Part shown: in pieces, positions 1 to 64,000 of the stretch
Position numbering within the stretch: the first letter of the stretch is position 1
Layout: every line of letters starts with the position of its first letter
Source of the DNA: Candidatus Moraniibacteriota bacterium
GTDB lineage: Bacteria > Patescibacteriota > Minisyncoccia > Moranbacterales > UBA1568
Length of the DNA stretch: 64,000 bases
Reading direction: 5' to 3'
Assembly: GCA_028688415.1 (NCBI GenBank)
Contig: JAQTYF010000001.1
Location: forward strand, 208,627 to 272,626
Program-made: the position numbers and the translations under genes
Notes under the pieces: model-generated
What the model saw: only the letters and a program-made list of their open reading frames with translations
What the model was told of the DNA's origin: nothing
Database searches by the model: none

Positions 1-134
1 TTGTTAAAGAAACTTATTTATAGCACTTTTTTGTGTTTTTGTCAAGTACAAAAAATACATTGGAAAAGAAAAAAGCCCGAGCGAATGCTATCGTGTGGGC
101 TTTCTGGTAGAGGAGGAGAGAACGAATGGGTTCT

Positions 135-419
135 TCAGTATGAGTCGACGTCGTCGTGCACCAGTATCTTTTCTGATGTTTCGAGCGACTGAACAGCGCG
201 ATGAAGAGCGAAATAGTACTCGTTGTACGCTTCAAGTGCGATGCCGTTGTCGGTAATCGACGTTTTGCCGAAACGTGAGAGGAATTCGTTCCAGAGACTA
301 TCATTCTGGGCGCTGAGCAGGTATTTCAGAAGCTCGTGTTTTGGATCATGAGCGTGAAGAAGTCCAGCCTCTTCAGTAATCAGGCTCGAGATATCGGTGA
401 TTTCAGTTGCATTTAACAT
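135..419 (-). CDS. hypothetical small protein (94 aa)
   Basis: Intact ORF with an AGGAG-like RBS (revcomp of ctcctg at 424-430) just upstream of the ATG at 417-419. No family recognised. Confidence 0.45.
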   Translation of the reverse strand: MLNATEITDISSLITEEAGLLHAHDPKHELLKYLLSAQNDSLWNEFLSRFGKTSITDNGIALEAYNEYYFALHRAVQSLETSEKILVHDDVDSY

Positions 420-556
420 TTTTTCTCCTGTTGGATTGTGAAAGAATATATCCGTTGTAGAATTTTTTACTCATTTTGTCAAGAGAAATCTTTGCATATT
501 GGCTGATATACTTTATACTGAGAGTAGGATTTTTTAATTATTTATTTCGAAAATTT

Positions 557-1498
557 ATGGAATTTTTACGGATACTCCGACAGAGTATTTTTGATAGAGA
601 TTTTTATATGAAAGCAAAAGATACTCATTTTAGCGGAGCATTGAAGCAGTATACACTGTTTATAGTGTGTATCGCTTGTATTACTGCAATATTTTTCTTT
701 TCTTTCCTTTTTGTTTCTTTGTCACAAATGAGAGAAATGGGGGATGTTCGCGCTCAAGCACTGTCTCTCTATCCTGATGAACTCGTGCTCCGTTTCGAGA
801 ATGGTCAAGCGACTTCCAATGTCGCAGAACCGTATGTGATCCCGGTACCAGCATCGTTTGGTATACAAAATTCTGACAATCTGCTTGTTATCAATACTCA
901 GGGGACAGTGACGCCAGCTGATTTCGATCTCTATAATACATCCGCCATTCTCGGAGGTGACGCCGTGTGGGTCTATGATCGAAAGAAAGAGAAGATTGAG
1001 ATTCAGAAATTTGATATGTTTGGAAAAGAAGCTGTTGTCGTGAATGAACAGAAAGTAGGAGAGTGGATAGATATCGCTTGGAACATAGGGAAGAAAGTGT
1101 TGGTTGCTTCCTTCATATTCGTACCGTTTTTCATTTTCTCTTTTCTCTGGTTCAGTTATCTGACATACCTCCTCTTTGGCGCAGTCATTATTTGGGTTGT
1201 TGCCAAGGTACGTAAAGCCGATCTCTCGTACAGCCAGTCATACAAAATCGGTCTCTATCTTATTACGCTTCCAATTCTCTACAATACATTGACAGTTGCT
1301 TCTCTCTCCTCCCTTCGTTTTCCTTTTGCATTTACGATTATTCTCGCTATCGTAGCGTATGCAAATCTGACCCCGACAAGCACCATTTCAATCAGTGAAG
1401 AAAAAACAGACACACCCAAAGAAGACGAAGGAGTGATCAAAATTGAAAACATCGAAGAAAAAAAGGATCTGAATATTGAATCAAATAAAGAATTATAA
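557..1498 (+). CDS. polytopic membrane protein, DUF1189-like
   Basis: Long ORF (ORF track starts at TTG 476; ATG at 557 chosen). Several hydrophobic segments, a central soluble region and an acidic C-terminal tail. Start codon uncertain. Confidence 0.5.
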   Translation: MEFLRILRQSIFDRDFYMKAKDTHFSGALKQYTLFIVCIACITAIFFFSFLFVSLSQMREMGDVRAQALSLYPDELVLRFENGQATSNVAEPYVIPVPASFGIQNSDNLLVINTQGTVTPADFDLYNTSAILGGDAVWVYDRKKEKIEIQKFDMFGKEAVVVNEQKVGEWIDIAWNIGKKVLVASFIFVPFFIFSFLWFSYLTYLLFGAVIIWVVAKVRKADLSYSQSYKIGLYLITLPILYNTLTVASLSSLRFPFAFTIILAIVAYANLTPTSTISISEEKTDTPKEDEGVIKIENIEEKKDLNIESNKEL

Positions 1499-1533
1499 GA
1501 AAATCAGGAATATTCAAATTATTTTTTATCTTT

Positions 1534-1821
1534 ATGAAAGAACAAGTGAAGAATCAAATTCAGATCAAGGCAACGGACGAAGTATTGCGCGGGGTGTATG
1601 CGAATGCGATGCAGGTGCTTCATACCAAACAAGAATTTGTTCTGGATTTTATGAACATGTTTCCGCCGACAGGGACACTCAATGCACGAGTCATTGTTTC
1701 ACCTGCTCATTTGAAACAAATTATTACCGTACTTTCTGACAATTTGAATAAATACGAAACGAGTTTTGGAACAGTGGAAGCTTCGGATGCTTCATCAAAA
1801 ACTATTGGTTTTCAAGCATAA
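1534..1821 (+). CDS. DUF3467 family protein
   Basis: 95 aa; the motif ANAMQVLHTKQEFVLDF is typical of DUF3467 small proteins. Confidence 0.5.
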   Translation: MKEQVKNQIQIKATDEVLRGVYANAMQVLHTKQEFVLDFMNMFPPTGTLNARVIVSPAHLKQIITVLSDNLNKYETSFGTVEASDASSKTIGFQA

Positions 1822-1832
1822 CGTACAGACAT

Positions 1833-2066
1833 ATGTATGAAGGATTTTTGCAGGAAAGAGATGAGTCAGACGCAAAAAATGATATTGCAGAAGAGACGAT
1901 AATCCATGTCCAGGAATTATTGGACGATGGATTGTACGATGAGGATGCTCGAAACAGAGCTATTATTATGCTCGAAGAAGCGAGATTGTCAACAAAAGAT
2001 GAACGCGCAATAGAACAAATAGACATGCTTCTCGAAGATATCGAAACTCGCTACGGAGATGTTTAA
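1833..2066 (+). CDS. hypothetical acidic protein (77 aa)
   Basis: ORF only; D/E-rich; no family recognised. Confidence 0.3.
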   Translation: MYEGFLQERDESDAKNDIAEETIIHVQELLDDGLYDEDARNRAIIMLEEARLSTKDERAIEQIDMLLEDIETRYGDV

Positions 2067-2118
2067 GAAAACAACATTTGTTTTTTTCTTTGAAGTAGGA
2101 TAAGGTGCGATACGACCT

Positions 2119-2700
2119 ATGGATATACATTCGGTACAATTTGTGAAAGGAGTCATTGGTTCCGAAGGACTGCCACAGCCATCACTGCCTGTTGTGGCTT
2201 TTTTCGGGCGTTCGAATGTGGGAAAATCGAGCGTGATCAATTCACTCGTAAAACAGAAAGGTATGGCACGATCAAGTTCTTCTGCAGGACGGACGACAGA
2301 GATCAATTACTACCTCGTGAATGACGCATGGTATTTGGTCGATCTCCCTGGCTATGGGTATGCTAATCGTCCAGCAGTCGTACGAGCGAAACTTGAGAAA
2401 CATCTTTCCTGGTATGCAAGTACTGATGAAGTCAATTTTCTTTGGACAGCACTCATCGTCGATGCGGAGATAGGTGCCAAAGATTCCGATAAAAAAACTT
2501 TTGAACTCCTCCGAGAATATGGGAGAAGAGTGATCATCATCGCGAATAAATGTGACAAGGGTGGTCGGAACGATATGACCAAGAGTTTGCAGAAAATTCG
2601 TACGACCTTCCCTGATTGCCCTGTGATTCGCTATTCCGCCAAGACAGGTGAGGGGAGAATAGAGCTTCTCCAAACTCTTTTTCCGAAAGAGAAGAAATAG
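2119..2700 (+). CDS. engB: ribosome biogenesis GTP-binding protein YihA/YsxC (EngB)
   Basis: G1 motif GRSNVGKSS, DLPGYG and NKCDK G4 motifs, and ~190 aa length are typical of EngB. Confidence 0.85.
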   Translation: MDIHSVQFVKGVIGSEGLPQPSLPVVAFFGRSNVGKSSVINSLVKQKGMARSSSSAGRTTEINYYLVNDAWYLVDLPGYGYANRPAVVRAKLEKHLSWYASTDEVNFLWTALIVDAEIGAKDSDKKTFELLREYGRRVIIIANKCDKGGRNDMTKSLQKIRTTFPDCPVIRYSAKTGEGRIELLQTLFPKEKK

Positions 2701-2822
2701 ACAGCACACAATTGAGTATCACTTTTTTCACCCATCAACATCTCTTGACTGATGGGTATTTTTGTGTCAAAATATTGTGTTGACATTGTCAACAGTTTTT
2801 TCACAACTAGTAGGAGTAAGAG

Positions 2823-4043
2823 ATGAAGAATGTGTATTCTTTTGTGCTTTGTGGCGGTCGAGGCATTCGTCTCGGCGCGCTTACCGATACTCGGGCCAAG
2901 CCCGCAGTACCGTTTGGCGGGAAATACCGTATTGTCGATTTCGTGATGTCGAATCTGTTTAACAGCGGGTTCCACACTATTGGGGCACTCGTCCAATATC
3001 GGAGTCAGTTTCTGATGGACTATCTGTCCAACAATTGGAGCTCAGTCCCGAAAATGGGGTTCAATGTCTATACCATCGCACCTCAACAGGTGTTTGGTGA
3101 AGAATGGTATCGTGGTACGGCCGATGCGGTGTATCAGAATCTGGACACCGTGCGTGAGCATGGGTCTTTCGATACCGTGTGCATCATGAGTGGTGATCAT
3201 ATCACCGCGATCAATCTCTCTCAGATGTATCGGTACCATCAGGCACGGGAATCAGTGTTTACTGTCTGTGCGATGTCTGTGCCATCGGGCGAAGCATCAG
3301 AACGCTTTGGCGTGATCGAAGTCGATGAAAACAGTCGAATCATTGGTTTTGAAGAAAAGCCGAAGTTCCCGAAAGAAATTCCTGGGAAGCCTGGGTGGAG
3401 CTATATCTCCCTCGGGAACTACTTTGCGAATTTTCATCGTCTCTCGAGTTATCTTGGTGAAGATGCGAATGATGCTGAAAGTGATCACGACTTCGGCAAA
3501 GACATCATCCCTCAGATGGTGAGTGCCAGAGAAGCAGTGTTCGCTTATGACTATCGGGATAACCATATCACTGGTCAGAAAGAACACTACTGGCGTGACG
3601 TTGGTACGGTGAGTGGGTATCATGAGGCCAATATGGACCTCGTCCAGTACGAGCCACAGATCAACCTCTACAACGAAGAATGGCCTATTTGGACGCCGGC
3701 GGACAACCTGCCGGGCGCCAAGTTCGTCAAACCGCATCATCGGCTGGGTAGCGGTGAACGTTTCATTGTGAGTGGTGGATGCATCGTGGAAGATGCTTAC
3801 CTTTGTGAGACGATTCTCGGACGCAATGTCCGCGTGTATGGATCCAAAGTATGTCAGTCAGTGATCTGTGCTGGTGTGCGAATTGGATCTGGATGTTCAC
3901 TCAGTCGTGTGATTATCGACGAAGGTGTTCATATTCCACCGAAAACGAAAATCGGCTTTGATGCCGAACACGATAAAGCTCGTGGCTTCTTCGTTGATGA
4001 CAGTGGTATTGTCATCGTTCCTCAAGGATATGTCTTCAAGTAA
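2823..4043 (+). CDS. glgC: glucose-1-phosphate adenylyltransferase
   Basis: N-terminal LCGGRGIRLGALTDTRAKPAVPFGGKYRIVDF nucleotidyltransferase motif, C-terminal left-handed beta-helix region, 406 aa, good RBS (aggagtaagag). Confidence 0.85.
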   Translation: MKNVYSFVLCGGRGIRLGALTDTRAKPAVPFGGKYRIVDFVMSNLFNSGFHTIGALVQYRSQFLMDYLSNNWSSVPKMGFNVYTIAPQQVFGEEWYRGTADAVYQNLDTVREHGSFDTVCIMSGDHITAINLSQMYRYHQARESVFTVCAMSVPSGEASERFGVIEVDENSRIIGFEEKPKFPKEIPGKPGWSYISLGNYFANFHRLSSYLGEDANDAESDHDFGKDIIPQMVSAREAVFAYDYRDNHITGQKEHYWRDVGTVSGYHEANMDLVQYEPQINLYNEEWPIWTPADNLPGAKFVKPHHRLGSGERFIVSGGCIVEDAYLCETILGRNVRVYGSKVCQSVICAGVRIGSGCSLSRVIIDEGVHIPPKTKIGFDAEHDKARGFFVDDSGIVIVPQGYVFK

Positions 4044-4105
4044 GGTCATATCAAAAAGTAGAATCACCCCGTTTTCCGAACCAGGAAGCGGGGGATTTTT
4101 TTATT
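4042..4105 (+). repeat. copy A of a ~64-bp repeated element carrying a rho-independent terminator
   Basis: aaggtcatatcaaaaagtagaatcaccccgttttccgaaccaggaagcgggggatttttttat; hairpin CCCCGTTTTCC/GGAAGCGGGGG followed by a T-run. Near-identical copy at 5415-5478. Confidence 0.6.
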
Positions 4106-4327
4106 AGGAAATACTTTTGAGATCCGAATGCTTTTTCTTAGGTTTTTTATATTGACTTCTTTTATTCTTTGAGGATATACTCTATGGAAGTTTGATCATG
4201 CTTACCTAGGGATCCAAATGAAAGGGTTCTTGTGGTAGAGCGGGATCGTCCTGTTTTATCCTGCTGGGCGACTGGCGGGCTGGTGAGCGATCACCTTCAG
4301 TTCTTTTACAACCGGAGTATTTTTATC

Positions 4328-5383
4328 ATGAAAACCTTTGAAATTGGCAAGTTGTTTCACGAAGGGAATGTCCAGACCTCCGTCACTTTGATGGATTTCC
4401 CTTATCTGATCCCTGATGCGTTTTATGAGACACGAGAGGGGAAGAAGCTTTCTATCCCTCTGTTACGCTCGATACTGAGCGAGTATTCCAAGAACTATAT
4501 CCTCCTTAAAAAAGAAAGTGGCAAGGAAGAACGTCTTTTGGAACGAGCCTTGAAAACGCTGGAAACAGCGAATCACTATGAGTCGGCCTGCCCGAATGGC
4601 TTTTTCGGTCTTGACGGACTCGAACAGTCATTGAAAGATTTGGACGATCCCACAAAACATGTCATGATCTCGGCTGGTATGAGCAATGTCACATTCAAAC
4701 TTTTGCGTTTGGGTGACTGTATTGCCATGTTACCAACTGACTCACGAGGAGAAAATCATCAGGATGCAATCGGTATCCTCGACGACATAATGGAAAGAAC
4801 AAATGGAGTGATGAATCTCATACATTTCGTTCGGCAATATGGATTTTCTATTGTTCCAAACTATGCCCCAGATGGGAACAATGGCGGTATCTTTGATGTG
4901 GCCGACGAAATAGCGAAATGGCGTGTACATGCGCCTCTGATCAATTGGGTGGACGCGGAAGTTTTTACCCAGAGCCTGTCGGAAGATTTCATATCGAGTT
5001 CTGATAATGATGACGGTGGTGTCGTCATCGGATCGTACGGAGATATGGACGTTTTGATGAGAATCAAGTCCGCGAAAAACTCAAAAGACGACATGGCCTG
5101 GCGACGTGGATATATCCGGAGCCAGACGGCTACGAGAATCGTTTTCGAGTCGAATCATCGGTACATGATCGAAGTGGAGTATTTCTTGAGAGTCAAGAAT
5201 CTTCGGCCTTGTTGGCTTACCGCTGTCTCGCTGAAACACAGTCTTGATTACGGTACAGAACAACACTGCATGGCAGCCGTTGCACGAATGATGTATGCTG
5301 GACTTTATAGCCGTTCTTTTGAACAAACAATGAGTCACAATTCCCATCTTCGTTCATTCGTCATTTGTACTGTCTGTCGATAA
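4328..5383 (+). CDS. hypothetical protein
   Basis: Long ORF (track start GTG 4232; ATG 4328 MKTFEIGK chosen). No recognised domain. Confidence 0.45.
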   Translation: MKTFEIGKLFHEGNVQTSVTLMDFPYLIPDAFYETREGKKLSIPLLRSILSEYSKNYILLKKESGKEERLLERALKTLETANHYESACPNGFFGLDGLEQSLKDLDDPTKHVMISAGMSNVTFKLLRLGDCIAMLPTDSRGENHQDAIGILDDIMERTNGVMNLIHFVRQYGFSIVPNYAPDGNNGGIFDVADEIAKWRVHAPLINWVDAEVFTQSLSEDFISSSDNDDGGVVIGSYGDMDVLMRIKSAKNSKDDMAWRRGYIRSQTATRIVFESNHRYMIEVEYFLRVKNLRPCWLTAVSLKHSLDYGTEQHCMAAVARMMYAGLYSRSFEQTMSHNSHLRSFVICTVCR

Positions 5384-5414
5384 GTAGGTGGCTTTGGTCA
5401 CTACTGAATACAGT

Positions 5415-5478
5415 AAGGCCATATCAATAAAGTAGAATCACCCCGTTTTCCGAACCAGGAAGCGGGGGATTTTTTTAT
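5415..5478 (+). repeat. copy B of the ~64-bp terminator-bearing repeat
   Basis: Two mismatches to the copy at 4042-4105, same hairpin plus T-run. Confidence 0.6.
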
Positions 5479-5569
5479 AAAAAAGAGGAGAAATGAAGAA
5501 TCGTATTTTTTAAGCAATAAAAAAGCTCCTCCAATAAGAAGAGCTTTTTCAGTTGTCCGAATATATCGT

Positions 5570-5815
5570 TTAGCGTAAAGCTTTCACGATATAAATCAGC
5601 ACTACAGCGCCGATAAGGGCGACGACGAAGCTGTAGAGATCGAACCCAGACACTCCGGCCTGACCAAAAAAGGTCATGATCCAACCACCGACGACAGCGC
5701 CGACAATACCTACAATAATATTGAGGAGAATGCCTTGCTGACTGTCTGTGTGCATGAGAAGTGATGCGACCCAACCGACGAGACCACCAAAGATGATCCA
5801 AATAAGAAAACTCAT
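5570..5815 (-). CDS. GlsB/YeaQ/YmgE family stress-response membrane protein
   Basis: 81 aa, glycine-zipper TM segments (GGLVGWVASLL, GIVGAVVGGW) characteristic of the transglycosylase-associated family. Confidence 0.7.
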   Translation of the reverse strand: MSFLIWIIFGGLVGWVASLLMHTDSQQGILLNIIVGIVGAVVGGWIMTFFGQAGVSGFDLYSFVVALIGAVVLIYIVKALR

Positions 5816-5845
5816 AGAATTTAATGTTAATGAATTAAGAGGTTA

Positions 5846-6199
5846 TCAATCTTGTCGATCAAGTTTTACGGCTGCTTCAGGAGTAGAGACTGTCTTCCCC
5901 ATGACAAGGAGCTTGATAATACCCCATGCAAAGAGAAAATAGACGAACATAGCGAGAATGGTGGTCCATTCAAAAATACTCCCTTCCACTCGTGATATTC
6001 TGAAAACAGAAGTGAACGGTGCTACGAAGATACCAGTGGCGGTGTAGATGAAATCTGTGAATCCTGCTCCAGCATTGGCGCCGAAAAGCTTGAGGATGAG
6101 ACGAAACGCGAGGAGCGTTTCGAGAAGCCCGAGGAGATACCAGATGACCTGTGTTCCGCGATAGAGTGGTTTTGTGCTGCCTGATGACATTGCGTCCAT
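5846..6199 (-). CDS. YggT family membrane protein
   Basis: 117 aa, two TM segments with a YggT-like repeat organisation. Confidence 0.6.
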   Translation of the reverse strand: MDAMSSGSTKPLYRGTQVIWYLLGLLETLLAFRLILKLFGANAGAGFTDFIYTATGIFVAPFTSVFRISRVEGSIFEWTTILAMFVYFLFAWGIIKLLVMGKTVSTPEAAVKLDRQD

Positions 6200-6243
6200 A
6201 AGATTTTTCGTTACGGATTAAGGCATTTTTTCTATCTTTCTAG

Positions 6244-6259
6244 GTAACCACGTGGTTAC
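6244..6259. promoter_or_regulatory. 16-bp perfect palindrome GTAACCACGTGGTTAC in a divergent intergenic region
   Basis: Exact dyad symmetry with a CACGTG core between the divergent YggT-like gene and the ferredoxin-like gene; candidate operator. Confidence 0.4.
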
Positions 6260-6402
6260 ATGAATAATGAAGAAGAACTTTCATATCTCTATTGTACTCC
6301 TTATAGTTTAAATTAGCCAATGTTTTTTGAAAAAAGTCAAGAGGATAGAGGTGTCTTGTTGTTGATTTCCTTGCCAATTGCAGGTATACTCTATGCACAC
6401 TT

Positions 6403-6780
6403 ATGGAAGAAACAACATTACAATCATCGCTCTCTATCAAAGATATCCTTCCGGAGAAACAGGGGAAATGCCAAGCAACGATCAAGGTCTGTCTGCACGA
6501 TAAATGTTGTCGAAAGGGAGCGGAAGATATCTATAAAAATCTCAAAGAAGGACTCTCGAAAGAAGAAGCTCTTGTTTTGCCTATCCACGAATGTTTCGGA
6601 TTCTGCAAAGACGGTCCGAATATCTCTTTGAATGACAATATTATCAAAGGTGTTCGTCCTTTCTCAGCTGTGGAGCTCGTCAGAAGAGAACTCGAGAACC
6701 CATCCTGCAAGGCCGATGGACTCGGATCAAAAAGCATTGAGACACTTGACGATGTCTTGGAAAATATCGAAAAACTCTAG
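6403..6780 (+). CDS. thioredoxin-like [2Fe-2S] ferredoxin family protein
   Basis: Cys clusters VCLHDKCC and ECFGFCKDGPN match the NuoE-like thioredoxin-fold ferredoxin pattern. Confidence 0.55.
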   Translation: MEETTLQSSLSIKDILPEKQGKCQATIKVCLHDKCCRKGAEDIYKNLKEGLSKEEALVLPIHECFGFCKDGPNISLNDNIIKGVRPFSAVELVRRELENPSCKADGLGSKSIETLDDVLENIEKL

Positions 6781-6938
6781 AGTGAAATAAGAATCCGCCC
6801 ACATCGTTCTATGAAGTGTTTCGGGCAGGCCCGCCTGCAACGCTATGCGTAGCATTACGGGCAGGGTTGTAAAAAAAAGGTCTTTGTGATAGCTTGTTAT
6901 ATCAATAAATAACGAGCTTTTTTTGTAAAGACAAGGTC

Positions 6939-7505
6939 ATGAAACGAAGCAAAGCTTTTTTCAAGTCAGTACTCAAAGCGAATAAAGAGAGGATGCTCGC
7001 TACTTTTGATCGAGCGAAGAAACATACCCAATCGATGATGCAAAGAAACGTGAAACGAAATGAGAAGTCACTTCTGATAATTCTCTGGAACATCTATTAT
7101 CAGAAAATACGTACTGTCCTGTACTCTGCCTCTGCGAAATCAAGGACATACATCCGCCAATTTTCTTTACGAGATACTTATCGGAATATATCTGTTTTTT
7201 TCACCAAGACATTGAATCGCATGAAAGACACTTCTTTCGCGATATATGAGAATGTTATTCTGCGAGGAAAATATACGCATAAAATGTTTATGATACTTTT
7301 TCTGGTAGCTATTGTTTTTGGAATAGGAGTGAAATCTCTTGCTGTGAATATCGGTATGACGATGGGCTTTGATGATTACCTGGTTATTTCAGAGGATGTT
7401 CGTTATGATATCGGCCTTTTGCAAGAGAAAAATATGAACCAAACAAAAGAAGATTCAGAAAGTAACGAACGACAGGGCGATGTCTGTTCGGATTTGGAGA
7501 TATAA
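6939..7505 (+). CDS. hypothetical membrane protein
   Basis: ORF with one TM segment (FMILFLVAIVFGIGV); basic N-terminus. Confidence 0.4.
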   Translation: MKRSKAFFKSVLKANKERMLATFDRAKKHTQSMMQRNVKRNEKSLLIILWNIYYQKIRTVLYSASAKSRTYIRQFSLRDTYRNISVFFTKTLNRMKDTSFAIYENVILRGKYTHKMFMILFLVAIVFGIGVKSLAVNIGMTMGFDDYLVISEDVRYDIGLLQEKNMNQTKEDSESNERQGDVCSDLEI

Positions 7506-7522
7506 TTCCCTATTTTTTTTAG

Positions 7523-8578
7523 ATGATTTTTATGGATACTTTTTACCCGAAGAACGAAGTGACGCAAGAGAAAAGTGTCGTTCAGATAAAAAACCTGATT
7601 GCACTGGGTGTTGTCTTGACAGGGCTTTTTATCGGAAGTTTGTTCGTGGACTTTGCACAACTGATGACGGGAAGTGGTTTTTCTCGGAGTATCGTTCGAG
7701 AGTATGATCTTCTTCAATCAGGAGGCAAGACATGGGTAGCTTACAAAGAACCAAAAGTGACTGTCCATATCATCACTGATGAAGATTGTACGAATTGTGA
7801 TCCTCGCGAGGCCCTCGTATGGCTCCGACGTGTGATGCCGACGATAGAAGCTTCTGCTGTAGAGAGTACTTCTCCTCTCGGAAGAGAGCTTATCGAGCAA
7901 ATGCGCATCGTGTCTCTCCCAGCATTTATTTTCTCTCGAGATGTGACAGCGACAGATTTCTATTCTCAGGCATCGAGTCTCTTTATCGAGGAGGAAAAAG
8001 GATATTTTTTTGATATGGGAAAAATTGGTTTGTCTATCGGGAAATATCTGACACTTCCAGAAGTGCGTGACGGTGACAGTATGAGTGGACCACGAGATGC
8101 TCGAGTGACCATTATCGAATTCTCAGATTTCCAGTGTGTCTATTGCAAGACATTTCAATCCGATCTGAATACAGTGCTGAAAGAATATGCTGGTAAGGTA
8201 TTGTTCGTTTATAAGCATCTTCCGCTCTCTTCACATACTCAAGCGGAGAACGCATCACTTGCTTCGCTCTGTGCCAATGAGCAGGGGAAGTTTCAGGTGT
8301 ATGCTGATTATCTTTACACAAAACAAGACGTGTGGGGAAAAACAATTGGTACACAGAAATTCAAGGACTATGCTTGGTGGCTCGGTCTCGATGGTCGAAA
8401 ATTCACGACCTGTCTCGATACCAAAAAATATCAAAACCAGGTACTCGCTGATAAAACAGAAGCGAATAAATTCTCTCTTACAGGAACGCCGAGCACTTTC
8501 ATTAACGGCGTCTTCTTATCTGGTGCTGTGACAAAAGATGTCTTGAGACAAGTGATTGACGAAGAGCTTGCTCGATAA
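7523..8578 (+). CDS. DsbA-family thiol:disulfide oxidoreductase, membrane-anchored, tandem thioredoxin-like domains
   Basis: N-terminal TM, a CTNC motif and a canonical CVYC active site (FSDFQCVYCKTF). Confidence 0.7.
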   Translation: MIFMDTFYPKNEVTQEKSVVQIKNLIALGVVLTGLFIGSLFVDFAQLMTGSGFSRSIVREYDLLQSGGKTWVAYKEPKVTVHIITDEDCTNCDPREALVWLRRVMPTIEASAVESTSPLGRELIEQMRIVSLPAFIFSRDVTATDFYSQASSLFIEEEKGYFFDMGKIGLSIGKYLTLPEVRDGDSMSGPRDARVTIIEFSDFQCVYCKTFQSDLNTVLKEYAGKVLFVYKHLPLSSHTQAENASLASLCANEQGKFQVYADYLYTKQDVWGKTIGTQKFKDYAWWLGLDGRKFTTCLDTKKYQNQVLADKTEANKFSLTGTPSTFINGVFLSGAVTKDVLRQVIDEELAR

Positions 8579-8745
8579 ACATGAGACATGAGTCTTGCTG
8601 TTTGGTTATTTTTCCTGTAAAATGGAAAAAGTTTTGCATTTGCCAAGATAGCTCATCCGCCATCCGCCATCTGGCGGAGGCGGAGGCAGAGCGGCACATT
8701 CGCTCGCCCCGTCACACAATGAAGTTTCAGAAAATACGATATTAC

Positions 8746-8821
8746 GCCATCTTAGCTCAGTTGGTAGAGCGGCACACTCGTAACGTGCAGGTCCGCGGTT
8801 CAATCCCGCGAGATGGCTCCA
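8746..8821 (+). tRNA. tRNA-Thr (anticodon CGU)
   Basis: Cloverleaf: acceptor GCCATCT/AGATGGC, D-arm GCTCAGTTGGTAGAGC, anticodon loop CTCGTAA, T-arm CGCGGTTCAATCCCGCG, encoded CCA. Confidence 0.85.
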
Positions 8822-8837
8822 AGATTAATGTGTGACT

Positions 8838-8881
8838 GGGGTAAATGCAGGTCCCGGGTTCGATTCCCGGTCTTGGCTCCA
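8838..8881 (+). pseudogene. tRNA 3'-half fragment (anticodon-loop 3' side, T-arm, acceptor 3' strand, CCA)
   Basis: GGTAAATGCAGGTCCCGGGTTCGATTCCCGGTCTTGGCTCCA parallels the 3' half of the adjacent tRNA-Thr, but there is no D-arm or anticodon-stem 5' side. Possible old att remnant. Confidence 0.5.
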
Positions 8882-9024
8882 TAAATAAGTTCTCCAGTTT
8901 TCCCTGCCCTCCGCCAGCTGGTGGATTGGAGGGGATTCTGATCATCGGCTCAAGAAGAATAAAGCAGGTTTCGATAGACCTGTTTTTCTTTTTGTGAAAT
9001 GAGAAATATGGTATACTAAAATAT

Positions 9025-10117
9025 ATGAGTACTATGAAAGAAAAAATAGCAGTTCTTCAACAAAAACTCCTGCAGTTGCAGGAATGTCTTTGACTTCGAG
9101 AAAAAAGATATTCGTAGAAAGGAGCTCCGTCTGCAGAGCGAAGCGCCAGGATTCTGGAACGATCCTCAGTCGGCTGGTCTCGTGATGCAAGAACTCGAAT
9201 CCCTCGAGAAAGAACGTTCTTCTTTTGCACAGTTTGAAAAAACTGTCGGAGAGACGAATGACATTGCATCCCTCGAGAATCTCTCTTCGGAAGATGAAAA
9301 AACGCTTGAGGAGGAATATCTCTCGATAGAACAGACATTCGCAGAGTGGGAGCTCAAAACCTTGCTCGGAGGAGAATATGACGATAAAGACGCTCTCCTG
9401 ACTGTCCGGAGTGGGGCAGGCGGTGTCGATGCCCAGGACTGGGCTGAGATGCTGTTTCGTATGTACTCTGCGTATGCGAGCAAACAGGGATGGAAGACAC
9501 GTCTCCTCGATGAATCTCGTGGCACTGAAGCAGGGATTAAAAGCGCCACTATGGAAATAAGCGGGAGATATGCATACGGATATCTCCATGGAGAAGCAGG
9601 CATTCACCGTCTCGTGAGACTCTCGCCATTTAATGCGAATAGTCTGAGACAAACATCGTTTGCCTCCATCGAAGTGATGCCGATCATCGATGAGAAAGGA
9701 ATGATCCCGATCAAGTCCGATGAACTCCGTATTGATACGTATCGATCCTCAGGTGCTGGTGGACAGAATGTCAACAAGACAGAGAGTGCTGTCCGTATCA
9801 CTCATATCCCGACAGGTCTCGTCGCTGCATGTCAGAGCGAGCGTTCTCAGCTCCAGAACAAAGAAGAAGCGATGAAGATGCTTCGTTCAAAAATGGTACA
9901 AAAACACATTGAAGAACAAGCGGAAGCAAAACGGAAACTCCGAGGTGATTTCAAGAGTGCTGGCTGGAGCAATCAGATCCGCTCATATGTCATCCATCCC
10001 TATACCCTCGTCAAGGATCATCGTACCGATACAGAAACGAGCGATACGACCAGAGTGCTCGGTGGTGATCTGCAGATGTTTATCGAAAGCGAACTCCGTT
10101 ACTTACAACTGTATTAA
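9025..10117 (+). CDS. prfB: peptide chain release factor 2, with programmed +1 ribosomal frameshift
   Basis: Frame 0 from ATG 9025 (or 9034) reads ...LQLQECL then in-frame TGA at 9091. The +1 frame continues DFEKKDIRR... into the 311-aa ORF containing SPF and GGQ motifs. Confidence 0.9.
9079..9094 (+). promoter_or_regulatory. prfB autoregulatory +1 frameshift site (CTT TGA C with upstream SD-like AGGA)
   Basis: cAGGAatgtCTTTGAC; identical slippery/stop context to the classical RF2 frameshift site. Confidence 0.8.
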
Positions 10118-10151
10118 ATTAAAAAAAAGACATTTCATAAATATAAAAAAT

Positions 10152-10853
10152 ATGTCCGATCAAGAGCCTATTATTCGTTTCGAAAATGTGACCAAGGTAT
10201 TTTCTGATGGTATTACTGTGCTCGATAATATCAATCTGTCATTCCGACCAGGAGAATTTGTTTCTCTCGTGGGATCGAGTGGTGCTGGAAAATCGACTCT
10301 TCTCAAACTCATTTACGCTGAAGAAGTTCCGACTCAGGGAGAGGTCTATTTTCGAGGACGATCTATCAGTGGTATCAATCGCAAACATCTTCCATTTTTC
10401 CGTCGCGATATCGGAACTGTTTTTCAGGATTATAAACTTCTCCCCGCGAGAACTGCATTCGAGAACGTTGCATACGCACTCGAAGTTGATGGTAGGAGTA
10501 CGGCAGAGATCAATATCGAAGTGCCGGAGATTCTCGAAATCGTTGGTCTCGGAGACAAAATGCACAAATTTCCGAAGCAACTTTCTGGAGGTGAACAACA
10601 GCGTGTTTCTCTCGCGAGAGCCCTCATCCATCGCCCGAGAGTGATCATCGCCGATGAACCGACAGGGAATCTCGATCCTGTTTCAGCTGATGAAATTATT
10701 CAACTTCTTCTCGAAATCAATTCATTTGGTACGACTGTTCTCCTCGCGACACATAACAAAGGCATTGTCGACAAAATAGGAAAACGCGTTGTCCTTATCA
10801 ATAAAGGGCAGGTCATCCACGATGCAGACAAAGGAAAATACATTCTGAGTTGA
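10152..10853 (+). CDS. ftsE: cell division ATP-binding protein FtsE
   Basis: Walker [13 protein letters not shown] signature [15 protein letters not shown], Walker [13 protein letters not shown]; start [13 protein letters not shown]. The listed ORF extension overlaps prfB. Confidence 0.85.
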
Positions 10854-10962
10854 AGATACAGGATAGGTGATGCAGAACAAAAGAGAAAAAGCACCTATCA
10901 ATTCCTTCATTCTTGTTCTCAATATCTCTCATCTCTTATCTCTTATCTTTTATCATCAACAT

Positions 10963-11877
10963 ATGAAAATGCTCAAGCTCTGGCGCACCTTCAAAGAAGG
11001 AAAAAATAATTTCTTTCGTAATGGTTGGCTGACATTTGCGACAGTGAGTATTCTGACTTTCTCGCTTTTTATCGTCGGACTTTCTCTCTTGCTCGGTATC
11101 ACATCGCAATATATTTTGCAGAATATGCGAGAGAAAGTGAGTATCAATGTTTCTTTCAATCCTGATGTGAGTGAAGAACGGATACTCGCCATCAGAGAGA
11201 AACTCGCACAAGCCACCAAAGAAATTGCCTCTGTCGAATATATTTCTCGCGATGCAGCACTCGAACAGTTTCTCGAGGAGAGTGGCAACGACCCGACTAT
11301 TGTCCAAGCACTGAAAGAAATCGGGGAGAATCCGCTCTTTGCTTCTCTCGTGATCAAAGCGGTACAACCTGATCAGTATGCACTCATCGTCAGTGAGATG
11401 CAGAAATCGACATTCCAGAATGATATCAGTCGTATCAATTACGAAAAAAACAAAAAAATATTTGAGCGTCTCGATCGTATGGGAACGATGACGAGCAAGG
11501 CTGGTCTGGCACTCGGAGCAATATTTATTTTCATTGCCATTCTGATCACGTTCAATGCTATCCGTATCACCATCTATTCTCATCGTCAGGAGTTTGAAGT
11601 GATGCGTCTCGTCGGTGCTTCGAATATCTATGTCCGTATGCCGTTTGTTTTCGAAGGAGCACTCTACGGTTTTGTTGCGAGTGTTCTCTCGATTATTACG
11701 CTCTACGGTATGGCCTACTATATCGCTCCATTTACTGATGGTTCTATGAATATGGGAAATATGCTAGATGTTTTTCTTGGGTATTTTTGGTACCTTTTTG
11801 TAGGATTGATAGTACTCGGTATCACACTCGGTGTTGTGAGTAGCACCCTCGCTATCCGTCGTTATCTCAAAGCATAA
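10963..11877 (+). CDS. ftsX: cell division permease-like protein FtsX
   Basis: Lies immediately downstream of ftsE. N-terminal RNGWLTFATVSILTFSLF, a large extracytoplasmic loop, and 3 C-terminal TM segments. Confidence 0.8.
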   Translation: MKMLKLWRTFKEGKNNFFRNGWLTFATVSILTFSLFIVGLSLLLGITSQYILQNMREKVSINVSFNPDVSEERILAIREKLAQATKEIASVEYISRDAALEQFLEESGNDPTIVQALKEIGENPLFASLVIKAVQPDQYALIVSEMQKSTFQNDISRINYEKNKKIFERLDRMGTMTSKAGLALGAIFIFIAILITFNAIRITIYSHRQEFEVMRLVGASNIYVRMPFVFEGALYGFVASVLSIITLYGMAYYIAPFTDGSMNMGNMLDVFLGYFWYLFVGLIVLGITLGVVSSTLAIRRYLKA

Positions 11878-11988
11878 TATTTTTCCCTTCTTCCGATACG
11901 CCGATAGGACCACTCTTGACGAAAGGGTGGTTTTATTGTATTTTGAACTGTCCTGTTGTTTAACAATTTCTTTTGAAAGGAGATTACT

Positions 11989-12678
11989 ATGCTTACCTGT
12001 GTAATAGATATACTCAGACAGCATCAGGAAGATCCTGGGCTGTTTGAAAAGGTTGTCCGTGGTACATTTGCATATGGCAGTCCGCAGATGCAATTGATGG
12101 CAGATGCGCGACTCATCGCTACTGAGGCACATCGTTTCGATACGCGCTACAGCGGTGAAGCCTACGTCCGTCACGCTGAGCTGGTAACGGTCATCGATAT
12201 GGAGTATCTCGGATGTACCGATCCCGTTGAGCTTGCCAGCGATCTCACTCACGATGTCGGCGAAGATCATGGAGAACAATGGCCGATCTATCGGATCGGC
12301 GAAAGACTTGGCAAAGAAGTCGCGGAAACTGATGACTGGGTCAACCGGCGACGGTTTGATTATGTGAGGGATGTATCGGAAGCCAAACGGCTTTTCTTTC
12401 ATAACCTGCTGTTCGTAGCACCGCTACGTCCCATCCGGGTTAAGCTATGTGATCAGCTGCACAATGGATTGACCCCATGGAACCTTGATGACGAGGCCTG
12501 GGTTGGACGAAAAGTCCATGACCTTCGGGAATATTACATTCCTATGGCCAAGAAGGTTGGTGTTCTCTATCGAGAGCTCATAGAAGTGACCAGGGCCTTG
12601 GAAAATGGTATCTGTCTCTTACCACCGGTTTCAATACCGCAGAATGTCAGTTCGACTCACAGTGCCGGTCTCGGATGA
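11989..12678 (+). CDS. HD-domain protein, RelA/SpoT-like small alarmone hydrolase candidate
   Basis: RYSGEAYVRHAELV and LTHDVGEDHG match the (p)ppGpp hydrolase HD motifs (RxSGEPYxxHP, HDVVED). Noticeably higher GC than its neighbours. Confidence 0.55.
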   Translation: MLTCVIDILRQHQEDPGLFEKVVRGTFAYGSPQMQLMADARLIATEAHRFDTRYSGEAYVRHAELVTVIDMEYLGCTDPVELASDLTHDVGEDHGEQWPIYRIGERLGKEVAETDDWVNRRRFDYVRDVSEAKRLFFHNLLFVAPLRPIRVKLCDQLHNGLTPWNLDDEAWVGRKVHDLREYYIPMAKKVGVLYRELIEVTRALENGICLLPPVSIPQNVSSTHSAGLG

Positions 12679-12695
12679 ACCGGAAAAATGAAAAA

Positions 12696-12737
12696 GACCG
12701 CGGATTATCCTGATACAGGTGTCCGCGGTTTTCTCTT
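12696..12737 (+). terminator. rho-independent terminator
   Basis: GACCGCGGA...TCCGCGGTTTTCTCTT stem-loop plus T-run after the HD gene. Confidence 0.6.
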
Positions 12738-12777
12738 GAAAAAAAAATCGTTTTAGCGTAGAATAGGAAAACATTCG

Positions 12778-12806
12778 AAATGAAGACCCTTCTCTTCATT
12801 TTTTTG
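12778..12806 (+). terminator. hairpin + T7 run upstream of tRNA-Gln
   Basis: ATGAAGA cccttc TCTTCAT TTTTTTT. Confidence 0.45.
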
Positions 12807-12814
12807 TAGCCCAT

Positions 12815-12885
12815 TGGGGTGTGGCCAAGCGGTAAGGCAATGGGTTCTGGTCCCATGATCCTAGGTTCGAATCCTAGCACCCCAG
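12815..12885 (+). tRNA. tRNA-Gln (anticodon CUG)
   Basis: Acceptor TGGGGTG/CACCCCA (U1-A72 as in bacterial tRNA-Gln), anticodon arm ATGGG-TTCTGGT-CCCAT, T-arm CTAGGTTCGAATCCTAG, discriminator G. Confidence 0.85.
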
Positions 12886-14409
12886 CATTGTTGAACGATG
12901 AGAGGCGAGAGCCTCTTTTTTCGTTTCTATAGCGAGGGAATTCAGTTCGAAGGTACGTTTTCTCTCTGTCAGAGTCTCCACATCTTCACGAAGCCATAAG
13001 AAAGGATCATTAAGGTCGAAATACGCTAGCTTGCGGTCTTTCACGCCAATGTTCGAAGTGAAAACTTCTACGATATCTCGTTTCATTTCTTTCGTGCCGA
13101 GATTGAAGAGATTATGCGCTGTTTTTATGAAACGAACAGCCTGCTCGATCTCGTCTCCAAGTTCTGCAGTAGTATGTTTTGCGTTAGAGAGCTTCTCTTC
13201 GATATTTGCTTCTTCCATTGTGATTTCTGAATACTTTCTATCGTATATTTCTTTCGGCAGAGCATTATCGATAAACTTCTCGACCAGCGACTCTTTGCGT
13301 CGGCGTGTGTCTTCGAGTATATGGAGTAATCGCGCCTCCGTTTCTTTCGCGAGATTGTCTTCGCTTCTCAATTTCTCTTTCGATGCATCCACGATCAAAT
13401 CCAGTATCTCATCATCGAAATGAATCTTTTTCAATTCTTCTGCAATATGTTTCTCCAAATCTTCCTCTCGTGTGTATGGCTGAGAACATTGTCTCACGCC
13501 TTTGGACTTGGTACACCGATAATATGTGTGGCCTTTTTGTATTTCTGCCGTCACCTTGAGTCCACATTCACCGCATACGAGAAAGCCTCGATAGGTGAAC
13601 AATCGTTTCGTATGTTGCGTTTGCCATTTCTTTGGTTCGAGTCGTTTCGTCGCTTCTTCGAAAGTAGCGAGTGAAATGATTGGTTCGTGAACACCGTTAT
13701 ATACCTGTCCTTTCCATTTGAAGAGCCCAGCATAGACTGGATTCGTGAGGATTCTATACACAGTGCTTTTGCCGACCCTGTTGCCGAGACGTGAACGGAA
13801 TCCCTCTTCGTAGAGGGTATTCGCGATACTCTCAACAGAGAGATTATCCGAAATATAGAGATCAAAGACACGTAAAACAAAAGGGACGGCTTGTGGATCC
13901 TGAATCATCGCTTTTGTCTTATAGTCCGACATATAGCCGAAAGGACGTGGCCCAGGATATTCGCCTCGACGTACTTTCTCTGCCAATCCTCGTCTGACAT
14001 TCTTACTCAAATCACGGATGTACTGAGTCGCCATAGAAAACTCGATACTTGCCATCACGACGTTATCTTCTGGATTGTACTCTCGATCAAATGTTCGTAT
14101 CTGTTTGATTGTCTCATTCTGTAACATCCATTTCACCATTCCCTCATCGACAGGATTGCGCGCCAAGCGATCGATTTTCCAACAGAGTACTCCTTGTGCT
14201 TTCCCTTGTTGAATGAATTTCATCATCTCTGCAAAGACTGGTCGTCCGGGAGCTTTCGCAGATTTTGATTCTTGAAAAATTTTGATGACACTCAGACCTT
14301 CGCGTCTTGCGATTTCTTGCATTTCAATAATCTGAGATTGAATAGACAAAGATTGTCGATCTTCACTCTCAGTAGATTTTCTGGCGTAGATGATGTAGTG
14401 CATATTCAT
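12874..14409 (-). CDS. large serine recombinase (integrase)
   Basis: N-terminal resolvase catalytic domain (YARKST...), recombinase domain, zinc-ribbon cysteines (CGECG...CTKSKG) and a coiled-coil C-terminus. Its stop codon overlaps the tRNA-Gln 3' end. Start taken at M26/M28 of the listed ORF. Confidence 0.85.
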   Translation of the reverse strand: MNMHYIIYARKSTESEDRQSLSIQSQIIEMQEIARREGLSVIKIFQESKSAKAPGRPVFAEMMKFIQQGKAQGVLCWKIDRLARNPVDEGMVKWMLQNETIKQIRTFDREYNPEDNVVMASIEFSMATQYIRDLSKNVRRGLAEKVRRGEYPGPRPFGYMSDYKTKAMIQDPQAVPFVLRVFDLYISDNLSVESIANTLYEEGFRSRLGNRVGKSTVYRILTNPVYAGLFKWKGQVYNGVHEPIISLATFEEATKRLEPKKWQTQHTKRLFTYRGFLVCGECGLKVTAEIQKGHTYYRCTKSKGVRQCSQPYTREEDLEKHIAEELKKIHFDDEILDLIVDASKEKLRSEDNLAKETEARLLHILEDTRRRKESLVEKFIDNALPKEIYDRKYSEITMEEANIEEKLSNAKHTTAELGDEIEQAVRFIKTAHNLFNLGTKEMKRDIVEVFTSNIGVKDRKLAYFDLNDPFLWLREDVETLTERKRTFELNSLAIETKKEALASHRSTMLGC

Positions 14410-15551
14410 CAATTGAAAATATATCCGATGAGGAGGAATGTACCAAGACAAAGAAAGTACACAACGATTTCCATTGGACGCCATTTTGAAAAAGGAGGAG
14501 CTCCTTTGTAGCGGAAGTTTTTATGAGATAAATACATATTGCGCAAAACAAAAGGGCACCCTTCGTTGCACACAGATCCTTTCGGACACTGTACGAAGGA
14601 ATGCCCTTTCGTCGGAACAACTAAGAATAGTTGCTCCATGTGTCCGAAATATAAATCTGTGTGCATATACATAGTACAGTATTTTTAGTATTTTCTCCAA
14701 ATCCAAACTCTTTTTTCTCTGCCTCTTCATCGCCCGCGTCGCTTCCGCTCCTTCTTCGCTTCGCTCACTGCCCTGAGCAGGGCAGGCGGGCTTCGTCTCT
14801 GCCAGCTCTCCTCTCTCTACCTCTTCAAACTTCTCCCGACGCCCCCAACAAATGTCAGAGCTCGATTCGGTTTCTGCTTCTCACATCACCTCAGTCTCGC
14901 TCCGTCTTTCTTTCACCCATTATCGTTGTGCTCGGAACCATTCGAACATCGACTGGAATCAGGAGTGCCTCTTGTCCCTCTCCGCAGAAGACTCCTCTTC
15001 CTGACAGTAAGAGGAGACATCTGCTTCGTAATGGTGGACGAGACTGGCACTCCCGACCCATCCGACGTTCGCCTGCCGAGCACAGCAGATTTTATTGCGC
15101 GGAAAAATGAATGACACTCTTTCTCTTCCGACCCGTGTCCTCGTCGATATCAGGGTGGATACCCCCCGGCCACCCTTCCCTGATAGACGAAGGACAAAAC
15201 CGCACTCCCGACAAGCATCGCATAAGTGCAACCCCTATTATGCAACTCTCATCCCAGAGATGAGGTCGCATAATTGGCACTTATGCCGACGCGTATCGGA
15301 GAGGCGGTGGCGGGTCGGTGATGCCCTGTCATACTTTTCGGAGTACTTTCCGCGCACCCGAGACACCGAGCACTTGCATCTTCGCGTCGTTTCTATTGCT
15401 TCCTTTTTGGTGAGAGGAGTGGCTCCTTGCCAAATACCACCACGCCTCACCCGTTCCATTTTTTCCGCCCAGCAGATTTTTCATCCTCTCCATTTTTTCG
15501 CATCTCTTTGTGTTTTTCATTCTTCTTACTTCTTATATTGAAAAAGATTCT

Positions 15552-15689
15552 TTCTTTTTCGATTCGATCGATTTTTCTTTGTTTCGATGTCGTCCTTGTC
15601 GAACGACAACAGAAAAATCATGTGTCGTTCTCTTTTTTCGTTTCTTCTTTTTCGTATTTCTTCTTTTTCGATTCGATCGATTTTTCTTT
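15552..15689. repeat. iteron-like module: two identical 29-bp direct repeats flanking a 14-bp perfect palindrome
   Basis: ttctttttcgattcgatcgatttttcttt at 15552-15580 and 15661-15689. TTGTCGAACGACAA at 15596-15609. A very AT-rich tract follows (15690-15765). Confidence 0.5.
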
Positions 15690-15818
15690 AAATTAAAAAT
15701 TAGAATTACTTTTATTATTTAATTTTTCTTTTTAAATGCTTATTTTTTGTGCTCATTCTTGATACCATTTATTGGTGCAAGATATGCTCTCCGGTCGGTG
15801 TAATTGTTACACCTACCC

Positions 15819-16178
15819 CTATCTTTTCCTTTGTTTGATAAGAAGGATATATCTGTTTACCTTCCGTGAGTTTTTTGATGATCGTTCTACGCGAAGATAC
15901 CCGATTTCTTCTAATTCCCCAATAGCTTTAATGACAGTATTCTTCGCACAATTAGTTTCTGACGCGATTGTTCTTTGTGATGGATGACAATCTTCTTTTC
16001 CAGCGAATGTATGCATGACCAAATTACAATATACCAGTTTCGCTGGTCTAGTGAGCCGTTTGTCCAGAAGCACTTTATGTGGAATCATTGAAAACCCGAT
16101 TTCTCTCCATTTGTCACGAGAGTTTTTGATGTATCCTTCCATGCGATTTCCTCGATTGATTATGTTCTTTATCTCCAT
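15819..16178 (-). CDS. winged-helix HTH protein, phage/plasmid replisome-organizer N-terminal-like
   Basis: LVYCNLVMHTFAGKEDCHPSQRTIASETNCAKNTVIKAIGELEEIGYL matches the replication initiator/replisome organizer HTH pattern. Confidence 0.55.
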   Translation of the reverse strand: MEIKNIINRGNRMEGYIKNSRDKWREIGFSMIPHKVLLDKRLTRPAKLVYCNLVMHTFAGKEDCHPSQRTIASETNCAKNTVIKAIGELEEIGYLRVERSSKNSRKVNRYILLIKQRKR

Positions 16179-16198
16179 AGTGTTATGTTACTTTATTG

Positions 16199-16375
16199 AT
16201 TATTTTTTTGCTTATATATTTCCAAAAGCTCCAGCGCTATATTGCTGATTTTGGCAAATTGATCAAGAAATATTTCAGCTTGATCCTCAGTAATACTGAA
16301 ACCAGCGCGTTTCGACATTACACGTTGGCATCGCTTGATTAATCTATCGGAATATTTTCGTTGCATATTGATGGT
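16199..16375 (-). CDS. small hypothetical protein (58 aa), possibly co-transcribed with the HTH gene
   Basis: Manually read ORF MQRKYSDRLIKRCQRVMSKRAGFSITEDQAEIFLDQFAKISNIALELLEIYKQKNNQ, below the ORF-track size cutoff. No other support. Confidence 0.25.
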
Positions 16376-16536
16376 GAAATCTTATACAACTATTATTACA
16401 AACCCAATTTTTCAATTAATGAAAGTGTGTGTCGGTGGGATTTTGTGTTTTTTCAAGGCTATTTTTGGCATAATAAAAGGACTTTTTGAAAAAAGTCCCA
16501 CTAGATCCTGAAATACAATTTTTTAAATCCCACTTG

Positions 16537-17667
16537 CTACCTGAAAGTCATGAATATAATATTTTGTTTCTTATCAATCTTAAATTGAAAGTCTTTCAAT
16601 TTTTTATCTCTCTGCAGTTCACCACGGGTATTTTTTACAAAATTAAACCTTTCTGTGTGATTTAATTGCTTGCCAAAATTCACAGTGCTTATATTTAATG
16701 GCTCTTTACGAATATCTACATAGACTGCGTCTATATTTCTCCCATCTCCAAAATTTTTGACAAGACACTCGAGAAGTTTGAATTTTTGTGTATCTTTGCC
16801 ACCAATTTTTATAGCAACTTCTCCTGCTATCTGAAGAAAGCCGATCTTTTCCTTTATAAAACACGTTGGCGCCACCTTCCTTTTTACCGCTTTCATTCCA
16901 ATCTTTTTGAGGAATTTTTTCTGTAAATCAATGCTAACGAAAAAGCGCGATTCATCACGAGCGTTCTTTTCACTGCCGAGGCTATTGATTTTTACATCAC
17001 TGTTTTCTTCAAGCGCTAACATACAATCCAGCAGTCGAAAGTCCTCTCCAAACTCAAAATCTTTTAGTACCAGTCCCTCCCCGTATTTCTCATAGTCCGT
17101 CCGCGCTCTCTTTTCGAAGATTGCCTCATGGTCTGAAAAGTTGAGATATGCAATGTTTACTTTTTGCAGATTGTCTTCAGAAAACGCTTTGGCGTAGCTC
17201 TTAATAAAACTGTGGAGACCGTTTCTTGCTTTCTCTGTCATTGTAATTTTGAAATTAACACCACTAAATAACACGGCGGAAATTTTTTCTTGCTTTTGGA
17301 ACACTTCTTCTAAATCTGTAAGTGTAAATTTATTTTCAATGATTCTTTTTACAGACGTATATTTTTGTAATGGATCAGGATGGCACATTTGATAGAGATG
17401 CTCTTTTATTCCTTTTTTATCAGCATAGAAAAGTCCATATCGGTCAAATTCAAATTGCTTCAATTGTATTCCATAAGCGCTGTTTATTTGCGAGATTGTT
17501 TGAAAGACATAGAGCAGTGCGGGTTTTTTAAAATTAAAGAATTGTATTTCTTCAAAATCAAAACTCTTTTGTTCCCCGTATGGATAGTCGATCAATTTCA
17601 AGATAAGAAATAAAATATCCTCATCAATATAGGCTAATTTTTTTGTTTCTTTGGTGGCGCTTTTCAT
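16537..17667 (-). CDS. hypothetical protein (376 aa) of the mobile element
   Basis: Long ORF, AT-rich, no domain recognised. Its position next to the replication-like HTH and origin-like repeats suggests a replication or maintenance role. Confidence 0.45.
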   Translation of the reverse strand: MKSATKETKKLAYIDEDILFLILKLIDYPYGEQKSFDFEEIQFFNFKKPALLYVFQTISQINSAYGIQLKQFEFDRYGLFYADKKGIKEHLYQMCHPDPLQKYTSVKRIIENKFTLTDLEEVFQKQEKISAVLFSGVNFKITMTEKARNGLHSFIKSYAKAFSEDNLQKVNIAYLNFSDHEAIFEKRARTDYEKYGEGLVLKDFEFGEDFRLLDCMLALEENSDVKINSLGSEKNARDESRFFVSIDLQKKFLKKIGMKAVKRKVAPTCFIKEKIGFLQIAGEVAIKIGGKDTQKFKLLECLVKNFGDGRNIDAVYVDIRKEPLNISTVNFGKQLNHTERFNFVKNTRGELQRDKKLKDFQFKIDKKQNIIFMTFR

Positions 17668-17715
17668 ACTTGCTTATTCGTGGGGAAGTTGTAGACTAAT
17701 AGTAAGTCAAAAACT

Positions 17716-17913
17716 ATGAAGACGCAACAGAAGAAAATTGAAGAATATCCTGAAATTCTCACACTTGCAGAGGCGTGTGAGTTGTTAAATTGCCACCCGA
17801 ACACACTCCGCAATTGGGACAATAAAGGAATCCTGAAAGCGATCCGATTTGGGACGCGCGGTGATCGACGATACAAAAAAGAGGATGTGTTAAAAATTAT
17901 CAATAAGGATTAG
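17716..17913 (+). CDS. excisionase-family (MerR-like HTH_17) DNA-binding protein
   Basis: ILTLAEACELLNCHPNTLRNWDNKGILKAIRFGTRGDRRYKKEDV fits the excisionase/AlpA-type HTH signature. Confidence 0.65.
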   Translation: MKTQQKKIEEYPEILTLAEACELLNCHPNTLRNWDNKGILKAIRFGTRGDRRYKKEDVLKIINKD

Positions 17914-17920
17914 TAAGATT

Positions 17921-18835
17921 ATGGCACTATTCAAGATCAGCGGCTCTGTCGTCAAGAAGATAATCGTAAAGGATGCAGATTTAGAAAAAAATCTACAATC
18001 TCTATTTGAACAAAACTTAGAAGAGATCTTGAATATTAATTTTCTTGCTCATGAATATTCCACGAGTTTTGGTGGAAGAATGGATACTTTGGGTATAGAC
18101 AAAAATGGCTCACCCTGCATTATCGAGTATAAGAAAAGTCAGAACGATAATGTTATCAATCAAGGTCTTTCATATTTGCGCTGGCTTTTGGATCACAAGG
18201 CTGATTTTGAAATTTTATGCAAAAATAAAAATATCAACATTGATATTGATTGGGATTCACCACGAGTAATTTGTGTTGCGGAAAGTTATAACAAATTTGA
18301 TATAGATACGGCGGATATTTTACCAATCAATATTGAGCTTTTGAGATACAGGATTTATGAAAACGATATTCTTTATCTTGAACCGGAGAGCTACCAAAAA
18401 ATAAAAATTTCTACTTCTGGAATTATCAAGAAATCAAAAAATAACAATAAAGAAAAAACGGAACTTTTGCAAAAAGATTATTCTGTGGAGGATCATTTAA
18501 AAAAGGCTGACCAAAAAACAAATGATCTGTTTCACAAATTACGCGAAAAAATTATTTCCATCGATGAAGAAATAAGAGAGGAACCAAAGAAATTTTATAT
18601 AGCCTACAAGACAGCAACCAACTTCGCCGACTTGATTATCTATAAGAATGAAATCAGAATTACGCTCAATGTAAAAAGCGGAAAATTAATTGATGTATTC
18701 GACATGGCGACAGATTTTACAAAACCCAAGAAAGGCCACTGGGGTAATGGAGACTATGAGGTGAAATTAAGGGAAGAGAAAGATCTTGAGTCAGTTTTTC
18801 TTTTAATCAAGCAAAGTTATGATTTGAATAAGTAG
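17921..18835 (+). CDS. NucS/DUF91-like PD-(D/E)xK nuclease-fold protein (candidate restriction endonuclease)
   Basis: GGRMDTLGIDKNGSPCIIEYKK gives D...(E)YK motifs after an LEEIL...L helix, as in NucS-like nucleases. Stop is 4 nt before the MTase start. Confidence 0.5.
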   Translation: MALFKISGSVVKKIIVKDADLEKNLQSLFEQNLEEILNINFLAHEYSTSFGGRMDTLGIDKNGSPCIIEYKKSQNDNVINQGLSYLRWLLDHKADFEILCKNKNINIDIDWDSPRVICVAESYNKFDIDTADILPINIELLRYRIYENDILYLEPESYQKIKISTSGIIKKSKNNNKEKTELLQKDYSVEDHLKKADQKTNDLFHKLREKIISIDEEIREEPKKFYIAYKTATNFADLIIYKNEIRITLNVKSGKLIDVFDMATDFTKPKKGHWGNGDYEVKLREEKDLESVFLLIKQSYDLNK

Positions 18836-18838
18836 TTT

Positions 18839-19915
18839 ATGGAAAAGAAATCATCATCAAACAACAATTTACATAAGGCCAGCAAGGAAAAAAAGGATGA
18901 GTTTTATACTCAGCTTGTTGATATTGAAAAGGAGCTGAAACACTACAAAAGCCAATTTCGTGGCAAAGTGGTATATTGCAATTGCGACGATCCATTTGAG
19001 AGTAACTTTTTCAAATATTTTGCTAGCAATTTTAAAGAACTTGGATTGAAAAGACTTATCGCTACGAGCTACAAGCCGTCTCCTATTGCCAATACGGAAC
19101 TTGTATTGCAGCCATCCCTTCTTCTCGGTTATGAAGATAAGATTGTGAGACAGCCAGTAGAACCAAAAGGCCGTCCAAAGGTAACGGCAAATAAATTCAT
19201 TATCAACGAGGTTGATGATATAGATGGCGATGGTGCATTTGATTTGCGTGATATTGCCGAACAACTCAAGGTCAATAAAAACAACGAATGGCTACCGCTT
19301 AAAGGCGAGGGGGACTTTAGAAGCAAGGAAAGCATAGAGTTGCTAAAGCAGGCTGATATTGTGGTAACAAACCCACCTTTCTCGCTCTTTCGTGAATATA
19401 TTTCTCAGCTTGTTGAATATAACAAGAAGTTCTTAATTATTGGTAATGTTAATTCAATTACTTACAAAGAATGTTTCAAACTTATAAAGGATAACAAACT
19501 GTGGCTTGGAGCAAGTATTCATAGTGGTGATCGTGAATTTCAAGTACCAGATGATTATCCCTTAAATGCTGCTAGTTCTAGGATTGATAGTGATGGAAAA
19601 AAATATATTCGTGTCAAAGGCGTACGTTGGTTTACAAATCTAGACTATGAAGAGCGCCATGAAAATTTAGTATTGTACAAAACATATATCCCAAAAGAAT
19701 ATCCCAAATATGATAATTATGACGGAATAAACGTTGATAAAACCGCTGATATTCCAGTTGATTACAACGGTGCCATCGGTGTACCGATTACTTTTTTAGA
19801 TAAATACAATCCAGAACAATTTGAGATTGTAAAATTTAGAAAAGGCGACAATGATAAGGATTTAGTAATAAATGGGAAATCGCCGTATTTTAGAATAATA
19901 ATAAAGAAAAGATAA
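18839..19915 (+). CDS. DNA N6-adenine methyltransferase (NPPF motif)
   Basis: Motif IV IVVTNPPF. Size ~358 aa. Translationally coupled to flanking nuclease genes. Confidence 0.7.
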   Translation: MEKKSSSNNNLHKASKEKKDEFYTQLVDIEKELKHYKSQFRGKVVYCNCDDPFESNFFKYFASNFKELGLKRLIATSYKPSPIANTELVLQPSLLLGYEDKIVRQPVEPKGRPKVTANKFIINEVDDIDGDGAFDLRDIAEQLKVNKNNEWLPLKGEGDFRSKESIELLKQADIVVTNPPFSLFREYISQLVEYNKKFLIIGNVNSITYKECFKLIKDNKLWLGASIHSGDREFQVPDDYPLNAASSRIDSDGKKYIRVKGVRWFTNLDYEERHENLVLYKTYIPKEYPKYDNYDGINVDKTADIPVDYNGAIGVPITFLDKYNPEQFEIVKFRKGDNDKDLVINGKSPYFRIIIKKR

Positions 19916-19916
19916 T

Positions 19917-21020
19917 ATGAAAATTGATCTACACAGAATCAAAGTACGCGAAGTGATCGACGGCTACAAAGACAGCGCCGAAGAAGGTGTTGTTGCGTAT
20001 GGTGGCAAGCTCGATGTTCGCCCCAAGTATCAACGTGAATTCGTCTATAAAGACAAACAACGTGATGCGGTCATTGATACAGTCAAGAAAGGATTTCCGC
20101 TCAATGTGATGTATTGGGTAAAGACTGGTGCGGACAGTTTTGAGGTGCTGGATGGACAACAAAGAACAATTAGTATCGGACAATATGCAAATGGTGATTT
20201 CTCGGTGGACTTTAACGGTCGTACGGCCATGTTCCATAATCTCACCAAGGAGGAAAAAGACCAGATCCTTGATTATGAATTGATGGTTTATTTCTGCGAG
20301 GGTACTGATAAGGAAAAACTTGATTGGTTTAAAATTATCAACATTGCTGGTGAAAAATTGACTGACCAAGAGCTACGCAATGCCGTTTATACTGGCTCGT
20401 GGCTTTCTGACGTAAAACTCAAATTCAGTAAATCAAATTGCGCCGCGTATCTTTTGGCGAATGACGGCGGTGCATTGCTTACCGGTTCACCGATACGCCA
20501 AGAATATTTGGAAACTGCGCTCTCGTGGATAAATAACGGCGAAGTAGCGGAATACATGGCAAAGCATCAGCACGACAAAAACGCTAATGAATTGTGGGAG
20601 TATTTTCAAAATGTTATTGCATGGGTGCGCAAAGCATTCCCTAATCACCGCAAAGAAATGGCGAATGTGAATTGGGGCGAGCTGTACAACCAGTTCGAAG
20701 ATGAGAAATTGGACGCCAAAAAACTAGAAGCCGAAGTTACAAAGTTGATGCAGGACGAAGACGTAACGAAAAAATCTGGTATCTACCCCTATCTTCTCAC
20801 GAGTCAAGAAAGACATCTCTCAATACGCGCCTTTAACGACAAGATGAAGCGCGAAGCTTACGAGCGACAGAAAGGTGTTTGCGTAAAGTGTAGGAAAGAG
20901 TTTGCACTCGAAGAAATGGAAGCCGATCACATTACCCCTTGGCACGAGGGTGGTAAAACGACTGCGAAAAATTGTCAGATGTTGTGCAAACAAGATAACC
21001 GCACTAAATCTGGGAAATAA
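19917..21020 (+). CDS. DUF262 (ParB/Srx-like, DGQQR motif) + C-terminal HNH endonuclease
   Basis: EVLDGQQRTISIGQY DUF262 motif. C-terminal CVKCRKEF...ADHITPWHEGGKT...NCQMLCKQDNRTKS HNH motif. GmrSD-like architecture. Confidence 0.8.
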   Translation: MKIDLHRIKVREVIDGYKDSAEEGVVAYGGKLDVRPKYQREFVYKDKQRDAVIDTVKKGFPLNVMYWVKTGADSFEVLDGQQRTISIGQYANGDFSVDFNGRTAMFHNLTKEEKDQILDYELMVYFCEGTDKEKLDWFKIINIAGEKLTDQELRNAVYTGSWLSDVKLKFSKSNCAAYLLANDGGALLTGSPIRQEYLETALSWINNGEVAEYMAKHQHDKNANELWEYFQNVIAWVRKAFPNHRKEMANVNWGELYNQFEDEKLDAKKLEAEVTKLMQDEDVTKKSGIYPYLLTSQERHLSIRAFNDKMKREAYERQKGVCVKCRKEFALEEMEADHITPWHEGGKTTAKNCQMLCKQDNRTKSGK

Positions 21021-21025
21021 GAGAA

Positions 21026-22219
21026 ATGACAACTCAAAATACAACTGATGGTGGATACTACGCAATAAAAGGATTTGCTTATCAAATAGACAAAGCTATT
21101 TTAGAGCTTTTAAATACTGACGATAATAATGCAAATATAAATATTGAGCAAATCCAAGACATTGACTCAAATAGTTATGTTATACAAGTTAAGTATAAAG
21201 AAAATGCAAAATTAGTGCCTTCACAAGTTAATAAACCAATATCTCAACTTATCGAGGAATTTAAAAAAGATAATAAAAAAAGTTATATCTTATATGTCTT
21301 TTTTTCGGATTTAAATGGATATGCTGATAAGGTTGATAAAGATAAAAAAATTTCAAAAGAAACATTGGACGAGCTTTTGGGAACTCAAAAAGATATATTC
21401 ACAAATCAGGAAAAAAAGAATTTTGCTAATAATTTTTACTTATTTCTTTCTCCTGAATTTCAAGCCCAATTCAATAGTATAATTTTAAAATTAAAAGAAG
21501 CAGGATTTGGAGATACTGATGAAGAGACAATATTTTACTATGCAAATATTTCGGACTATCTTTATAAAAAAGTTTGTAATAATTCAATAGCACAAGTCCG
21601 GAAGAGAACCTGTACTCAAAAAGAAATTTTTGATTATTTAAAAAATGGTAAAAAGTTAATTTCAAACTCTTCTTTTAGAGAGTATCAAGGAGATCAAAAA
21701 TACTTTAATTTTAATAAGAAACAATTCTTTAGTCAGAGAAATATTGATTATTTTGAAAGATTTATTGTAGTGGAATTGAACGGAGATGAAGACGTGGCGG
21801 AACTAAAGGAAATCTTATATAAAATAAAAAATAAATTCTACAACATTTCAGGGGATTGGACTTTTAAAAGAATAAAATCTCCCGCACCATACGTATTCCT
21901 AAAAAATATCTCGGAAGAAAAATTAATATTATTAAAAACCCAAATCTTAAAAGAGGGAATGGTTTTTAAAGATGGTTTTGATTTTCATGGCGCTCTCTTT
22001 TCTTTAACTTCAATAAAAGCAGATTCTACAACTCATAATAACCTTTGTTTGAAATTAATAAACAATGAAGAAAATTTTCAAAGTTTAATTGGTGAAGATT
22101 TTAAGAAAACAAAAGAAGTTTATCAGTTTTATATAAATGAAAGTATACCAATTGAATCTGATATAAAAAATATAAGTATAAAAATTAAAAATATTTTAGA
22201 TATTAAATTTATTCTTTAA
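21026..22219 (+). CDS. divergent DUF4297-like (Cap4-nuclease-like) protein, partner of HerA
   Basis: N-terminal GGYYAIKGFAYQIDKAILELL followed by D...QVK, compatible with the DUF4297 PD-(D/E)xK-like N-domain. 397 aa and immediately upstream of HerA, as in described DUF4297-HerA pairs. Very AT-rich, so assignment from memory is tentative. Confidence 0.45.
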   Translation: MTTQNTTDGGYYAIKGFAYQIDKAILELLNTDDNNANINIEQIQDIDSNSYVIQVKYKENAKLVPSQVNKPISQLIEEFKKDNKKSYILYVFFSDLNGYADKVDKDKKISKETLDELLGTQKDIFTNQEKKNFANNFYLFLSPEFQAQFNSIILKLKEAGFGDTDEETIFYYANISDYLYKKVCNNSIAQVRKRTCTQKEIFDYLKNGKKLISNSSFREYQGDQKYFNFNKKQFFSQRNIDYFERFIVVELNGDEDVAELKEILYKIKNKFYNISGDWTFKRIKSPAPYVFLKNISEEKLILLKTQILKEGMVFKDGFDFHGALFSLTSIKADSTTHNNLCLKLINNEENFQSLIGEDFKKTKEVYQFYINESIPIESDIKNISIKIKNILDIKFIL

Positions 22220-22230
22220 TTTTAAATATT

Positions 22231-24009
22231 ATGACAAGTTCAACAGGTGAAAAACTTGCTTTTGTGACCTCTGTATTTCCAAATAAAGTAAGAATTGAAG
22301 TCGTAAACCTAACAGCTTTCAAAGCCAATATTGATGACGCTCTGGGAGATTTGAAGATAGGCTCTTATCTTGAAATTTCCGATAATGATGGCTGTAGGCT
22401 GATAGCTATAATTGAAAGCTATCAAATAGAATTAAAAGAAAGAATTATTGAAAACGAACAAGGCGGAAAAGAAAAAGAAATTTACAATGCTTATGTTTTA
22501 GAGGCTAGTCCTCTTGGAACGATAAAGGATGGAAAATTTATAAGAGGTGGCGATGCATTGACCATTCCACCAACAGAAGTAAGGCCTGCTAACGCAGCCG
22601 ATATTAAACTTATTTATGAGACAGGTTTCGATGTCGCAGAAAAATTCTGTTTTGCAAAACTATCACAAGATGAAAACATATGTGTCCCCGTGAATGGAAA
22701 CAAATTTTTTAATAAACATTTTGCGGTGGTCGGTTCAAGTGGTTCTGGAAAATCACACACTATAGCAAAAATTTTACAAAATACTATTGATATAGAAAAA
22801 GGAACAAGAGCTTTTGATTTAAACAATTCACACATTATAATTTTCGATATTCACAATGAGTATAAAACAGCTTTCCCGGATGCAAATTTTTTGAACGTTG
22901 AAAATCTTATTTTGCCGTACTGGCTTTTGAATAGTGAGGAGCTAGAGGAATTATTTTTAGACACTGAAGCAAATGATCATAATCAAAGAAATATATTTAA
23001 GGAAGCAATTATAAATGAAAAAATTTCAAATGTAGTTAAAATGGAAAATGAAGATGCTACCGAATTTGAAAAAAGAAAGCAAAAAATTCACTATGACTCA
23101 CCAGTGCTATTTGATATTGGAAAAGTTTTAGAGATAGCAAATAATAAAAATGATGAAATGATAGATACTGGTGAAGTATATGCAAGTGGTGCAAAAAAAG
23201 GACAACCAAAAATGAATCAAGGATCTCTATTCGGTAAATTAACTAATTTTGTGAGTAGACTAGAAAATAAAGTTAACGATAAAAGATTTGATTTTTTACT
23301 AGGAGACAATTCCAAAGCTGTGTCATTTGAAGATACAATCAAACAATTTGTCGGCTATAATAAGCGTAAGAAAAAAAATGAGAGCGGAGAGGAAGTAGAA
23401 ATAGACAAATCAAACGTCACCATAATTGATTTAAGTGGGGTGCCCTTTGAAGTATTAAGTATTACCGTGTCCCTAATTTCCAGAATTTTGTTTGATTATG
23501 GTTATTTTTATAAAAAATACTTAAACGACGGAGTTGATTTAGAAACACCCCTTTTACTGGTCTATGAAGAAGCTCATAAATACGTACCAAAAAGTGATTC
23601 TGAAAAATTTAAAGCGTCAAGAAATGCAATTGAAAGAATTGCAAAGGAGGGTAGAAAATATGGTGTTACATTGGGCATAGTGAGTCAGAGACCATCAGAG
23701 ATATCAGAAACAATATTTTCTCAGTGTAATAATTTTATTGCTATGAGATTAACCAATCCAAGTGATCAAAACTACGTAAGAAGGCTATTACCAGATACCT
23801 TGGGAAATCTAATTGAAGCCCTTCCATCCTTACAGTCGGGTGAAGGATTGCTTTTAGGTGAAGCAGTAGCGATGCCATCTTTAGTAAAAATTGATAAATG
23901 TGAAGCTGATAAACAACCCTCTTCTAATGATGTGAAATATTTAGAAATTTGGAAGGATGAATGGAAAGATGTGAATTTTGAAAATATAATAGCAGAATGG
24001 AAAAAATAA
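22231..24009 (+). CDS. HerA-family (FtsK/HerA-type) ATPase/helicase
   Basis: Walker A VVGSSGSGKSHT, Walker B LLLVYEEAHKY, the typical HerA N-terminal barrel region, ~590 aa. Confidence 0.8.
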   Translation: MTSSTGEKLAFVTSVFPNKVRIEVVNLTAFKANIDDALGDLKIGSYLEISDNDGCRLIAIIESYQIELKERIIENEQGGKEKEIYNAYVLEASPLGTIKDGKFIRGGDALTIPPTEVRPANAADIKLIYETGFDVAEKFCFAKLSQDENICVPVNGNKFFNKHFAVVGSSGSGKSHTIAKILQNTIDIEKGTRAFDLNNSHIIIFDIHNEYKTAFPDANFLNVENLILPYWLLNSEELEELFLDTEANDHNQRNIFKEAIINEKISNVVKMENEDATEFEKRKQKIHYDSPVLFDIGKVLEIANNKNDEMIDTGEVYASGAKKGQPKMNQGSLFGKLTNFVSRLENKVNDKRFDFLLGDNSKAVSFEDTIKQFVGYNKRKKKNESGEEVEIDKSNVTIIDLSGVPFEVLSITVSLISRILFDYGYFYKKYLNDGVDLETPLLLVYEEAHKYVPKSDSEKFKASRNAIERIAKEGRKYGVTLGIVSQRPSEISETIFSQCNNFIAMRLTNPSDQNYVRRLLPDTLGNLIEALPSLQSGEGLLLGEAVAMPSLVKIDKCEADKQPSSNDVKYLEIWKDEWKDVNFENIIAEWKK

Positions 24010-24048
24010 AAGATTTGGAAATGTAAAATTAACTTAGATGAATCATTA

Positions 24049-24132
24049 TGAATGCAATTATATGTCCACACTGCAAGAAAGCTTTTAAGGTCGATGAGGC
24101 GGGATTTGCCGATATTGATGAATGGACAAGTT
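24049..24132 (+). pseudogene. 27-aa zinc-ribbon ORF resembling the N-terminus of DUF2130-family proteins (possible gene remnant)
   Basis: MNAIICPHCKKAFKVDEAGFADIDEWTSYR then stop. DUF2130 proteins start with a similar CPxC..F.VDE.GYA motif but are ~400 aa. Confidence 0.3.
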
Positions 24133-24835
24133 ACCGTTAAATATAACAAATATGGATCCACTCAAAACAAATGGTTTAATAATACAGAATTTTCCACAAG
24201 AGAAATATGAATCTATTCACCATATTTTGAGTAGCAAATATGCAGAAAAGAAAGAGTATGAACATTTTTCAGGAGCGTGGAATGCTACAGCTTATCGATA
24301 CAAAGCTACAATTGACCATGGAAGTGACTTCATCAAATTATTAAAATTATATGGAACGGCACCACAGCCAGAAAAAAGATATTTACAAGAACAAGCGCTT
24401 TTTAATCATTTCAGTTCGTGCTTTTCAGTTTTTGAATCAATGTGTTATGGATTTTATGCGATAGGATCAATTGTTAGTCCAGAATTTTTTTCTATTAACG
24501 ACACAGCAGATCAACGAAAAATATCTCCAGAAACAACAAAAAGAACTTTTCAAAAGGCATTTCCTGATGAACAAATCACTAAAACATTAATTGAGTTAAT
24601 TGCCGATTCAGAATTTGAAAATATTAGAAATACTAGGAATATTCTTACTCATCGAACAGCACCAGGAAGAAAGATTTATCTACACATAGGAGAAGATGAA
24701 TCACTCCCAACAGAATGGAAATTGAACAATAAACCCTTAAATGAATTGATAGTCAAATCAAACGAGGATAATATGAAAAGGCTTTTAAATAATTTACTAA
24801 CTGCAGGAGAAATGTTTTGCATATCACATTTATAA
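24122..24835 (+). CDS. hypothetical protein (237 aa)
   Basis: ORF in defense-island context; no domain recognised. Confidence 0.45.
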   Translation: MDKLPLNITNMDPLKTNGLIIQNFPQEKYESIHHILSSKYAEKKEYEHFSGAWNATAYRYKATIDHGSDFIKLLKLYGTAPQPEKRYLQEQALFNHFSSCFSVFESMCYGFYAIGSIVSPEFFSINDTADQRKISPETTKRTFQKAFPDEQITKTLIELIADSEFENIRNTRNILTHRTAPGRKIYLHIGEDESLPTEWKLNNKPLNELIVKSNEDNMKRLLNNLLTAGEMFCISHL

Positions 24836-24839
24836 TTAT

Positions 24840-25805
24840 ATGGCACGTAAAAATATTTTAAAAATACCAGCTAAGATAAAGAAGCAAATAGAAACATTTA
24901 GTCAGGATGATGTTGTTGTGGCTTGTGTAAAATATATTCCAAATGAAGAAATTCATAAATACAAACACTTAAACATGCGCTATATCAACGGCGAGCTAGT
25001 TCTTCCACCTTCAAAAACTCCAAATCACAATACCGGAAAATTTTCTCGGGCAAACCTAGAAGGTTTGGAGAAAAAAAGAACTGATTTACCAAAAATCTCA
25101 AAAGAATTTAGCTCTGAAGCTCCAAATTGGAATGGAAATGGCACACATGCTGTTTCTTATTCGCGGGATGTATATCAAAAGGATTTCTACCCACCCAAAG
25201 AAGTTGAATTAAAAATTGAGCAAATAGAAAAAAGAGAACATGGTTTCAAAATAAAATTTTTAATTGATCAAGTAATTAATCGAAATACTCTAAATTTTGA
25301 AAAAGAATTATTATATAACTTAAATTTATTACAAGAAAACGTTGGAATGATAGATGTCTTTCCGAGCATTGCAACTTTGGCAGATTATGCAAAAACCGTT
25401 TATATTGATTGGGAAATATTACCACCAGGAACTGTTGATGAGATTGTAGAGGCTTTGTTAAAAAACCAAAAAACAGGAAGTATTACTCCGGATCAAGTAA
25501 AAGTAATGCGGGAAAGAATAGGTGTCATGTCAAAATTGAAGCCCGTTGTGTATATAAAAGGGACAAGTGGTTTTTTAAGATATTTTGGGGCAAAGTTCGG
25601 AGACGATTTTGTTGTTTTTGAAAATATAAAATATGGAAACGCCCTGTATGTAATGTATGATTTATGGGTGGAGCTAAGTAAAAAAAGTAGGACAGAATTA
25701 CTAAATGGATCAAGAGAAGATTTTGAACGCATAGAGCATAGAGATGGATGGGGAGATGTTTTACAAAAATTTGTCAGAGAATATAGGCGTAAAAATAAAA
25801 ATTAA
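24840..25805 (+). CDS. hypothetical protein (321 aa)
   Basis: Starts 4 nt after the preceding ORF; no domain recognised. Confidence 0.45.
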   Translation: MARKNILKIPAKIKKQIETFSQDDVVVACVKYIPNEEIHKYKHLNMRYINGELVLPPSKTPNHNTGKFSRANLEGLEKKRTDLPKISKEFSSEAPNWNGNGTHAVSYSRDVYQKDFYPPKEVELKIEQIEKREHGFKIKFLIDQVINRNTLNFEKELLYNLNLLQENVGMIDVFPSIATLADYAKTVYIDWEILPPGTVDEIVEALLKNQKTGSITPDQVKVMRERIGVMSKLKPVVYIKGTSGFLRYFGAKFGDDFVVFENIKYGNALYVMYDLWVELSKKSRTELLNGSREDFERIEHRDGWGDVLQKFVREYRRKNKN

Positions 25806-25897
25806 ACTATGAATGAAGAGACATTTGAAAAAAGAGGAGAAAAGCTTAATATTAAATAGTCCCGCCGTCCCGCCGAAAATTTTTGGGGGCGAAGCCC

Positions 25898-25954
25898 AAG
25901 CAGGCGGGCAAAAAGGAAGGGGGTTGGGGGGAAGGAATTTTTGCCCGCTTGCTT
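25898..25954. other. 17-bp imperfect stem-loop with a G-tract-rich 23-nt loop
   Basis: AAGCAGGCGGGCAAAAA ... TTTTTGCCCGCTTGCTT with loop GGAAGGGGGTTGGGGGGAAGGAA, in a GC-rich pocket of the AT-rich island. Confidence 0.4.
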
Positions 25955-25992
25955 CCGTTCCTGTTCCGTTTGAGAAAAGGAAAAGTGGATAA

Positions 25993-26265
25993 ATGTCTTT
26001 TTTGAAGAAAATATTTTTTAGATTTGATTATTGCAATATAAAGCATGGGGCTGATTTGTTTTCACTCATCCACAAACATATGGCGAACGTAAGTAGTGAG
26101 TTTATCTTAGAACTTCAAACAATTATCAAGGAAGACTACGACAAGGAACTGTCTACTGCAGAGGTGTCTCAAATAGCCAATGATCTGGTCTGTTACTTCG
26201 ACCTACTGGGAAAGATATACCATCAGAATATAAACCACTCCCAAGAGCCAGAAACTAGCGCGTAG
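25993..26265 (+). CDS. hypothetical protein (90 aa)
   Basis: ORF only. Confidence 0.3.
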   Translation: MSFLKKIFFRFDYCNIKHGADLFSLIHKHMANVSSEFILELQTIIKEDYDKELSTAEVSQIANDLVCYFDLLGKIYHQNINHSQEPETSA

Positions 26266-26380
26266 CAAGCTTCTCTATCCGAAGTAATATCAATTCAAGT
26301 CCCTTCCTCTTTTCAATCAAATGTGCAAGAATTGAAGGGTAAAATCCGTTCACAACCGCATCCCTCCACCCCAGCATTGA

Positions 26381-26412
26381 ACAAAAATACATCCTTTACT
26401 AGGATGTATTTT
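26381..26412. terminator. perfect 12-bp stem hairpin flanked by A/T runs
   Basis: AAAAATACATCC tttacta GGATGTATTTTT immediately after the right-hand att repeat. Confidence 0.45.
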
Positions 26413-26581
26413 TGTTTTAATATAGGTGCCAGGAGTCGAAGTTTATGCCCTTTAGGGTAAATCCTAGCACCTCAGCCACGAAAAGTGGCTTCGCCACCTC
26501 GTGGCCTTAGGCCAATAAAATGGCTTTTCAGGCCTCTTAAAGTGAGCAGTGAGTATTCCTAGTACCTCAGAAAAAAAATTT

Positions 26582-27049
26582 ATGATTTCATACAAACACA
26601 CCCAAATTGGATATCTGATGCTGGTTGTTACGATGGTGGTGCTGGTATTTTTCGCATGGACTCAAATTACGGCCAGACTCGAATCTCCTTCGTACTACTC
26701 CGGCACGAATTTTGCCGTTACTGCCCTAATGGCATTCATTCTGTTTGTTCTTGCATCGTTTGCCACGCTGACATCATCGATTGATGAAAACTATCTTCGA
26801 ATCAAGCTTGGTTATGGACTTTTCGCCAGGAAGTTTGCTTTGAATCAGATAGCTTCAGTGCAAGTAGTAAAGAATCGCTGGTATTATGGATGGGGGATAA
26901 GATTGTGGCTGTGGCCAAAAATGTGGATATATAATGTTTCAGGTTTTGATGCGGTTGAGATAACTATGAAAAATGGGAAAATCTATCGCATAGGAACAGA
27001 TACTCCTGAAGAACTTGAAACTGCGATTAAGCAATCTATAAATTCTTAA
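26582..27049 (+). CDS. membrane protein with bacterial PH-like domain
   Basis: Two N-terminal TM helices followed by a ~90-aa soluble domain (YLRIKLGYGLFARKFALNQIASVQVV...). ATG 26582 preferred over GTG 26549. Confidence 0.5.
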   Translation: MISYKHTQIGYLMLVVTMVVLVFFAWTQITARLESPSYYSGTNFAVTALMAFILFVLASFATLTSSIDENYLRIKLGYGLFARKFALNQIASVQVVKNRWYYGWGIRLWLWPKMWIYNVSGFDAVEITMKNGKIYRIGTDTPEELETAIKQSINS

Positions 27050-27162
27050 TCGAAAATGTACGCCGCCAAAGAAAAACCTGGAATTGTTCTCTCTGCTATT
27101 AAAATTGATTTGAATTCTTAATAAAGGTTCCCACTTTACCCCAGAGCCCCAACTGACAAATT

Positions 27163-27615
27163 ATGAACTACTCAGCTATCATAGAAATTCCTAAAGGATC
27201 TGATCGCCGAATACATATGTCTTATGACATGAGTGGCTTTGTAGACCTTGGAGCCATAAAGGAACAAATTCCAGTGAATAATGGCATTATGCCAGTTGCT
27301 TATGGATACTTACCTTCTTTTATAAATAAAGCTGAGGGTGACCCAGTTGATATTCTTGTTTTTTCTTGTGAAGAATACGTCACCGGAGATACAACTAATG
27401 TTGAAATATTAGGAATGTTCACGCGAGAAGATGGAGATCACAAAATTCTTGCTAAAGACAGCTCTATAAATTATGAAAGTTTCATGGATGTACCTGGCCT
27501 GGAAAGAAAGCTTCTCTTAGAGTACTTTGGATATAAGTCCGAAATTACCGCTGTAGATGACGCTAATAAGGCTAAAGACTACCTAAATAACTCAGAAATG
27601 GTTTCGATAGCTTAA
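27163..27615 (+). CDS. ppa: inorganic pyrophosphatase (family I), short form
   Basis: AIIEIPKGSDRRIHMSYD and DPVDILVF motifs. Confidence 0.7.
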   Translation: MNYSAIIEIPKGSDRRIHMSYDMSGFVDLGAIKEQIPVNNGIMPVAYGYLPSFINKAEGDPVDILVFSCEEYVTGDTTNVEILGMFTREDGDHKILAKDSSINYESFMDVPGLERKLLLEYFGYKSEITAVDDANKAKDYLNNSEMVSIA

Positions 27616-27662
27616 CCCAAATAAATTCCCACTTCGTCCCACAGGTTCAGCATATACAATCT

Positions 27663-27959
27663 ATGAATGAATTCACATTTAAATCTGTAGAACTGTGGCT
27701 TTATCCTGGACAGGCGGGGAATTGGCATTTTGTCTCTCTTCCGAAGAAAGAGTCAGGGGAAATCAAGAAGAAATTTGGTGAGAGGAGTAAAGGTTGGGGA
27801 TCTCTTCCTGTTTTGGTTACTATCGGAAAAACAAGCTGGAAAACTTCCATATTTCCTGATAAAAAATCGGGCGGATACCTTTTACCTATCAAAGCCGTTG
27901 TACGAAAGAAAGAATGTCTCCTGGTAGGCGAGAAAATTTCTTTTTCGATTAAGATATAA
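27663..27959 (+). CDS. DUF1905 domain protein
   Basis: NWHFVSLPKK...VLVTIGKTSWKTSIFP pattern. Confidence 0.55.
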   Translation: MNEFTFKSVELWLYPGQAGNWHFVSLPKKESGEIKKKFGERSKGWGSLPVLVTIGKTSWKTSIFPDKKSGGYLLPIKAVVRKKECLLVGEKISFSIKI

Positions 27960-28002
27960 AAAATATCGTCCTACAGATTTAACACTGTGATATACTTCTT
28001 TT

Positions 28003-28479
28003 ATGGCTCACTTGAATTATTATGTCGACCTTTGTGCTGAGGCATATATCGTGAACGATGGTGCGGTACTTTTACGTTTGCATGAAAAGTATAACTTCTG
28101 GATAGCTCCAGGTGGTCATGTGGATCCAGGAGAAGATATCAACCAAGCAGTACTCCGAGAAGTGTGGGAAGAAGTAGGGTTGAAAGTAGAACTGATTGGA
28201 CCAAGTACGTGGACCAAACAGGACTTTGATACCAATAAAGATTTGGTACCTCCAGTCTTCGTCAACCGACATTCGATCAATGAACACCATGATCACTCTT
28301 CTTTTGTTTTTGTTGCAAAGTCGAATAGTCGTGAGATAAATCCCCAAGAAGAAGCGAGCAAAAATGTCGAGTGTGTTTGGGTGACTCAGGAAGAACTCGA
28401 TCAGATGCACAGAAATGACAATCGTCTTCGCAAGGACATATACCGTTACGCGTCTACGGCTCTCAAACTCATTCAATAA
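28003..28479 (+). CDS. NUDIX hydrolase
   Basis: Nudix box GGHVDPGEDINQAVLREVWEEVGL. Confidence 0.75.
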   Translation: MAHLNYYVDLCAEAYIVNDGAVLLRLHEKYNFWIAPGGHVDPGEDINQAVLREVWEEVGLKVELIGPSTWTKQDFDTNKDLVPPVFVNRHSINEHHDHSSFVFVAKSNSREINPQEEASKNVECVWVTQEELDQMHRNDNRLRKDIYRYASTALKLIQ

Positions 28480-28497
28480 GTTCAGTCACGAAAATTT

Positions 28498-29124
28498 ATG
28501 AAACTCTATCTATCATCATATAAAATTGGAGATCAGCCAGAAAAACTTCTGGCATTATTTTCAGGCAATAAAAAAGTAGGCTACATACCAAATGCCTTAG
28601 ATTTTACTAACGCTAATCCAGTAAGAAGGGAGAATCACATCGAAAGTGATATACAAAGTCTAACTGATAACGGTCTCCAAGTAGAATTACTTGATTTGAA
28701 AAATTATTTCGAAAAAGAAAATGATTTAAGAGAAAAATTGCAAGGCTTAGGAGGAATCTTTATTAGCGGTGGAAATACTTTTATACTTCGCCAAGCAATG
28801 AGACTTTGCGGACTTGATACTGTATTGCAAGGATACAATAAAACTCGTGAAGATTTTGTCTACGCTGGTTACAGTGCTGCGGGGTGTGTTCTTTCTTCGT
28901 CTTTGAAGGGATACTCTATTGTAGATGATCCAACGGATTTTCCATATGCGAATCAAAAAGAAACTCTTTGGGAAGGACTTGGCATGATTGATTATACTTT
29001 CTTACCACACTTTGACTCCGACCACCCTGAATCTGCCGACATTAACAAAGAAGTAAAGTATTGTATTGAAAACAAAATTCCTTATAAGACTCTACGGGAT
29101 GGCGAGGTCTTGATTATTGAGTAG
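28498..29124 (+). CDS. peptidase E-like (S51) / class I glutamine amidotransferase-like protein
   Basis: GIFISGGNTFIL and AGYSAAGCV motifs, ~208 aa. Confidence 0.55.
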   Translation: MKLYLSSYKIGDQPEKLLALFSGNKKVGYIPNALDFTNANPVRRENHIESDIQSLTDNGLQVELLDLKNYFEKENDLREKLQGLGGIFISGGNTFILRQAMRLCGLDTVLQGYNKTREDFVYAGYSAAGCVLSSSLKGYSIVDDPTDFPYANQKETLWEGLGMIDYTFLPHFDSDHPESADINKEVKYCIENKIPYKTLRDGEVLIIE

Positions 29125-29248
29125 AAAGGTCCTAGTTTCGTCCCGCAAGTCCAGTTAATAAAACTACATCAGTTTCACTTTCGTGATTTGAGAAATACAG
29201 ACAGAATAAAACAGTTGAATTAAAACTTAGAATACAAGGATCCTCGTT

Positions 29249-30088
29249 ATGCGAAAAATACAGAAAATATTCATTACGCAGCCTACTATAGAGGGTGCTG
29301 GAGTGTATTTGAAGCGAGGCTTCAGTAATCGTGAAGCAGAACTATTTGACCCGTTTTTGCTTTTTGATGATTTCTCAAATATTGATAGTAATTTATACAA
29401 AAATGGTTTTCCTTTGCATCCCCATCGAGGCATAGAAACGGTGACATATATTTTGAAGGGCGCTGTAGCTCATAGAGATAGCTTGGGAAGCGAAGGAACT
29501 ATTGGAGCTGGTGATGTGCAATGGATGACGGCAGGAAGTGGTATTATGCACGAAGAAATGCCGGTAGCACATACTGAAGGGATTCAGGGTTTCCAGTTAT
29601 GGGTGAATTTGCCACGAGCAAATAAAATGATGAATCCTCGATATCAAGAAATTAAAAGCAATGATATTCCAACGTTCAATGAGAACGGGACGGAGGTGAA
29701 AATTATTGCTGGGCAGTATCGAGATATACAAGGTCCTGTAAAAGATTTGATGGTGTCAACAACATACCTTGATGTGACGCTCTCACCACTCATGTCTTTT
29801 TCTTTGATGACTCATCCTGAAGATAATTTCTTTGTGTATGTGATACATGGAAGACTCATGGTGAGTGATGATCGAGGTGAGATTTGGGTAGAAGAGGGGA
29901 GTATCGGTCTTCTCTCATATGATACTCAATTTTCCTGCACTGCAGGTAAGGAGGGAGTACGATTCTTGCTTATTGGCGGTAAACCAATCAGGGAAGAGAT
30001 GATTGGACATGGTCCAATTGTGATGAATACTCGAGAAGAAATTGAAACAGCACTTACGGAGCTGAATTCAGGAACTTTTATAAAATAA
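29249..30088 (+). CDS. pirin family protein
   Basis: HPHRGIETVTYILKG bicupin N-domain motif. Confidence 0.75.
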   Translation: MRKIQKIFITQPTIEGAGVYLKRGFSNREAELFDPFLLFDDFSNIDSNLYKNGFPLHPHRGIETVTYILKGAVAHRDSLGSEGTIGAGDVQWMTAGSGIMHEEMPVAHTEGIQGFQLWVNLPRANKMMNPRYQEIKSNDIPTFNENGTEVKIIAGQYRDIQGPVKDLMVSTTYLDVTLSPLMSFSLMTHPEDNFFVYVIHGRLMVSDDRGEIWVEEGSIGLLSYDTQFSCTAGKEGVRFLLIGGKPIREEMIGHGPIVMNTREEIETALTELNSGTFIK

Positions 30089-30206
30089 CCCTAGTAAATA
30101 AAACCATGCAAACTTCAACAGAAAATATCAAATTTTTTGTTTTGAAAAATAGAGGATGGAATTATTCGTGGTATAATCAAAAAGAAGAAATTTAATATAA
30201 AAAAAT

Positions 30207-31175
30207 ATGAACAAGGTACTAAAAATCAGTGGGTTGGTTTTGCTTGGACTTTTTGTGGTGAGCGCGATAGTTGCAATTTTCACTTCGACGTATAGAGGAT
30301 CGATGATGAGAGCATCTCAGACGTCGACTGGAATGTCTTTCGCTAATTCTCTCTCTGTATCATCGCCAAAATCATTTGGTGGATTGCGAAACGAGATGAT
30401 GGAAGTCGCTCCTATGACGTCTCGGATGAACGGAAATACTATCGACAGTGTTACAGTTTCAGACGAAGCTCTGTCAGTGGACAAGAAAATAATCAAAAAT
30501 GGCAACCTTAGTTTGAAAGTCGATGATACCGATGTATCGAGTACGAAAATCAGTGCTATTGCAAGAAATAATAGTGGAGAAGTGTTCGCCTCCAATTTCT
30601 ATCAGAGTGGAAACAACGTGAAGAGTGGTACGATCACTGTGAAAGTCCCAGTAGCGTTTTTCGAAAAGACGTTTGGAGAGATCAAAGAGGTTGCTTCTCT
30701 CGTCATATCAGAATCGACGACAGGACAGGATGTGACCGAACAATATACTGATCTCAAAGCGCAACTGAGCAATGCACAAGCAGAAGAACAATCATTTATC
30801 AAGATCCTCGATCAAGCCGTCAAAATAGATGATGTCCTCGCAGTCACGAGAGAACTCGCTCGCGTCAGAGGCACGATAGAGAGACTAGAGGGGAGCATGA
30901 AGTATCTCGAATCGCAAACGGATATGTCGACAATCGCGATCAGCTTGACGGAGAATCAAAACATCACCGTTTCAGACTCTTGGCGACCGTTTCAAGTGAT
31001 GAAAGATGCTGTGAATTCTCTCATCGAGAATCTTCAAGGCTTTGTAGATTTTGTGATTCGTTTCATCGTTACAGTCCTTCCATTTCTTATCATCTGGGGC
31101 GTCATCATCTGGGGTGTATACAAGATAGGAAGAAAAATATATCAGAAAATAATGGCAAAGAACGAGAACGTATAA
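30207..31175 (+). CDS. DUF4349 domain membrane-anchored protein
   Basis: N-terminal TM, central coiled-coil (TEQYTDLKAQLSNAQAEEQSFIKILD), C-terminal TM pair. Confidence 0.5.
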   Translation: MNKVLKISGLVLLGLFVVSAIVAIFTSTYRGSMMRASQTSTGMSFANSLSVSSPKSFGGLRNEMMEVAPMTSRMNGNTIDSVTVSDEALSVDKKIIKNGNLSLKVDDTDVSSTKISAIARNNSGEVFASNFYQSGNNVKSGTITVKVPVAFFEKTFGEIKEVASLVISESTTGQDVTEQYTDLKAQLSNAQAEEQSFIKILDQAVKIDDVLAVTRELARVRGTIERLEGSMKYLESQTDMSTIAISLTENQNITVSDSWRPFQVMKDAVNSLIENLQGFVDFVIRFIVTVLPFLIIWGVIIWGVYKIGRKIYQKIMAKNENV

Positions 31176-31196
31176 GAAAATTAATGTATAAACTCT

Positions 31197-31547
31197 ATGA
31201 ACTTCGATATCCCGACGCCACCAGCTGAAAAAGGACGACAGATTCTCACTGCCGAAGAAGTAAAAGCAAAGATTGAAAAATTGAGTGGGAAAGAAAACCA
31301 AGAAGTGATCAGAATGTTGGAAGACGAAAAGGGCGTCTATCTGTATGAAGTCGTCGCCGTAGATGACAAGGGAGATGCCTCACTGTTTTCTTATAGGCGA
31401 TCAGGAAACTTTCAGGAAACAAAAAGAGCCTCCACTGGAGTTGATGTTGCATATTTCATCGGTCCTATCGAAGATGATATGTGTGTCGGCGGTGATACTC
31501 TGTCCAATTATGACGAGACCTCTGGCACGTGGATTGATACGAAATAA
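31197..31547 (+). CDS. hypothetical protein (116 aa)
   Basis: ORF only. Confidence 0.35.
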   Translation: MNFDIPTPPAEKGRQILTAEEVKAKIEKLSGKENQEVIRMLEDEKGVYLYEVVAVDDKGDASLFSYRRSGNFQETKRASTGVDVAYFIGPIEDDMCVGGDTLSNYDETSGTWIDTK

Positions 31548-31722
31548 ATTCTCGTTTTTCTTAATCCTCAGTTTCAAGAATACATCTGACTTGCAGATGT
31601 ATTTTTATTTTTACGAGAAAAAAACAGAATAAAGCGTTGTCTTGACATATACCCTGTGGGGGTATATTATAAGGGTGTACTCTCGAAAGAGGGGACACTA
31701 ATAAATATATTGTAGTACACTT

Positions 31723-32265
31723 ATGTCACACACACTTGTAGACAAAAAAGTCCCGTCAGTCGTTTTCAAGACCAGGGTTCGTGATGAATCTCTCGGAGGA
31801 GAGAATCCGTTCCGTTGGCAAGACCTCACGTCTGAGGAAATATTCTCAGGAAAAAAAGTAGTGATTTTCGCTCTTCCTGGAGCATTCACTCCTACGTGCT
31901 CGACGACACACGCCCCAGGCTACGAAGCCAAATATGCAGAGTTTCAGAAGCTCGGCATCGATCAGGTGATCTGCCTCTCGGTAAACGATGCTTTCGTGAT
32001 GAAGCAGTGGGCAGACAAGCTCGGTATCAAGCAGGTGTTTATGCTTCCTGATGGCAATGCAGAATTCACCAGAAAGATGGGGATGCTCGTCCGAAAAGAA
32101 AATCTCGGATTTGGAGAACGCTCTTGGCGTTACAGTATGTATGTCGAGGATGGTACGATACAGCAGATGTTCATCGAAGAAGGATTCTCTGATGATTACT
32201 CCGAAGACCCATTCGAAGTATCTGATGCAGATCATATGCTCGCGTATCTCCAAGCCAAGAAGTAA
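31723..32265 (+). CDS. peroxiredoxin (Prx5-like redoxin)
   Basis: FALPGAFTPTCSTTHAPGY peroxidatic cysteine motif. Confidence 0.75.
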   Translation: MSHTLVDKKVPSVVFKTRVRDESLGGENPFRWQDLTSEEIFSGKKVVIFALPGAFTPTCSTTHAPGYEAKYAEFQKLGIDQVICLSVNDAFVMKQWADKLGIKQVFMLPDGNAEFTRKMGMLVRKENLGFGERSWRYSMYVEDGTIQQMFIEEGFSDDYSEDPFEVSDADHMLAYLQAKK

Positions 32266-32359
32266 GGTAAAGAAACAAAGCAGAAAAGAAAGGCACTCAT
32301 ATTCGTGGGTGTCTTTTTTGTGGTGTATAATGAAAGTATTATTATGAAAAAAATGTTTT

Positions 32360-32740
32360 ATGCACTATACACTCGAACTCAATGACCGACCGTTCCAAGC
32401 TATCAAATCTGGAACAAAAAAAATCGAAGGAAGAACTCCGAAAGATGTCGATGACAAACGATATGAGACGATGAAGAGGGGAGACACCATTGCTTTCACG
32501 AACAATGTCACTCTGGAAAAGATGCAGTGTGAAGTATTGTCTGTGACTCATTATAGAGATGTGCGAACGATGCTTGAAACAGAGGGGACGGCGAATGTGC
32601 TCTCGAGCGGACTCGACATCGAAGGAGGAATAAGAAGTTATAATAGTTTGGAGGGATATGAAGATCGCATACAACAGTATGGTATCTATGCGATTGGTAT
32701 CAGATTGCTTACTGGACAGGATAACAAAAATGTGCTATAA
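32360..32740 (+). CDS. ASCH domain protein
   Basis: ~126 aa PUA-like pattern (RPFQAIKSGTKKIEGRT...GDTIAF). Confidence 0.5.
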   Translation: MHYTLELNDRPFQAIKSGTKKIEGRTPKDVDDKRYETMKRGDTIAFTNNVTLEKMQCEVLSVTHYRDVRTMLETEGTANVLSSGLDIEGGIRSYNSLEGYEDRIQQYGIYAIGIRLLTGQDNKNVL

Positions 32741-32922
32741 TACTGTCTTAGTACATTTTTCTAAAAGGTCACACAACGAACAATCAAGGATGGTACAGGA
32801 AACACTGCACCATCCTTTTTTATTTTTCCAGTCATACTCTACCGAGCAGTCTTTTCTATTTTACAAAGATTTATTTTTGTGTTATTCTTTATGTAAATAT
32901 TGTAAACATTAAAAAAAGACTT

Positions 32923-33900
32923 ATGAAAAAACAAGAAATGAAAAAACAGGCAGTCATTTATCAGGCGAAATCAGGAGCAGTTGAGCTTCAGGGTGATTTT
33001 CAGCATGAAACAATTTGGGCGACACAGGCTCAAATTGCAGATATTTTTGGAACACAAAGACCAGCTATTACGAAACATCTGCGTAATATTTTTGTGGACG
33101 GTGAGCTAAAAGAAAAATCAGTTAGTTCCATTTTGGAACATACTGCCGCAGATGGAAAAAACTATAAAACTCAATTTTATAACCTCGATGCGGTTATCTC
33201 GATTGGATATCGGGTGAATAGTAAACAAGCAACGCTTTTTCGCATTTGGGCGACGCAGACTTTGCGGACGCATATTGTCGATGGATACACTATTAATCGT
33301 TCGCGGATAGGCAAGAATTATGATGCTTTTATGCAAGCCGTGACCGATGTGAAGTCACTTCTACCGAAAGGAATGAAGAGTGATACCGGAAGTATCCTCG
33401 AGCTCGTGCGCTTGTTCGCAGACACGTGGATGTCTCTCGATGCGTACGACAGAGAAGCATTTGATATCAAGAAACCCACCAAGAAGAAAGTGGCACTCAC
33501 GGGAGCCAGACTCACTGCAAGCGTCGCTGTTCTCAAAACCGAGCTCATGACCAAGGGCGAGGCGACAGAACTCTTTGCATCCGAGCGTACACACGATGCT
33601 CTCGAAGGGATAGTGGGCAACGTGATGCAGGCATTTGGTGGTACTGATGTTTATCCAAGTATCGAGTCCAAGGCAGCTCATCTCCTCTATTTCATCGTGA
33701 AAAATCATCCATTTGTCGATGGGAACAAGAGAACGGGTGCATACTCATTTGTTTGGTTTCTGAACTGGGCCAAAGTACTCGATACCACACGTCTCACTCC
33801 TGAAGCTCTGACGGCTATCACGCTCCTTATCGCAGAGAGCGATCCGAAAGACAAGGACAAACTCGTAAAACTCGTAATCATGCTCATCAGCAAGAAATAG
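32923..33900 (+). CDS. RhuM-family N-domain fused to a Fic/Doc-family domain
   Basis: The N-terminal part resembles RhuM virulence/DNA-binding proteins. The C-terminus has HPFVDGNKRTG, a Doc-type Fic motif. Confidence 0.65.
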   Translation: MKKQEMKKQAVIYQAKSGAVELQGDFQHETIWATQAQIADIFGTQRPAITKHLRNIFVDGELKEKSVSSILEHTAADGKNYKTQFYNLDAVISIGYRVNSKQATLFRIWATQTLRTHIVDGYTINRSRIGKNYDAFMQAVTDVKSLLPKGMKSDTGSILELVRLFADTWMSLDAYDREAFDIKKPTKKKVALTGARLTASVAVLKTELMTKGEATELFASERTHDALEGIVGNVMQAFGGTDVYPSIESKAAHLLYFIVKNHPFVDGNKRTGAYSFVWFLNWAKVLDTTRLTPEALTAITLLIAESDPKDKDKLVKLVIMLISKK

Positions 33901-34026
33901 GGAGATTGTTCTCGGTATCATGATTATTCGATGATTGACAGAAATATTTATTCTCTCCGTCTTTTTTGGTATACTGTTTTCAAAAGAGTATAGAGGGAAT
34001 ATAACAGGATACAAAAAGAAAAGAGT

Positions 34027-34290
34027 ATGATTGATTCTATAGAACTGGGTAGTTTTTTTGCAAATATATTTATTGGTTTTTTATTATTTCTGGTTTCAAT
34101 AGAATTTATTATTTTGAGGAAATATAACAAATATATTGTTTGGATTTGGCTTTCTTGTTCGTTAAACATTATCTCTATTCTCTACTTTTTAGGTGACACA
34201 TCGTATGTTATCCCTGTAGTGAATGTTTTCATTTGGCCAGTCATAAATATTATTCTCATTATCTGGTATGTTAAGAATAAAAAACACTAA
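34027..34290 (+). CDS. small membrane protein (87 aa)
   Basis: Three hydrophobic segments; ORF only. Confidence 0.3.
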   Translation: MIDSIELGSFFANIFIGFLLFLVSIEFIILRKYNKYIVWIWLSCSLNIISILYFLGDTSYVIPVVNVFIWPVINIILIIWYVKNKKH

Positions 34291-37200
34291 GCGATATTTT
34301 CTCGTTTTTTTTCTTGCATCTTCACTTGTTTTTTCGCCTCTCCATTTTCAATTTTTCATCAGTACTCCCTCTGTAGGTGCTGTCGATATTATTATCGATT
34401 CAAATACAGAGTGGTCTGGACTTCAAACGATATCAGGATACGCTATAGTAGAGAATAGAGCGACACTCACGATCAAGCCTGGCACTATCATAGAGTTTGA
34501 AGGACAATCAAGCTTCGATATACAAGGCATCCTCAGAGTAGAGGGCACGACGAGCGAACCTGTTATCTTCCGAAAAAAGAACGCCTCAAATGTCGATGAT
34601 CATTATGCTATTGTTGTTTCTGGCAGTGTATATGCGCGGAATATAGATGTGTCTGGAGGAGGGAGTATTTTTGAATCCTTTATGGTTCAGAAGAACAAAA
34701 ATGATTCCCTTTTTCAGTATGCCAATGCCGCATGGTTCTATAGCGGAGCATTTACAGCGTATGACACGGGAAAACTCGATATTGAAGGAGCGAACTTTCA
34801 TGATAATGCACTTGCAATATACACTGTTCAGAGTTCATCTTTTGGTACGAAAATCTGGCGATCGAAATTTTCACAAAATGAGATTGATATTGTTGATCAA
34901 AATCAGTTCGGATTCCTGGATGTAAGACATAATTGGTGGGACAATGTGAATGGTCCTATTGCTTGTACTGTAAATTGCGGTGAGTATTATCCACGACCGT
35001 ATCAGAAAATTATTGGAACGATCAATTTTTTGCCTTGGCTCGATAACCCTGCATCTGCACAAGCGTCAGATGGAGTATGTACAGAGAACTGTTTCTCCAA
35101 TGTTCTGTTTTTGCCAGGACTTGAAGCGAGCAGGCTCTATGTGCAAGATGATCCAGGCTGTCTCCTCCTCAACTGTGAGAACCAACTCTGGGAACCAAAT
35201 AGGAATGCAGATGCGGAAAAATTGTTTCTTGATGAGGATGGAAAAAGTATCAATCCTGATGTGTATACGAAAGATGTGCTAGATGAAGTGAACGTGTCGC
35301 AAGCAGGACAAAAAAATATCTATAAATCATTCCTTGCTGATTTGGATAAATGGAAGAACGACGAGAAGATTATTGTCGATTATTCCGCTATCCCTTATGA
35401 TTGGCGTTTGTCACTCGAAGATATCCTTGCTGGCGGTGCAGTATTAGATAGAGAGAAAATTTTCTATACCGAGAAATCCATTGCACCATATATTGTGCGT
35501 GAATTACGACGTCTCGCAAGCACTTCAAAAACAGGCAAAGTGACGATCATCGCTCATTCCAATGGAGGGCTCGTTGCCAAGGCGCTCACACAGACACTCG
35601 GAGTAGAAGCTGAAAAATTAATCGATAACATCGTGCTCGTAGCAGTGCCACAAGTCGGTACACCTCAATCTATTGGAGCTATTCTCCATGGGTATGATCA
35701 GGGACTGCCTACAGACTGGCTTCCATGGGTTCTTTCACCAAAAACTGCTCGTACATTGGCGCAGAATATGCCGAGTGCATACAATCTCCTTCCATCGAAA
35801 GCATATTTCAGTGGAAATGGAAGTACGACGAGTACGCCTGTTATCTCCTTTCGAGATGGACTCCTTACGAATCCATTTATCAGCAAATATGGCAATGAGA
35901 TTTCTACAGAAGAATCCTTGCGAAGTTTTCTTCTCGATTCTGAAGGCAAGGTTTCTGCTGATTCAGGTGATGTCATCCGTCCGAGCAGAGTCAATACGAA
36001 ACTTTTCAATCTTGCCGAAGACGTTCACAACACACTCGATGATTTCACTGTCCCTGCATCCATTTCTGTTTATCAGATTGCTGGTTTTGGTGAAGAAACA
36101 CTTGGAACAATCAAATATTGGACAGGGGAAATCTGTACGAAGAGTTTCCGTGGTTGGTGTCTCGAATCAGGACCGAAACTTGAGTATTCTCCAGAGATGG
36201 TGATCGATGGTGATGGTACAGTAGTGACGCCGAGTGCTTTATCGATGGATACAAAACGGTATTGGGTGGATCTGTTTAATTTTAACGATGTGAACTTCAA
36301 TAGAAAACACGCAGACATTCTCGAAGTTCCTACATTGAGAGATTTCATCAAGAATAAGGTCGTGATGAAATTGTCAAACGATCTCCCTGAATACATCTCT
36401 CCTTCCGTACCATCTATTTCTTCAGAGAAACGATTGCAATATATTTTGCATTCACCACTCACACTTTCAGTTCGTGATACTGTTGGTAATGAAATCAGTG
36501 CCTCAGTTTCGATTATTTCAGGAGCAACGTACAAGCGTTTCGGTGAAGTGCAGTATATTTCTCTCCCAGCTTCGACAGTACATACAGTGATACTCGATGG
36601 ACTAGCAGAGGGATCTTTTACACTGGAAATGCGAGAAATGGAGAATGGTACAGCGATTGCAGAGACGATTTTCTCTGGTATTCCGAATTCAGCTGAGACG
36701 ACAGCGACTCTCGAGGTGACAGATGGCACCATCGGAGGTGCTTCACCGCTGATCATTGATACCGACGGTGATGGTGTTTCTGATTTCTTTCTTCAGCCGA
36801 AAGTAGGGGAAAAGGTGATGCTTCCTCCACTCGATCAGACTCCGCCAGAAGTGAAACTTTTCTTCGATACCAAGACGAATAAAATGGGAGTAGATATCAT
36901 CGATGAAAGCAGAACCACAACGACGTATACTACAATGCTTAGAGAATCAGAAAAGGATCGAAATCATGAAGAGCGAGAAGAAAAGAAAGAAAAACAACAA
37001 AAACAGATACTGACCGTTATTGATCGTGCGGGAAATAGTACGATACTTACTTACACCGAGAAATACACGGAGAAAGATCAGAAACTCACTTTCGAACTCG
37101 ATTCGATATGTTACAATGGTGTTACGACTTCTTTTGAGAATACAAAGGCAGAATATCACTTCAGTCAGACGAAGAAGAGTGTCGGACGATACACTTCGTT

Positions 37201-37417
37201 TGTGACAGACATCCGCACTGCATCTCGCACACTGAAATCACATTATATACCCAAACAAGATACCACTATCATCATTGATAAGTTACGAGAATCGGATGAA
37301 GATGAAAATGATGAAGATGATAATGAGGAAGAAGATATGAAGCAGAAGCAGAAACGCTCAGGACTGATCATTCCTATGCTTATGACTCATCAGGGAAATA
37401 TTGAGATAGGGTATTAA
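34268..37417 (+). CDS. large secreted protein: beta-helix-like region + lipase-like alpha/beta-hydrolase domain + Ca-binding-like motif + acidic tail
   Basis: Signal/TM N-terminus. TIIAHSNGGLV (AHSxG lipase nucleophile elbow). DTDGDGVSD calcium-binding-like motif. C-terminal E/D/K-rich low-complexity region. 1049 aa. Confidence 0.6.
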   Translation: MLRIKNTKRYFLVFFLASSLVFSPLHFQFFISTPSVGAVDIIIDSNTEWSGLQTISGYAIVENRATLTIKPGTIIEFEGQSSFDIQGILRVEGTTSEPVIFRKKNASNVDDHYAIVVSGSVYARNIDVSGGGSIFESFMVQKNKNDSLFQYANAAWFYSGAFTAYDTGKLDIEGANFHDNALAIYTVQSSSFGTKIWRSKFSQNEIDIVDQNQFGFLDVRHNWWDNVNGPIACTVNCGEYYPRPYQKIIGTINFLPWLDNPASAQASDGVCTENCFSNVLFLPGLEASRLYVQDDPGCLLLNCENQLWEPNRNADAEKLFLDEDGKSINPDVYTKDVLDEVNVSQAGQKNIYKSFLADLDKWKNDEKIIVDYSAIPYDWRLSLEDILAGGAVLDREKIFYTEKSIAPYIVRELRRLASTSKTGKVTIIAHSNGGLVAKALTQTLGVEAEKLIDNIVLVAVPQVGTPQSIGAILHGYDQGLPTDWLPWVLSPKTARTLAQNMPSAYNLLPSKAYFSGNGSTTSTPVISFRDGLLTNPFISKYGNEISTEESLRSFLLDSEGKVSADSGDVIRPSRVNTKLFNLAEDVHNTLDDFTVPASISVYQIAGFGEETLGTIKYWTGEICTKSFRGWCLESGPKLEYSPEMVIDGDGTVVTPSALSMDTKRYWVDLFNFNDVNFNRKHADILEVPTLRDFIKNKVVMKLSNDLPEYISPSVPSISSEKRLQYILHSPLTLSVRDTVGNEISASVSIISGATYKRFGEVQYISLPASTVHTVILDGLAEGSFTLEMREMENGTAIAETIFSGIPNSAETTATLEVTDGTIGGASPLIIDTDGDGVSDFFLQPKVGEKVMLPPLDQTPPEVKLFFDTKTNKMGVDIIDESRTTTTYTTMLRESEKDRNHEEREEKKEKQQKQILTVIDRAGNSTILTYTEKYTEKDQKLTFELDSICYNGVTTSFENTKAEYHFSQTKKSVGRYTSFVTDIRTASRTLKSHYIPKQDTTIIIDKLRESDEDENDEDDNEEEDMKQKQKRSGLIIPMLMTHQGNIEIGY

Positions 37418-37438
37418 TTTATTAGAATAACAAGAGAT

Positions 37439-37843
37439 ATGAATAAAAGAAATGTTTTGTGGGCTGGACTTATTAGTACAGGATTTTTTTTCTTAGCAAT
37501 GTATCCAGCAATATTTGGTATCTGTGAAATGAACAATTATGATTGTAGAAAAACTTCAGATTTAATACAAATAATATTTGGTATATTTCCTGTTGTATTT
37601 TTCCTCTCCCTCATCACCTACAAAATGCGAGACGAAGTATTTGAAGCCTGGTGGAAACCTGCTCGCTTTTTCATACCGATCATCATGCTGGTAACCCTCC
37701 TCGTCAATTCCAAAACCAGAAGTGGTGGAATGGGCATCAGTGGTGCTATAGCAGGAGGTTTTGATATTTTTCTCATCGGCATCTTCTATTTCATCTTCAT
37801 TGTCATCTCTCTTGTGAGAATTGTTTCAGTCTATCGCAAGTAA
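37439..37843 (+). CDS. hypothetical membrane protein (134 aa)
   Basis: Four hydrophobic segments. Confidence 0.4.
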   Translation: MNKRNVLWAGLISTGFFFLAMYPAIFGICEMNNYDCRKTSDLIQIIFGIFPVVFFLSLITYKMRDEVFEAWWKPARFFIPIIMLVTLLVNSKTRSGGMGISGAIAGGFDIFLIGIFYFIFIVISLVRIVSVYRK

Positions 37844-37942
37844 TGATTTGGAAGCAAGGCTTCCAAATGAATACAAATTGACTCATTAGAAACAGGAAGA
37901 AAGAAGTGCTATACTGTAGAGGTAAATCGTAACAACAAAACT

Positions 37943-38287
37943 ATGATGTTATTGAAATGGCTCGTGAGTGCAATGGCATTTCTCGTGCTTCCATATCTCG
38001 TCTCAGGAATCAGCGTGAAGGGGATAGGTACCGCGCTTATCCTCGCTCTCGTGTGGGGACTGATCAATGTGACGATCAAACCAATTCTTCTTATCTTGAC
38101 CCTGCCGATTAACCTTCTCACATTTGGTATCTTCACCTTCATTATCAACGGATTCCTCCTCTGGCTCCTCGGAGGACTGATTCAGGGATTCGCAGTCCGT
38201 GGATTCCTTGCAGCCGTGCTCGGCGCTCTCATCCTTTCGGCTATTGGCACTATCACCCACTGGGCCATGCACAAGACTGAAATATAG
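37943..38287 (+). CDS. phage holin family 4 / DUF360 (YvlD-like) membrane protein
   Basis: LVLPYLVSGISVKGIGTALILALVWGLINVTIKPILLILTLPINLLTFGIF matches the DUF360 pattern. Confidence 0.6.
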   Translation: MMLLKWLVSAMAFLVLPYLVSGISVKGIGTALILALVWGLINVTIKPILLILTLPINLLTFGIFTFIINGFLLWLLGGLIQGFAVRGFLAAVLGALILSAIGTITHWAMHKTEI

Positions 38288-38309
38288 ACAAAAATATATC
38301 CTGTTATCT

Positions 38310-38341
38310 TTGCGCGATACATTGCGCGATTATTGCGCGAT
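38310..38341 (+). promoter_or_regulatory. three helically phased tandem copies of TTGCGCGAT upstream of the Fic gene
   Basis: Copies at 38310, 38322 and 38333 (spacing 12 and 11 bp), 50 bp upstream of the Fic start. Confidence 0.4.
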
Positions 38342-38391
38342 TATCATTTATGTGCTATACTGTAGGCATATAAACGGAACAGGGAAAAACT

Positions 38392-39444
38392 ATGTTCAAC
38401 CCAAAATATACGTTAACAGACAGTATTGTTTCGATGCTTACTTCTATTGCTGAAGTGAAGTCTGTTATTGAACATGCCCGAATCTTACCAAAGAATGAGC
38501 TGATGCTACGTCGGCAGGCTCTAGTACGATCGGTACATCATTCGACCGCCATCGAAGGGAATCAGTTGAATGTTTATGATGTCGAGGCGCTGGTAGGAAA
38601 GAGAAAAATAGATGCGCCGAATCGTGATATTTTTGAGGTACAGAATTATTTAAATGCTTTGAAATATATTGAAGAAATCGTTCAGGAAAAGAAAGTTATA
38701 ACGGAAAAAGTATTATTGAAGATTCACAAGCTTGTGACTCATAAAACTTTACCAGAAGAACAGTCTGGTCATTATAGAAAAAGCCCTGTCTATGTTGTGA
38801 GGCGGAAATTGGGGATGCCGACAGAAGTTATGTACACTGGTCCAGATGCAGAAAAAGTCCCGACTCTCTGTGCGAATCTGATGGCATGGATAATGAAGAG
38901 TGAAACAGAAATCAATCCTGTGATTGTAGCAGGCATCGTACACCAAGAGATTGCAGCTATTCATCCTTTTGCTGATGGAAATGGACGTACCGCGAGAGCT
39001 ATGGCGACGCTTATTCTTTACAAGCGAGGATACGATTTTCGAAAACTCTTTGCATTGGAGGATTATTACAACAGAGAACGGCAAGATTATTATAAGGCAA
39101 TAAATATAGGGGAGACCTATTCTGAGAGAAAAGTAGATTTCACGCCATGGCTTGAATACTTCACACTTGGTTTCAAAGAAGAAATCGATGATGTGAAAAA
39201 TAAAATTTTGTTATTATCTGCACGAAGAGTAAATAGCGACATCAATTCCCAGATATATTTAGCAGAGGATCAGATGAAAATTCTTGATTTCATTGATAAG
39301 ATGGGGAGGATCAATGTATCTGATATTGTTGATATTCTTGGTTGTCCAAAAAGAACTGCACAGTTTCATCTATTGAGACTGAAGAAGATAGGAACCATCA
39401 AACAGGTTGGCAAAGGTCCAGCATCAGCTTATATTTTGAAATAA
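38392..39444 (+). CDS. Fic family protein (AMPylase-like)
   Basis: Canonical Fic motif HPFADGNGRTARA and a C-terminal winged-helix region. Confidence 0.8.
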   Translation: MFNPKYTLTDSIVSMLTSIAEVKSVIEHARILPKNELMLRRQALVRSVHHSTAIEGNQLNVYDVEALVGKRKIDAPNRDIFEVQNYLNALKYIEEIVQEKKVITEKVLLKIHKLVTHKTLPEEQSGHYRKSPVYVVRRKLGMPTEVMYTGPDAEKVPTLCANLMAWIMKSETEINPVIVAGIVHQEIAAIHPFADGNGRTARAMATLILYKRGYDFRKLFALEDYYNRERQDYYKAINIGETYSERKVDFTPWLEYFTLGFKEEIDDVKNKILLLSARRVNSDINSQIYLAEDQMKILDFIDKMGRINVSDIVDILGCPKRTAQFHLLRLKKIGTIKQVGKGPASAYILK

Positions 39445-39788
39445 GCTCTAAAAATAAAAAATCCCCGCCTAACGATGTTGAGTGTTACCTCTTGGCCGGG
39501 ATCTTTAATGTCATTGTAGCAGAAAATGCTGATTTGTCTATGTCTGAATCGTCTAAAATACATCTATTAATCGTATATAAAATTATATAATTAATCTTAA
39601 AAGTAGTGAATGGATGGTTGTTTTTGGTGTCTATTCACTACTAATTGACAAAAAGTAGTGAATGAGTGAGATTTTCTTTGAGGGAAGGGGTGTGGTATAA
39701 TAGGCGTATTATGATGAAAGCACATGAAAACTATCGTGAGCTCATTTGGATGCTTGCCAAGACTGATTTAACAGAGGAAAAATAAACT

Positions 39789-40451
39789 ATGAATATAAAA
39801 TTTCGTGATTTGTATGTGACCAAGATAAAGAAATATATTCCAAAAAGAATATTTCTTTTTTATAATGCATTCAAACAACGCCTCCATATCAAGTTCCCAG
39901 AAAGCAGACTCGCCCACAAATACCTCGATGGATTGAAGGGTTTGGAAATAGGAGGTTCTGTCCATAATCCATTTGGCCTCGATACGAAGAACGTTGATTA
40001 TACTGTTGAAGAAAATCAGTATAAGAAGCTTGAAAAGAAGTTTACTGGAGAATCATTGAAAGTAGACATTGTCGCTCCTGGCGATGAAATACCTCTCCCT
40101 GATGAGAGTCAGGATTTCGTCTTGAGCGCACATGTCATCGAACATTTCCCAAATCCGATCAAAACACTAAAAGAATGGTATAGGCTCATTCGCAAGGGAG
40201 GATATATTTTCATGATTGTTCCTCACAAAGAAAGAACTTTTGACAAAGGACGAGAACGAACAAAACTTCAAGAGCTCATTGATTGCTATGAAGGACGCAT
40301 TGTGAGGAATCCAAATCCAGATGATCATTATTCTGTCTGGATTACCGAGGATATGGTAGAGATAGTAAAATATCTCGGCTGGAATATCGTCGAGGTTCAG
40401 AACGTCGATGACAAAGTAGGGAATGGATTTACTATTGTGATTCAAAAGTAA
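39789..40451 (+). CDS. class I SAM-dependent methyltransferase
   Basis: LEIGGS motif I, post-I acidic residue, LIRKGGYIFMIVP. Confidence 0.6.
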   Translation: MNIKFRDLYVTKIKKYIPKRIFLFYNAFKQRLHIKFPESRLAHKYLDGLKGLEIGGSVHNPFGLDTKNVDYTVEENQYKKLEKKFTGESLKVDIVAPGDEIPLPDESQDFVLSAHVIEHFPNPIKTLKEWYRLIRKGGYIFMIVPHKERTFDKGRERTKLQELIDCYEGRIVRNPNPDDHYSVWITEDMVEIVKYLGWNIVEVQNVDDKVGNGFTIVIQK

Positions 40452-40499
40452 CAAGCTTGAGATTTTAGAAAAGCCATTCATATTTAGAATGGCTTTTTA

Positions 40500-41225
40500 T
40501 TATTCCTCTTCTTTTTTGAAAACGAGTAAATAAACAGGCCCTAGAGTGCCAATAAAGAAGAGAGAAAATATGAGAGTAAGACTGGTTCCTTTGAGGAATT
40601 CTGGCTTGTACTGTGACAATCGGTTATTGAGTTGCCCGAGGTCGCCCAAGAAACTTCCAGTACCGTAAGCAGGACGCATCTGGAGTGTCCTATTTTCGTA
40701 TATGAGATAACTTCCTATATTGGTATATGACCAGCCGAGAAACTGTTCTCCTTTGCTTGCACCGAGGTATGGGCGATCACCCTTGCGATTGACCAGTGAG
40801 TAGTACGTCGTTTTGAAACAGTACGTTTGTCCGAATGAATGAGTCAGAGGAGGAAATGTGAAATGATAATAGGTAGAAGGAGACAGATCATAAGAATGAT
40901 ATGTGCTCTGTGCAAGTATTTTCTCACAAGTAGCATCAGCAAGTTCGAAAACTATTTTTTCTCTGAATTCGAGATCTGAATTGCCGAGAACAATTTTTAT
41001 CTGATTAAGATTGTTTTCTTTCGCAATGAATGTTTGTGTCACTGGTTTCTCCGGATCGAGTTTTACTTGATGTGTTCTTCCGGGGAAAGTGTAGCTGGAA
41101 TCAGGAAAACTCAAATTTGCAAAAAATGAACCGAAAATCCAAATAAGCCAACTCACAAAAAGCGTAACAAGGATTTTTCTTTTCTGTTCTTCTATGAACT
41201 CAATTATTTTCATACCGTTATGCAT
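40500..41225 (-). CDS. hypothetical membrane-anchored protein
   Basis: N-terminal TM (LVTLFVSWLIWIFGSFF) and C-terminal TM. Confidence 0.4.
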   Translation of the reverse strand: MHNGMKIIEFIEEQKRKILVTLFVSWLIWIFGSFFANLSFPDSSYTFPGRTHQVKLDPEKPVTQTFIAKENNLNQIKIVLGNSDLEFREKIVFELADATCEKILAQSTYHSYDLSPSTYYHFTFPPLTHSFGQTYCFKTTYYSLVNRKGDRPYLGASKGEQFLGWSYTNIGSYLIYENRTLQMRPAYGTGSFLGDLGQLNNRLSQYKPEFLKGTSLTLIFSLFFIGTLGPVYLLVFKKEEE

Positions 41226-41248
41226 AATACAAGATACTTGATACTGTT

Positions 41249-42745
41249 CTAGAGATAATAACGAGGGATAATAACATCGATCATCGCATGCAAGGAGAGT
41301 AAAATCATTGAAACAAGAAGTGTTTTGATGAGAATATCGAATTGTTTCTTGCTTCGAGTGAAAAAGCCCAAACCAACTGCCATAACTATGATATGAGGAA
41401 TGATAGTTGGTAAGAAGTAGCGTCCTGGTTGGCCGATGAGAATTTGTTTGTATGCATCAAATATACGCCAATCGAAGAATCGAATAGCGAGCTGAAGTGC
41501 TATCATAATACCGAAAAAGAACAGAATATATTTTTTTTCAGGGAGATAACTTTTTTCCGTCCCCATTCTTATTTTTTTGAGAAATCTTTTTGGAACAAAA
41601 AACAATACGATACCGAATAACGCTATGATTTCGAGTATCCAAATACCTTGTATGATGTTTCCAGACAGAGGTGTGTCGAGCCAGCCGAAATTACCCCAAT
41701 AAGATTTTTCTGTACGGAGAACGGAGGTCATATTGATAGTCTTATCAATATATTTCGTCAGAGATTCGACTGGAGAATCAAATTTCGAGGTTGCATTGAA
41801 ATTTGTGATACTGACGAAATAGCTTTTTGGAACAGAGAGGGTGATAACGGCAACGAGTATAAATATTGCAATACTTACATACAAAGAAAACTTTTTCAAT
41901 GAAATGTTGAATCGTTTGTAAATCAGATAACCAAGGAGGAATGGAGTAATGGCAAATAAGACGATTCCAGGGCCTTTGGAATAAAATGCGAGAGGCAAGG
42001 AAAGAATCAGAAGGAGGATATCTTTCCAGTGCATTCCACTATGGAGCAGGGAAACAGATGCATAAATATAAAATGAAAATGCGAGGATGAGAGCAATATC
42101 GATGTTTACCTGTGAAGCAGAGGCCGAAAACATCGGTTGAAAAGCGACAAGAGCAGTAATGATGAGACTGTTTTGTTTGGAAAATCCGATTTTCTGTGAA
42201 ATGAGATAGGCAAGAAACACGATGAGTACTCCCATGACAACCGAGAGGAGACGCATCGAGAAGAGGCGAGTCAGGATAGATTGATCAGAGAGTATCTGTT
42301 CGACTTTTGCTCCGAGAGAATAATAGAAAGATATTGTCCCAGAAATATTCGCAGGGTAGGTATCTATATATCTTTTCCAGTTATTACTCATGATCTCATC
42401 TTCATGTAATCCTCTATCAGACTGAGAAAATTCCTGAGTATTTTCTTTTTGAAACTTCACATCATCGAATTGCAATTTTTGAGCAGTTTGGATGGTTTCT
42501 TCTGAAAAATGATACGTAGAGATATCGATACCATTTGAACTATCTTTCCCTTGTTTTATTGTCCATGTTTTTTCATTTGGCTCAGCTCGTTGTTGGATAG
42601 TGGCATAGTGAGTCTGTTCATCAGGAGCCTGGAAAAAAGGAAAAAGAACGCTCAAAAAAACACCCTTGAAGAAAAAAACAACAAGAATGAGAGTTAAGAT
42701 AAATTCAGGAGCTTTGATAAAAGCCAGAAACCTCTGTTTATTCAT
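41249..42745 (-). CDS. polytopic membrane protein, possible GT-C-type glycosyltransferase
   Basis: More than 10 predicted TM segments, an N-proximal extracytoplasmic loop, ~500 aa. Family assignment is tentative. Confidence 0.4.
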   Translation of the reverse strand: MNKQRFLAFIKAPEFILTLILVVFFFKGVFLSVLFPFFQAPDEQTHYATIQQRAEPNEKTWTIKQGKDSSNGIDISTYHFSEETIQTAQKLQFDDVKFQKENTQEFSQSDRGLHEDEIMSNNWKRYIDTYPANISGTISFYYSLGAKVEQILSDQSILTRLFSMRLLSVVMGVLIVFLAYLISQKIGFSKQNSLIITALVAFQPMFSASASQVNIDIALILAFSFYIYASVSLLHSGMHWKDILLLILSLPLAFYSKGPGIVLFAITPFLLGYLIYKRFNISLKKFSLYVSIAIFILVAVITLSVPKSYFVSITNFNATSKFDSPVESLTKYIDKTINMTSVLRTEKSYWGNFGWLDTPLSGNIIQGIWILEIIALFGIVLFFVPKRFLKKIRMGTEKSYLPEKKYILFFFGIMIALQLAIRFFDWRIFDAYKQILIGQPGRYFLPTIIPHIIVMAVGLGFFTRSKKQFDILIKTLLVSMILLSLHAMIDVIIPRYYL

Positions 42746-42865
42746 ATTTCCAGTATATCACATCCAAAAAATGACGTATCAAATGCTATTTGGAAAGAAA
42801 AAAGAATGAGCGTATAATAAGGGGGTTATCAGAAGTCTTTTTTAATTTTTTTCACACGAGAAGAT

Positions 42866-43714
42866 ATGAAAATCTTGATTGTCGGAGGAGCAGGGTTTGT
42901 CGGGACACATATGCAGAAATTTCTTGCTGATAAAAAAGAAATTACTTTTCAAGTATATGACCAAGTAAATGGAGATGATACCAGAGATCGATTTAAACTC
43001 GACAGATTGTTCGAGAGTGAAGGATTTGACGCTATTATCAACCTCGCCGCACGCGCCGGCGTACGTAGAGGTGAAAGTTTTCCAGAAGAATATTTCAGTA
43101 CCAATGTTATTGGTCTCGTGAATTTGATCGAAATGGCAGAAAAATGGGGGGTGAAGAAACTCGTACACTATTCATCGAGTTCAGTATTTGGAAATGATGA
43201 GCAGGTAGCGACAGATGAGAATTATCCCAAGAAACCAAAATCTATCTACGGTATTACGAAACTTGCTGGTGAACTCCTTCTCCAGAAATCAAAACTCGAC
43301 TATACCATCATCCGACCGTTCACTATTGTCGGAGAGAACGGTAGAAAAGAAATGGTTGTGTACAAATGGTTGAATCAGATCAAGGCAGGGCGAAAGGCTA
43401 CATTCTACGGAGACGGCACTACATACAGAGGTTATACGTATATAGAGGATATGCTTCGTGGCACTATCGAATGTCTGACTAATTCAAAAGCGAGTAGACA
43501 GGATTTCAATCTCGGAGGTGATCAGATCATCACTCTCGAAGATTTGTGGAATATATTCAAAGAAGCCTATCCACAGGCAGAGCGAGAAATGCTCCCGATG
43601 CCAAATACCGATCAGATGTTCAGTCTGGCCAATGTCAGCAAAGCAAAAGAACTCCTCGGCTGGGAACACAAGACTGATATTAAGAAGAAGATACAGGAGA
43701 TGATAGCGTTGTAA
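42866..43714 (+). CDS. NAD-dependent epimerase/dehydratase (SDR family)
   Basis: MKILIVGGAGFVGTH Rossmann motif and a YxxxK region. Confidence 0.75.
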   Translation: MKILIVGGAGFVGTHMQKFLADKKEITFQVYDQVNGDDTRDRFKLDRLFESEGFDAIINLAARAGVRRGESFPEEYFSTNVIGLVNLIEMAEKWGVKKLVHYSSSSVFGNDEQVATDENYPKKPKSIYGITKLAGELLLQKSKLDYTIIRPFTIVGENGRKEMVVYKWLNQIKAGRKATFYGDGTTYRGYTYIEDMLRGTIECLTNSKASRQDFNLGGDQIITLEDLWNIFKEAYPQAEREMLPMPNTDQMFSLANVSKAKELLGWEHKTDIKKKIQEMIAL

Positions 43715-43877
43715 TTAGAATGTTAAGGGATTGCTTTTATTTCAATAAATATCTGTAAAAAATTCTAGCAATTGAATGCTGTATTAGATATATCTTTTCA
43801 GGCGGTACTTGACAAAATTTATCAGTATAGTAAACTAAAGGTAAGAATAATTCATACCTTTAGACTATAATAATGAT

Positions 43878-44450
43878 ATGGAAAGCTTTCTGACAACTAT
43901 CTATGGATCGAAACAAACGGTTTTCACAAGTAGGGAAATCGCTCTTTTGACTGGCACAAAGAATGCTAATAACCTCAAATCCAAGCTTTCGTATTATGTG
44001 AAAACAGGGGGATTGATCCGACTGCGAAGAGGTATTTTTGTCAAAAACAAAGACTATGACAAAAATGAATTGATCGTACGGATATATACACCGGCATATT
44101 TGAGTTTTGAAACGGTGCTTGCCAGGGAAGGTATGATATTTCAATATTATGAATCCTTGTTCGTCGCGAGTTATCTCTCGCGTGATATCTTTGTCGGTGG
44201 AACCAAGATTATTTATAAGAAGCTCAAGAATGAAGTATTGACAAACAAAAAAGGACTCATTAATCGTGGATATTATTTCGAAGCGACAAAGGAGCGAGCG
44301 TTTTTGGATAGGCTATACCTCTTCCCTCGTTATGCCTTTGATAACCTTCGTGGAATAGATTGGAGTGTGTGTCAGGATATTGTTCCAATATACAAGAGCA
44401 AGAAACTTCAAAAAACATTAGAAAAATATCAGAAAGAATATGCCAATTAA
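43878..44450 (+). CDS. type IV TA system AbiEi-family antitoxin-like protein
   Basis: Size and position immediately upstream of the AbiEii-like nucleotidyltransferase; the N-terminal region is compatible with AbiEi. Confidence 0.55.
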   Translation: MESFLTTIYGSKQTVFTSREIALLTGTKNANNLKSKLSYYVKTGGLIRLRRGIFVKNKDYDKNELIVRIYTPAYLSFETVLAREGMIFQYYESLFVASYLSRDIFVGGTKIIYKKLKNEVLTNKKGLINRGYYFEATKERAFLDRLYLFPRYAFDNLRGIDWSVCQDIVPIYKSKKLQKTLEKYQKEYAN

Positions 44451-44461
44451 TAAGAAAAAAT

Positions 44462-45160
44462 ATGTTTAACAAAGACAAACACAAGCTGATAATGACCCGG
44501 ATATTGAAGGATATCTATTCTGATGTGACTATTTCATCGCTTCTCGGTTTCAAGGGTGGAACAGCGGCTTATTTATTTTATGAATTACCGAGGTTTTCTG
44601 TCGATTTGGATTTTGATTTGTTGGAAAATTCTCAGAGTAATAGAGATCTCGTCTTTGAGAGAATTCACGATATATTGTCGAAATACGGAGAAGTCAAAGA
44701 TGAACAAGAGAAATTTTTCACCGTATTTTTTTCGCTTTCTTATGAAGCAGGTGAACATCAGATCAAGGTTGAAATAAATACAAGAAAGACGGGAGCTCGT
44801 TATGAAATGAAGAGTTATCTCGGTATCCCTATGTTGGTCACAACGAAAGAGTCTATGTTCGCAGGGAAGCTCGTCGCGATGACACAGAGGAAAGAATTTG
44901 TTTCTCGTGATCTCTATGATACTCATTTTTTTCTGACACAGATGTGGGATATAGATAGAGATGTCCTGACTTCTTATCAAATCGAATCTTTGAAGACATA
45001 TCTTGAGACTTGTATTGCATTCATAGAGGATATTCCTGATAATGTACTATTGGCTGGTCTAGGGGAATTGATCGATGAAAAAGCGAAAGTATTTGTAAAG
45101 AATAAATTGAAAAATGATACCATTTTTCTCTTGAAAGTTCGATCAGATATCCTCAAATAA
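44462..45160 (+). CDS. AbiEii/AbiGii-family nucleotidyltransferase toxin
   Basis: GFKGGTAAYLFYELPRFSVDLDFD matches the DUF1814 GG...RFS.DLDF motif. Start at MFNKDK. Confidence 0.7.
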   Translation: MFNKDKHKLIMTRILKDIYSDVTISSLLGFKGGTAAYLFYELPRFSVDLDFDLLENSQSNRDLVFERIHDILSKYGEVKDEQEKFFTVFFSLSYEAGEHQIKVEINTRKTGARYEMKSYLGIPMLVTTKESMFAGKLVAMTQRKEFVSRDLYDTHFFLTQMWDIDRDVLTSYQIESLKTYLETCIAFIEDIPDNVLLAGLGELIDEKAKVFVKNKLKNDTIFLLKVRSDILK

Positions 45161-45472
45161 GAATATCTGCATTCTGTATCTCCTGTCACTTATCTTCACT
45201 CAGTGTAATTGTTTACTCTAGTAAAACAGGATTACACAGGGTGAATTCATTATTATCTGCGTTCTTTTCAACTATCTCTTATCCCTTATTTAGCATCTAT
45301 TATCCCTCCATACCCCTCTGTGGCATGGGTTGTGGTAGTCTCGGAATTGGCGTATAATAAGGGGGTTGTATAGAGCCTTTTTATGATTTCATCTGTAGGA
45401 ATAAAGCAGAAACTGTTTCAGATTGCGGAGATCATCCATCTCCGTATTTTTGGGCATGAAATGGGGGAGGAA

Positions 45473-46735
45473 ATGAGAAAATTTATCGGAAATCTCTCCT
45501 GGTCATTCTTTGGAGGGATAATTGCTTCGGTACTGATGTTTGGAGTAAATGTTGGTATGGGACGGTATTTTGGACCCGAAGAGTATGGGAAATATAATTT
45601 TGTATTGATTCTGAGTCAATTTCTATTAATTTTTATATATCTAGGAACAGATGTTTCAAGTGTGAAATTTCTTTCTAGCGAGAAAGAAATGTCGGACAGG
45701 AAATCGTTTTTTTCGAGTTCGTATTATTTCGTTTTTGTGATGATTCTCTTGTCTTGGTGTGTATATTATTTCGTTCATCAGAAGATTGAGAGTTATTTCC
45801 ATATAGATAGTCAATATCTATTTCTCGCCCTCATCTTAGGATCAGTTCTTGGTATGAAGGGTGTGGTCGATGGATATTTGAGAGCATTCTCTCTCTTTCG
45901 TTTTCAGGCATTTTTGCGTGTTATTGAGGCGACTTTGGTCATTATTTTCCTTTTTTTAATTTTAAAAGTGTTTGGCATAAGGGAATATCAATACTATGTG
46001 TATGCGATTGTAGGAGGAGCCGTCTTGTTTTCGCTTATAACTTTATTTCGATTGAAAGAGAATTTTGGAGTGTTTCGATGGACGTCTTTAAAATTGATGT
46101 TGTCTTATGGAAAAGTTGTTCTTATGGGCGTGGTTTTGGGCGCGGTATTTAATTCGCTTGATAAGATAATTGTTGCAAAATATCTTGGCGTGACACAATT
46201 AGGGGTTTATTCAGCGTATTTTATGACTTCGACTAATCTTATTGCACAAATGACGCAAGTATTCAATAATGTCTTTTTTCCAGCTATCTCTCGAGTAGAT
46301 AATATAGCGTATGTGGCGAAAATAAACACATTAATGAAACAGTTTTTTGTTCCTGGTGGAATTATTTTTTCTTTAGTTTTATATGGGATACTGCTTATTT
46401 TTGGGAAAGCCTATAAGCCAGATGTCTTTTTGGCAATCGGATTTGGATTCTTATCTATTCTTCAAATTATTTTCACCATAAATGCATCAATAATTATGGC
46501 TCTTTCAAAAGAACTACTCAAGAGATACTATTTTTGGTTGTACAGTGTAAGTTTCCTTCATATTGCTTTCTATGGAATTTTTATATATTTCAAATTTGTT
46601 ACGATACCGATTTTGCTCCTATTATTTTTCATAAATTTTTCAGTGATAATATTTATTCAAAAAAATCTTATAAATACCTTTATCAAAGCAAAAAAAAATC
46701 CTCATTCCCAGTTTATTTCTGATATGGTAGAATGA
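45473..46735 (+). CDS. oligosaccharide flippase (Wzx/MOP family)
   Basis: ~12 TM, start preceded by a GGAGG RBS, GRYFGPEEYGKY motif. Confidence 0.7.
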   Translation: MRKFIGNLSWSFFGGIIASVLMFGVNVGMGRYFGPEEYGKYNFVLILSQFLLIFIYLGTDVSSVKFLSSEKEMSDRKSFFSSSYYFVFVMILLSWCVYYFVHQKIESYFHIDSQYLFLALILGSVLGMKGVVDGYLRAFSLFRFQAFLRVIEATLVIIFLFLILKVFGIREYQYYVYAIVGGAVLFSLITLFRLKENFGVFRWTSLKLMLSYGKVVLMGVVLGAVFNSLDKIIVAKYLGVTQLGVYSAYFMTSTNLIAQMTQVFNNVFFPAISRVDNIAYVAKINTLMKQFFVPGGIIFSLVLYGILLIFGKAYKPDVFLAIGFGFLSILQIIFTINASIIMALSKELLKRYYFWLYSVSFLHIAFYGIFIYFKFVTIPILLLLFFINFSVIIFIQKNLINTFIKAKKNPHSQFISDMVE

Positions 46736-46759
46736 GCTTGTTATTTATTATAAACATAA

Positions 46760-47320
46760 ATGAATATGATAAAGAAAAACGTTGAATTGATTCTCAGTGA
46801 AATAAAGACTGTTTTTGAATCATTAGATGAAAATCAGGCTATATTGCTTCGAGATGAAATTTTGAATGCGAATACGATAGTAGTTTGTGGGGCTGGTCGG
46901 GTAGGTATGGCGATACGTGGCTTTGGGATGCGATTAGGACATCTTGGAATGAAAGCCTTTACTCTCGGTGATTCGGTGGTTCCCGGAATCAGCAAAGGTG
47001 ATTTGCTGATTGTTGCATCCGGATCAGGAGAAACTCAAACTATATTTGACCTTGTTGAAATTGGGAAAAAAAATGGTGTACGCATTGCTTTGATAACTGG
47101 TAATCCTGAATCAAGAATGGGGAAACTTGCAGATATTGTAGTGAAAATTACAGCTCCATCAAAAACAAAAGCAGTTGAGGGGTTTATATCGATTCAACCG
47201 ATGACAACCTTAAACGAACAAAGTCTCGGAATATTTTTTGATGCTCTTGTATTAGATCTTATGGAAAAAATGAGAGAAACCCATGATACTATGTGGGCGA
47301 GGCATTCTAATTTGGAATAA
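46760..47320 (+). CDS. SIS-domain sugar-phosphate isomerase (6-phospho-3-hexuloisomerase / KdsD-N-like)
   Basis: Single SIS domain of 186 aa (IVVCGAGRVGMA..., LLIVASGSGET). Confidence 0.6.
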   Translation: MNMIKKNVELILSEIKTVFESLDENQAILLRDEILNANTIVVCGAGRVGMAIRGFGMRLGHLGMKAFTLGDSVVPGISKGDLLIVASGSGETQTIFDLVEIGKKNGVRIALITGNPESRMGKLADIVVKITAPSKTKAVEGFISIQPMTTLNEQSLGIFFDALVLDLMEKMRETHDTMWARHSNLE

Positions 47321-48001
47321 ATGTATACTATGCACGATCACAAACACTGTCAGTTAGCTGCATCAATAATTTGTGGCAATTCTTTCAATCTTGAGTCGGA
47401 TTTGGCTGCTCTTGAAAAAGGGGGAATTGATTATATTCATTTTGATGTGATGGATGGAGTATTTGTTCCACGCTTTGGATTGTTTCCTGAATATTTGAAA
47501 GCTATTCGCTCCAAGACAAATCTTCCGATAGAGGTTCATATGATGGTGCAGGATCCGGAGCCGTATATTCAGGACTTCGTGAATGCTGGAGCGACAATGC
47601 TTACTCCGCACATAGAGCCGCTTATGCATGTTCATCGCACGGTAATGAAGATTAAGAGTGCAGGCGTTCAGGCTGGGTTGGCACTTAATCCCGGAACACC
47701 ACTTTCATCGCTTGATTCTATTTTGGAAGATTTGGATTTGGTAATGCTGATGGCTATCAATCCTGGTATTGTGGGTCACAAACTTATCCCAAGAACCATG
47801 GGGAAAATTGCGGAGTTGCGAAAAAAAATCGATGAAACAGGCAAGGATATTATGATAGAAATTGATGGTGGTGTCACGCCTACGAGTGGGATTGAAATGG
47901 TCAGGGCGGGTGCAAATATGTTGGTGTGTGGTACAGGGACAATTTTTCAGCCACCAGCAAAACTGGATGACAAGATACGAGAATTTCGATTGACATTATA
48001 A
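47321..48001 (+). CDS. ribulose-phosphate 3-epimerase family protein
   Basis: HFDVMDGVFVP and LMAINPG..G motifs align with Rpe. Confidence 0.7.
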   Translation: MYTMHDHKHCQLAASIICGNSFNLESDLAALEKGGIDYIHFDVMDGVFVPRFGLFPEYLKAIRSKTNLPIEVHMMVQDPEPYIQDFVNAGATMLTPHIEPLMHVHRTVMKIKSAGVQAGLALNPGTPLSSLDSILEDLDLVMLMAINPGIVGHKLIPRTMGKIAELRKKIDETGKDIMIEIDGGVTPTSGIEMVRAGANMLVCGTGTIFQPPAKLDDKIREFRLTL

Positions 48002-48018
48002 TTACTAGAAATATTGAT

Positions 48019-49602
48019 ATGGCAGGTGATATGGCATATAAGGTTTTGATTACAACATCTGGTACAGGATCGAGACTCGGTGATATAACAAAATATACGA
48101 ATAAATCTCTCGTGAAAGTCGGTAAAAAACCGGCTATTTCGTACATCATTGAAGCATATCCAAAGAATACTGAATTTGTTATCACCGTCGGATATTTTGG
48201 AAATCAGGTCCGAGATTTTTTGAAACTTGTCTATCCGGAAAAAAACTTCAAATTTGTTGAAGTTGATAAATATGAAGGGAAAGGAAGTAGTTTGGGATAT
48301 TCTATGTTGCAAGCGGCATCTCAATTGCAATGTCCATTTATTTACCATGCTTGCGATACAATTATATCTGGAAAAATACTAAAACCAAAAAAGAATTGGA
48401 TAGGGGGATTTCTCGGGGAGGGTTCCTCTCATTACGCTTCATTTGATGTTGTTGATGGGAAAGTGCAACAGATGTATGACAAAGGAATGATAGATCCTGA
48501 TTTTTTGCATATCGGGTTGATAGGTGTACAAGAATATAAATCTTTTTGGGAAAATTTGAAAGAATTGCATAGGAAAAATCCAACCAACGGTGCTCTCAAT
48601 GACGTTGAAGTAATTAGTAAGATGATAGGACAAGGGAGTGAATTTGGAGTCGTTCCGTTTGAGGAATGGTACGACATCGGCAATGTCGAGAGCTTGCATA
48701 AGGCGCGGGTTGAGATCGAAGATTCGTTTAGGATTCTTGACAAATCAGATGAATCGATTTTTATTTTTGATAAGTTTGTAGTGAAGTTTTTTTATGATGA
48801 GAAAACTGTTGCGCAGCGCGTTGAAAGAGGGAGGCTTCTTAGAGGACTTGCGCCTGAAATTGAGGGATCAACAAAGAATTTTTATCGTTATAAGTATGCA
48901 AACGGAAAATTGTATTCGAAGGTCGCCACCCCGATAGATTTTGGTACATTTTTGCGTTGGTCAAAGAAAAATCTTTGGAAGCCGAATCGGGAGGTTTCCG
49001 ATCAAGAATTTAAAAAAATCTGTTATGATTTTTATTATAAAAAAACAGTGGAGCGAGTAGAAAAGTTTTTAGTTTCACGCAAGGTGAAGGACGCGGAGAT
49101 TGTCATCAATGGTGAAAAAGTTCCTACTATCAAAAAAATGCTCAAGATGATTGATTTTGATTGGCTATGTAATGCAAAGCAAAGTGGGTTTCATGGAGAT
49201 TTCATCCTTGATAATCTTTTGAAAAAAGGTAAGTCAGGGTATGTGCTTTTGGATTGGCGTCAGAACTTCGGAGGGCTTCTGAAGTCGGGGGATATGTATT
49301 ATGATCTTTCGAAGTTAAATCACAATTTGACGGTGAATCATGAAATCGTGAATAATGATTTGTTCAAAATTGAGATAGAAAAGGACGAAGTGACTTGTGA
49401 TATTCATCGGAAAGAGAACCTTGTCCAGTGTCAGAAAGCATTATTTGAGTTTCTTCAAAAAAACGGATATGATACAAAGAAGGTGAAAATATTGACTGCA
49501 TTGATTTGGCTCAATATGTCACCGCTTCATCATCATCCTTTTGATCTTTTTTTGTTTTATTTCGGGAAATTAAATCTCTGGCGCGCGCTCAACGAAAAAT
49601 AG
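48019..49602 (+). CDS. bifunctional sugar-phosphate nucleotidyltransferase (N) / APH-ChoK-like kinase (C)
   Basis: N-terminal LITTSGTGSRLG nucleotidyltransferase motif. C-terminal HGDFILDNLL and LLDWRQ kinase motifs. Confidence 0.6.
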   Translation: MAGDMAYKVLITTSGTGSRLGDITKYTNKSLVKVGKKPAISYIIEAYPKNTEFVITVGYFGNQVRDFLKLVYPEKNFKFVEVDKYEGKGSSLGYSMLQAASQLQCPFIYHACDTIISGKILKPKKNWIGGFLGEGSSHYASFDVVDGKVQQMYDKGMIDPDFLHIGLIGVQEYKSFWENLKELHRKNPTNGALNDVEVISKMIGQGSEFGVVPFEEWYDIGNVESLHKARVEIEDSFRILDKSDESIFIFDKFVVKFFYDEKTVAQRVERGRLLRGLAPEIEGSTKNFYRYKYANGKLYSKVATPIDFGTFLRWSKKNLWKPNREVSDQEFKKICYDFYYKKTVERVEKFLVSRKVKDAEIVINGEKVPTIKKMLKMIDFDWLCNAKQSGFHGDFILDNLLKKGKSGYVLLDWRQNFGGLLKSGDMYYDLSKLNHNLTVNHEIVNNDLFKIEIEKDEVTCDIHRKENLVQCQKALFEFLQKNGYDTKKVKILTALIWLNMSPLHHHPFDLFLFYFGKLNLWRALNEK

Positions 49603-49607
49603 GAACT

Positions 49608-50147
49608 ATGAAAAAGAAAACAATCAAAAATTTCATATTGGATGTCGATGGCGTTTTCACTGATGGTAAATTCTATTACACCATCGATGGTAAGGTGATG
49701 AAAAAATTTGGTCCAGAAGACAATGACGCTCTTTCTCTTTTGAAAGACAGGTTGCATCTCCATGCTATTTCAGGCGATAAGAATGGATTTGCTATTACTA
49801 AAAGAAGGATTGCTGATGATATGAAACTCCCACTAGATCAGGTGAGCACATTTGAACGTATGGAATGGATTCGTGAGCGATTCGACCCAGAGGAGACTAT
49901 TTACATGGGGGATGGTATATTCGATCCGCTCGTTTTTAAATATGTTGCATATAGCATTGCACCAGCTAACGCATTCTATAAGACGAAGGAACAAGCAGAC
50001 TTTGTCACCGAGGCAAGAGGAGGAGAAGGCGCAGTTGCGGAAGCGTGCCTCCATATATTGGAAAAGTTTTTTGATGAATCATTCGATATACATTCGCTCG
50101 ACCTCAAGAATGGATCGGGCGCGTGGACAAATAAAAAGTCAGTATAG
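49608..50147 (+). CDS. HAD-superfamily phosphatase, KdsC-like
   Basis: FILDVDGVFTDGK motif I and GDGIFD motif. Confidence 0.65.
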   Translation: MKKKTIKNFILDVDGVFTDGKFYYTIDGKVMKKFGPEDNDALSLLKDRLHLHAISGDKNGFAITKRRIADDMKLPLDQVSTFERMEWIRERFDPEETIYMGDGIFDPLVFKYVAYSIAPANAFYKTKEQADFVTEARGGEGAVAEACLHILEKFFDESFDIHSLDLKNGSGAWTNKKSV

Positions 50148-50173
50148 GTTTTTTATAAATAAAATTTATTGTA

Positions 50174-51300
50174 TGGAATACATTGAAAGAAAGAAAAGTA
50201 TAATAACAGGAAAAGAAAATCTGGAGCAATTGCATACATTTAAGGATTTTCCGGTTTTCTTTGGTTGTGTTGAATATGGCCCAGAGAAAGACATTAAGGC
50301 TGATATGAGTTGGGCAATATGCCCGGAATCGGGTGTGATTCAGCTGGATAAGCTCATCCCACTTGATATCCTCTATCAGGAGCAACATGTTGACGGAACT
50401 GGTCCGACATGGGAACGGTATTACCATGATTTTGCCGATTATATAAAGAAGCAACCTTCGACGAATATCCTTGAGATCGGGGGCGGTGCAGGGAAGCTTG
50501 CCGACATTTTCACCGGCATTACTAAAGAAACGTCTTGGACACTCGTTGAACCCAATCCGTTGCACCCGGGGAATGATCGGGTCAAGATTACACGCGCTTT
50601 TTTTGATGAAAATTTCAAGTATGAGGGCGATGTGGATACGGTGGTTTTTTCACAGGTGATGGAACATGCCTACGATCCGAATCAATTCGTGGAATCCATA
50701 GCGAAATTCCTGAAACCAGGTCAAAAACTCATTTGTGCCTATCCGAATTTGAAGTTGTGGCTTGAAAATAAATACACGAACGCTATAAACTTCGAACACA
50801 CTATGTTTTTGACGGACTACTTCGTCGATTATCTCTTTGTTAAGCACGGATTTGTCATAAAGGACAAGTACTTCTACAAGGATCACAGTATATTCTATGT
50901 CGCGGAAAAGCTGGGACAGCCGGCAGTCGCAACCTTCGAAAATCAATACATGGAGTACAAAAAAATATTTAATGATTTCATTCAATATCACCAGGATATC
51001 GTGAGGAATTTGAACGAGAAAATATCCGATTTTGACGGTGAAGTGTATCTCTTTGGTGCACACATTTTTGCACAGTACCTTTTTGAGTTTGGATTAGACC
51101 AAACAAAAATTGTTTCACTGCTTGATAATTCTGGTTTGAAAAAAGAAAAACGCCTTTACGGTACAAATTTGATTGTTCATGGACCGGAGATTCTTCAAGG
51201 TAAAGGGAAAGTCGGTGTGGTTTTGAAAGTCGGTATATATCGGGATGAAATATTGAAACAACTGAAGGAAATAAATCCTGAAGTTATTATTTTTGAATAG
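50174..51300 (+). CDS. class I SAM-dependent (sugar C-methyltransferase-like) methyltransferase
   Basis: ILEIGGGAGKL motif I plus a C-terminal C-methyltransferase-like domain. The listed ORF extension from 49852 overlaps the previous gene and was rejected. Confidence 0.6.
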
Positions 51301-52435
51301 TGCTATGGTAACTGCAATCTGTAATATCTTTATAAACTCGGATTTTAAGCTCAGATTGTTTAAAGAAACGTTTCCGCGTGTATATGATGTTTCTGATAAT
51401 TGGCTTGTAAATATTCGAGGGAAGTATCGCGAGGATGTCATAAAATATATCCAGGAAACTTTTGAGGATTCTGGAGAAAATTGTATTTTTTTCTCTGGAC
51501 TTGATAACGGTGATTGGGCGAGAAGTACCAGTAAAATGCTTGAGAGATCAAGATATGACTACGTTTATGTCTTTCTCGAGGATCATTTTCTCCTGAAATC
51601 ACTTGATCATTTCAAAGATGTTATCCGAGATATGGAAGATAGTGATATAGATTATTTCCAATATTCATTTTTTAACGTTGGGTTACACACGAACAGTATA
51701 GAAAAAATCTACCCGGATTTTACTGATTTCTTTTGTTCATTTATCTTGGAGCCGAAACAGCTTCGTGAAATTAGAAAGAATCATAAATATTTTTTTCCCT
51801 ATTCTCTTGCTAGTGTAGCTTCTAAGCGTTATTTTCTGAAGTTGTTAGAGCTAGAAAGAAAAAAAATAGTAAAAGTACCTTCTATTCTTCAAGAAATTCT
51901 AGGGAAGATATTTCTTCGTCATCCAAAAAACAGATTGCTTTGGTTTGTTCTTAATAAAATGATTACGAAAATTGGTTTTCGTCTCGCAATTTATTCTCCT
52001 GCTACGCCGTTTAATTTGGAGAAGTCTCTTTTTGATTTTGACGAGGAATTAATGTCAATTAAAGTTGGTGTTCTAACGGAAGAACTTTTTGCGAATTGGG
52101 ATGATGACAATGGTGTATCTGACACATCTCTTATGAAGCGTGGGTTGTACCCATTATCTTTTGTGGTTAATGATGTTAATTATGAACCATCTATTTTAAA
52201 AAAATATAACCAATCAAAAGAAAGGAGTTTAAAGTTTCAATATTATGCGGATAAGTCACGTATTACTACTGTTCCATTGAAATATATTTCTGTTGAAAGT
52301 GGGTCATTGAAAATTGTGTCATCTTTGGAAACGGTAAATTTAAATGCTGGAGAATACGTGTGGGTTGCTGCAAATATCCCACATATGATTACGGCAATAG
52401 AAGATTGCTGGTATAATGTATATATACGAGATTAA
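51293..52435 (+). CDS. hypothetical protein (380 aa), glycan-cluster context
   Basis: ORF only. Confidence 0.4.
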   Translation: MNSAMVTAICNIFINSDFKLRLFKETFPRVYDVSDNWLVNIRGKYREDVIKYIQETFEDSGENCIFFSGLDNGDWARSTSKMLERSRYDYVYVFLEDHFLLKSLDHFKDVIRDMEDSDIDYFQYSFFNVGLHTNSIEKIYPDFTDFFCSFILEPKQLREIRKNHKYFFPYSLASVASKRYFLKLLELERKKIVKVPSILQEILGKIFLRHPKNRLLWFVLNKMITKIGFRLAIYSPATPFNLEKSLFDFDEELMSIKVGVLTEELFANWDDDNGVSDTSLMKRGLYPLSFVVNDVNYEPSILKKYNQSKERSLKFQYYADKSRITTVPLKYISVESGSLKIVSSLETVNLNAGEYVWVAANIPHMITAIEDCWYNVYIRD

Positions 52436-52450
52436 TTTTAAAAAAAATCT

Positions 52451-53179
52451 ATGCACATCTATAACAAGGAGTTTTATGAAGATCAGCAGAATGGTTCATA
52501 TATTTCAGCGAAGGAAATATTGCCTATAATTTTTGACTTGATTAATCCGAAATCAATTGTTGATGTAGGATGCGGTGTTGGGACATGGCTTAGTGTATGT
52601 CAGGAACTAGGTGTTGATGATGTGTTGGGATTGGATGGCCCATATGTTTTAGAAGAAATGCTTAAAATATCGGCTACAAAATTTAAAAAAACTGACTTAT
52701 CAAAACCGGTAAATATTTCACGTAAATTTGATTTAGCAATGTCGTTAGAAGTAGCCGAGCATTTATCTGAATCAAGTGCTGATTGTTTTGTTGAATCACT
52801 TACAAATCTGAGTCCTTTTGTGTTTTTTTCTGCAGCTATTCCGTTGCAAGGGGGGCATAATCATGTTAATGAACAATGGCAAGGATATTGGGCTGATCGA
52901 TTTTTTAAAAAAGGATATATAGCTATTGATTGTATTCGCCCTGCTGTTTGGGGGAATGATGCTGTTGAATGGTGGTATGCCCAGAACGCACTACTTTTTG
53001 TAAAAAAAGAAGTACTTGATAGCCGAACAGATCTCCAACTATTGCATCAGAATACTCATAAAAATCAACTTAACTTAGTGCATCCTAAAAATCATATAAG
53101 ATTTTTTGATGCCACTCGCGTTTCTTTGTTTTCTGTTTTGAAGTCTCTTCCGAAGCGCGTTCTGAGTTCTTTTAAGTGA
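52451..53179 (+). CDS. class I SAM-dependent methyltransferase
   Basis: VDVGCGVGTW motif I. Confidence 0.65.
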   Translation: MHIYNKEFYEDQQNGSYISAKEILPIIFDLINPKSIVDVGCGVGTWLSVCQELGVDDVLGLDGPYVLEEMLKISATKFKKTDLSKPVNISRKFDLAMSLEVAEHLSESSADCFVESLTNLSPFVFFSAAIPLQGGHNHVNEQWQGYWADRFFKKGYIAIDCIRPAVWGNDAVEWWYAQNALLFVKKEVLDSRTDLQLLHQNTHKNQLNLVHPKNHIRFFDATRVSLFSVLKSLPKRVLSSFK

Positions 53180-53186
53180 ATGATAT

Positions 53187-54002
53187 ATGTCTGAGCATAT
53201 TTATAATCCCATACTTTCTGTTGTTGTGGCTGTGTTTAACGGGGAAAGATTTCTTTCGGAAGCAATCGATAGTATTTTGAGTCAAACATATGATAATTTT
53301 GAGCTTCTCATCATTAATGATGGGTCTACTGATGACACGGAAAAAATCATTCAAAATTATACAGAAAAAGATGGGCGAATTGTATATATAAAAAATAATG
53401 TTAATTTGAGGCAATCAAGAAGTTGGAATAGAGGTATAAAAATCGCAAAGGGACAATTTATTATCAGGATGGATGCTGATGATATTTGCCTTCCGGATCG
53501 ATTTGAGAAACAGTATCAATATATGCTGTTACATCCTAATATCGGGGTTCTCGGGTCTCATTATTATATATTTTCCAACAATAAAGAAAAAAAAGCTAAA
53601 AACGCCCCTTTTTTTAGTATAATTGATGGGCGACCGCCAGTTCATCATCCAACTTGTTGTATCCGTAAAGAATTATTTGAAAAGTTCGGATATTATGATT
53701 CGCGATATGATAACGCTGAAGATACAGAACTTTGGTATAGATTTTATTCGAGAGGGGTTGAATTTTCTAACTTAGATGATTATCTTTTATTATATAGAGT
53801 ACATGAGAATAATGTGAGTATAAAAAAACAAAAAAAACAAGTTTATTTGCAGTTAAAAATAAACCTTCTCGCTGTATTCAAATATAGGATTAAGTTTTCT
53901 TTGAAGGGATATCTTCGTATATTAGAGCAATTTTTTTATCTTATATATCTTTCGTTTGGATTGGATAAAATTTACCAGAGAGGCAATACAAGTTTAAAAT
54001 GA
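53187..54002 (+). CDS. glycosyltransferase family 2
   Basis: LSVVVAVFNGERFL...LLIINDGSTDDT and DADD motifs. Confidence 0.8.
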   Translation: MSEHIYNPILSVVVAVFNGERFLSEAIDSILSQTYDNFELLIINDGSTDDTEKIIQNYTEKDGRIVYIKNNVNLRQSRSWNRGIKIAKGQFIIRMDADDICLPDRFEKQYQYMLLHPNIGVLGSHYYIFSNNKEKKAKNAPFFSIIDGRPPVHHPTCCIRKELFEKFGYYDSRYDNAEDTELWYRFYSRGVEFSNLDDYLLLYRVHENNVSIKKQKKQVYLQLKINLLAVFKYRIKFSLKGYLRILEQFFYLIYLSFGLDKIYQRGNTSLK

Positions 54003-54003
54003 A

Positions 54004-55104
54004 ATGAAAAAGATTTGCATAGTAAATTTTAATGTTTATTGTCTATTCAATCCAGAGAGTTCTGCTCCTATGGGTGGAGCAGAGTTGGATATGTATACCG
54101 TTGCTAAGGGATTGGAGAGTGCGTATGATGTAACGGTAATTACGGGGGATTGGGGGCAGAAAGAAGATGAAATCTTTGGAAAAATTCATGTTTTTCGTTC
54201 CTTCGAGCTAGGTAAGAAGGGAATGCTTCGATTTTTTCGTGGAGTTTTTTTATTTTGGAATAATCTTTCTCAAGTAGATGCAGATGTCTATATTTCTTCT
54301 GGAGCGGGTCCAGAAATTGGTATAATTGCATTTTTCTGTAAGTTAAAAAAGAAAAAATTTATATATCGTACAGCATCTGAGATTGATTGTAATAAAAAAT
54401 ATATCAACTTAAATGGCATCAAAGGATTGATATATAAATACGGCCTTGAGAATTCCCATCGTATTGTAACGACGGTGCGACAACATAAAAATTTATTAGC
54501 ATGCTCTCATTCAAATACTGAGAATAAGGTTTTGCATATCAATCTCGGTATATTTTCGGGAAATAAGCAGGAGCAGGGAAAAGATAGTGTTTTATGGGTT
54601 GGTCGCTGTGATTCGTTGAAAAATCCAGACGCCTATATAGATATAGCGAAATATATTTCCGATTATAAGTTTGTTATGATTTGCCCGAGGCAAAAGCATA
54701 ACTCGGATTATTTTGAAGAAATAAAAAGAAAAGCTGAATCCTTGCCGAATATGACGTTTATTGACTTCGTTCCGTTCAAAGACATACAGCCCTACTTTGA
54801 TAAATCGAAAATATTTGTAAATACCTCTGATTTCGAAGGATTTACGTATACTCTAATACAAAGCGGATTGGCACGAACACCAGTAGTCTATCTGAATGTC
54901 AATCCCGATGAGGTTATTACGAAGCATAATATTGGATATGTTGCGGATGGCGACAAAGAAAAAATGGCTGAACAGATAAGTATGCTTTTGAACGATGAGA
55001 AAGACTGGAAAGAAAAATCAGAAAATGCTTTCCGATATGTAAAAGAAAACCACGATATAAATATCGTGGGAGAGCAATGGAAAAATCTTCTAGAAGAAAT
55101 TTAA
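54004..55104 (+). CDS. glycosyltransferase family 4 (GT-B)
   Basis: C-terminal E-x7-E region TSDFEGFTYTLIQSGLARTPVV. Confidence 0.7.
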   Translation: MKKICIVNFNVYCLFNPESSAPMGGAELDMYTVAKGLESAYDVTVITGDWGQKEDEIFGKIHVFRSFELGKKGMLRFFRGVFLFWNNLSQVDADVYISSGAGPEIGIIAFFCKLKKKKFIYRTASEIDCNKKYINLNGIKGLIYKYGLENSHRIVTTVRQHKNLLACSHSNTENKVLHINLGIFSGNKQEQGKDSVLWVGRCDSLKNPDAYIDIAKYISDYKFVMICPRQKHNSDYFEEIKRKAESLPNMTFIDFVPFKDIQPYFDKSKIFVNTSDFEGFTYTLIQSGLARTPVVYLNVNPDEVITKHNIGYVADGDKEKMAEQISMLLNDEKDWKEKSENAFRYVKENHDINIVGEQWKNLLEEI

Positions 55105-55982
55105 ATATTATTCTTCTTAAAAAGAAATTCGTTGCAACCAATGCTTCGTGCTGGATTGGTTTTTTCACATTCGAATCCTCGCTCTTTGAAATAGGAGATA
55201 ATTTTTTCTTCTGATGCGTATTCGTATGGGTATCCGCCGAGCCAATCCTTGATATCAGTCATAAAGCTCATTCCTCGCAGAGAGTGATAGTTTTTTATGT
55301 ACGCGATAGGATTTACAAGATTCAGAGCGAGTCCGATGATGTAATATGTCGTGTAAATAGCTTCGATGATGTGCTTCTCAACACTGCTACTTTTATTGTA
55401 GATTTTTTTAACTTTGAACCAGAAATTTGAGGTTCCTTCCATAAACCGTTGGTTGTCGTTGTAGAGTGCGACATAGAGTTTTCCCTCAGGATTGATGAGC
55501 ACGGTAACGTTCTGGAGCGCCTGATACATATCACCAGTGTGGTGGAGTACCCCCCAGGAATAGACAATATCGAATGCACCAAGCGAATTGATAAAGTTTT
55601 GATCGAGTGCTGACCCTGTTTTTATCTGCCAATGCTCTGGTTTCCCATTCTTTTCATAAAGATATTTGGCACACGCTACCGAAGCATCATCGATATCGAT
55701 ACTCAGGATACTTTTCGCTCCGAGCCGGTACGCCGCCAATGAAAAGAGTCCGCTACCACAACCAATATCAATAAAAGATTTTCCGGTAATATTTTCCTTG
55801 CCACCAAGGAAATCAATAAGTGATTTTTCAGCTTCTTGTATCCTTCTCTCGGTAAGGCTTTTTAGGAAATTTTGCCAATTTTTTCCAAAGCTGAAATGTT
55901 TAATATTTTTATAGCTTTCTTCGTACAGTTCATTTTCCATAAAGTATTCTATTTGATTGTCTTTATTAGAGTATTTTCCCAT
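55101..55982 (-). CDS. class I SAM-dependent methyltransferase
   Basis: IDIGCGSGLFS motif I. Confidence 0.65.
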   Translation of the reverse strand: MGKYSNKDNQIEYFMENELYEESYKNIKHFSFGKNWQNFLKSLTERRIQEAEKSLIDFLGGKENITGKSFIDIGCGSGLFSLAAYRLGAKSILSIDIDDASVACAKYLYEKNGKPEHWQIKTGSALDQNFINSLGAFDIVYSWGVLHHTGDMYQALQNVTVLINPEGKLYVALYNDNQRFMEGTSNFWFKVKKIYNKSSSVEKHIIEAIYTTYYIIGLALNLVNPIAYIKNYHSLRGMSFMTDIKDWLGGYPYEYASEEKIISYFKERGFECEKTNPARSIGCNEFLFKKNNI

Positions 55983-57082
55983 TTTTTTGCTATTTTTTCA
56001 AGTGAAAAAGAGTTTTTAATGGTCTTCTTGGCCTCTTTGGATAACTGACTTCTTACTGTTTCGCTTTTTTGTATCTGTTTGATTGCTTGAACGATATCTG
56101 AACTATTTTTTGCAGGGACGAGCAATCCTGTTTTTCCATTTTCTATTAGAACTCTATTTTCCGGGATATCGGTAGTGATGACTGGAATTCCTGAAGCCAT
56201 AGCCTCCATGATAGCGTTTGACTGCCCTTCAAAGAGGGTTGGTAGAACGAAAAGATCAGATATTTTGAGGAGTTGTGGCACATCGATTCGACGACCGAGA
56301 AAAGAGATGTTGTTTTTAGATTGATAGTTTTGAATCTGGTGTTTCAGATTTTCTTTTTCTATGCCTTCTCCAACAATGAAGAGCTTGAGATTTCTTGCGT
56401 TCTCTGGATTCCCGCTTTCGCGAGAATGACAGAATAGTGATTCGAATGCTTCGAGGAGATAGTAATGTCCTTTATTGATATGAAGATTGGCAACGCAGAT
56501 AATCACGAAATCATCTGGTGCGATGCCGAGAGATTTTTTCAATTCTGAATCAGAGGTGATGGCATCAAAGTATTCGACATCGATGCCATTGGGAATGACA
56601 GTGATTTTGTTAGGATCTACACCGAGGTGCTCGATGTAGAAATCTTTGACTGCCTCAGAATTGGCGAGATAGTCTCTTACAAGAGATTTCGTGAGCCATT
56701 CAAAGATACGTGCGATGAGATATTTCGGATGATTGTATGTGGTACGGAGGAAGGGAATAATAGTTGCTTTAGCCGTATTGTAGAGTGCGAGGCGACCAAG
56801 TATATCAGCATGGAAAAGATATGTGAGAATGATATCAGGATTTTCTTTTGTGACGATTTTACGGAGACGAAGAATACCAGGAATATCGAAAAGACTCTTG
56901 CAGTGAATCGCTTCGACAGTGATGCCAGTAGTGGCGAACTTTGGAGCGAGTTCATCGAGTTCTTTTAAAGTGATAATTTTATGCTCAAAATCATCGAGGA
57001 GAGGAAGTGTACGAAGAAGCATATTCTCGCATCCACCGTTACCAAGAGATTGGATAATATGGAGAATTTTTTTCTTTGGCAT
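55949..57082 (-). CDS. glycosyltransferase family 4
   Basis: LPTLFEGQSNAIMEAMASGIPVITTD motif. Confidence 0.75.
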   Translation of the reverse strand: MPKKKILHIIQSLGNGGCENMLLRTLPLLDDFEHKIITLKELDELAPKFATTGITVEAIHCKSLFDIPGILRLRKIVTKENPDIILTYLFHADILGRLALYNTAKATIIPFLRTTYNHPKYLIARIFEWLTKSLVRDYLANSEAVKDFYIEHLGVDPNKITVIPNGIDVEYFDAITSDSELKKSLGIAPDDFVIICVANLHINKGHYYLLEAFESLFCHSRESGNPENARNLKLFIVGEGIEKENLKHQIQNYQSKNNISFLGRRIDVPQLLKISDLFVLPTLFEGQSNAIMEAMASGIPVITTDIPENRVLIENGKTGLLVPAKNSSDIVQAIKQIQKSETVRSQLSKEAKKTIKNSFSLEKIAKKWENTLIKTIK

Positions 57083-57084
57083 AC

Positions 57085-58173
57085 TTAGTGCGTACCGACG
57101 CAGGTGATACCAGCCTCGGGGTGTTCAAATGATTGTACGTCCTCTAACTTGCTATCGCTGAACCATTTTTCGATTTCTTCAACATAGTAATAGTTACTTT
57201 TTGGAGTCGCGAGAACATCGAAAGCATCGTTGAGCTTCATATTGAAAGGAAAATTCTCGTAGTAGGCAAAGGGGAGTTTCGTAGCAAGCGATTTGAATCC
57301 TATCATCTTGAGGAGTTTCCCGAAAAGATTGATGAGATGAACAATAAATCCAGGAATGTAGCAAAGTTTGAAGAGAATCGGCTTAGGGAGTTTTTTCAAG
57401 AAATCACGAAGCGGTTCATAGAAATAGAGGGCACGAGCATTGTTCCGTCTGTTGTAAACCCAAATAAGCATCTTTCCACCTGCTCTAAGAGTTTTTGGAA
57501 GACGGGAAAATCCATCTTGCGGTTTGGGGAGGTGGTGAAGCACTCCGATCGAATAGGCAATATCGAAAGTATCAGTAAACGGCATATGATAGATGTCGGC
57601 CTGGACAATACAGATGTTCGGAATATCTTTGGTCATTTCGTAGGCGACTCCGACAGTTTCTCCGAGATCTGTTCCAAATGAAATCTCGGTTTCTGAGAGT
57701 CCTGCCCACTTCGTGAAGCGCCCAGACCCGCATCCTATATCAAGTGTCTTTTTTCCTCTCAGATTCTCTTCTTTCAAAAATGGTGAGAGAAAATGAAAGA
57801 AATTGCTTTTCTCGTAATTATTCTCTTTATAGATGTACTTCCATTCGTAGGCGAAACTTTCAGCTGTTTTCTTCTGGTGCTTCCAGAAAGCGTCAAGGTC
57901 AGGAATATTGTCGATAGCTTTCTGCCACTCAGCGTGTATATTTTCGGGTAATTTTTCTTTCCAAGTTTTGAAAAAGTCTTGATGAGTTTGGAGGAGGTTC
58001 GTCTTCAGCTCGTCTATGAGTATTCTAGGAATACCGTTTATGATCGGATACCAAGAACCTGCTGTTGTGACGAGGCCGGAAATTACGTGCGATCCTGCTT
58101 CTTCGAAGACAATAATGTCGAATGGATTATTTGAGACCGGATCAGAGAGATACGAGAGATGATTTCGTCGCAT
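57085..58173 (-). CDS. class I SAM-dependent methyltransferase
   Basis: LDIGCGSGRF motif I. Confidence 0.6.
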   Translation of the reverse strand: MRRNHLSYLSDPVSNNPFDIIVFEEAGSHVISGLVTTAGSWYPIINGIPRILIDELKTNLLQTHQDFFKTWKEKLPENIHAEWQKAIDNIPDLDAFWKHQKKTAESFAYEWKYIYKENNYEKSNFFHFLSPFLKEENLRGKKTLDIGCGSGRFTKWAGLSETEISFGTDLGETVGVAYEMTKDIPNICIVQADIYHMPFTDTFDIAYSIGVLHHLPKPQDGFSRLPKTLRAGGKMLIWVYNRRNNARALYFYEPLRDFLKKLPKPILFKLCYIPGFIVHLINLFGKLLKMIGFKSLATKLPFAYYENFPFNMKLNDAFDVLATPKSNYYYVEEIEKWFSDSKLEDVQSFEHPEAGITCVGTH

Positions 58174-58208
58174 GGTTTCTAAATTTATTGATTAATTTAA
58201 TTATTATA

Positions 58209-60101
58209 TCATGCCGGAAAGTATTCCTCAAACCAGAGTTCGAGGGTGAGAAGTGCCCAAATATGAGGTGAGAAGTTTATATTCGTATTGCAGTGTTGGT
58301 CGAGAATGTGTTGGATGTATTCTTTTTTGAGAAGACCGTCTTTTACGAGACGACCATCAAGAAGTTTCTCTCTCGTATAGTCTTTGAGTTCATTGCGAAA
58401 CCAATGGGCAATCGGAATACCAAATCCCATCTTTGGTCGAAACATCACCTCATCGGGGATGAGGCCTCGTAACGCTTCTTTGAGAATATACTTTTTGTTA
58501 TTGAGACCCTTGAGCTTCAAGTGAAATGGTATTTGTGCTGTAAGTTCGAGGAATTCATGATCCAAAAAAGGGGAGCGTCCTTCGAGAGATACTGCCATTG
58601 TGGCAATATCGACTTTTGTCATAAGATCTTCTGGAAGATATGTTATAAAATCAGCATAGACAGCTTGTTCTGTCCGATTTTTCGAACCTGATTTTCTGAA
58701 TTCTCGAGCAATGATGTCGTATGTATCCTGATCCCAGACTTTTTTCTTGAACTCATCCGTATAAAGCGCGGACTTTTGTTCGTTTGTGAAATAGGCCGTG
58801 TAAGAAAGGTAGCGCCTGCGATAATCATCAGAAATACTTTTTGAGAAACGATGGAGTCGATCGAAAAATGTATTTTTTATACTGTTTTTGAGAAAGCGTG
58901 TTATCGGTTCTCCAAATAATTTATTGAGAATATTAAAGTGATCTAGGAGAGTGGATATTTGAAAAGCACTATACCTACTATACCCAGCAAAGTTTTCATC
59001 GCCCCCATCACCATTGAGAGCGACTGTGACGTGTGCTCGGGTAAGCTTGGCAACATAATAGGTCGGAAGAGCGCTGGAATCGGCATAAGGTTCCTCGTAT
59101 TGCTTGACGAGCATCGGAAGGAGATGGATAGCATCAGGCTTTACGATGAATTCGGTATGATCCGTTTTGAACTTGTCCGCAATTATTTTTGCGTATTTCA
59201 GTTCGTTGAATTTTTCTTCATCAAAGCCTATGGAAAATGTTTTTATCGGAGTAGGGGAATTCTTGGCCATCAGGGCAACGATGGCACTGGAATCAATACC
59301 GCCAGAGAGGAATGCACCGATAGGAACATCAGAAATCATACGAAGTCTGACAGACTCATCGAGTTTATCAATGACGCGTTTCTTCCATTCTTCTTCAGAA
59401 AGATCAAGTTTTTTGGAATAGTCGAGTTTCCAGTATGACTCGTTCTCTACTTTTTTTGTTTTGAGATCGATGAAGAGATAGTGGGCTGGCTGGAGCTTCT
59501 TGATACCGACGAATCCAGTGAGTGGTGCTGGAACGTACTGAAGCGTCAAATAATGATGTATAGCGACGTAGTCAGGCTCCTTGTGGTATTCGGGCTGAGT
59601 CAGGATGGCTTTGAGCTCTGAAGCGAATAGAAAGACATTCTCGTCTATGTAATATTTGAAGGGCTTTTTGCCAACTCGGTCCCGAGTACAAAAGAGTGTT
59701 TGTTCTTGTTCATCGTAGATAGCAAAAGCAAACATACCTCTCAGATGCTTCACACATTCTTTTCCGTATTTGTCATAGAGAGCGAGAATCACTTCTGTAT
59801 CGGAATGAGAAACAAAAGTGTACCCTTCTTTTTCAAGTAAATCTCTCTTTTCTTGGAAGTTATAGATTTCTCCATTGAAAACAATTTCGTACCGATCCAT
59901 ATAGCGCATCGGCTGATGACCGAGTGGAGAGAGGTCGATGATAGAGAGTCTCCTATGACCGAGACCTACTTTGTTATCAGGAGAAATATATGCACCGCCA
60001 TCATCGGGACCACGATGTTTGATAGCATTATTCATCGTCTCAATTTCTTGAGGCGTGATGTCTTTTTTGTTGAATGAGATTTTACCAGTGATTCCGCACA
60101 T
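58209..60101 (-). CDS. asnB: asparagine synthase (glutamine-hydrolysing) family amidotransferase
   Basis: N-terminal MCGITG Ntn nucleophile, SGGIDSS PP-loop, ~630 aa. Confidence 0.85.
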   Translation of the reverse strand: MCGITGKISFNKKDITPQEIETMNNAIKHRGPDDGGAYISPDNKVGLGHRRLSIIDLSPLGHQPMRYMDRYEIVFNGEIYNFQEKRDLLEKEGYTFVSHSDTEVILALYDKYGKECVKHLRGMFAFAIYDEQEQTLFCTRDRVGKKPFKYYIDENVFLFASELKAILTQPEYHKEPDYVAIHHYLTLQYVPAPLTGFVGIKKLQPAHYLFIDLKTKKVENESYWKLDYSKKLDLSEEEWKKRVIDKLDESVRLRMISDVPIGAFLSGGIDSSAIVALMAKNSPTPIKTFSIGFDEEKFNELKYAKIIADKFKTDHTEFIVKPDAIHLLPMLVKQYEEPYADSSALPTYYVAKLTRAHVTVALNGDGGDENFAGYSRYSAFQISTLLDHFNILNKLFGEPITRFLKNSIKNTFFDRLHRFSKSISDDYRRRYLSYTAYFTNEQKSALYTDEFKKKVWDQDTYDIIAREFRKSGSKNRTEQAVYADFITYLPEDLMTKVDIATMAVSLEGRSPFLDHEFLELTAQIPFHLKLKGLNNKKYILKEALRGLIPDEVMFRPKMGFGIPIAHWFRNELKDYTREKLLDGRLVKDGLLKKEYIQHILDQHCNTNINFSPHIWALLTLELWFEEYFPA

Positions 60102-60149
60102 AAGACAGTCAACAAATAACAATTAACAGAAAGTAATCAAAAAAGTACG

Positions 60150-61328
60150 TTATTTCTTATTATCGAGGAGTTTGGAGAAAATTTCAAGGTATTGATTGAT
60201 TGCGTGGTCCCAAGAAAATTTATTTTTTACTTCTTGGTAAGCATTTTGACCAAAGAGGATTCGTTTCTCAGGATGATCGATCAAGTCAGTAAGTTTTTCT
60301 CTGAGTTGCTCGATATTCTTTGGTTCGATAAGATAACCATCGCCGTTTCCAGAAATAACTTCTGACGTACCACCCACATTGGTAGCGATTATAGCTTTCT
60401 GGCAAAGCGCTGATTCAGTGACAGATGTCGGGAGGCCTTCGGTATAGCTTGGATTGACGACGATATCGGCAGTTTTCAGAACACTAATAGCTTCATCAAA
60501 GGGGAGGTTGCCGAAAAAAACTATTTGATCTTCGAGATTATAGGTAGTTGCCATTTTTTTTAATCTCATTTCTTCTGGGCCACCGCCAATAATGAAGGTG
60601 ACGATGTTATTTCGCTTCATTTGAGCGATGGCGGTGATGAGATCATGTGCCCCTTTGCCATCGATCAGTCGTCCGATAAATGCGATGATGGTTTTGTCTT
60701 GATATTTTTCCTTCAAGTCTCGGTGAAGTATGCATTTTTCTATTCCTGCGATATTAGCACCGCGATAAATCACACTACAATCATTTCTTCCAGAAAGTTT
60801 CCGTACGAAATCAGCTGAAGCAGAGGAATTGCCAATGACACAATTGGCCGATCGGAGAATACAACGTCCGAATGTCCAATCGTAGAATTTGGCAAGTAGA
60901 GTTTTTATACTTCCATTGAATTGAGCAAAATCGGAACCATGCTCGATGTGGACAAGGGGAATATTATTTTTCCGTGCGTATCGAAGAGCCATCAGAGAAG
61001 GGAAAAAGAATCGGGTACGAGAAATGATGATATCGTAATTTTCATCAGAAAGAGAATTCCATCTTTGCCAAAAATTCGTTTGCCAGAATTTTGGTATCGG
61101 ATAATTGTGAATGGGTTCGAAAGCGGAGAAACGGATTATTTTGACATCGTTATGATGAATTTCGGTTTCTGGAGCATCCTCTGGCAGACGTGGGGTGAAA
61201 ACAGAAAGAGTCACATTTCTTTGTGAAAGATGTTTGTTAAATTCATCGCTATGACTCTCGAGTCCACCGATATGTGGTGGATAGAATGGCGAGAAGATAA
61301 GGATTTTTTTTACTGGATAATTTTCCAT
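60150..61328 (-). CDS. glycosyltransferase family 4
   Basis: NPSYTEGLPTSVTESALCQKAIIATNVGG motif. Confidence 0.75.
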   Translation of the reverse strand: MENYPVKKILIFSPFYPPHIGGLESHSDEFNKHLSQRNVTLSVFTPRLPEDAPETEIHHNDVKIIRFSAFEPIHNYPIPKFWQTNFWQRWNSLSDENYDIIISRTRFFFPSLMALRYARKNNIPLVHIEHGSDFAQFNGSIKTLLAKFYDWTFGRCILRSANCVIGNSSASADFVRKLSGRNDCSVIYRGANIAGIEKCILHRDLKEKYQDKTIIAFIGRLIDGKGAHDLITAIAQMKRNNIVTFIIGGGPEEMRLKKMATTYNLEDQIVFFGNLPFDEAISVLKTADIVVNPSYTEGLPTSVTESALCQKAIIATNVGGTSEVISGNGDGYLIEPKNIEQLREKLTDLIDHPEKRILFGQNAYQEVKNKFSWDHAINQYLEIFSKLLDNKK

Positions 61329-63388
61329 ATATAAATATGATTTGCTTCATCAGAATAGACTTTTTCGAAATAATCAGATTGTTGATTAAAAATAATATGT
61401 TTTTCTTTGTTTTCGAATTTTTTCATATATGGGCGATCGACATAGGGATTTTTTTCACTCGGAGCGGCATAGTAAATATAGTAGGATTTATTCTTACTTA
61501 CCATTTCTTCTGTCGTGTTTTTTGCTTGTTCTATCAGTTCTATCTGACTGAGAATATTTCGTGCCACTTGGACGTTTGATGTCACGTTTTCTGTGTCGAT
61601 ATTTTCGACGGTTGTCTTGAGTGATTCAATAGCTTTCTTCTGATCCGCTTCAGAAAACGGAATTTGTCGACTTTTAAATTCACTCTCGAATACCGTCTCA
61701 TCGAATAAGAAATTTGGGTCCCCGACTTTGATAACTGATGATCCTGAGAAAAAACTCAGCAATCGGCCACTTTCGACGGTGAAGATGGTTCGATTATTGG
61801 GAAGATTTGTATTGATCCACTCAGCAGAAACGAGCTGTGGTTCGGTAATCATATATTTTTTGAGTGTATTGATATATATGGCCGCAGCGATATTGGCAGA
61901 AAATCCGAGAATGATAATCCAGAGAAAAAATTGATTTTTTCCTATAGGAAGAGAGAATAAAGGAATCAGAAAAAAGAGCGCTATCGTTCCGGCGAATACC
62001 CAAGCCCGATCCGGAAGGAGAGCGATACCTGTAAGACGTGGGAGAATCTCTGCGATGATGAAAAAAACGAGAAATATGCATGTGAGTACCTTACCTTCTT
62101 GAGAAAAAAGAAATGATCGTACAATTTTGTTTTTGATAAAATAGAGTAGTGTCACAAAGGTAAGAAGAAGGGGTGGTCCGATGTAAAAAAGATAATATTT
62201 GGCGACACCGAAGAAATCGCCCCAGCCCATCTGATTGCCATCGATATTCACATAATACTGCGGGAAAAGGAGATTCGGTTGTGAATTCAGGAGAGCAGAG
62301 AGTAGTGATTCGATGTGAGAAAAGATGAAAAGAATCGGGCTGTAAAAAGCTGGCAAAGTGATAAAGAGAAGCAGGAATGTGGTGAGTCTGTTTTCTCTGA
62401 CTTTCTGAAAGATTTCTCGTCGGTAATTCCAGAGAGAAAAAAGAATCCAGAGAGCAAGTGGAATAGCGAGTGCTTCGTGGTAAAAAAAACTGAAAAAAAG
62501 AACGGCACCGCCAAGAAAGTAAAAGAAGGTATTTCCAGTAATCAGCGAGTACGTAAGAAAAGCAAAAAAGAAAAATAGTCCAATATTCGCGAGAGCTTGC
62601 GGAATAGGGAGAGTGAGATAAATAACGGTAATGCCGCTTGCAAAAGGAAAGAAAAAAACGATTACTTTTTGTAATGGATGTGAGAATTTTTGTGCAAGTA
62701 GCGCTGTAGGGAAGATGAGAAAGAGAAGAAGTGCTGGAAGAACATATTTGAAATAAGCATAAAAATCAATATGCGCTCCTTGGGTGAAGATGTGTGTGAG
62801 AGATGAGAAAAGCGGACGATGTCCATTGAGTGTTGTTATGGTTTCTGTCTGAAGTTGTGTGCGATATTCAGTTATCCAATAATAGGGGTCGAGGTCTGGA
62901 AGTGGATAATAGGCGGTGATAATGCTGATAACGACGGTAATGTAGAGAATGAATGGTGGGAGAAAATTCTTCGAGAAAAATGTGCCCAACAAATCCTTAT
63001 TATTCAATGGAAATTCTTGGATACTTTCGAGATTTCTTTTTTTATGAAAAAAATATATTCTAGCAATGATGATGAAGATAAGCAAAGCAGTAATGAAAGG
63101 GAGATAAGGAATTAGTGTCTTCAATTCCGTGTATTCGATCGTGAGCAGGAAAGGGAGTAAAAAGAGGGAAAAAACGAGAGCGATATTTATAAATTCGAGA
63201 AGAGAAAACTTTTTTTTCAAGAAATATTGAATGAGAAATGCTAAATTTATTCCTGGGAGAAAAAGAATAAAAGAAAGTTCTATGAAAGATCGAATAATCC
63301 TTGTCGCTGTGAAAGTATCAAGTGGGAGAAAAAAAATAACACAAAAAAGAAAAAGAAAAACAAGATTTATTCGAATAATCCAAGGCAT
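61310..63388 (-). CDS. large polytopic membrane protein, GT-C/YfhO-like or polymerase-like
   Basis: 692 aa with more than 14 TM segments and a C-terminal soluble domain. Sits next to DUF2304 and GT2, the arrangement of three-component membrane glycosylation systems. Confidence 0.45.
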   Translation of the reverse strand: MPWIIRINLVFLFLFCVIFFLPLDTFTATRIIRSFIELSFILFLPGINLAFLIQYFLKKKFSLLEFINIALVFSLFLLPFLLTIEYTELKTLIPYLPFITALLIFIIIARIYFFHKKRNLESIQEFPLNNKDLLGTFFSKNFLPPFILYITVVISIITAYYPLPDLDPYYWITEYRTQLQTETITTLNGHRPLFSSLTHIFTQGAHIDFYAYFKYVLPALLLFLIFPTALLAQKFSHPLQKVIVFFFPFASGITVIYLTLPIPQALANIGLFFFFAFLTYSLITGNTFFYFLGGAVLFFSFFYHEALAIPLALWILFSLWNYRREIFQKVRENRLTTFLLLFITLPAFYSPILFIFSHIESLLSALLNSQPNLLFPQYYVNIDGNQMGWGDFFGVAKYYLFYIGPPLLLTFVTLLYFIKNKIVRSFLFSQEGKVLTCIFLVFFIIAEILPRLTGIALLPDRAWVFAGTIALFFLIPLFSLPIGKNQFFLWIIILGFSANIAAAIYINTLKKYMITEPQLVSAEWINTNLPNNRTIFTVESGRLLSFFSGSSVIKVGDPNFLFDETVFESEFKSRQIPFSEADQKKAIESLKTTVENIDTENVTSNVQVARNILSQIELIEQAKNTTEEMVSKNKSYYIYYAAPSEKNPYVDRPYMKKFENKEKHIIFNQQSDYFEKVYSDEANHIYIWKIIQ

Positions 63389-63391
63389 AAT

Positions 63392-63787
63392 TTAGTTCTC
63401 TGTTTTTTGAATTCCTTCGTCTGACAAGGCGCGATTGCGTGTAACGACAGAAATCTGCTGTTCGAGATGTTCGATGGCGGAGAGGAGTTTGAACATCATA
63501 AGGAAAACAAGGATAAATCCAGTGAGAATAACGGCATTGATATTGCCTTCGATACCGATGATATTGGCCAATGTATTACTGAAAGTAGGAAAAAGAACGA
63601 TAAATACCATACCTCCCCAGACAATAAGTCTCGTCCCTACTTTGAGAAGCGTTTGATTGCCTTTTCCTCGAAGAAAATTGCTTACTCCCTGATAGATCAT
63701 CACTCCAGAGATGATGAGGATGATGATTTGATAAAACTGAAGACTATTGAAATCCATAGTTGTGTATATTAAGAGATAATATTCCAA
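63392..63787 (-). CDS. DUF2304 family membrane protein
   Basis: ~131 aa, 4 TM, the typical partner of a GtrB-like GT2. Confidence 0.55.
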   Translation of the reverse strand: MEYYLLIYTTMDFNSLQFYQIIILIISGVMIYQGVSNFLRGKGNQTLLKVGTRLIVWGGMVFIVLFPTFSNTLANIIGIEGNINAVILTGFILVFLMMFKLLSAIEHLEQQISVVTRNRALSDEGIQKTEN

Positions 63788-64000
63788 ATGATTTTGTAGA
63801 GTGTCTTGATACCGTTTATGAAGCCTTGTTTTTGAATTTTTCCCATCGAATACTCCGTATAGCGGACTTCGATAGGCACCTCTGTATATTTTAGCTTATA
63901 AATGTAGATTTCGCGAATAACTTCGCTGTCGTACTCATAACGGTCGGTTTTCGTATTGATGAGTTCGGAAGCGTGACGAGAATAGGCTCGAAATCCTGAT
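63768..64000 (-). CDS. glycosyltransferase family 2 (GtrB/DPM1-like), C-terminal fragment running off the window
   Basis: Minus-strand frame reads ...SGFRAYSRHASELINTKTDRYEYDSEVIREIYIYKLKYTEVPIEVRYTEYSMGKIQKQGFINGIKTLYKIIWNIIS then stop. This is a typical GT2 C-terminal region. The start lies beyond 64000. Confidence 0.5.

Follow-up and report, generated by a model that had tools for sequence, protein, structure and literature searches.

A methyltransferase gene between two nuclease genes on a mobile defence island of Candidatus Moranbacteria: a probable Type II-like restriction-modification pair preceded by a PDC-S18 family gene

Why would a single DNA methyltransferase gene lie between genes for two different nucleases? 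The question is raised by three closely packed genes, g1, g2, and g3, in a 64,000-nucleotide stretch of DNA from Candidatus Moranbacteria (CPR); this whole stretch is referred to here as the window. A preliminary description had offered two readings of the trio, a restriction-modification (RM) system with an attached modification-dependent Type IV enzyme, or a composite system. The three genes and the features that surround them are as follows (positions in the window).

12815-12886, plus strand: tRNA-Gln, left end of the island (ARAGORN and Rfam calls)
12874-14484, minus strand: large serine recombinase gene, abutting tRNA-Gln (Pfam Resolvase, Recombinase, Zn_ribbon_recom)
17716-17913, plus strand: small DNA-binding protein of HTH_17/MerR (excisionase) type, 65 aa (Pfam HTH_17 9e-12, MerR_1 6e-9)
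17921-18835, plus strand: g1, PDC-S18 family protein, 304 aa, PD-(D/E)xK nuclease domain plus DUF5655
17921-18391, plus strand: g1 N-terminal nuclease domain, aa 1-157, NucS/Shedu-like PD-(D/E)xK fold
18485-18829, plus strand: g1 C-terminal DUF5655 domain, aa 189-303, YdhG/frataxin-like alpha/beta fold
18839-19915, plus strand: g2, EcoRI-family N6-adenine DNA methyltransferase, 358 aa, NPPF motif
19917-21020, plus strand: g3, DUF262 (ParB-like)-HNH nuclease, 367 aa
21026-22219 and 22231-24009, plus strand: DUF4297-HerA two-gene anti-phage system, packed directly 3' of g3
26357-26379, plus strand: imperfect copy (83%) of the tRNA-Gln 3' end, repeat family D4, candidate right boundary

The ORF listing gives only three plus-strand ORFs at the locus (17921-18835, 18839-19915, and 19917-21020), and the coordinates and junction sequences agree with the gaps of 3 and 1 nt reported earlier: g1 passes into g2 through TAG-TTT-ATG, and g2 into g3 through TAA-T-ATG. 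These ORFs are not chance occurrences, as judged by HMM E-values of 3e-96 for g1 (PADLOC PDC-S18), 1.6e-145 for g2 (Pfam EcoRI_methylase), and 3.4e-143 for g3 (PADLOC REase_II). The motifs quoted in the preliminary description are present in the translations (GGRMDTLGID...PCIIEYKK in g1, IVVTNPPF in g2, VLDGQQRT and a C-terminal DH...N...N HNH in g3), and its domain calls, a NucS-fold nuclease, an N6A methyltransferase, and a DUF262-HNH protein, are correct. The packing extends beyond the trio. The HTH gene stops 7 nt before g1, g3 is followed after 5 nt by the DUF4297 gene, and 11 nt separate the latter from the HerA gene; because these three genes are also tightly packed, the array comprises at least six genes and short gaps are not peculiar to g1-g2-g3. 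The sequence AAGGA, which resembles a Shine-Dalgarno element, precedes the ATG of g1, but nothing similar was found upstream of the ATGs of g2 and g3, a pattern that fits translational coupling of g2 and g3 to the genes before them. The HTH gene is likely the first gene of the array and its regulator. Promoter and terminator scans performed no better than on shuffled sequence.

The array lies on what appears to be an integrated mobile element. The imperfect repeat at 26357-26379 is a candidate for the right boundary of a 13.5-kb island that starts at tRNA-Gln; GC content falls to 27-36% over 16-26 kb of the window, and housekeeping genes are found on both flanks (FtsE/FtsX at 9.9-11.9 kb and a pyrophosphatase at 27.2 kb). 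The DUF4297 and HerA genes match their PADLOC models at 1.6e-55 and 5e-235, respectively; NCBIfam DUF4297_antiphage and HerA_antiphage_2 also match, both under the curated cut-offs. The locus is a fairly ordinary defence island with one interesting gene of unassigned role, g1.

The genes g2 and g3 appear to form a self-sufficient and widespread Type II-like RM pair. The g2 product scores 485 bits against Pfam EcoRI_methylase (PF13651; cut-off 26.4), with the NPPF motif inside IVVTNPPF, and matches PADLOC MTase_II (PDLC03297, 1.9e-128) from end to end. Residues 1-367 of g3 align with the 372-position REase_II model (PDLC03418); Pfam assigns GmrSD_N to aa 34-158 (3.8e-18) and HNH to aa 322-365, the C-terminal nuclease matches being HNH (PF01844) and HNH_5 only. 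A g2 homologue adjoins g3 in 101 of the 103 related loci with room for it (59/61 metagenomic and 42/42 viral), and g1 is found in front of the pair in just 1-2 of the roughly 80 g3 loci that have space for it. Plasmid records from Bacillota, Pseudomonadota, Actinomycetota, and Bacteroidota list an "EcoRI family methyltransferase" beside a "DUF262 domain-containing protein", the two genes overlapping by 4 nt in one example, and pairs of the g2-g3 type occur on plasmids, viral-collection contigs, and chromosomes.

The PADLOC model and this context point to g3 as the cognate restriction partner of g2, and the near-obligate methyltransferase pairing suggests that cleavage by g3 would be blocked by g2 methylation. 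In the proposed scheme g2 would place N6-methyladenine on host DNA and g3 would cut DNA that lacks the g2 mark, the HNH domain doing the cutting and the ParB-like domain with DGQQR probably binding an NTP or handling DNA; the presence of DGQQR in the DUF262 domain suggests nucleotide dependence. The idea of g3 as an attached Type IV enzyme is contradicted by the methyltransferase neighbour and the end-to-end Type II REase match; moreover, Pfam detects no DUF1524 in g3 at E <= 0.01, and g3 is therefore unlikely to be a GmrSD/BrxU-type Type IV enzyme. If g3 is the RM partner of the methyltransferase, the "extra" nuclease is g1. RM systems that combine a DUF262-HNH protein with an EcoRI-family methylase are very common, and no characterised member was found: neither a characterised REBASE enzyme nor a recognition sequence was identified for the g3 family. 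Palindrome avoidance in the 64-kb window, analysed as a guide to the RM target, showed no signal among 6-mers; CATG and GATC are under-represented, with nothing tying either to g2-g3. The family is possibly a source of new enzyme specificities.

The gene that remains, g1, is a full-length member of PDC-S18, matching PADLOC models PDLC04946 (3e-96, residues 2-301) and PDLC04945 (1e-72). PDC-S18 is already catalogued, as one of 145 PADLOC phage defence candidate families (Payne et al., 2024); literature searches returned no paper that names it, and a text search for it in the supplements of Payne et al. gave no match. COG3586 appears in the literature as a putative endonuclease family, mentioned only beside a Type I RM cluster, and neither a functional study nor biochemical or phage-assay data on the g1 or g3 families were found in the searchable literature. 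A protein 100% identical to g1 is encoded by a Candidatus Moranbacteria MAG, and the g1 family comprises about 2,500 clusters at 50% identity. Across many distant phyla and archaea g1 is 60-88% identical, which implies frequent horizontal transfer.

AlphaFold2 (AF2) modelling of g1 on an alignment of 85 diverse representatives gave pLDDT 90.7; with a shallow alignment of sequences 71-88% identical, the nuclease domain had reached only pLDDT 67. A PD-(D/E)xK catalytic core with a NucS-like fold is present. The residues of this domain are E22, D55, E69-x-K71, Q81, and Y85; in a set of 85 diverse sequences, E22, D55, K71, Q81, and Y85 do not vary, and g1 is probably an active nuclease. DUF5655 scores over the Pfam gathering threshold and contains a conserved GHWGNGD loop, and the C-terminal part of the model is similar in fold to DNA-binding YjbR and to the C-terminal domain of MotA. 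In one family member a HIRAN domain is present, a domain that binds DNA 3' ends. The profile searches proposed earlier yield matches to DUF262 (as GmrSD_N), HNH, and EcoRI_methylase, but not to Pfam NucS in g1 at E <= 0.01. Sequence searches against solved structures were uninformative for g1 and g2, and for g3 gave no more than a generic HNH protein.

The company that g1 keeps was surveyed in related loci of archaea, CPR bacteria, and other phyla, 72 in all and 69 for the RM-proximity counts; most are MAG contigs, their genes were called with a simple ORF picker, and some loci have incomplete flanks. An RM gene lies within 4 kb of g1 in 51/69 loci, a methyltransferase in 49/69, and no RM gene in 18/69. 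These genes belong to Type I, II, and III systems and to at least five methyltransferase families. The ORF directly after g1 is a methyltransferase in 29 of 67 loci, compared with 8 of 195 ORFs more than 4 kb away (p 2.5e-13). By Pfam, the immediate downstream genes (n=51) include 11 N6_N4_Mtase, 9 N6_Mtase, 6 EcoRI_methylase, and 5 D12, as well as HsdR, EcoRV, TdeIII, and Mrr; HsdM/S/R, Type III Mod/Res, an EcoRV+D12 pair, and DpnI are confirmed by cluster representatives. The gap from g1 to the next gene is usually 1-5 nt; it falls at 0-5 nt in 58% of loci, whereas 16% of other same-strand pairs are as closely spaced. Coupling of g1 to RM genes is far tighter than that of ordinary neighbours. 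On Acinetobacter and Cupriavidus plasmids, more distant relatives are nested in Type I hsd operons, where they separate hsdS from hsdR. The gene can also stand alone, as seen in the 18 loci with no RM gene within 4 kb and in lone copies on Staphylococcus and Streptomyces plasmids.

Upstream of g1, a small DNA-binding gene is found in 16 loci (XRE HTH_3 in 13, HTH_17 in 2, one of them the window, and MazE/AbrB in 1), at 1-7 nt in 15 of the 16 and at 103 nt in L001. These genes belong to different HTH families, and a phmmer search with the window HTH protein found no homologues among the upstream ORFs of other g1 loci. A large serine recombinase is encoded upstream of g1 in 16/72 loci, often divergently adjacent, and likewise in the window. 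An integron-like recombination core was looked for after the g1 stop codon; no conserved sequence was present, and such a site was rejected because the spacers of 1-5 nt and the downstream gene starts are unrelated.

Whether the three genes make up one system or two can be judged from where else they meet. Homologues do co-occur elsewhere, in the same order, in about seven contigs (L002, L014, L024, L049, L050, and L149, with L012 ending at the contig edge). Its suggestion of a composite system holds to the extent that the trio recurs, but not as one fixed system, as g1 mostly fronts other RM genes and precedes g2-g3 in only about 7/72 of its loci. Even within the recurring trio the relationships of the modules are incongruent: g1 of the window is closest to that of L002 (86%), whereas g2 and g3 are closest to those of L050 (70% and 80%), whose g1 is just 65% identical to the window g1. 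An obligate three-component composite, in which g1 and g3 are both needed with the methyltransferase (for example, with unmodified DNA as the target of one nuclease and foreign-modified DNA as that of the other, as in an RM system with a Type IV arm), could account for the gene order shared by those six contigs and, in part, by L012, and for the very short junctions throughout. It is highly improbable, because g1 is missing from about 98% of the sampled g2-g3 loci, about 90% of g1 loci are in other contexts (unrelated RM systems, or no RM gene nearby at all), the module trees disagree, g3 lacks both DUF1524 and the size of GmrSD/BrxU, and near-constant pairing with a methyltransferase is the opposite of what characterises a modification-dependent enzyme. 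An architecture of two modules, the RM pair g2+g3 and a g1 that is independent of it, is the probable one; the two would be independent defence modules, co-transcribed on an integrated mobile element.

What g1 contributes can be considered from the same neighbourhoods. Its position as first or second gene in the operon, the gap of 0-5 nt to the next gene in more than half of the loci, and its resemblance to DNA-binding YjbR and the MotA C-terminal domain would suit a regulator or expression leader of the C protein kind, in which a nuclease-derived fold binds DNA and sets the timing or ratio of methyltransferase and nuclease through translational coupling; that the partners are unrelated methyltransferase families, so that the link is not a specific protein contact, also counts for this reading. 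It is nevertheless unlikely: the E, D, ExK, and QxxxY residues are invariant among relatives 30-68% identical, which is unusual for mere DNA binding, a separate small HTH gene is already present upstream in 16 loci, in Type I operons the more distant relatives are found between hsdS and hsdR, not in front, and about one quarter of g1 loci have no nearby RM gene. A mobility or maintenance nuclease, of homing type or associated with recombination, for which insertion, excision, or persistence is the task and RM genes are cargo, is quite unlikely. The recombinase genes upstream of g1, its frequent transfer between phyla and archaea, and the highly variable cargo 3' of it speak for such a role; most g1 loci, however, have no recombinase within 8 kb, no conserved sequence resembling a recombination site follows the stop codon, distant relatives inside plasmid Type I hsd operons show no recombinase link, and the neighbours are specifically RM genes and not general cargo.

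The small upstream genes invite a further explanation, that the DNA-binding protein restrains g1, which would be a toxin-like nuclease of abortive infection, with RM genes merely co-located. At least three folds precede g1, nearly always within 7 nt, and mixing and matching of partner folds is typical of antitoxins. About three quarters of g1 loci lack such a gene, which would leave the toxin unguarded, and XRE-type genes at that position are equally well explained as RM controller proteins; this explanation is very unlikely. The most likely role of g1, judged from its fold and surroundings, would be that of an autonomous DNA nuclease supplying restriction with a second layer that does not depend on sequence. 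The g1 gene appears independent of any particular RM specificity; it leads RM operons of many kinds or, in its more distant relatives, lies inside Type I hsd operons, usually with apparent translational coupling to the gene that follows and often preceded by a small DNA-binding regulator, and it would be co-regulated and co-transferred with RM genes. The nuclease might attack DNA ends or damaged DNA left by restriction of invading DNA, a tentative suggestion that draws on the fold resemblance and the single HIRAN fusion. The tight g1-methyltransferase junctions exceed what hitch-hiking alone would give, and hint at a closer tie to methylation than the autonomous-layer model provides. It is conceivable, if rather doubtful, that the family is a general RM accessory, independent of specificity, with its synthesis translationally tied to that of the following methyltransferase (Type I, II, or III), and that its task might be to complete the destruction of restricted DNA, or else to sense methylation or the state of DNA ends, in organisms with small genomes such as CPR bacteria and DPANN archaea.

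The apparent oddity of one methylase and two nucleases is removed if the locus holds a standard RM pair and a catalogued candidate gene on a mobile defence island. The g1 family is abundant and coupled to RM genes, and is still without an assigned function. If g1 cooperates with restriction, it would represent a new accessory layer in RM biology, with a bearing on the defence of minimal-genome CPR bacteria and DPANN archaea; if it is a general RM accessory, an RM operon with a leader nuclease would be a distinct, unrecognised operon architecture.

Each module can be set beside known systems. The distant relatives of g1 are embedded in Type I RM operons, as in PDC-S18, but the clade from CPR bacteria and other phyla heads Type I, II, and III operons and is not only nested in Type I. 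PrrC-type genes are likewise single accessory genes habitually embedded in RM operons, PrrC almost exclusively in Type I (quoted from Payne et al., 2024); g1 differs in having a DNA-nuclease fold instead of an anticodon nuclease, in not being limited to Type I, and in that it is not known to interact with RM proteins. Compared with NucS/EndoMS, g1 lacks the N-terminal DNA-binding/dimerisation domain, scores 18.2 bits against the NCBIfam NucS cut-off of 216, carries DUF5655 as its accessory domain, and has an RM rather than a repair context. It matches no PADLOC Shedu (SduA) model at E <= 0.01 and does not qualify as a DUF4263/Shedu protein, its accessory domain being C-terminal and of the YdhG type. 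GmrSD, BrxU, and SspE share with g3 a DUF262/GmrSD_N domain with DGQQR and a C-terminal His-Me finger nuclease; the C-terminus of the 367-aa g3, however, is a classical zinc-ribbon HNH (PF01844) and not DUF1524, and a methyltransferase adjoins g3 almost throughout, whereas a Type IV enzyme of this kind would act without a cognate one. Solved BrxU or SspE chains gave no match to g3 at E <= 0.1, and the BrxU-like HEC-05 model matches (E 0.005) over residues 36-69 only. The g2-g3 pair is like Type II RM systems with an HNH-type REase, whose models PDLC03297 and PDLC03418 are matched end to end by g2 and g3, g3 adding an N-terminal ParB-like DUF262 domain with DGQQR.

The trio comprises g1, a PDC-S18 protein (a PADLOC candidate family; Payne et al., 2024) with a PD-(D/E)xK nuclease domain and DUF5655; g2, an EcoRI-family N6A methyltransferase; and g3, a DUF262-HNH nuclease. 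The preliminary description, read from sequence alone, had three ORFs with gaps of 3 nt (g1-g2) and 1 nt (g2-g3); the exact coordinates and spacers are recovered, and every motif it quoted is found in the ORF translations. Tight packing extends past the trio: the stop of a 65-aa HTH_17/MerR gene lies 7 nt before g1, and a DUF4297 gene starts 5 nt past g3, with the HerA start 11 nt further. The genes of the region are as follows.

12815-14484: tRNA-Gln and large serine recombinase ORF, the 3' ends of which overlap
15819-16178, minus strand: HTH_36 winged-helix protein, 119 aa; with the next ORF it separates the recombinase from the defence array
16537-17667, minus strand: ORF without family match, 376 aa
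17921-18835, plus strand: g1, 304-aa ORF
18839-19915, plus strand: g2, 358-aa ORF
19917-21020, plus strand: g3, 367-aa ORF
21026-24009: DUF4297 gene (397 aa) and HerA ATPase (592 aa), matching the PADLOC DUF4297-HerA anti-phage system

DUF4297 scores below the curated NCBIfam equivalog cut-off (209.6 vs 300), as does HerA (780 vs 850).

The locus is cargo of an integrated element of ~13.5 kb with several defence modules, since the trio lies within a low-GC stretch (27-36% vs ~40%) that is bounded on the left by the tRNA-Gln and large serine recombinase, carries tRNA repeats on the right, and is flanked on both sides by housekeeping genes. The right-hand repeats are imperfect copies of the tRNA-Gln 3' end (26357-26379, 83%; 26458-26480, 74%) and are possible att remnants bounding the 13.5-kb island. 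The genes at 15819-16178 and 16537-17667 may be core genes of the element, serving for example replication or regulation. A Candidatus Moranbacteria MAG encodes a protein with 100% identity to g1.

Other features accompany the island. Two co-oriented ORFs with a 4-nt gap (24122-24835 and 24840-25805; 237 and 321 aa) lie inside it; they have no match in Pfam, PADLOC, or NCBIfam and could be an additional defence pair. The stretch 14500-15800 is pyrimidine-rich and strongly skewed (AT skew down to -0.26), has only implausible low-complexity ORFs, matches no Rfam family, and contains a 34-nt direct repeat (15547-15580 and 15656-15689, 94%). Over the whole 64-kb window CATG (116 vs 202) and GATC (245 vs 342) are clearly rarer than Markov expectation, which hints at other restriction pressures in this genome.

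g1 matches PADLOC PDC-S18 (3e-96), with Pfam DUF5655 at its C-terminus, and its AF2 model, for which 85 diverse representatives were used, is confident (pLDDT 90.7, pTM 0.81). Sequences 30-68% identical to g1 all have E22, D55, K71, Q81, and Y85, and nearly all have E45, R53, D60, and E69; retention of catalytic residues over this range indicates selection on the nuclease site. With 2,495 clusters at 50% identity the family is large, and it includes variants with tandem DUF5655, with DUF4268 replacing DUF5655, and, once, with an N-terminal HIRAN fusion.

A g1-alignment scan, with one genome per species, gives 72 loci at 55-88% identity, in Patescibacteria and many other phyla (MAG labels include Zixibacteria, Elusimicrobia, Gammaproteobacteria, and Bdellovibrionales) and in the archaeal Woesearchaeota, Micrarchaeota, and Thermoplasmata. 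g1 is a promiscuous companion of restriction-modification (RM) systems, and the gene that follows it is overwhelmingly an RM gene. By local profiles, a methyltransferase lies within 4 kb of g1 at 49 of 69 loci and any RM gene at 51 of 69; the next ORF is a methyltransferase at 29 of 67 loci, compared with 8 of 195 ORFs more than 4 kb away (Fisher p 2.5e-13). The spacer from the g1 stop to the next start is 0-5 nt at 58% of loci, against 16% of other same-strand pairs on the same contigs. By Pfam, the 51 downstream neighbours include N6_N4_Mtase (11), N6_Mtase (9), EcoRI_methylase (6), and D12 (5), together with HsdR, EcoRV, TdeIII, and Mrr; cluster representatives carry HsdM-HsdS-HsdR sets, Type III Mod-Res, an EcoRV and D12 pair, DpnI, or RadC. 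At three loci (L008, 2409-3409; L013; L030) the ORF after g1 has 73-78 aa and starts like the N-terminal end of an N6_N4 methyltransferase; behind it L008 and L013 have a DpnI-family (methyl-dependent) nuclease, and L030 runs out at the end of its contig. This has the appearance of a methylase gene that was truncated and replaced.

Distant relatives of g1 (30-36% identity) occur on plasmids of cultured bacteria. Within Type I operons the gene order is hsdS-DUF5655-hsdR on an Acinetobacter baumannii plasmid and hsdM-hsdS-DUF5655-hsdR on a Cupriavidus plasmid; on the A. towneri plasmid pNDM_SCLZS30 (4132-7012) an HNH endonuclease, a DUF5655 protein, and another PD-(D/E)XK protein lie nested together between hsdS and hsdR of one Type I system. 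In Rhizobium the relative is divergent from an adjacent Type I operon, and on Staphylococcus and Streptomyces plasmids it stands alone. In line with this Type I context, COG3586 was earlier noted beside a Type I RM cluster and described as a putative endonuclease family.

At 16 loci g1 is closely preceded by a small DNA-binding gene, at 1-7 nt in 15 and at 103 nt in L001; this gene encodes HTH_3 (XRE) at 13, HTH_17 at two, including the window, and MazE/AbrB at one. XRE proteins so placed are reminiscent of RM controllers; the mix of folds could also point to an antitoxin-like partner of g1. A large serine recombinase is upstream at 16 of 72 loci. Four loci (L038, L040, L041, and L042) have a Fic/DOC-domain protein of 316-354 aa upstream of g1 with a 4-nt gap, and Type I or Type III RM genes downstream.

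For the role of g1, three alternative readings each have evidence on both sides: a regulator or expression leader of the operon, a mobility nuclease, and a toxin-like Abi protein. g1 would be an active nuclease whose action does not depend on RM specificity; it would be expressed together with the RM genes, often under the same small regulator. The preferred reading is that it provides a second, sequence-independent layer of defence. By analogy to Shedu-type nucleases, its substrates might be ends of DNA or damaged DNA, and possibly restriction products. A closer functional dependence than that of a separate layer would also fit the RM-specific neighbourhood and the unusually tight junctions with methyltransferase genes.

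g2 and g3 form a stand-alone pair. As initially proposed, g2 is an N6A methyltransferase (Pfam EcoRI_methylase, 1.6e-145; also PADLOC MTase_II) and g3 combines DUF262 (GmrSD_N) with HNH, matching PADLOC REase_II PDLC03418 over its full length (3.4e-143). Among g3-anchored loci from metagenome and viral collections, counted where there is upstream room, a g2 homologue adjoins g3 at 59 of 61 metagenomic and 42 of 42 viral loci; g1 is present at only 1-2 of ~80. Plasmids of many phyla, often of 7-10 kb, carry the same pair, annotated "adenine-specific methyltransferase EcoRI family protein" and "DUF262 domain-containing protein", in one with a 4-nt overlap. Because g3 is almost never found without a methyltransferase, it appears to behave as the restriction half of an RM system, unlike a modification-dependent Type IV enzyme. 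g2 would methylate adenine at a specific site and the HNH domain of g3 would cut unmethylated copies of it; the DGQQR domain, as in other DUF262 proteins, probably binds nucleotide. No biochemically characterised member of the g3 family, or recognition site, was found in the searchable literature.

The proposed composite three-gene system is supported insofar as the trio recurs in other contigs, but g2 and g3 mostly occur without g1 and the relationships of the modules are incongruent. Among the 72 loci g2-g3 follow g1 only in L002, L014, L024, L049, and L050, and in L012, which is cut by the contig end. The window g1 is nearest that of L002 (86%), whereas g2 and g3 are nearest those of L050 (70% and 80%). 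Between the g1 proteins of the window and L050 the identity is only 65%; g3 of L014 and L024 is only ~40% identical to that of the window. These differences indicate that the trio was put together, or its parts exchanged, on more than one occasion, and that the three genes do not co-evolve as a unit.

With PADLOC-type annotation the stretch would already be called as Type II RM, PDC-S18, and DUF4297-HerA, and the locus is therefore a further case of known kinds. Real interest attaches to two families. One is the PDC-S18/DUF5655 nuclease, which "leads" RM operons; the other is the pairing of DUF262-HNH with an EcoRI-family methylase, a very common RM type. The suggested likeness of g1 to NucS stands at the level of the fold but not of the family, as g1 lacks the N-terminal NucS domain and its match is marginal (E 1e-3; 18 bits vs a cut-off of 216). 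A Type IV-like (GmrSD/BrxU) g3 is contradicted by the nearly constant adjacent methyltransferase and by domain content: g3 has no sequence match to solved BrxU or SspE chains, DUF262 is the sole domain it has in common with GmrSD, BrxU, and SspE, and those systems are defined by DUF1524, which g3 lacks.

What the first reader, a model, noticed from the sequence alone, without database searches (positions are those of the whole stretch)
45473..64000. Glycan biosynthesis cluster unusually rich in methyltransferases, with an AsnB-like amidotransferase and a fused nucleotidyltransferase-kinase
About 18 kb contain a Wzx flippase, SIS isomerase, Rpe-family epimerase, a fused NDP-sugar pyrophosphorylase/APH-like kinase (salvage-type sugar activation), a KdsC-like phosphatase, one C-methyltransferase-like and four further SAM methyltransferases, one GT2 and four GT4 transferases, an AsnB-family amidotransferase (likely amidating a uronic or acidic sugar), and a GT2-DUF2304-large membrane protein trio resembling GtrABC/CsbB-YfhO-type surface glycosylation. 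Together these predict a heavily O-/C-methylated, possibly amidated surface polysaccharide or glycoconjugate. The strand switch at 55.1 kb suggests two converging operons.
Basis: partly seen in the sequence, partly recalled or inferred. Interest (0 to 1): 0.55.

Follow-up and report, generated by a model that had tools for sequence, protein, structure and literature searches.

The report
Surface-glycan cluster with unknown sugar-activation cassette
This is a real cell-surface sugar-chain gene cluster from an uncultured, tiny-genome bacterium (Candidatus Moranbacteria), and it contains a four-gene cassette, found in at least 210 species but never studied, that probably makes an unusual activated sugar.

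Summary
The gene list is essentially right. Profile searches confirm Wzx, a SIS isomerase, Rpe, a fused nucleotidyltransferase–kinase, a KdsC-type phosphatase, GT2, AsnB, and a GT2/DUF2304/membrane-protein trio on two convergent operons. Two counts are off. There are 4 methyltransferases in the region, not 5, and 3 GT4s, not 4. The 376-aa ORF is an unannotated family.

The window comes from a Candidatus Moranbacteria (CPR) MAG. The locus extends about 6 kb upstream and at least 8 kb past the window end, where GalE and a UDP-glucose dehydrogenase lie.

The main result is the cassette SIS–Rpe–NT/kinase–HAD.
- The fused enzyme occurs in 210 species.
- In 83 fetched loci it sits next to either SIS+Rpe (49 loci) or a GatZ-like protein plus a PMI-like cupin (29 loci), never both.
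- Natural fusions join the GatZ-like, cupin and TylF-methyltransferase proteins to the NT-kinase.
- The cassette Rpe is a distinct subfamily with altered active-site loops.

I infer a de novo, not salvage, route to a nucleotide-activated rare sugar. It follows the isomerase–kinase–phosphatase–transferase logic of NDP-heptose synthesis but uses unrelated enzymes. The sugar's identity is unresolved. I found no literature on the cassette.

The parts
39789..40451 (+). SAM methyltransferase (MT0), probable left edge of the locus.
   Evidence: PF08241, E 2.1e-13. Gene call in L001.
40500..41225 (-). 241-aa protein of unknown function, conserved beside the PMT gene in 6 related Moranbacteria loci.
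   Evidence: Cluster 18. Only a sub-threshold Pfam hit (PF22919 ATP-synt_VA_C, 24.4 bits against a cut-off of 24.7).
41249..42745 (-). PMT/ArnT-type GT-C membrane glycosyltransferase.
   Evidence: PF02366/PF13231 precomputed. 9 hydrophobic segments. Homologues in 8 related loci.
42866..43714 (+). Short-chain dehydrogenase-family NDP-sugar epimerase/reductase (282 aa).
   Evidence: PF01370, E 1e-44. GalE/RmlD-like but below cut-offs. Precedes Wzx-SIS-Rpe in relatives.
43878..45160 (+). AbiE-type toxin-antitoxin pair, inserted between the SDR gene and Wzx. Not part of the glycan pathway.
   Evidence: PF08843 AbiEii, E 1.9e-21. Absent at this position in relatives.
45383..46735 (+). Wzx-type flippase.
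   Evidence: PF01943, E 2.6e-20. 10 hydrophobic segments.
46760..47320 (+). Cassette gene 1: SIS-domain sugar-phosphate isomerase of the 6-phospho-3-hexuloisomerase (PHI/HxlB) family.
   Evidence: TIGR03127, 187.7 bits > 160. E 1.9e-35 to B. subtilis YckF, PDB 1m3s. PHI motifs kept in 38 cassette copies.
47321..48001 (+). Cassette gene 2: Rpe-family epimerase of a distinct subfamily.
   Evidence: TIGR01163, 218.2 vs 212.6. E 2.6e-51 to PDB 7sbj. Loop changes VPN>VPR and NPGFGGQ>NPGIvGHKL are conserved in at least 80% of 43 copies.
48019..49602 (+). Cassette gene 3: fused nucleotidyltransferase (residues ~1-235) and APH/choline-kinase-fold kinase (residues ~236-527).
   Evidence: NT domain resembles LicC/IPCT/RmlA/MurU. 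(kinase fold). 637 representative clusters at E <= 1e-30. 210 species.
49608..50147 (+). Cassette gene 4: KdsC/YrbI-type HAD phosphatase.
   Evidence: TIGR01670, E 1.1e-20, 74 bits (below the cut-off of 107). Adjacent to the NT-kinase in 65-73 of ~80 loci.
50173..51300 (+). MT1: 375-aa SAM methyltransferase, the tailoring enzyme most often linked to the cassette.
   Evidence: PF13489, E 1.7e-11. PF08484 only at E 0.015. Present in 42-47 loci of both cassette types.
51305..52435 (+). U380: 376-aa soluble protein of an unannotated family. Possible cassette-specific transferase or tailoring enzyme.
   Evidence: No family. 84 'hypothetical' homologues. In 22 loci, 18 of them with MT1. Never found together with the c10 GT (p 0.003).
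52451..53179 (+). MT2: SAM methyltransferase.
   Evidence: PF13489, E 7.7e-10.
53187..54002 (+). GT2 glycosyltransferase.
   Evidence: PF00535, E 1.6e-38.
54004..55104 (+). GT4 glycosyltransferase (a). Last gene of the + operon.
   Evidence: PF13692/PF00534, E ~1e-15.
55101..55982 (-). MT3: SAM methyltransferase. Last gene of the - operon.
   Evidence: PF08241, E 1.8e-13.
55949..57082 (-). GT4 glycosyltransferase (b).
   Evidence: PF00534, E 1.4e-37.
57085..58173 (-). MT4: SAM methyltransferase with a Trm112-like N-terminus.
   Evidence: PF08241, E 2e-14. NF038101, E 3.7e-5, residues 1-55.
58209..60101 (-). AsnB-family glutamine-dependent amidotransferase (630 aa from the MCG start).
   Evidence: PF00733, E 4.9e-102. 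TIGR01536, 498 > 267. TIGR03108, 634 < 817. Gene call of 630 aa.
60150..61328 (-). GT4 glycosyltransferase (c).
   Evidence: PF00534, E 1.2e-39.
61310..63388 (-). U692: polytopic membrane protein (at least 11 hydrophobic segments plus a ~180-aa soluble C-terminus). Candidate GT-C-like transferase of the trio.
   Evidence: No Pfam/NCBIfam hit. Hydropathy. Homologues beside DUF2304 in L030-L032.
63392..63757 (-). DUF2304 small membrane protein.
   Evidence: PF10066, E 3.3e-12. 121-aa gene call.
63769..64000 (-). 3' part of a 228-aa PpgS-like GT2 (polyprenyl-phosphate glycosyl synthase). The gene continues past the window end.
   Evidence: NF058614, E 1e-7 on the fragment. 153.7 bits on the full protein from L087.

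Best explanation
The region is the core of a surface-glycan biosynthesis locus of roughly 32 kb in a Candidatus Moranbacteria (CPR/Patescibacteria) genome.

**First operon.** It opens with a Wzx flippase, followed by a tightly packed four-gene cassette:
- a PHI-type SIS isomerase
- an Rpe-type epimerase
- a fused nucleotidyltransferase / APH-fold kinase
- a KdsC-type HAD phosphatase

**Proposed mechanism.** I propose that this cassette makes a nucleotide-activated rare sugar de novo.
1. The isomerase and epimerase remodel a central ketose phosphate, most simply fructose-6-P.
2. The kinase and the phosphatase together move the phosphate from the terminal carbon to the carbon to be activated. 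They do the job of a mutase, as in NDP-heptose synthesis (GmhA, HddA/HldE, GmhB, HddC).
3. The transferase domain adds the nucleotide.
4. The sugar is then methylated (MT1 and other methyltransferases) and built into a glycan by the GT2/GT4 enzymes and exported by Wzx.

**Second operon (convergent).** It supplies more GT4s, two methyltransferases, an AsnB-type amidotransferase, and a trio made of a PpgS-like GT2, a DUF2304 protein and a polytopic membrane protein. The amidotransferase probably makes a uronamide from UDP-GlcA. The trio probably carries out lipid-linked glycosylation outside the membrane.

**Shown:** gene families, folds, synteny, the two alternative front ends, and the fusions.

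**Inferred:** substrates, order of steps, which nucleotide is used, the identity of the sugar, and the glycan's acceptor.
For: **Gene families and folds:**

**Origin:** the contig is a Moranbacteria MAG, GCA_028699965.1.

**How widespread the NT-kinase is**
- 210 species in the genome collection.
- 637 clusters at 50% identity with E <= 1e-30, almost all full length.
- A HAD gene lies beside it in 65-73 of ~80 loci.

**Two alternative front ends**
- tblastn over all 83 loci gives SIS+Rpe in 49, GatZ-like+cupin in 29, both in 0 and neither in 5. Four of those five are cut at the kinase gene.
- On the clustering counts (43 and 25 of 80 loci), zero overlap has a hypergeometric p of 5e-12.
- The two types are intermixed in the NT-kinase tree inside the CPR/Bacteroidota clade.
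- No alignment column of the NT-kinase separates them.
- The same MT1 and U380 families follow both types.
- Together these points argue for one shared product.

**Natural fusions:** GatZ-like+NT-kinase (P0356, P0419), cupin+NT-kinase (P0386, P0470) and TylF-type O-methyltransferase+NT-kinase (P0068).

**Front-end enzymes**
- The cupin matches the PMI domain of bifunctional ManC.
- The GatZ-like protein keeps GatZ's Asp-His, Glu/Asp and His metal and catalytic residues (residues taken from PMC11907403).
- The cassette Rpe keeps the metal ligands but has conserved loop substitutions that are absent from E. coli Rpe, AlsE and PDB 7sbj. It is therefore not a stray housekeeping gene.

**Glycan context**
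- Wzx, GT2 and GT4s in the window.
- Wzz, Ugd, ManC and ManB flank the cassette in Marinomonas colpomeniae.
- Ugd and GalE lie just beyond the window end.
Against: - There is no biochemical evidence for any member, and I found no literature.
- The transferase domain's nearest solved relatives are phospho-alcohol cytidylyltransferases (LicC, IPCT). The kinase's nearest neighbours include choline/ethanolamine kinases at TM ~0.5. A CDP-linked non-anomeric product is therefore not excluded.
- If PHI and Rpe keep their native chemistry, the SIS+Rpe version has no obvious aldose-ketose isomerase. The other version has one, the cupin.
- The conserved extra basic residues in the cassette Rpe loops (Arg, His-Lys) are unexplained. 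They could mean a bisphosphate or nucleotide-linked substrate, and so a different order of steps.
- The HAD scores below the KdsC cut-off.
- The tree is neighbour-joining without support values. ORF clustering was heuristic. Several MAG taxon labels look unreliable.
Confidence: 0.6

Rival explanations
1. The cassette is a LicCA-like system. The kinase phosphorylates a small alcohol, polyol or ketose at a non-anomeric hydroxyl, and the LicC/IPCT-like domain makes a CDP-linked head group. That head group is transferred as a phospho-substituent (like phosphocholine, or like CDP-ribitol, CDP-glycerol or CDP-6-glucitol) rather than as a glycosyl unit. The sugar-phosphate enzymes and the phosphatase make the head group.
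For: - The best solved relatives of the NT domain are LicC (E 2.7e-8), glucose-1-P cytidylyltransferase and CTP:inositol-1-P cytidylyltransferase.
- The kinase's fold neighbours include ethanolamine and choline kinases.
- Some sources call homologues 'choline kinase'.
- CDP-6-D-fructose/glucitol in C. jejuni capsules is a precedent (PMC10918830, listed).
Against: - No LicD, LicB or CDP-alcohol phosphotransferase family appears among the window genes or the recurrent neighbour families.
- There is no PF01633 hit.
- The recurrent neighbour is a GT-B-like glycosyltransferase (c10).
- The cupin partner is PMI-like, and PMI makes an aldose 6-phosphate.
- A direct cytidylyl transfer to a sugar 6-phosphate would need neither kinase nor phosphatase.
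Confidence: 0.2
2. The fused enzyme salvages a free sugar from the host or the environment (like AmgK-MurU, NahK or Fkp). The neighbouring SIS and Rpe genes are ordinary central-metabolism genes (RuMP/pentose-phosphate) that merely lie nearby.
For: - APH-fold anomeric kinases paired with NTP_transferases are known salvage pairs. MurU is a weak hit (E 8.3e-6; PDB 4y7t).
- CPR bacteria are scavengers.
- SIS and Rpe both pass the curated cut-offs of the housekeeping models.
Against: - The order SIS-Rpe-NT/kinase-HAD is kept, often with overlapping genes, in 49 loci. These include Bacteroidota, which presumably have their own Rpe (not checked here).
- In 29 loci, SIS+Rpe is exactly replaced by GatZ-like+cupin.
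- Those replacement proteins are found fused to the NT-kinase.
- The cassette Rpe is a separate subfamily.
- No hexulose-phosphate synthase partner appears among the window genes or the recurrent families.
- A phosphatase has no role in pure salvage.
Confidence: 0.1
3. The methyltransferases, or the locus as a whole, serve a non-glycan product such as a small-molecule natural product or protein/lipid methylation. The glycosyltransferases would then be incidental.
For: All four methyltransferases hit only generic class-I models. The best named hits (UbiG, CmoB, PrmA, BioC) are non-glycan enzymes.
Against: - Every such hit is far below its curated cut-off, for example UbiG 51.5 vs 103 and CmoB 42 vs 209-275.
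- The methyltransferases are interleaved with GT2/GT4, Wzx, AsnB and polyprenyl-phosphate GT genes in operons.
- MT1, MT3, MT4 and GT4b recur together with the cassette in other species.
- TylF-type sugar O-methyltransferases occur beside the NT-kinase in 13 loci and fused to it in P0068.
Confidence: 0.05

Closest known systems
NDP-heptose biosynthesis: GmhA / HddA or HldE / GmhB / HddC (GDP- or ADP-glycero-manno-heptose)
   Same: It has the same four-step logic. A SIS isomerase acts on a ketose phosphate, a kinase adds a second phosphate, a HAD phosphatase removes the terminal one, and a nucleotidyltransferase activates the sugar. HldE is also a fused kinase-transferase. These are established pathways, cited from my own knowledge. 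GmhB and ADP-heptose are covered in PMC8204981 (listed).
   Different: - None of the proteins is orthologous.
- The SIS protein is PHI-type: GmhA models score 23-25 bits against cut-offs of 209-265.
- The kinase has an APH fold, not GHMP or PfkB.
- The HAD is KdsC/YrbI-type, not GmhB.
- There is an extra epimerase (Rpe-like or GatZ-like) at the front.
- The substrate and product are unknown.
Bifunctional PMI-GMP (ManC/AlgA type II) plus phosphomannomutase ManB
   Same: In the alternative version of the cassette, a PMI-like cupin works with, and is sometimes fused to, an NTP_transferase. This parallels F6P > Man6P > Man1P > GDP-Man.
   Different: The mutase step is replaced by kinase plus phosphatase. 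A GatZ-like epimerase precedes the cupin. This window uses PHI+Rpe instead of the cupin and the GatZ-like protein.
AmgK-MurU, NahK and LicA-LicC (LicCA): an APH-fold small-molecule kinase paired with an NTP_transferase
   Same: The same two folds are combined. LicC is the closest solved relative of the N-terminal domain.
   Different: - Those are salvage or uptake systems with no sugar-phosphate-remodelling enzymes and no phosphatase.
- All scores are far below the family cut-offs (MurU 25.8 vs 250).
- There are no LicB or LicD partners.
RuMP pathway HxlA-HxlB, and E. coli GatZ/KbaZ fructose-6-P 4-epimerase
   Same: The SIS protein is a true PHI-family member. The alternative front-end protein keeps the GatZ catalytic residues, and GatZ converts F6P to tagatose-6-P (PMC11907403).
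   Different: No hexulose-phosphate synthase is present. The GatZ-like protein is only 16-22% identical to GatZ and differs at the residues that PMC11907403 links to C3-OH recognition (K279>N, E44>A). The context is glycan synthesis, not C1 or galactitol metabolism.
Mycobacterial PpgS (Rv3631) / Rv3632 / GT-C, and GtrABC-type three-component glycosylation
   Same: A GT2 polyprenyl-phosphate glycosyl synthase lies next to a DUF2304 small membrane protein and a large polytopic protein. The Rv3632 and GT-C partnership is from my own knowledge.
   Different: The GT2 scores 153.7 bits against the PpgS cut-off of 370. The 692-aa protein matches no GT-C or YfhO family. The sugar and the acceptor are unknown.
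AsnB-like amidotransferases of polysaccharide loci (e.g. WbpS; XrtA/PEP-CTERM-associated TIGR03108)
   Same: Both domains are present at full length with an N-terminal Cys. The best NCBIfam hit is TIGR03108 (634 bits). A Ugd gene lies in the same locus.
   Different: The score is below the TIGR03108 cut-off (817). No XrtA/PEP-CTERM system was seen. The substrate is untested.

Membership tests
6-phospho-3-hexuloisomerase (HxlB/PHI, TIGR03127) | Score above the curated cut-off, and homology to solved PHIs | tested here: met
   187.7 bits vs 160. E 1.9e-35 to YckF 1m3s, 1e-17 to MJ1247 1jeo. The motifs GAGRxG, GSGSGET, QPMxxLxEQ and HxNLE are kept in 38 cassette copies.
6-phospho-3-hexuloisomerase (HxlB/PHI, TIGR03127) | Works with a hexulose-phosphate synthase (HxlA) in a RuMP operon | tested here: not met
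   None of the window ORFs scanned hits an HPS/OMP-decarboxylase family. No such family appears among the recurrent neighbours in 80 loci.
Ribulose-phosphate 3-epimerase (TIGR01163) | Score above the cut-off and conserved metal/catalytic His-Asp-His-Asp | tested here: met
   218.2 vs 212.6 (marginal). HFDVMDG, VHmMv and EIDGG are conserved.
Ribulose-phosphate 3-epimerase (TIGR01163) | Canonical active-site loops (VPN; NPGFGGQxF; AGSAIF), as in E. coli Rpe, AlsE and PDB 7sbj | tested here: not met
   Replaced by VPR, NPGIvGHKL and CGtstIf in at least 80% of 43 cassette copies. The structural role of these loops is from memory, not tested here.
LicC-LicA (LicCA) phosphocholine activation | Choline-kinase family domain, plus LicB/LicD partners | tested here: not met
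   No PF01633 hit. Only an APH-fold resemblance. No LicD or LicB among the cluster genes. The LicC resemblance of the NT domain is met.
NDP-heptose pathway enzymes (GmhA, HddA/HldE, GmhB, HddC) | Orthology of each enzyme to the pathway's families | tested here: not met
   GmhA models score 23-25 bits vs 209-265. The kinase has an APH fold. The HAD's best hit is KdsC, not GmhB. It works like this pathway but is not a member.
AmgK-MurU MurNAc/GlcNAc salvage | MurU-equivalog transferase | tested here: not met
   NF045761 scores 25.8 bits vs a cut-off of 250.
KdsC/YrbI HAD phosphatase (TIGR01670) | Score above the subfamily cut-off | tested here: inconclusive
   74.2 bits vs 106.95. It is the best hit over the full length, and the Marinomonas copy behaves the same way.
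APH/choline-kinase-like (eukaryotic-like) small-molecule kinase | Bilobal kinase fold with the HxDxxxxN catalytic loop and a downstream Asp | tested here: met
   The model has pLDDT 93.7. Foldseek hits APH(2''), ethanolamine/choline kinase, GlcN kinase, MTR kinase and maltokinase at prob 1.0 and TM ~0.5. H392, G393, D394, N399 and D412-W413-R414 are invariant. PF01636 is present in homologues.
NDP-hexose C-methyltransferase (TylC3/TcaB9 type) for MT1 | PF08421 zinc domain plus SAM domain plus PF08484 C-terminal domain | tested here: not met
   The SAM domain hits at E 1.7e-11. PF08484 hits only at E 0.015 (15.5 bits vs 23.5). There is no PF08421 hit. No PDB C-methyltransferase was hit.
GT4 glycosyltransferase for the 376-aa ORF at 51305-52435 | Glycos_transf_1 / Glyco_transf_4 domains | tested here: not met
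   No hit even at E <= 1. The homologues carry no such domain.
AsnB-type glutamine-dependent amidotransferase | N-terminal Cys nucleophile, plus GATase and Asn_synthase domains | tested here: met
   The protein starts MCGITG. PF13537, PF13522 and PF00733 hit. TIGR01536 scores 498 vs 267.
PpgS / DUF2304 / GT-C three-component glycosylation | PpgS-equivalog GT2, a DUF2304 partner and a recognisable GT-C | tested here: inconclusive
   The GT2 scores 153.7 vs 370. DUF2304 is met. The 692-aa protein is polytopic but belongs to no family.
GatZ/KbaZ C4-epimerase, for the alternative front-end protein (not present in this window) | Asp87-His88, Glu171 and His257 metal/catalytic set; Lys279/Glu44/Cys20 signature (PMC11907403) | tested here: inconclusive
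   D-H, E (or D) and H are conserved. K279>N, E44>A and C20>M/S differ. The Pfam hit is 24 bits vs 26.7 for the stand-alone proteins and 32.5 in fusion P0419.

The most novel reading that the evidence does not exclude
The cassette is an undescribed de novo route to a nucleotide-activated rare hexose.

- In one version, a PHI-type isomerase and a specialised Rpe-type epimerase together achieve a net C4 epimerisation of fructose-6-P through a 3-keto-hexulose-6-P intermediate. 3-Hexulose-6-P is ribulose-5-P extended by one carbon, so its C4 occupies the position that Rpe epimerises.
- That reaches the same tagatose/talose-series intermediate that the alternative GatZ-like enzyme makes in one step.
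- An APH-fold kinase and a KdsC-type phosphatase then replace a mutase ahead of the nucleotidyl transfer.

If this is right, many 'hxlB' and 'rpe' genes counted as RuMP or pentose-phosphate genes in CPR genome reconstructions are really glycan genes.
Probability: 0.2. Interest if true: 0.75.

Novelty: new variant of a known kind. Interest (0 to 1): 0.5.

Why it matters
- Nothing is known experimentally about the surface glycans of CPR/Patescibacteria, yet these epibionts depend on cell-surface contact with their hosts.
- A conserved cassette found in 210 species gives a concrete, testable entry point. It is small enough to reconstitute in vitro, and it also occurs in cultured Marinomonas and Aliiglaciecola strains.
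- It would add a new sugar nucleotide, and a new example of non-orthologous replacement, to bacterial glycobiology. The replacement takes two forms: PHI+Rpe versus GatZ-like+cupin, and kinase+phosphatase versus a mutase.
- It also warns that hxlB and rpe hits in reduced genomes need not mean RuMP or pentose-phosphate metabolism.
- As a plain glycan cluster, the finding is ordinary.

Tried and rejected
1. **Naming the kinase's substrate from structure.** Foldseek against the PDB gave only generic APH-fold neighbours (TM ~0.5, 10-16% identity). The full-length model's hits were all to the transferase domain. The afdb50 library was unavailable.
2. **PDB sequence and profile searches of the kinase domain, the GatZ-like protein and MT1.** No informative hits.
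3. **Literature.** Seven searches combining hexuloisomerase, nucleotidyltransferase, polysaccharide, Patescibacteria, CPR, GatZ, F6P 4-epimerase, anomeric kinase, tagatose-6-P and APH fusion found nothing on the cassette.
4. **Looking for carriers with known glycan structures.**
   - Named carriers (Marinomonas colpomeniae, Ruthia magnifica, Aliiglaciecola lipolytica, Sulfurimonas) have no structure that I know of.
   - There are no plasmid copies.
5. **Testing whether the two front-end types feed different kinases.** No discriminating alignment column was found, so I rejected 'two different sugars' as the default.
6. **Considered and rejected for lack of enzymes.**
   - Kdo/sialic-type ulosonic acid synthesis: no KdsA/NeuB.
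   - MeOPN-type phosphoramidate: wrong kinase family.
   - CDP-ribitol/arabinitol: no reductase in the cassette.
7. **Testing whether U380 is related to the c10 GT.** hhalign probability 0.5%, so they are unrelated.

Full report
**Observation.** ORF listing shows ten + strand genes from 45383 to 55104, meeting eight − strand genes that run from the window end down to 55101.

- Wzx
- a SIS protein
- Rpe
- a 527-aa protein with an N-terminal NTP_transferase
- a KdsC-like HAD
- one GT2
- AsnB (the true start is MCGITG, giving 630 aa)
- DUF2304
- a truncated GT2 at the window edge

Two counts are off.
- There are four methyltransferases inside the range. A fifth lies upstream at 39789-40451.
- There are three GT4s.

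Other corrections:
- The 376-aa ORF at 51305-52435 matches no family, even at E ≤ 1. All 84 of its homologues are 'hypothetical'.
- 'C-methyltransferase-like' for MT1 rests only on a sub-threshold PF08484 hit (E 0.015).
- The 692-aa protein has no family but has at least 11 hydrophobic segments and a soluble tail of about 180 aa.

**Origin and extent.** An exact-match look-up places the window on contig JAQVTP010000002.1 of GCA_028699965.1, annotated as Candidatus Moranbacteria.
- Glycan genes start near 39.8 kb: a methyltransferase, a conserved unknown, a PMT-type GT-C and an SDR epimerase.
- An AbiE toxin-antitoxin pair is inserted between the SDR gene and Wzx. It is absent at that spot in relatives.
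- Past the window end the contig carries the rest of the PpgS-like GT2, GalE (412 bits > 262), an ArnC/PgfS-like GT2, a UDP-glucose 6-dehydrogenase, a four-helix-bundle protein and another GT4.
- The locus is therefore about 32 kb. It contains a source of uronic acid for the AsnB-type amidotransferase.

**The fused enzyme.**
- The N-terminal domain's closest solved relatives are LicC (E 2.7e-8), glucose-1-P cytidylyltransferase, CTP:inositol-1-P cytidylyltransferase and MurU.
- The C-terminal domain has no PDB sequence match. It carries an invariant HGD…N…DWR.
- Its model (pLDDT 93.7) matches APH(2''), ethanolamine/choline kinases, glucosamine kinase, methylthioribose kinase, maltokinase and fructosamine-3-kinase at probability 1.0. 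TM is only about 0.5 and identity 10-16%.
- The fold is confirmed. The substrate class is not.

**A conserved cassette.**
- The fusion has thousands of full-length homologues. It has 637 representative clusters at E ≤ 1e-30. It occurs in 210 species of the genome collection.
- Most carriers are CPR. Others include Bacteroidota, Geobacter/Desulfuromonadaceae, Wolinella, Arcobacter, Sulfurimonas, Ruthia magnifica, Aliiglaciecola lipolytica and the isolate Marinomonas colpomeniae.
- I fetched 80 loci and compared them by tblastn and all-against-all clustering.
- The KdsC-type HAD is adjacent in 65-73 loci.

The front end comes in two forms.

| Front end | Loci (of 83) |
|---|---|
| SIS+Rpe, as in this window | 49 |
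| ~385-aa class-II-aldolase/GatZ-like protein plus ~115-aa PMI-like cupin | 29 |
| Both | 0 |
| Neither | 5 |

- Of the five loci with neither, four are contigs cut at the kinase gene.
- On the clustering counts (43 and 25 of 80 loci), zero overlap has a hypergeometric p of 5e-12.
- Three short 'unknown' ORFs at contig edges proved to be Rpe fragments.

Several results suggest both forms feed the same enzyme with the same product.
- In a neighbour-joining tree of the fused enzyme, the non-CPR clade is all of the second type. Inside the CPR/Bacteroidota clade the two types are intermixed (no support values).
- No alignment column separates the two types.
- The same MT1 and U380 families follow both.

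**Fusions.** Among library representatives with extra length:
- P0356 and P0419 are GatZ-like+NT-kinase.
- P0386 and P0470 are cupin+NT-kinase.
- P0068 is a TylF-type O-methyltransferase+NT-kinase.

These tie the alternative front-end enzymes, and a sugar O-methyltransferase, to the same pathway.

**The front-end enzymes.**
- The window's SIS protein passes the PHI equivalog cut-off. It matches B. subtilis YckF at E 1.9e-35 over essentially its full length. PHI motifs are kept across 38 cassette copies.
- The Rpe scores higher against bona fide Rpe structures (E 2.6e-51 to 7sbj) than against AlsE (E 5.2e-32), and it keeps the metal ligands.
- However, 43 cassette copies share substitutions absent from E. 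coli Rpe, AlsE and 7sbj: VPN→VPR, NPGFGGQxF→NPGIvGHKL and AGSAIF→CGtstIf. It is therefore a dedicated subfamily. From memory, these loops line or cap the active site, and the new basic residues hint at an extra anionic group on the substrate.
- The GatZ-like protein keeps the Asp-His, Glu/Asp and His residues that PMC11907403 assigns to GatZ catalysis. It differs at the positions that paper links to C3-OH recognition.
- The cupin's best matches are the PMI domains of bifunctional ManC.
- In Marinomonas the cassette sits in an O-antigen-type locus with Wzz, Ugd, ManC and ManB.

**Mechanism (inferred).** An isomerase and an epimerase acting on a ketose phosphate, a kinase, a terminal-phosphate phosphatase and a nucleotidyltransferase together reproduce the logic of GDP-/ADP-heptose synthesis. 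They use unrelated protein families. The cupin version parallels PMI-GMP plus a mutase, with kinase+phosphatase replacing the mutase.

I therefore read the cassette as a de novo route to an activated rare sugar, not as salvage.

The sugar's identity is open.
- If each family keeps its native chemistry, GatZ-like gives tagatose-6-P from F6P.
- PHI followed by an Rpe-type epimerisation next to the 3-keto group, then PHI again, would also give tagatose-6-P. This convergence is my favoured but weakly supported idea.
- A C3-epimer series (allulose/allose/altrose) is the main alternative.
- Unexplained points:
  - The PHI+Rpe version has no aldose-ketose isomerase.
  - The transferase domain resembles phospho-alcohol cytidylyltransferases.
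  - The cassette Rpe has extra basic residues in its active-site loops.

**Downstream genes.**
- MT1 follows the cassette in 42-47 loci.
- Next comes either U380 (22 loci) or a GT-B/GT90-like transferase (16 loci), never both (p 0.003). The two are unrelated in sequence. U380 may therefore be an alternative transferase, but this is only suggestive.
- A stand-alone paralogue of the transferase domain occurs in 17 loci, and a TylF-type methyltransferase in 13.
- MT3, GT4b and MT4 recur with the cassette in 8-12 loci.

**Comparison and novelty.**
- As a glycan cluster, this is a new member of a known kind.
- The cassette is a new variant of a known kind. The pathway logic is known, but the enzyme set is undescribed, the front ends are interchangeable and the product is unknown.
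- All carriers are annotated 'hypothetical', 'phosphotransferase' or 'NDP-sugar pyrophosphorylase'.
- Seven literature searches found nothing. This is absence of evidence within an incomplete library.

**Caveats.**
- There is no experiment behind any functional claim.
- ORF clustering was heuristic. Recoded lineages such as Gracilibacteria (L033) and GC-rich loci such as L068 and L082 were handled poorly until re-checked by tblastn.
- Several TPA MAG titles ('uncultured Bdellovibrionales', 'Gammaproteobacteria') sit on sequences 72-84% identical to the Moranbacteria protein, so their taxon labels are doubtful.

Noticed in passing
window 17921-25805 (+): A low-GC (31-35%) defence island. It holds a DUF5655 protein, an EcoRI-type adenine methyltransferase (E 1.6e-145), a GmrSD_N+HNH nuclease, a HerA/DUF87 ATPase and three unknown ORFs.
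   Followed up: partly
window 43878-45160 (+): An AbiEii toxin and a 190-aa upstream ORF sit between the SDR epimerase and Wzx. Related Moranbacteria loci have SDR-Wzx-SIS contiguous, so the toxin-antitoxin pair looks like an insertion into the glycan locus.
   Followed up: partly
window 32923-33900, 38392-39444 and 34268-37417: Two Fic-domain proteins, one with a RhuM domain, and a 1049-aa LCAT/PGAP1-like alpha/beta-hydrolase protein lie just upstream of the glycan locus.
   Followed up: no
window 57085-58173 (-): Methyltransferase MT4 has a Trm112-like zinc-ribbon hit at its N-terminus (NF038101, E 3.7e-5, residues 1-55). This would be an activator-like domain fused to a methyltransferase.
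   Followed up: no
L087 1-7620 (contig beyond window position 64000): The locus continues past the window end with the full PpgS-like GT2, GalE, an ArnC/PgfS-like GT2, a UDP-glucose 6-dehydrogenase, a four-helix-bundle '23S rRNA IVP' protein, a GT4, a 299-aa unknown and an LPG_synthase_TM protein.
   Followed up: partly
window 47321-48001, and the Rpe copies of L004-L064: The cassette Rpe proteins share loop substitutions that add Arg and His-Lys (VPR; NPGIvGHKL). These are not seen in E. coli Rpe, AlsE or PDB 7sbj. They may indicate an extra anionic group on the substrate.
   Followed up: partly
L070 8813-9637, L078 4077-4901 and six other loci: A 274-aa protein with no Pfam/NCBIfam family lies between the GatZ-like and cupin genes in 8 non-CPR loci, plus L068 and L082 by tblastn. 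Its function is unknown.
   Followed up: partly
L007, L018, L021, L027, L030-L032, L035, L040, L041, L043 and others: A stand-alone ~240-aa paralogue of the transferase domain sits next to the fused NT-kinase in 17 loci. In L047 it appears fused to about 190 further residues. It is not clear why two transferases would be needed.
   Followed up: no
L004, L006, L008, L010, L021 and others (record titles): Several TPA MAGs titled 'uncultured Bdellovibrionales', 'Gammaproteobacteria' or 'Saccharibacteria' carry NT-kinases that are 55-84% identical to the Moranbacteria protein and have CPR-like synteny. Their taxon labels are probably unreliable.
   Followed up: no
P0413 (library protein, 724 aa): An NT-kinase homologue has an N-terminal GIY-YIG + NUMOD3 homing-endonuclease module. 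This may be a mobile-element insertion or a gene-calling fusion.
   Followed up: no
window 8746-8818 and 12815-12885: Two tRNA genes are the only Rfam matches in the window. GC skew is positive over almost the whole window, regardless of gene strand.
   Followed up: no
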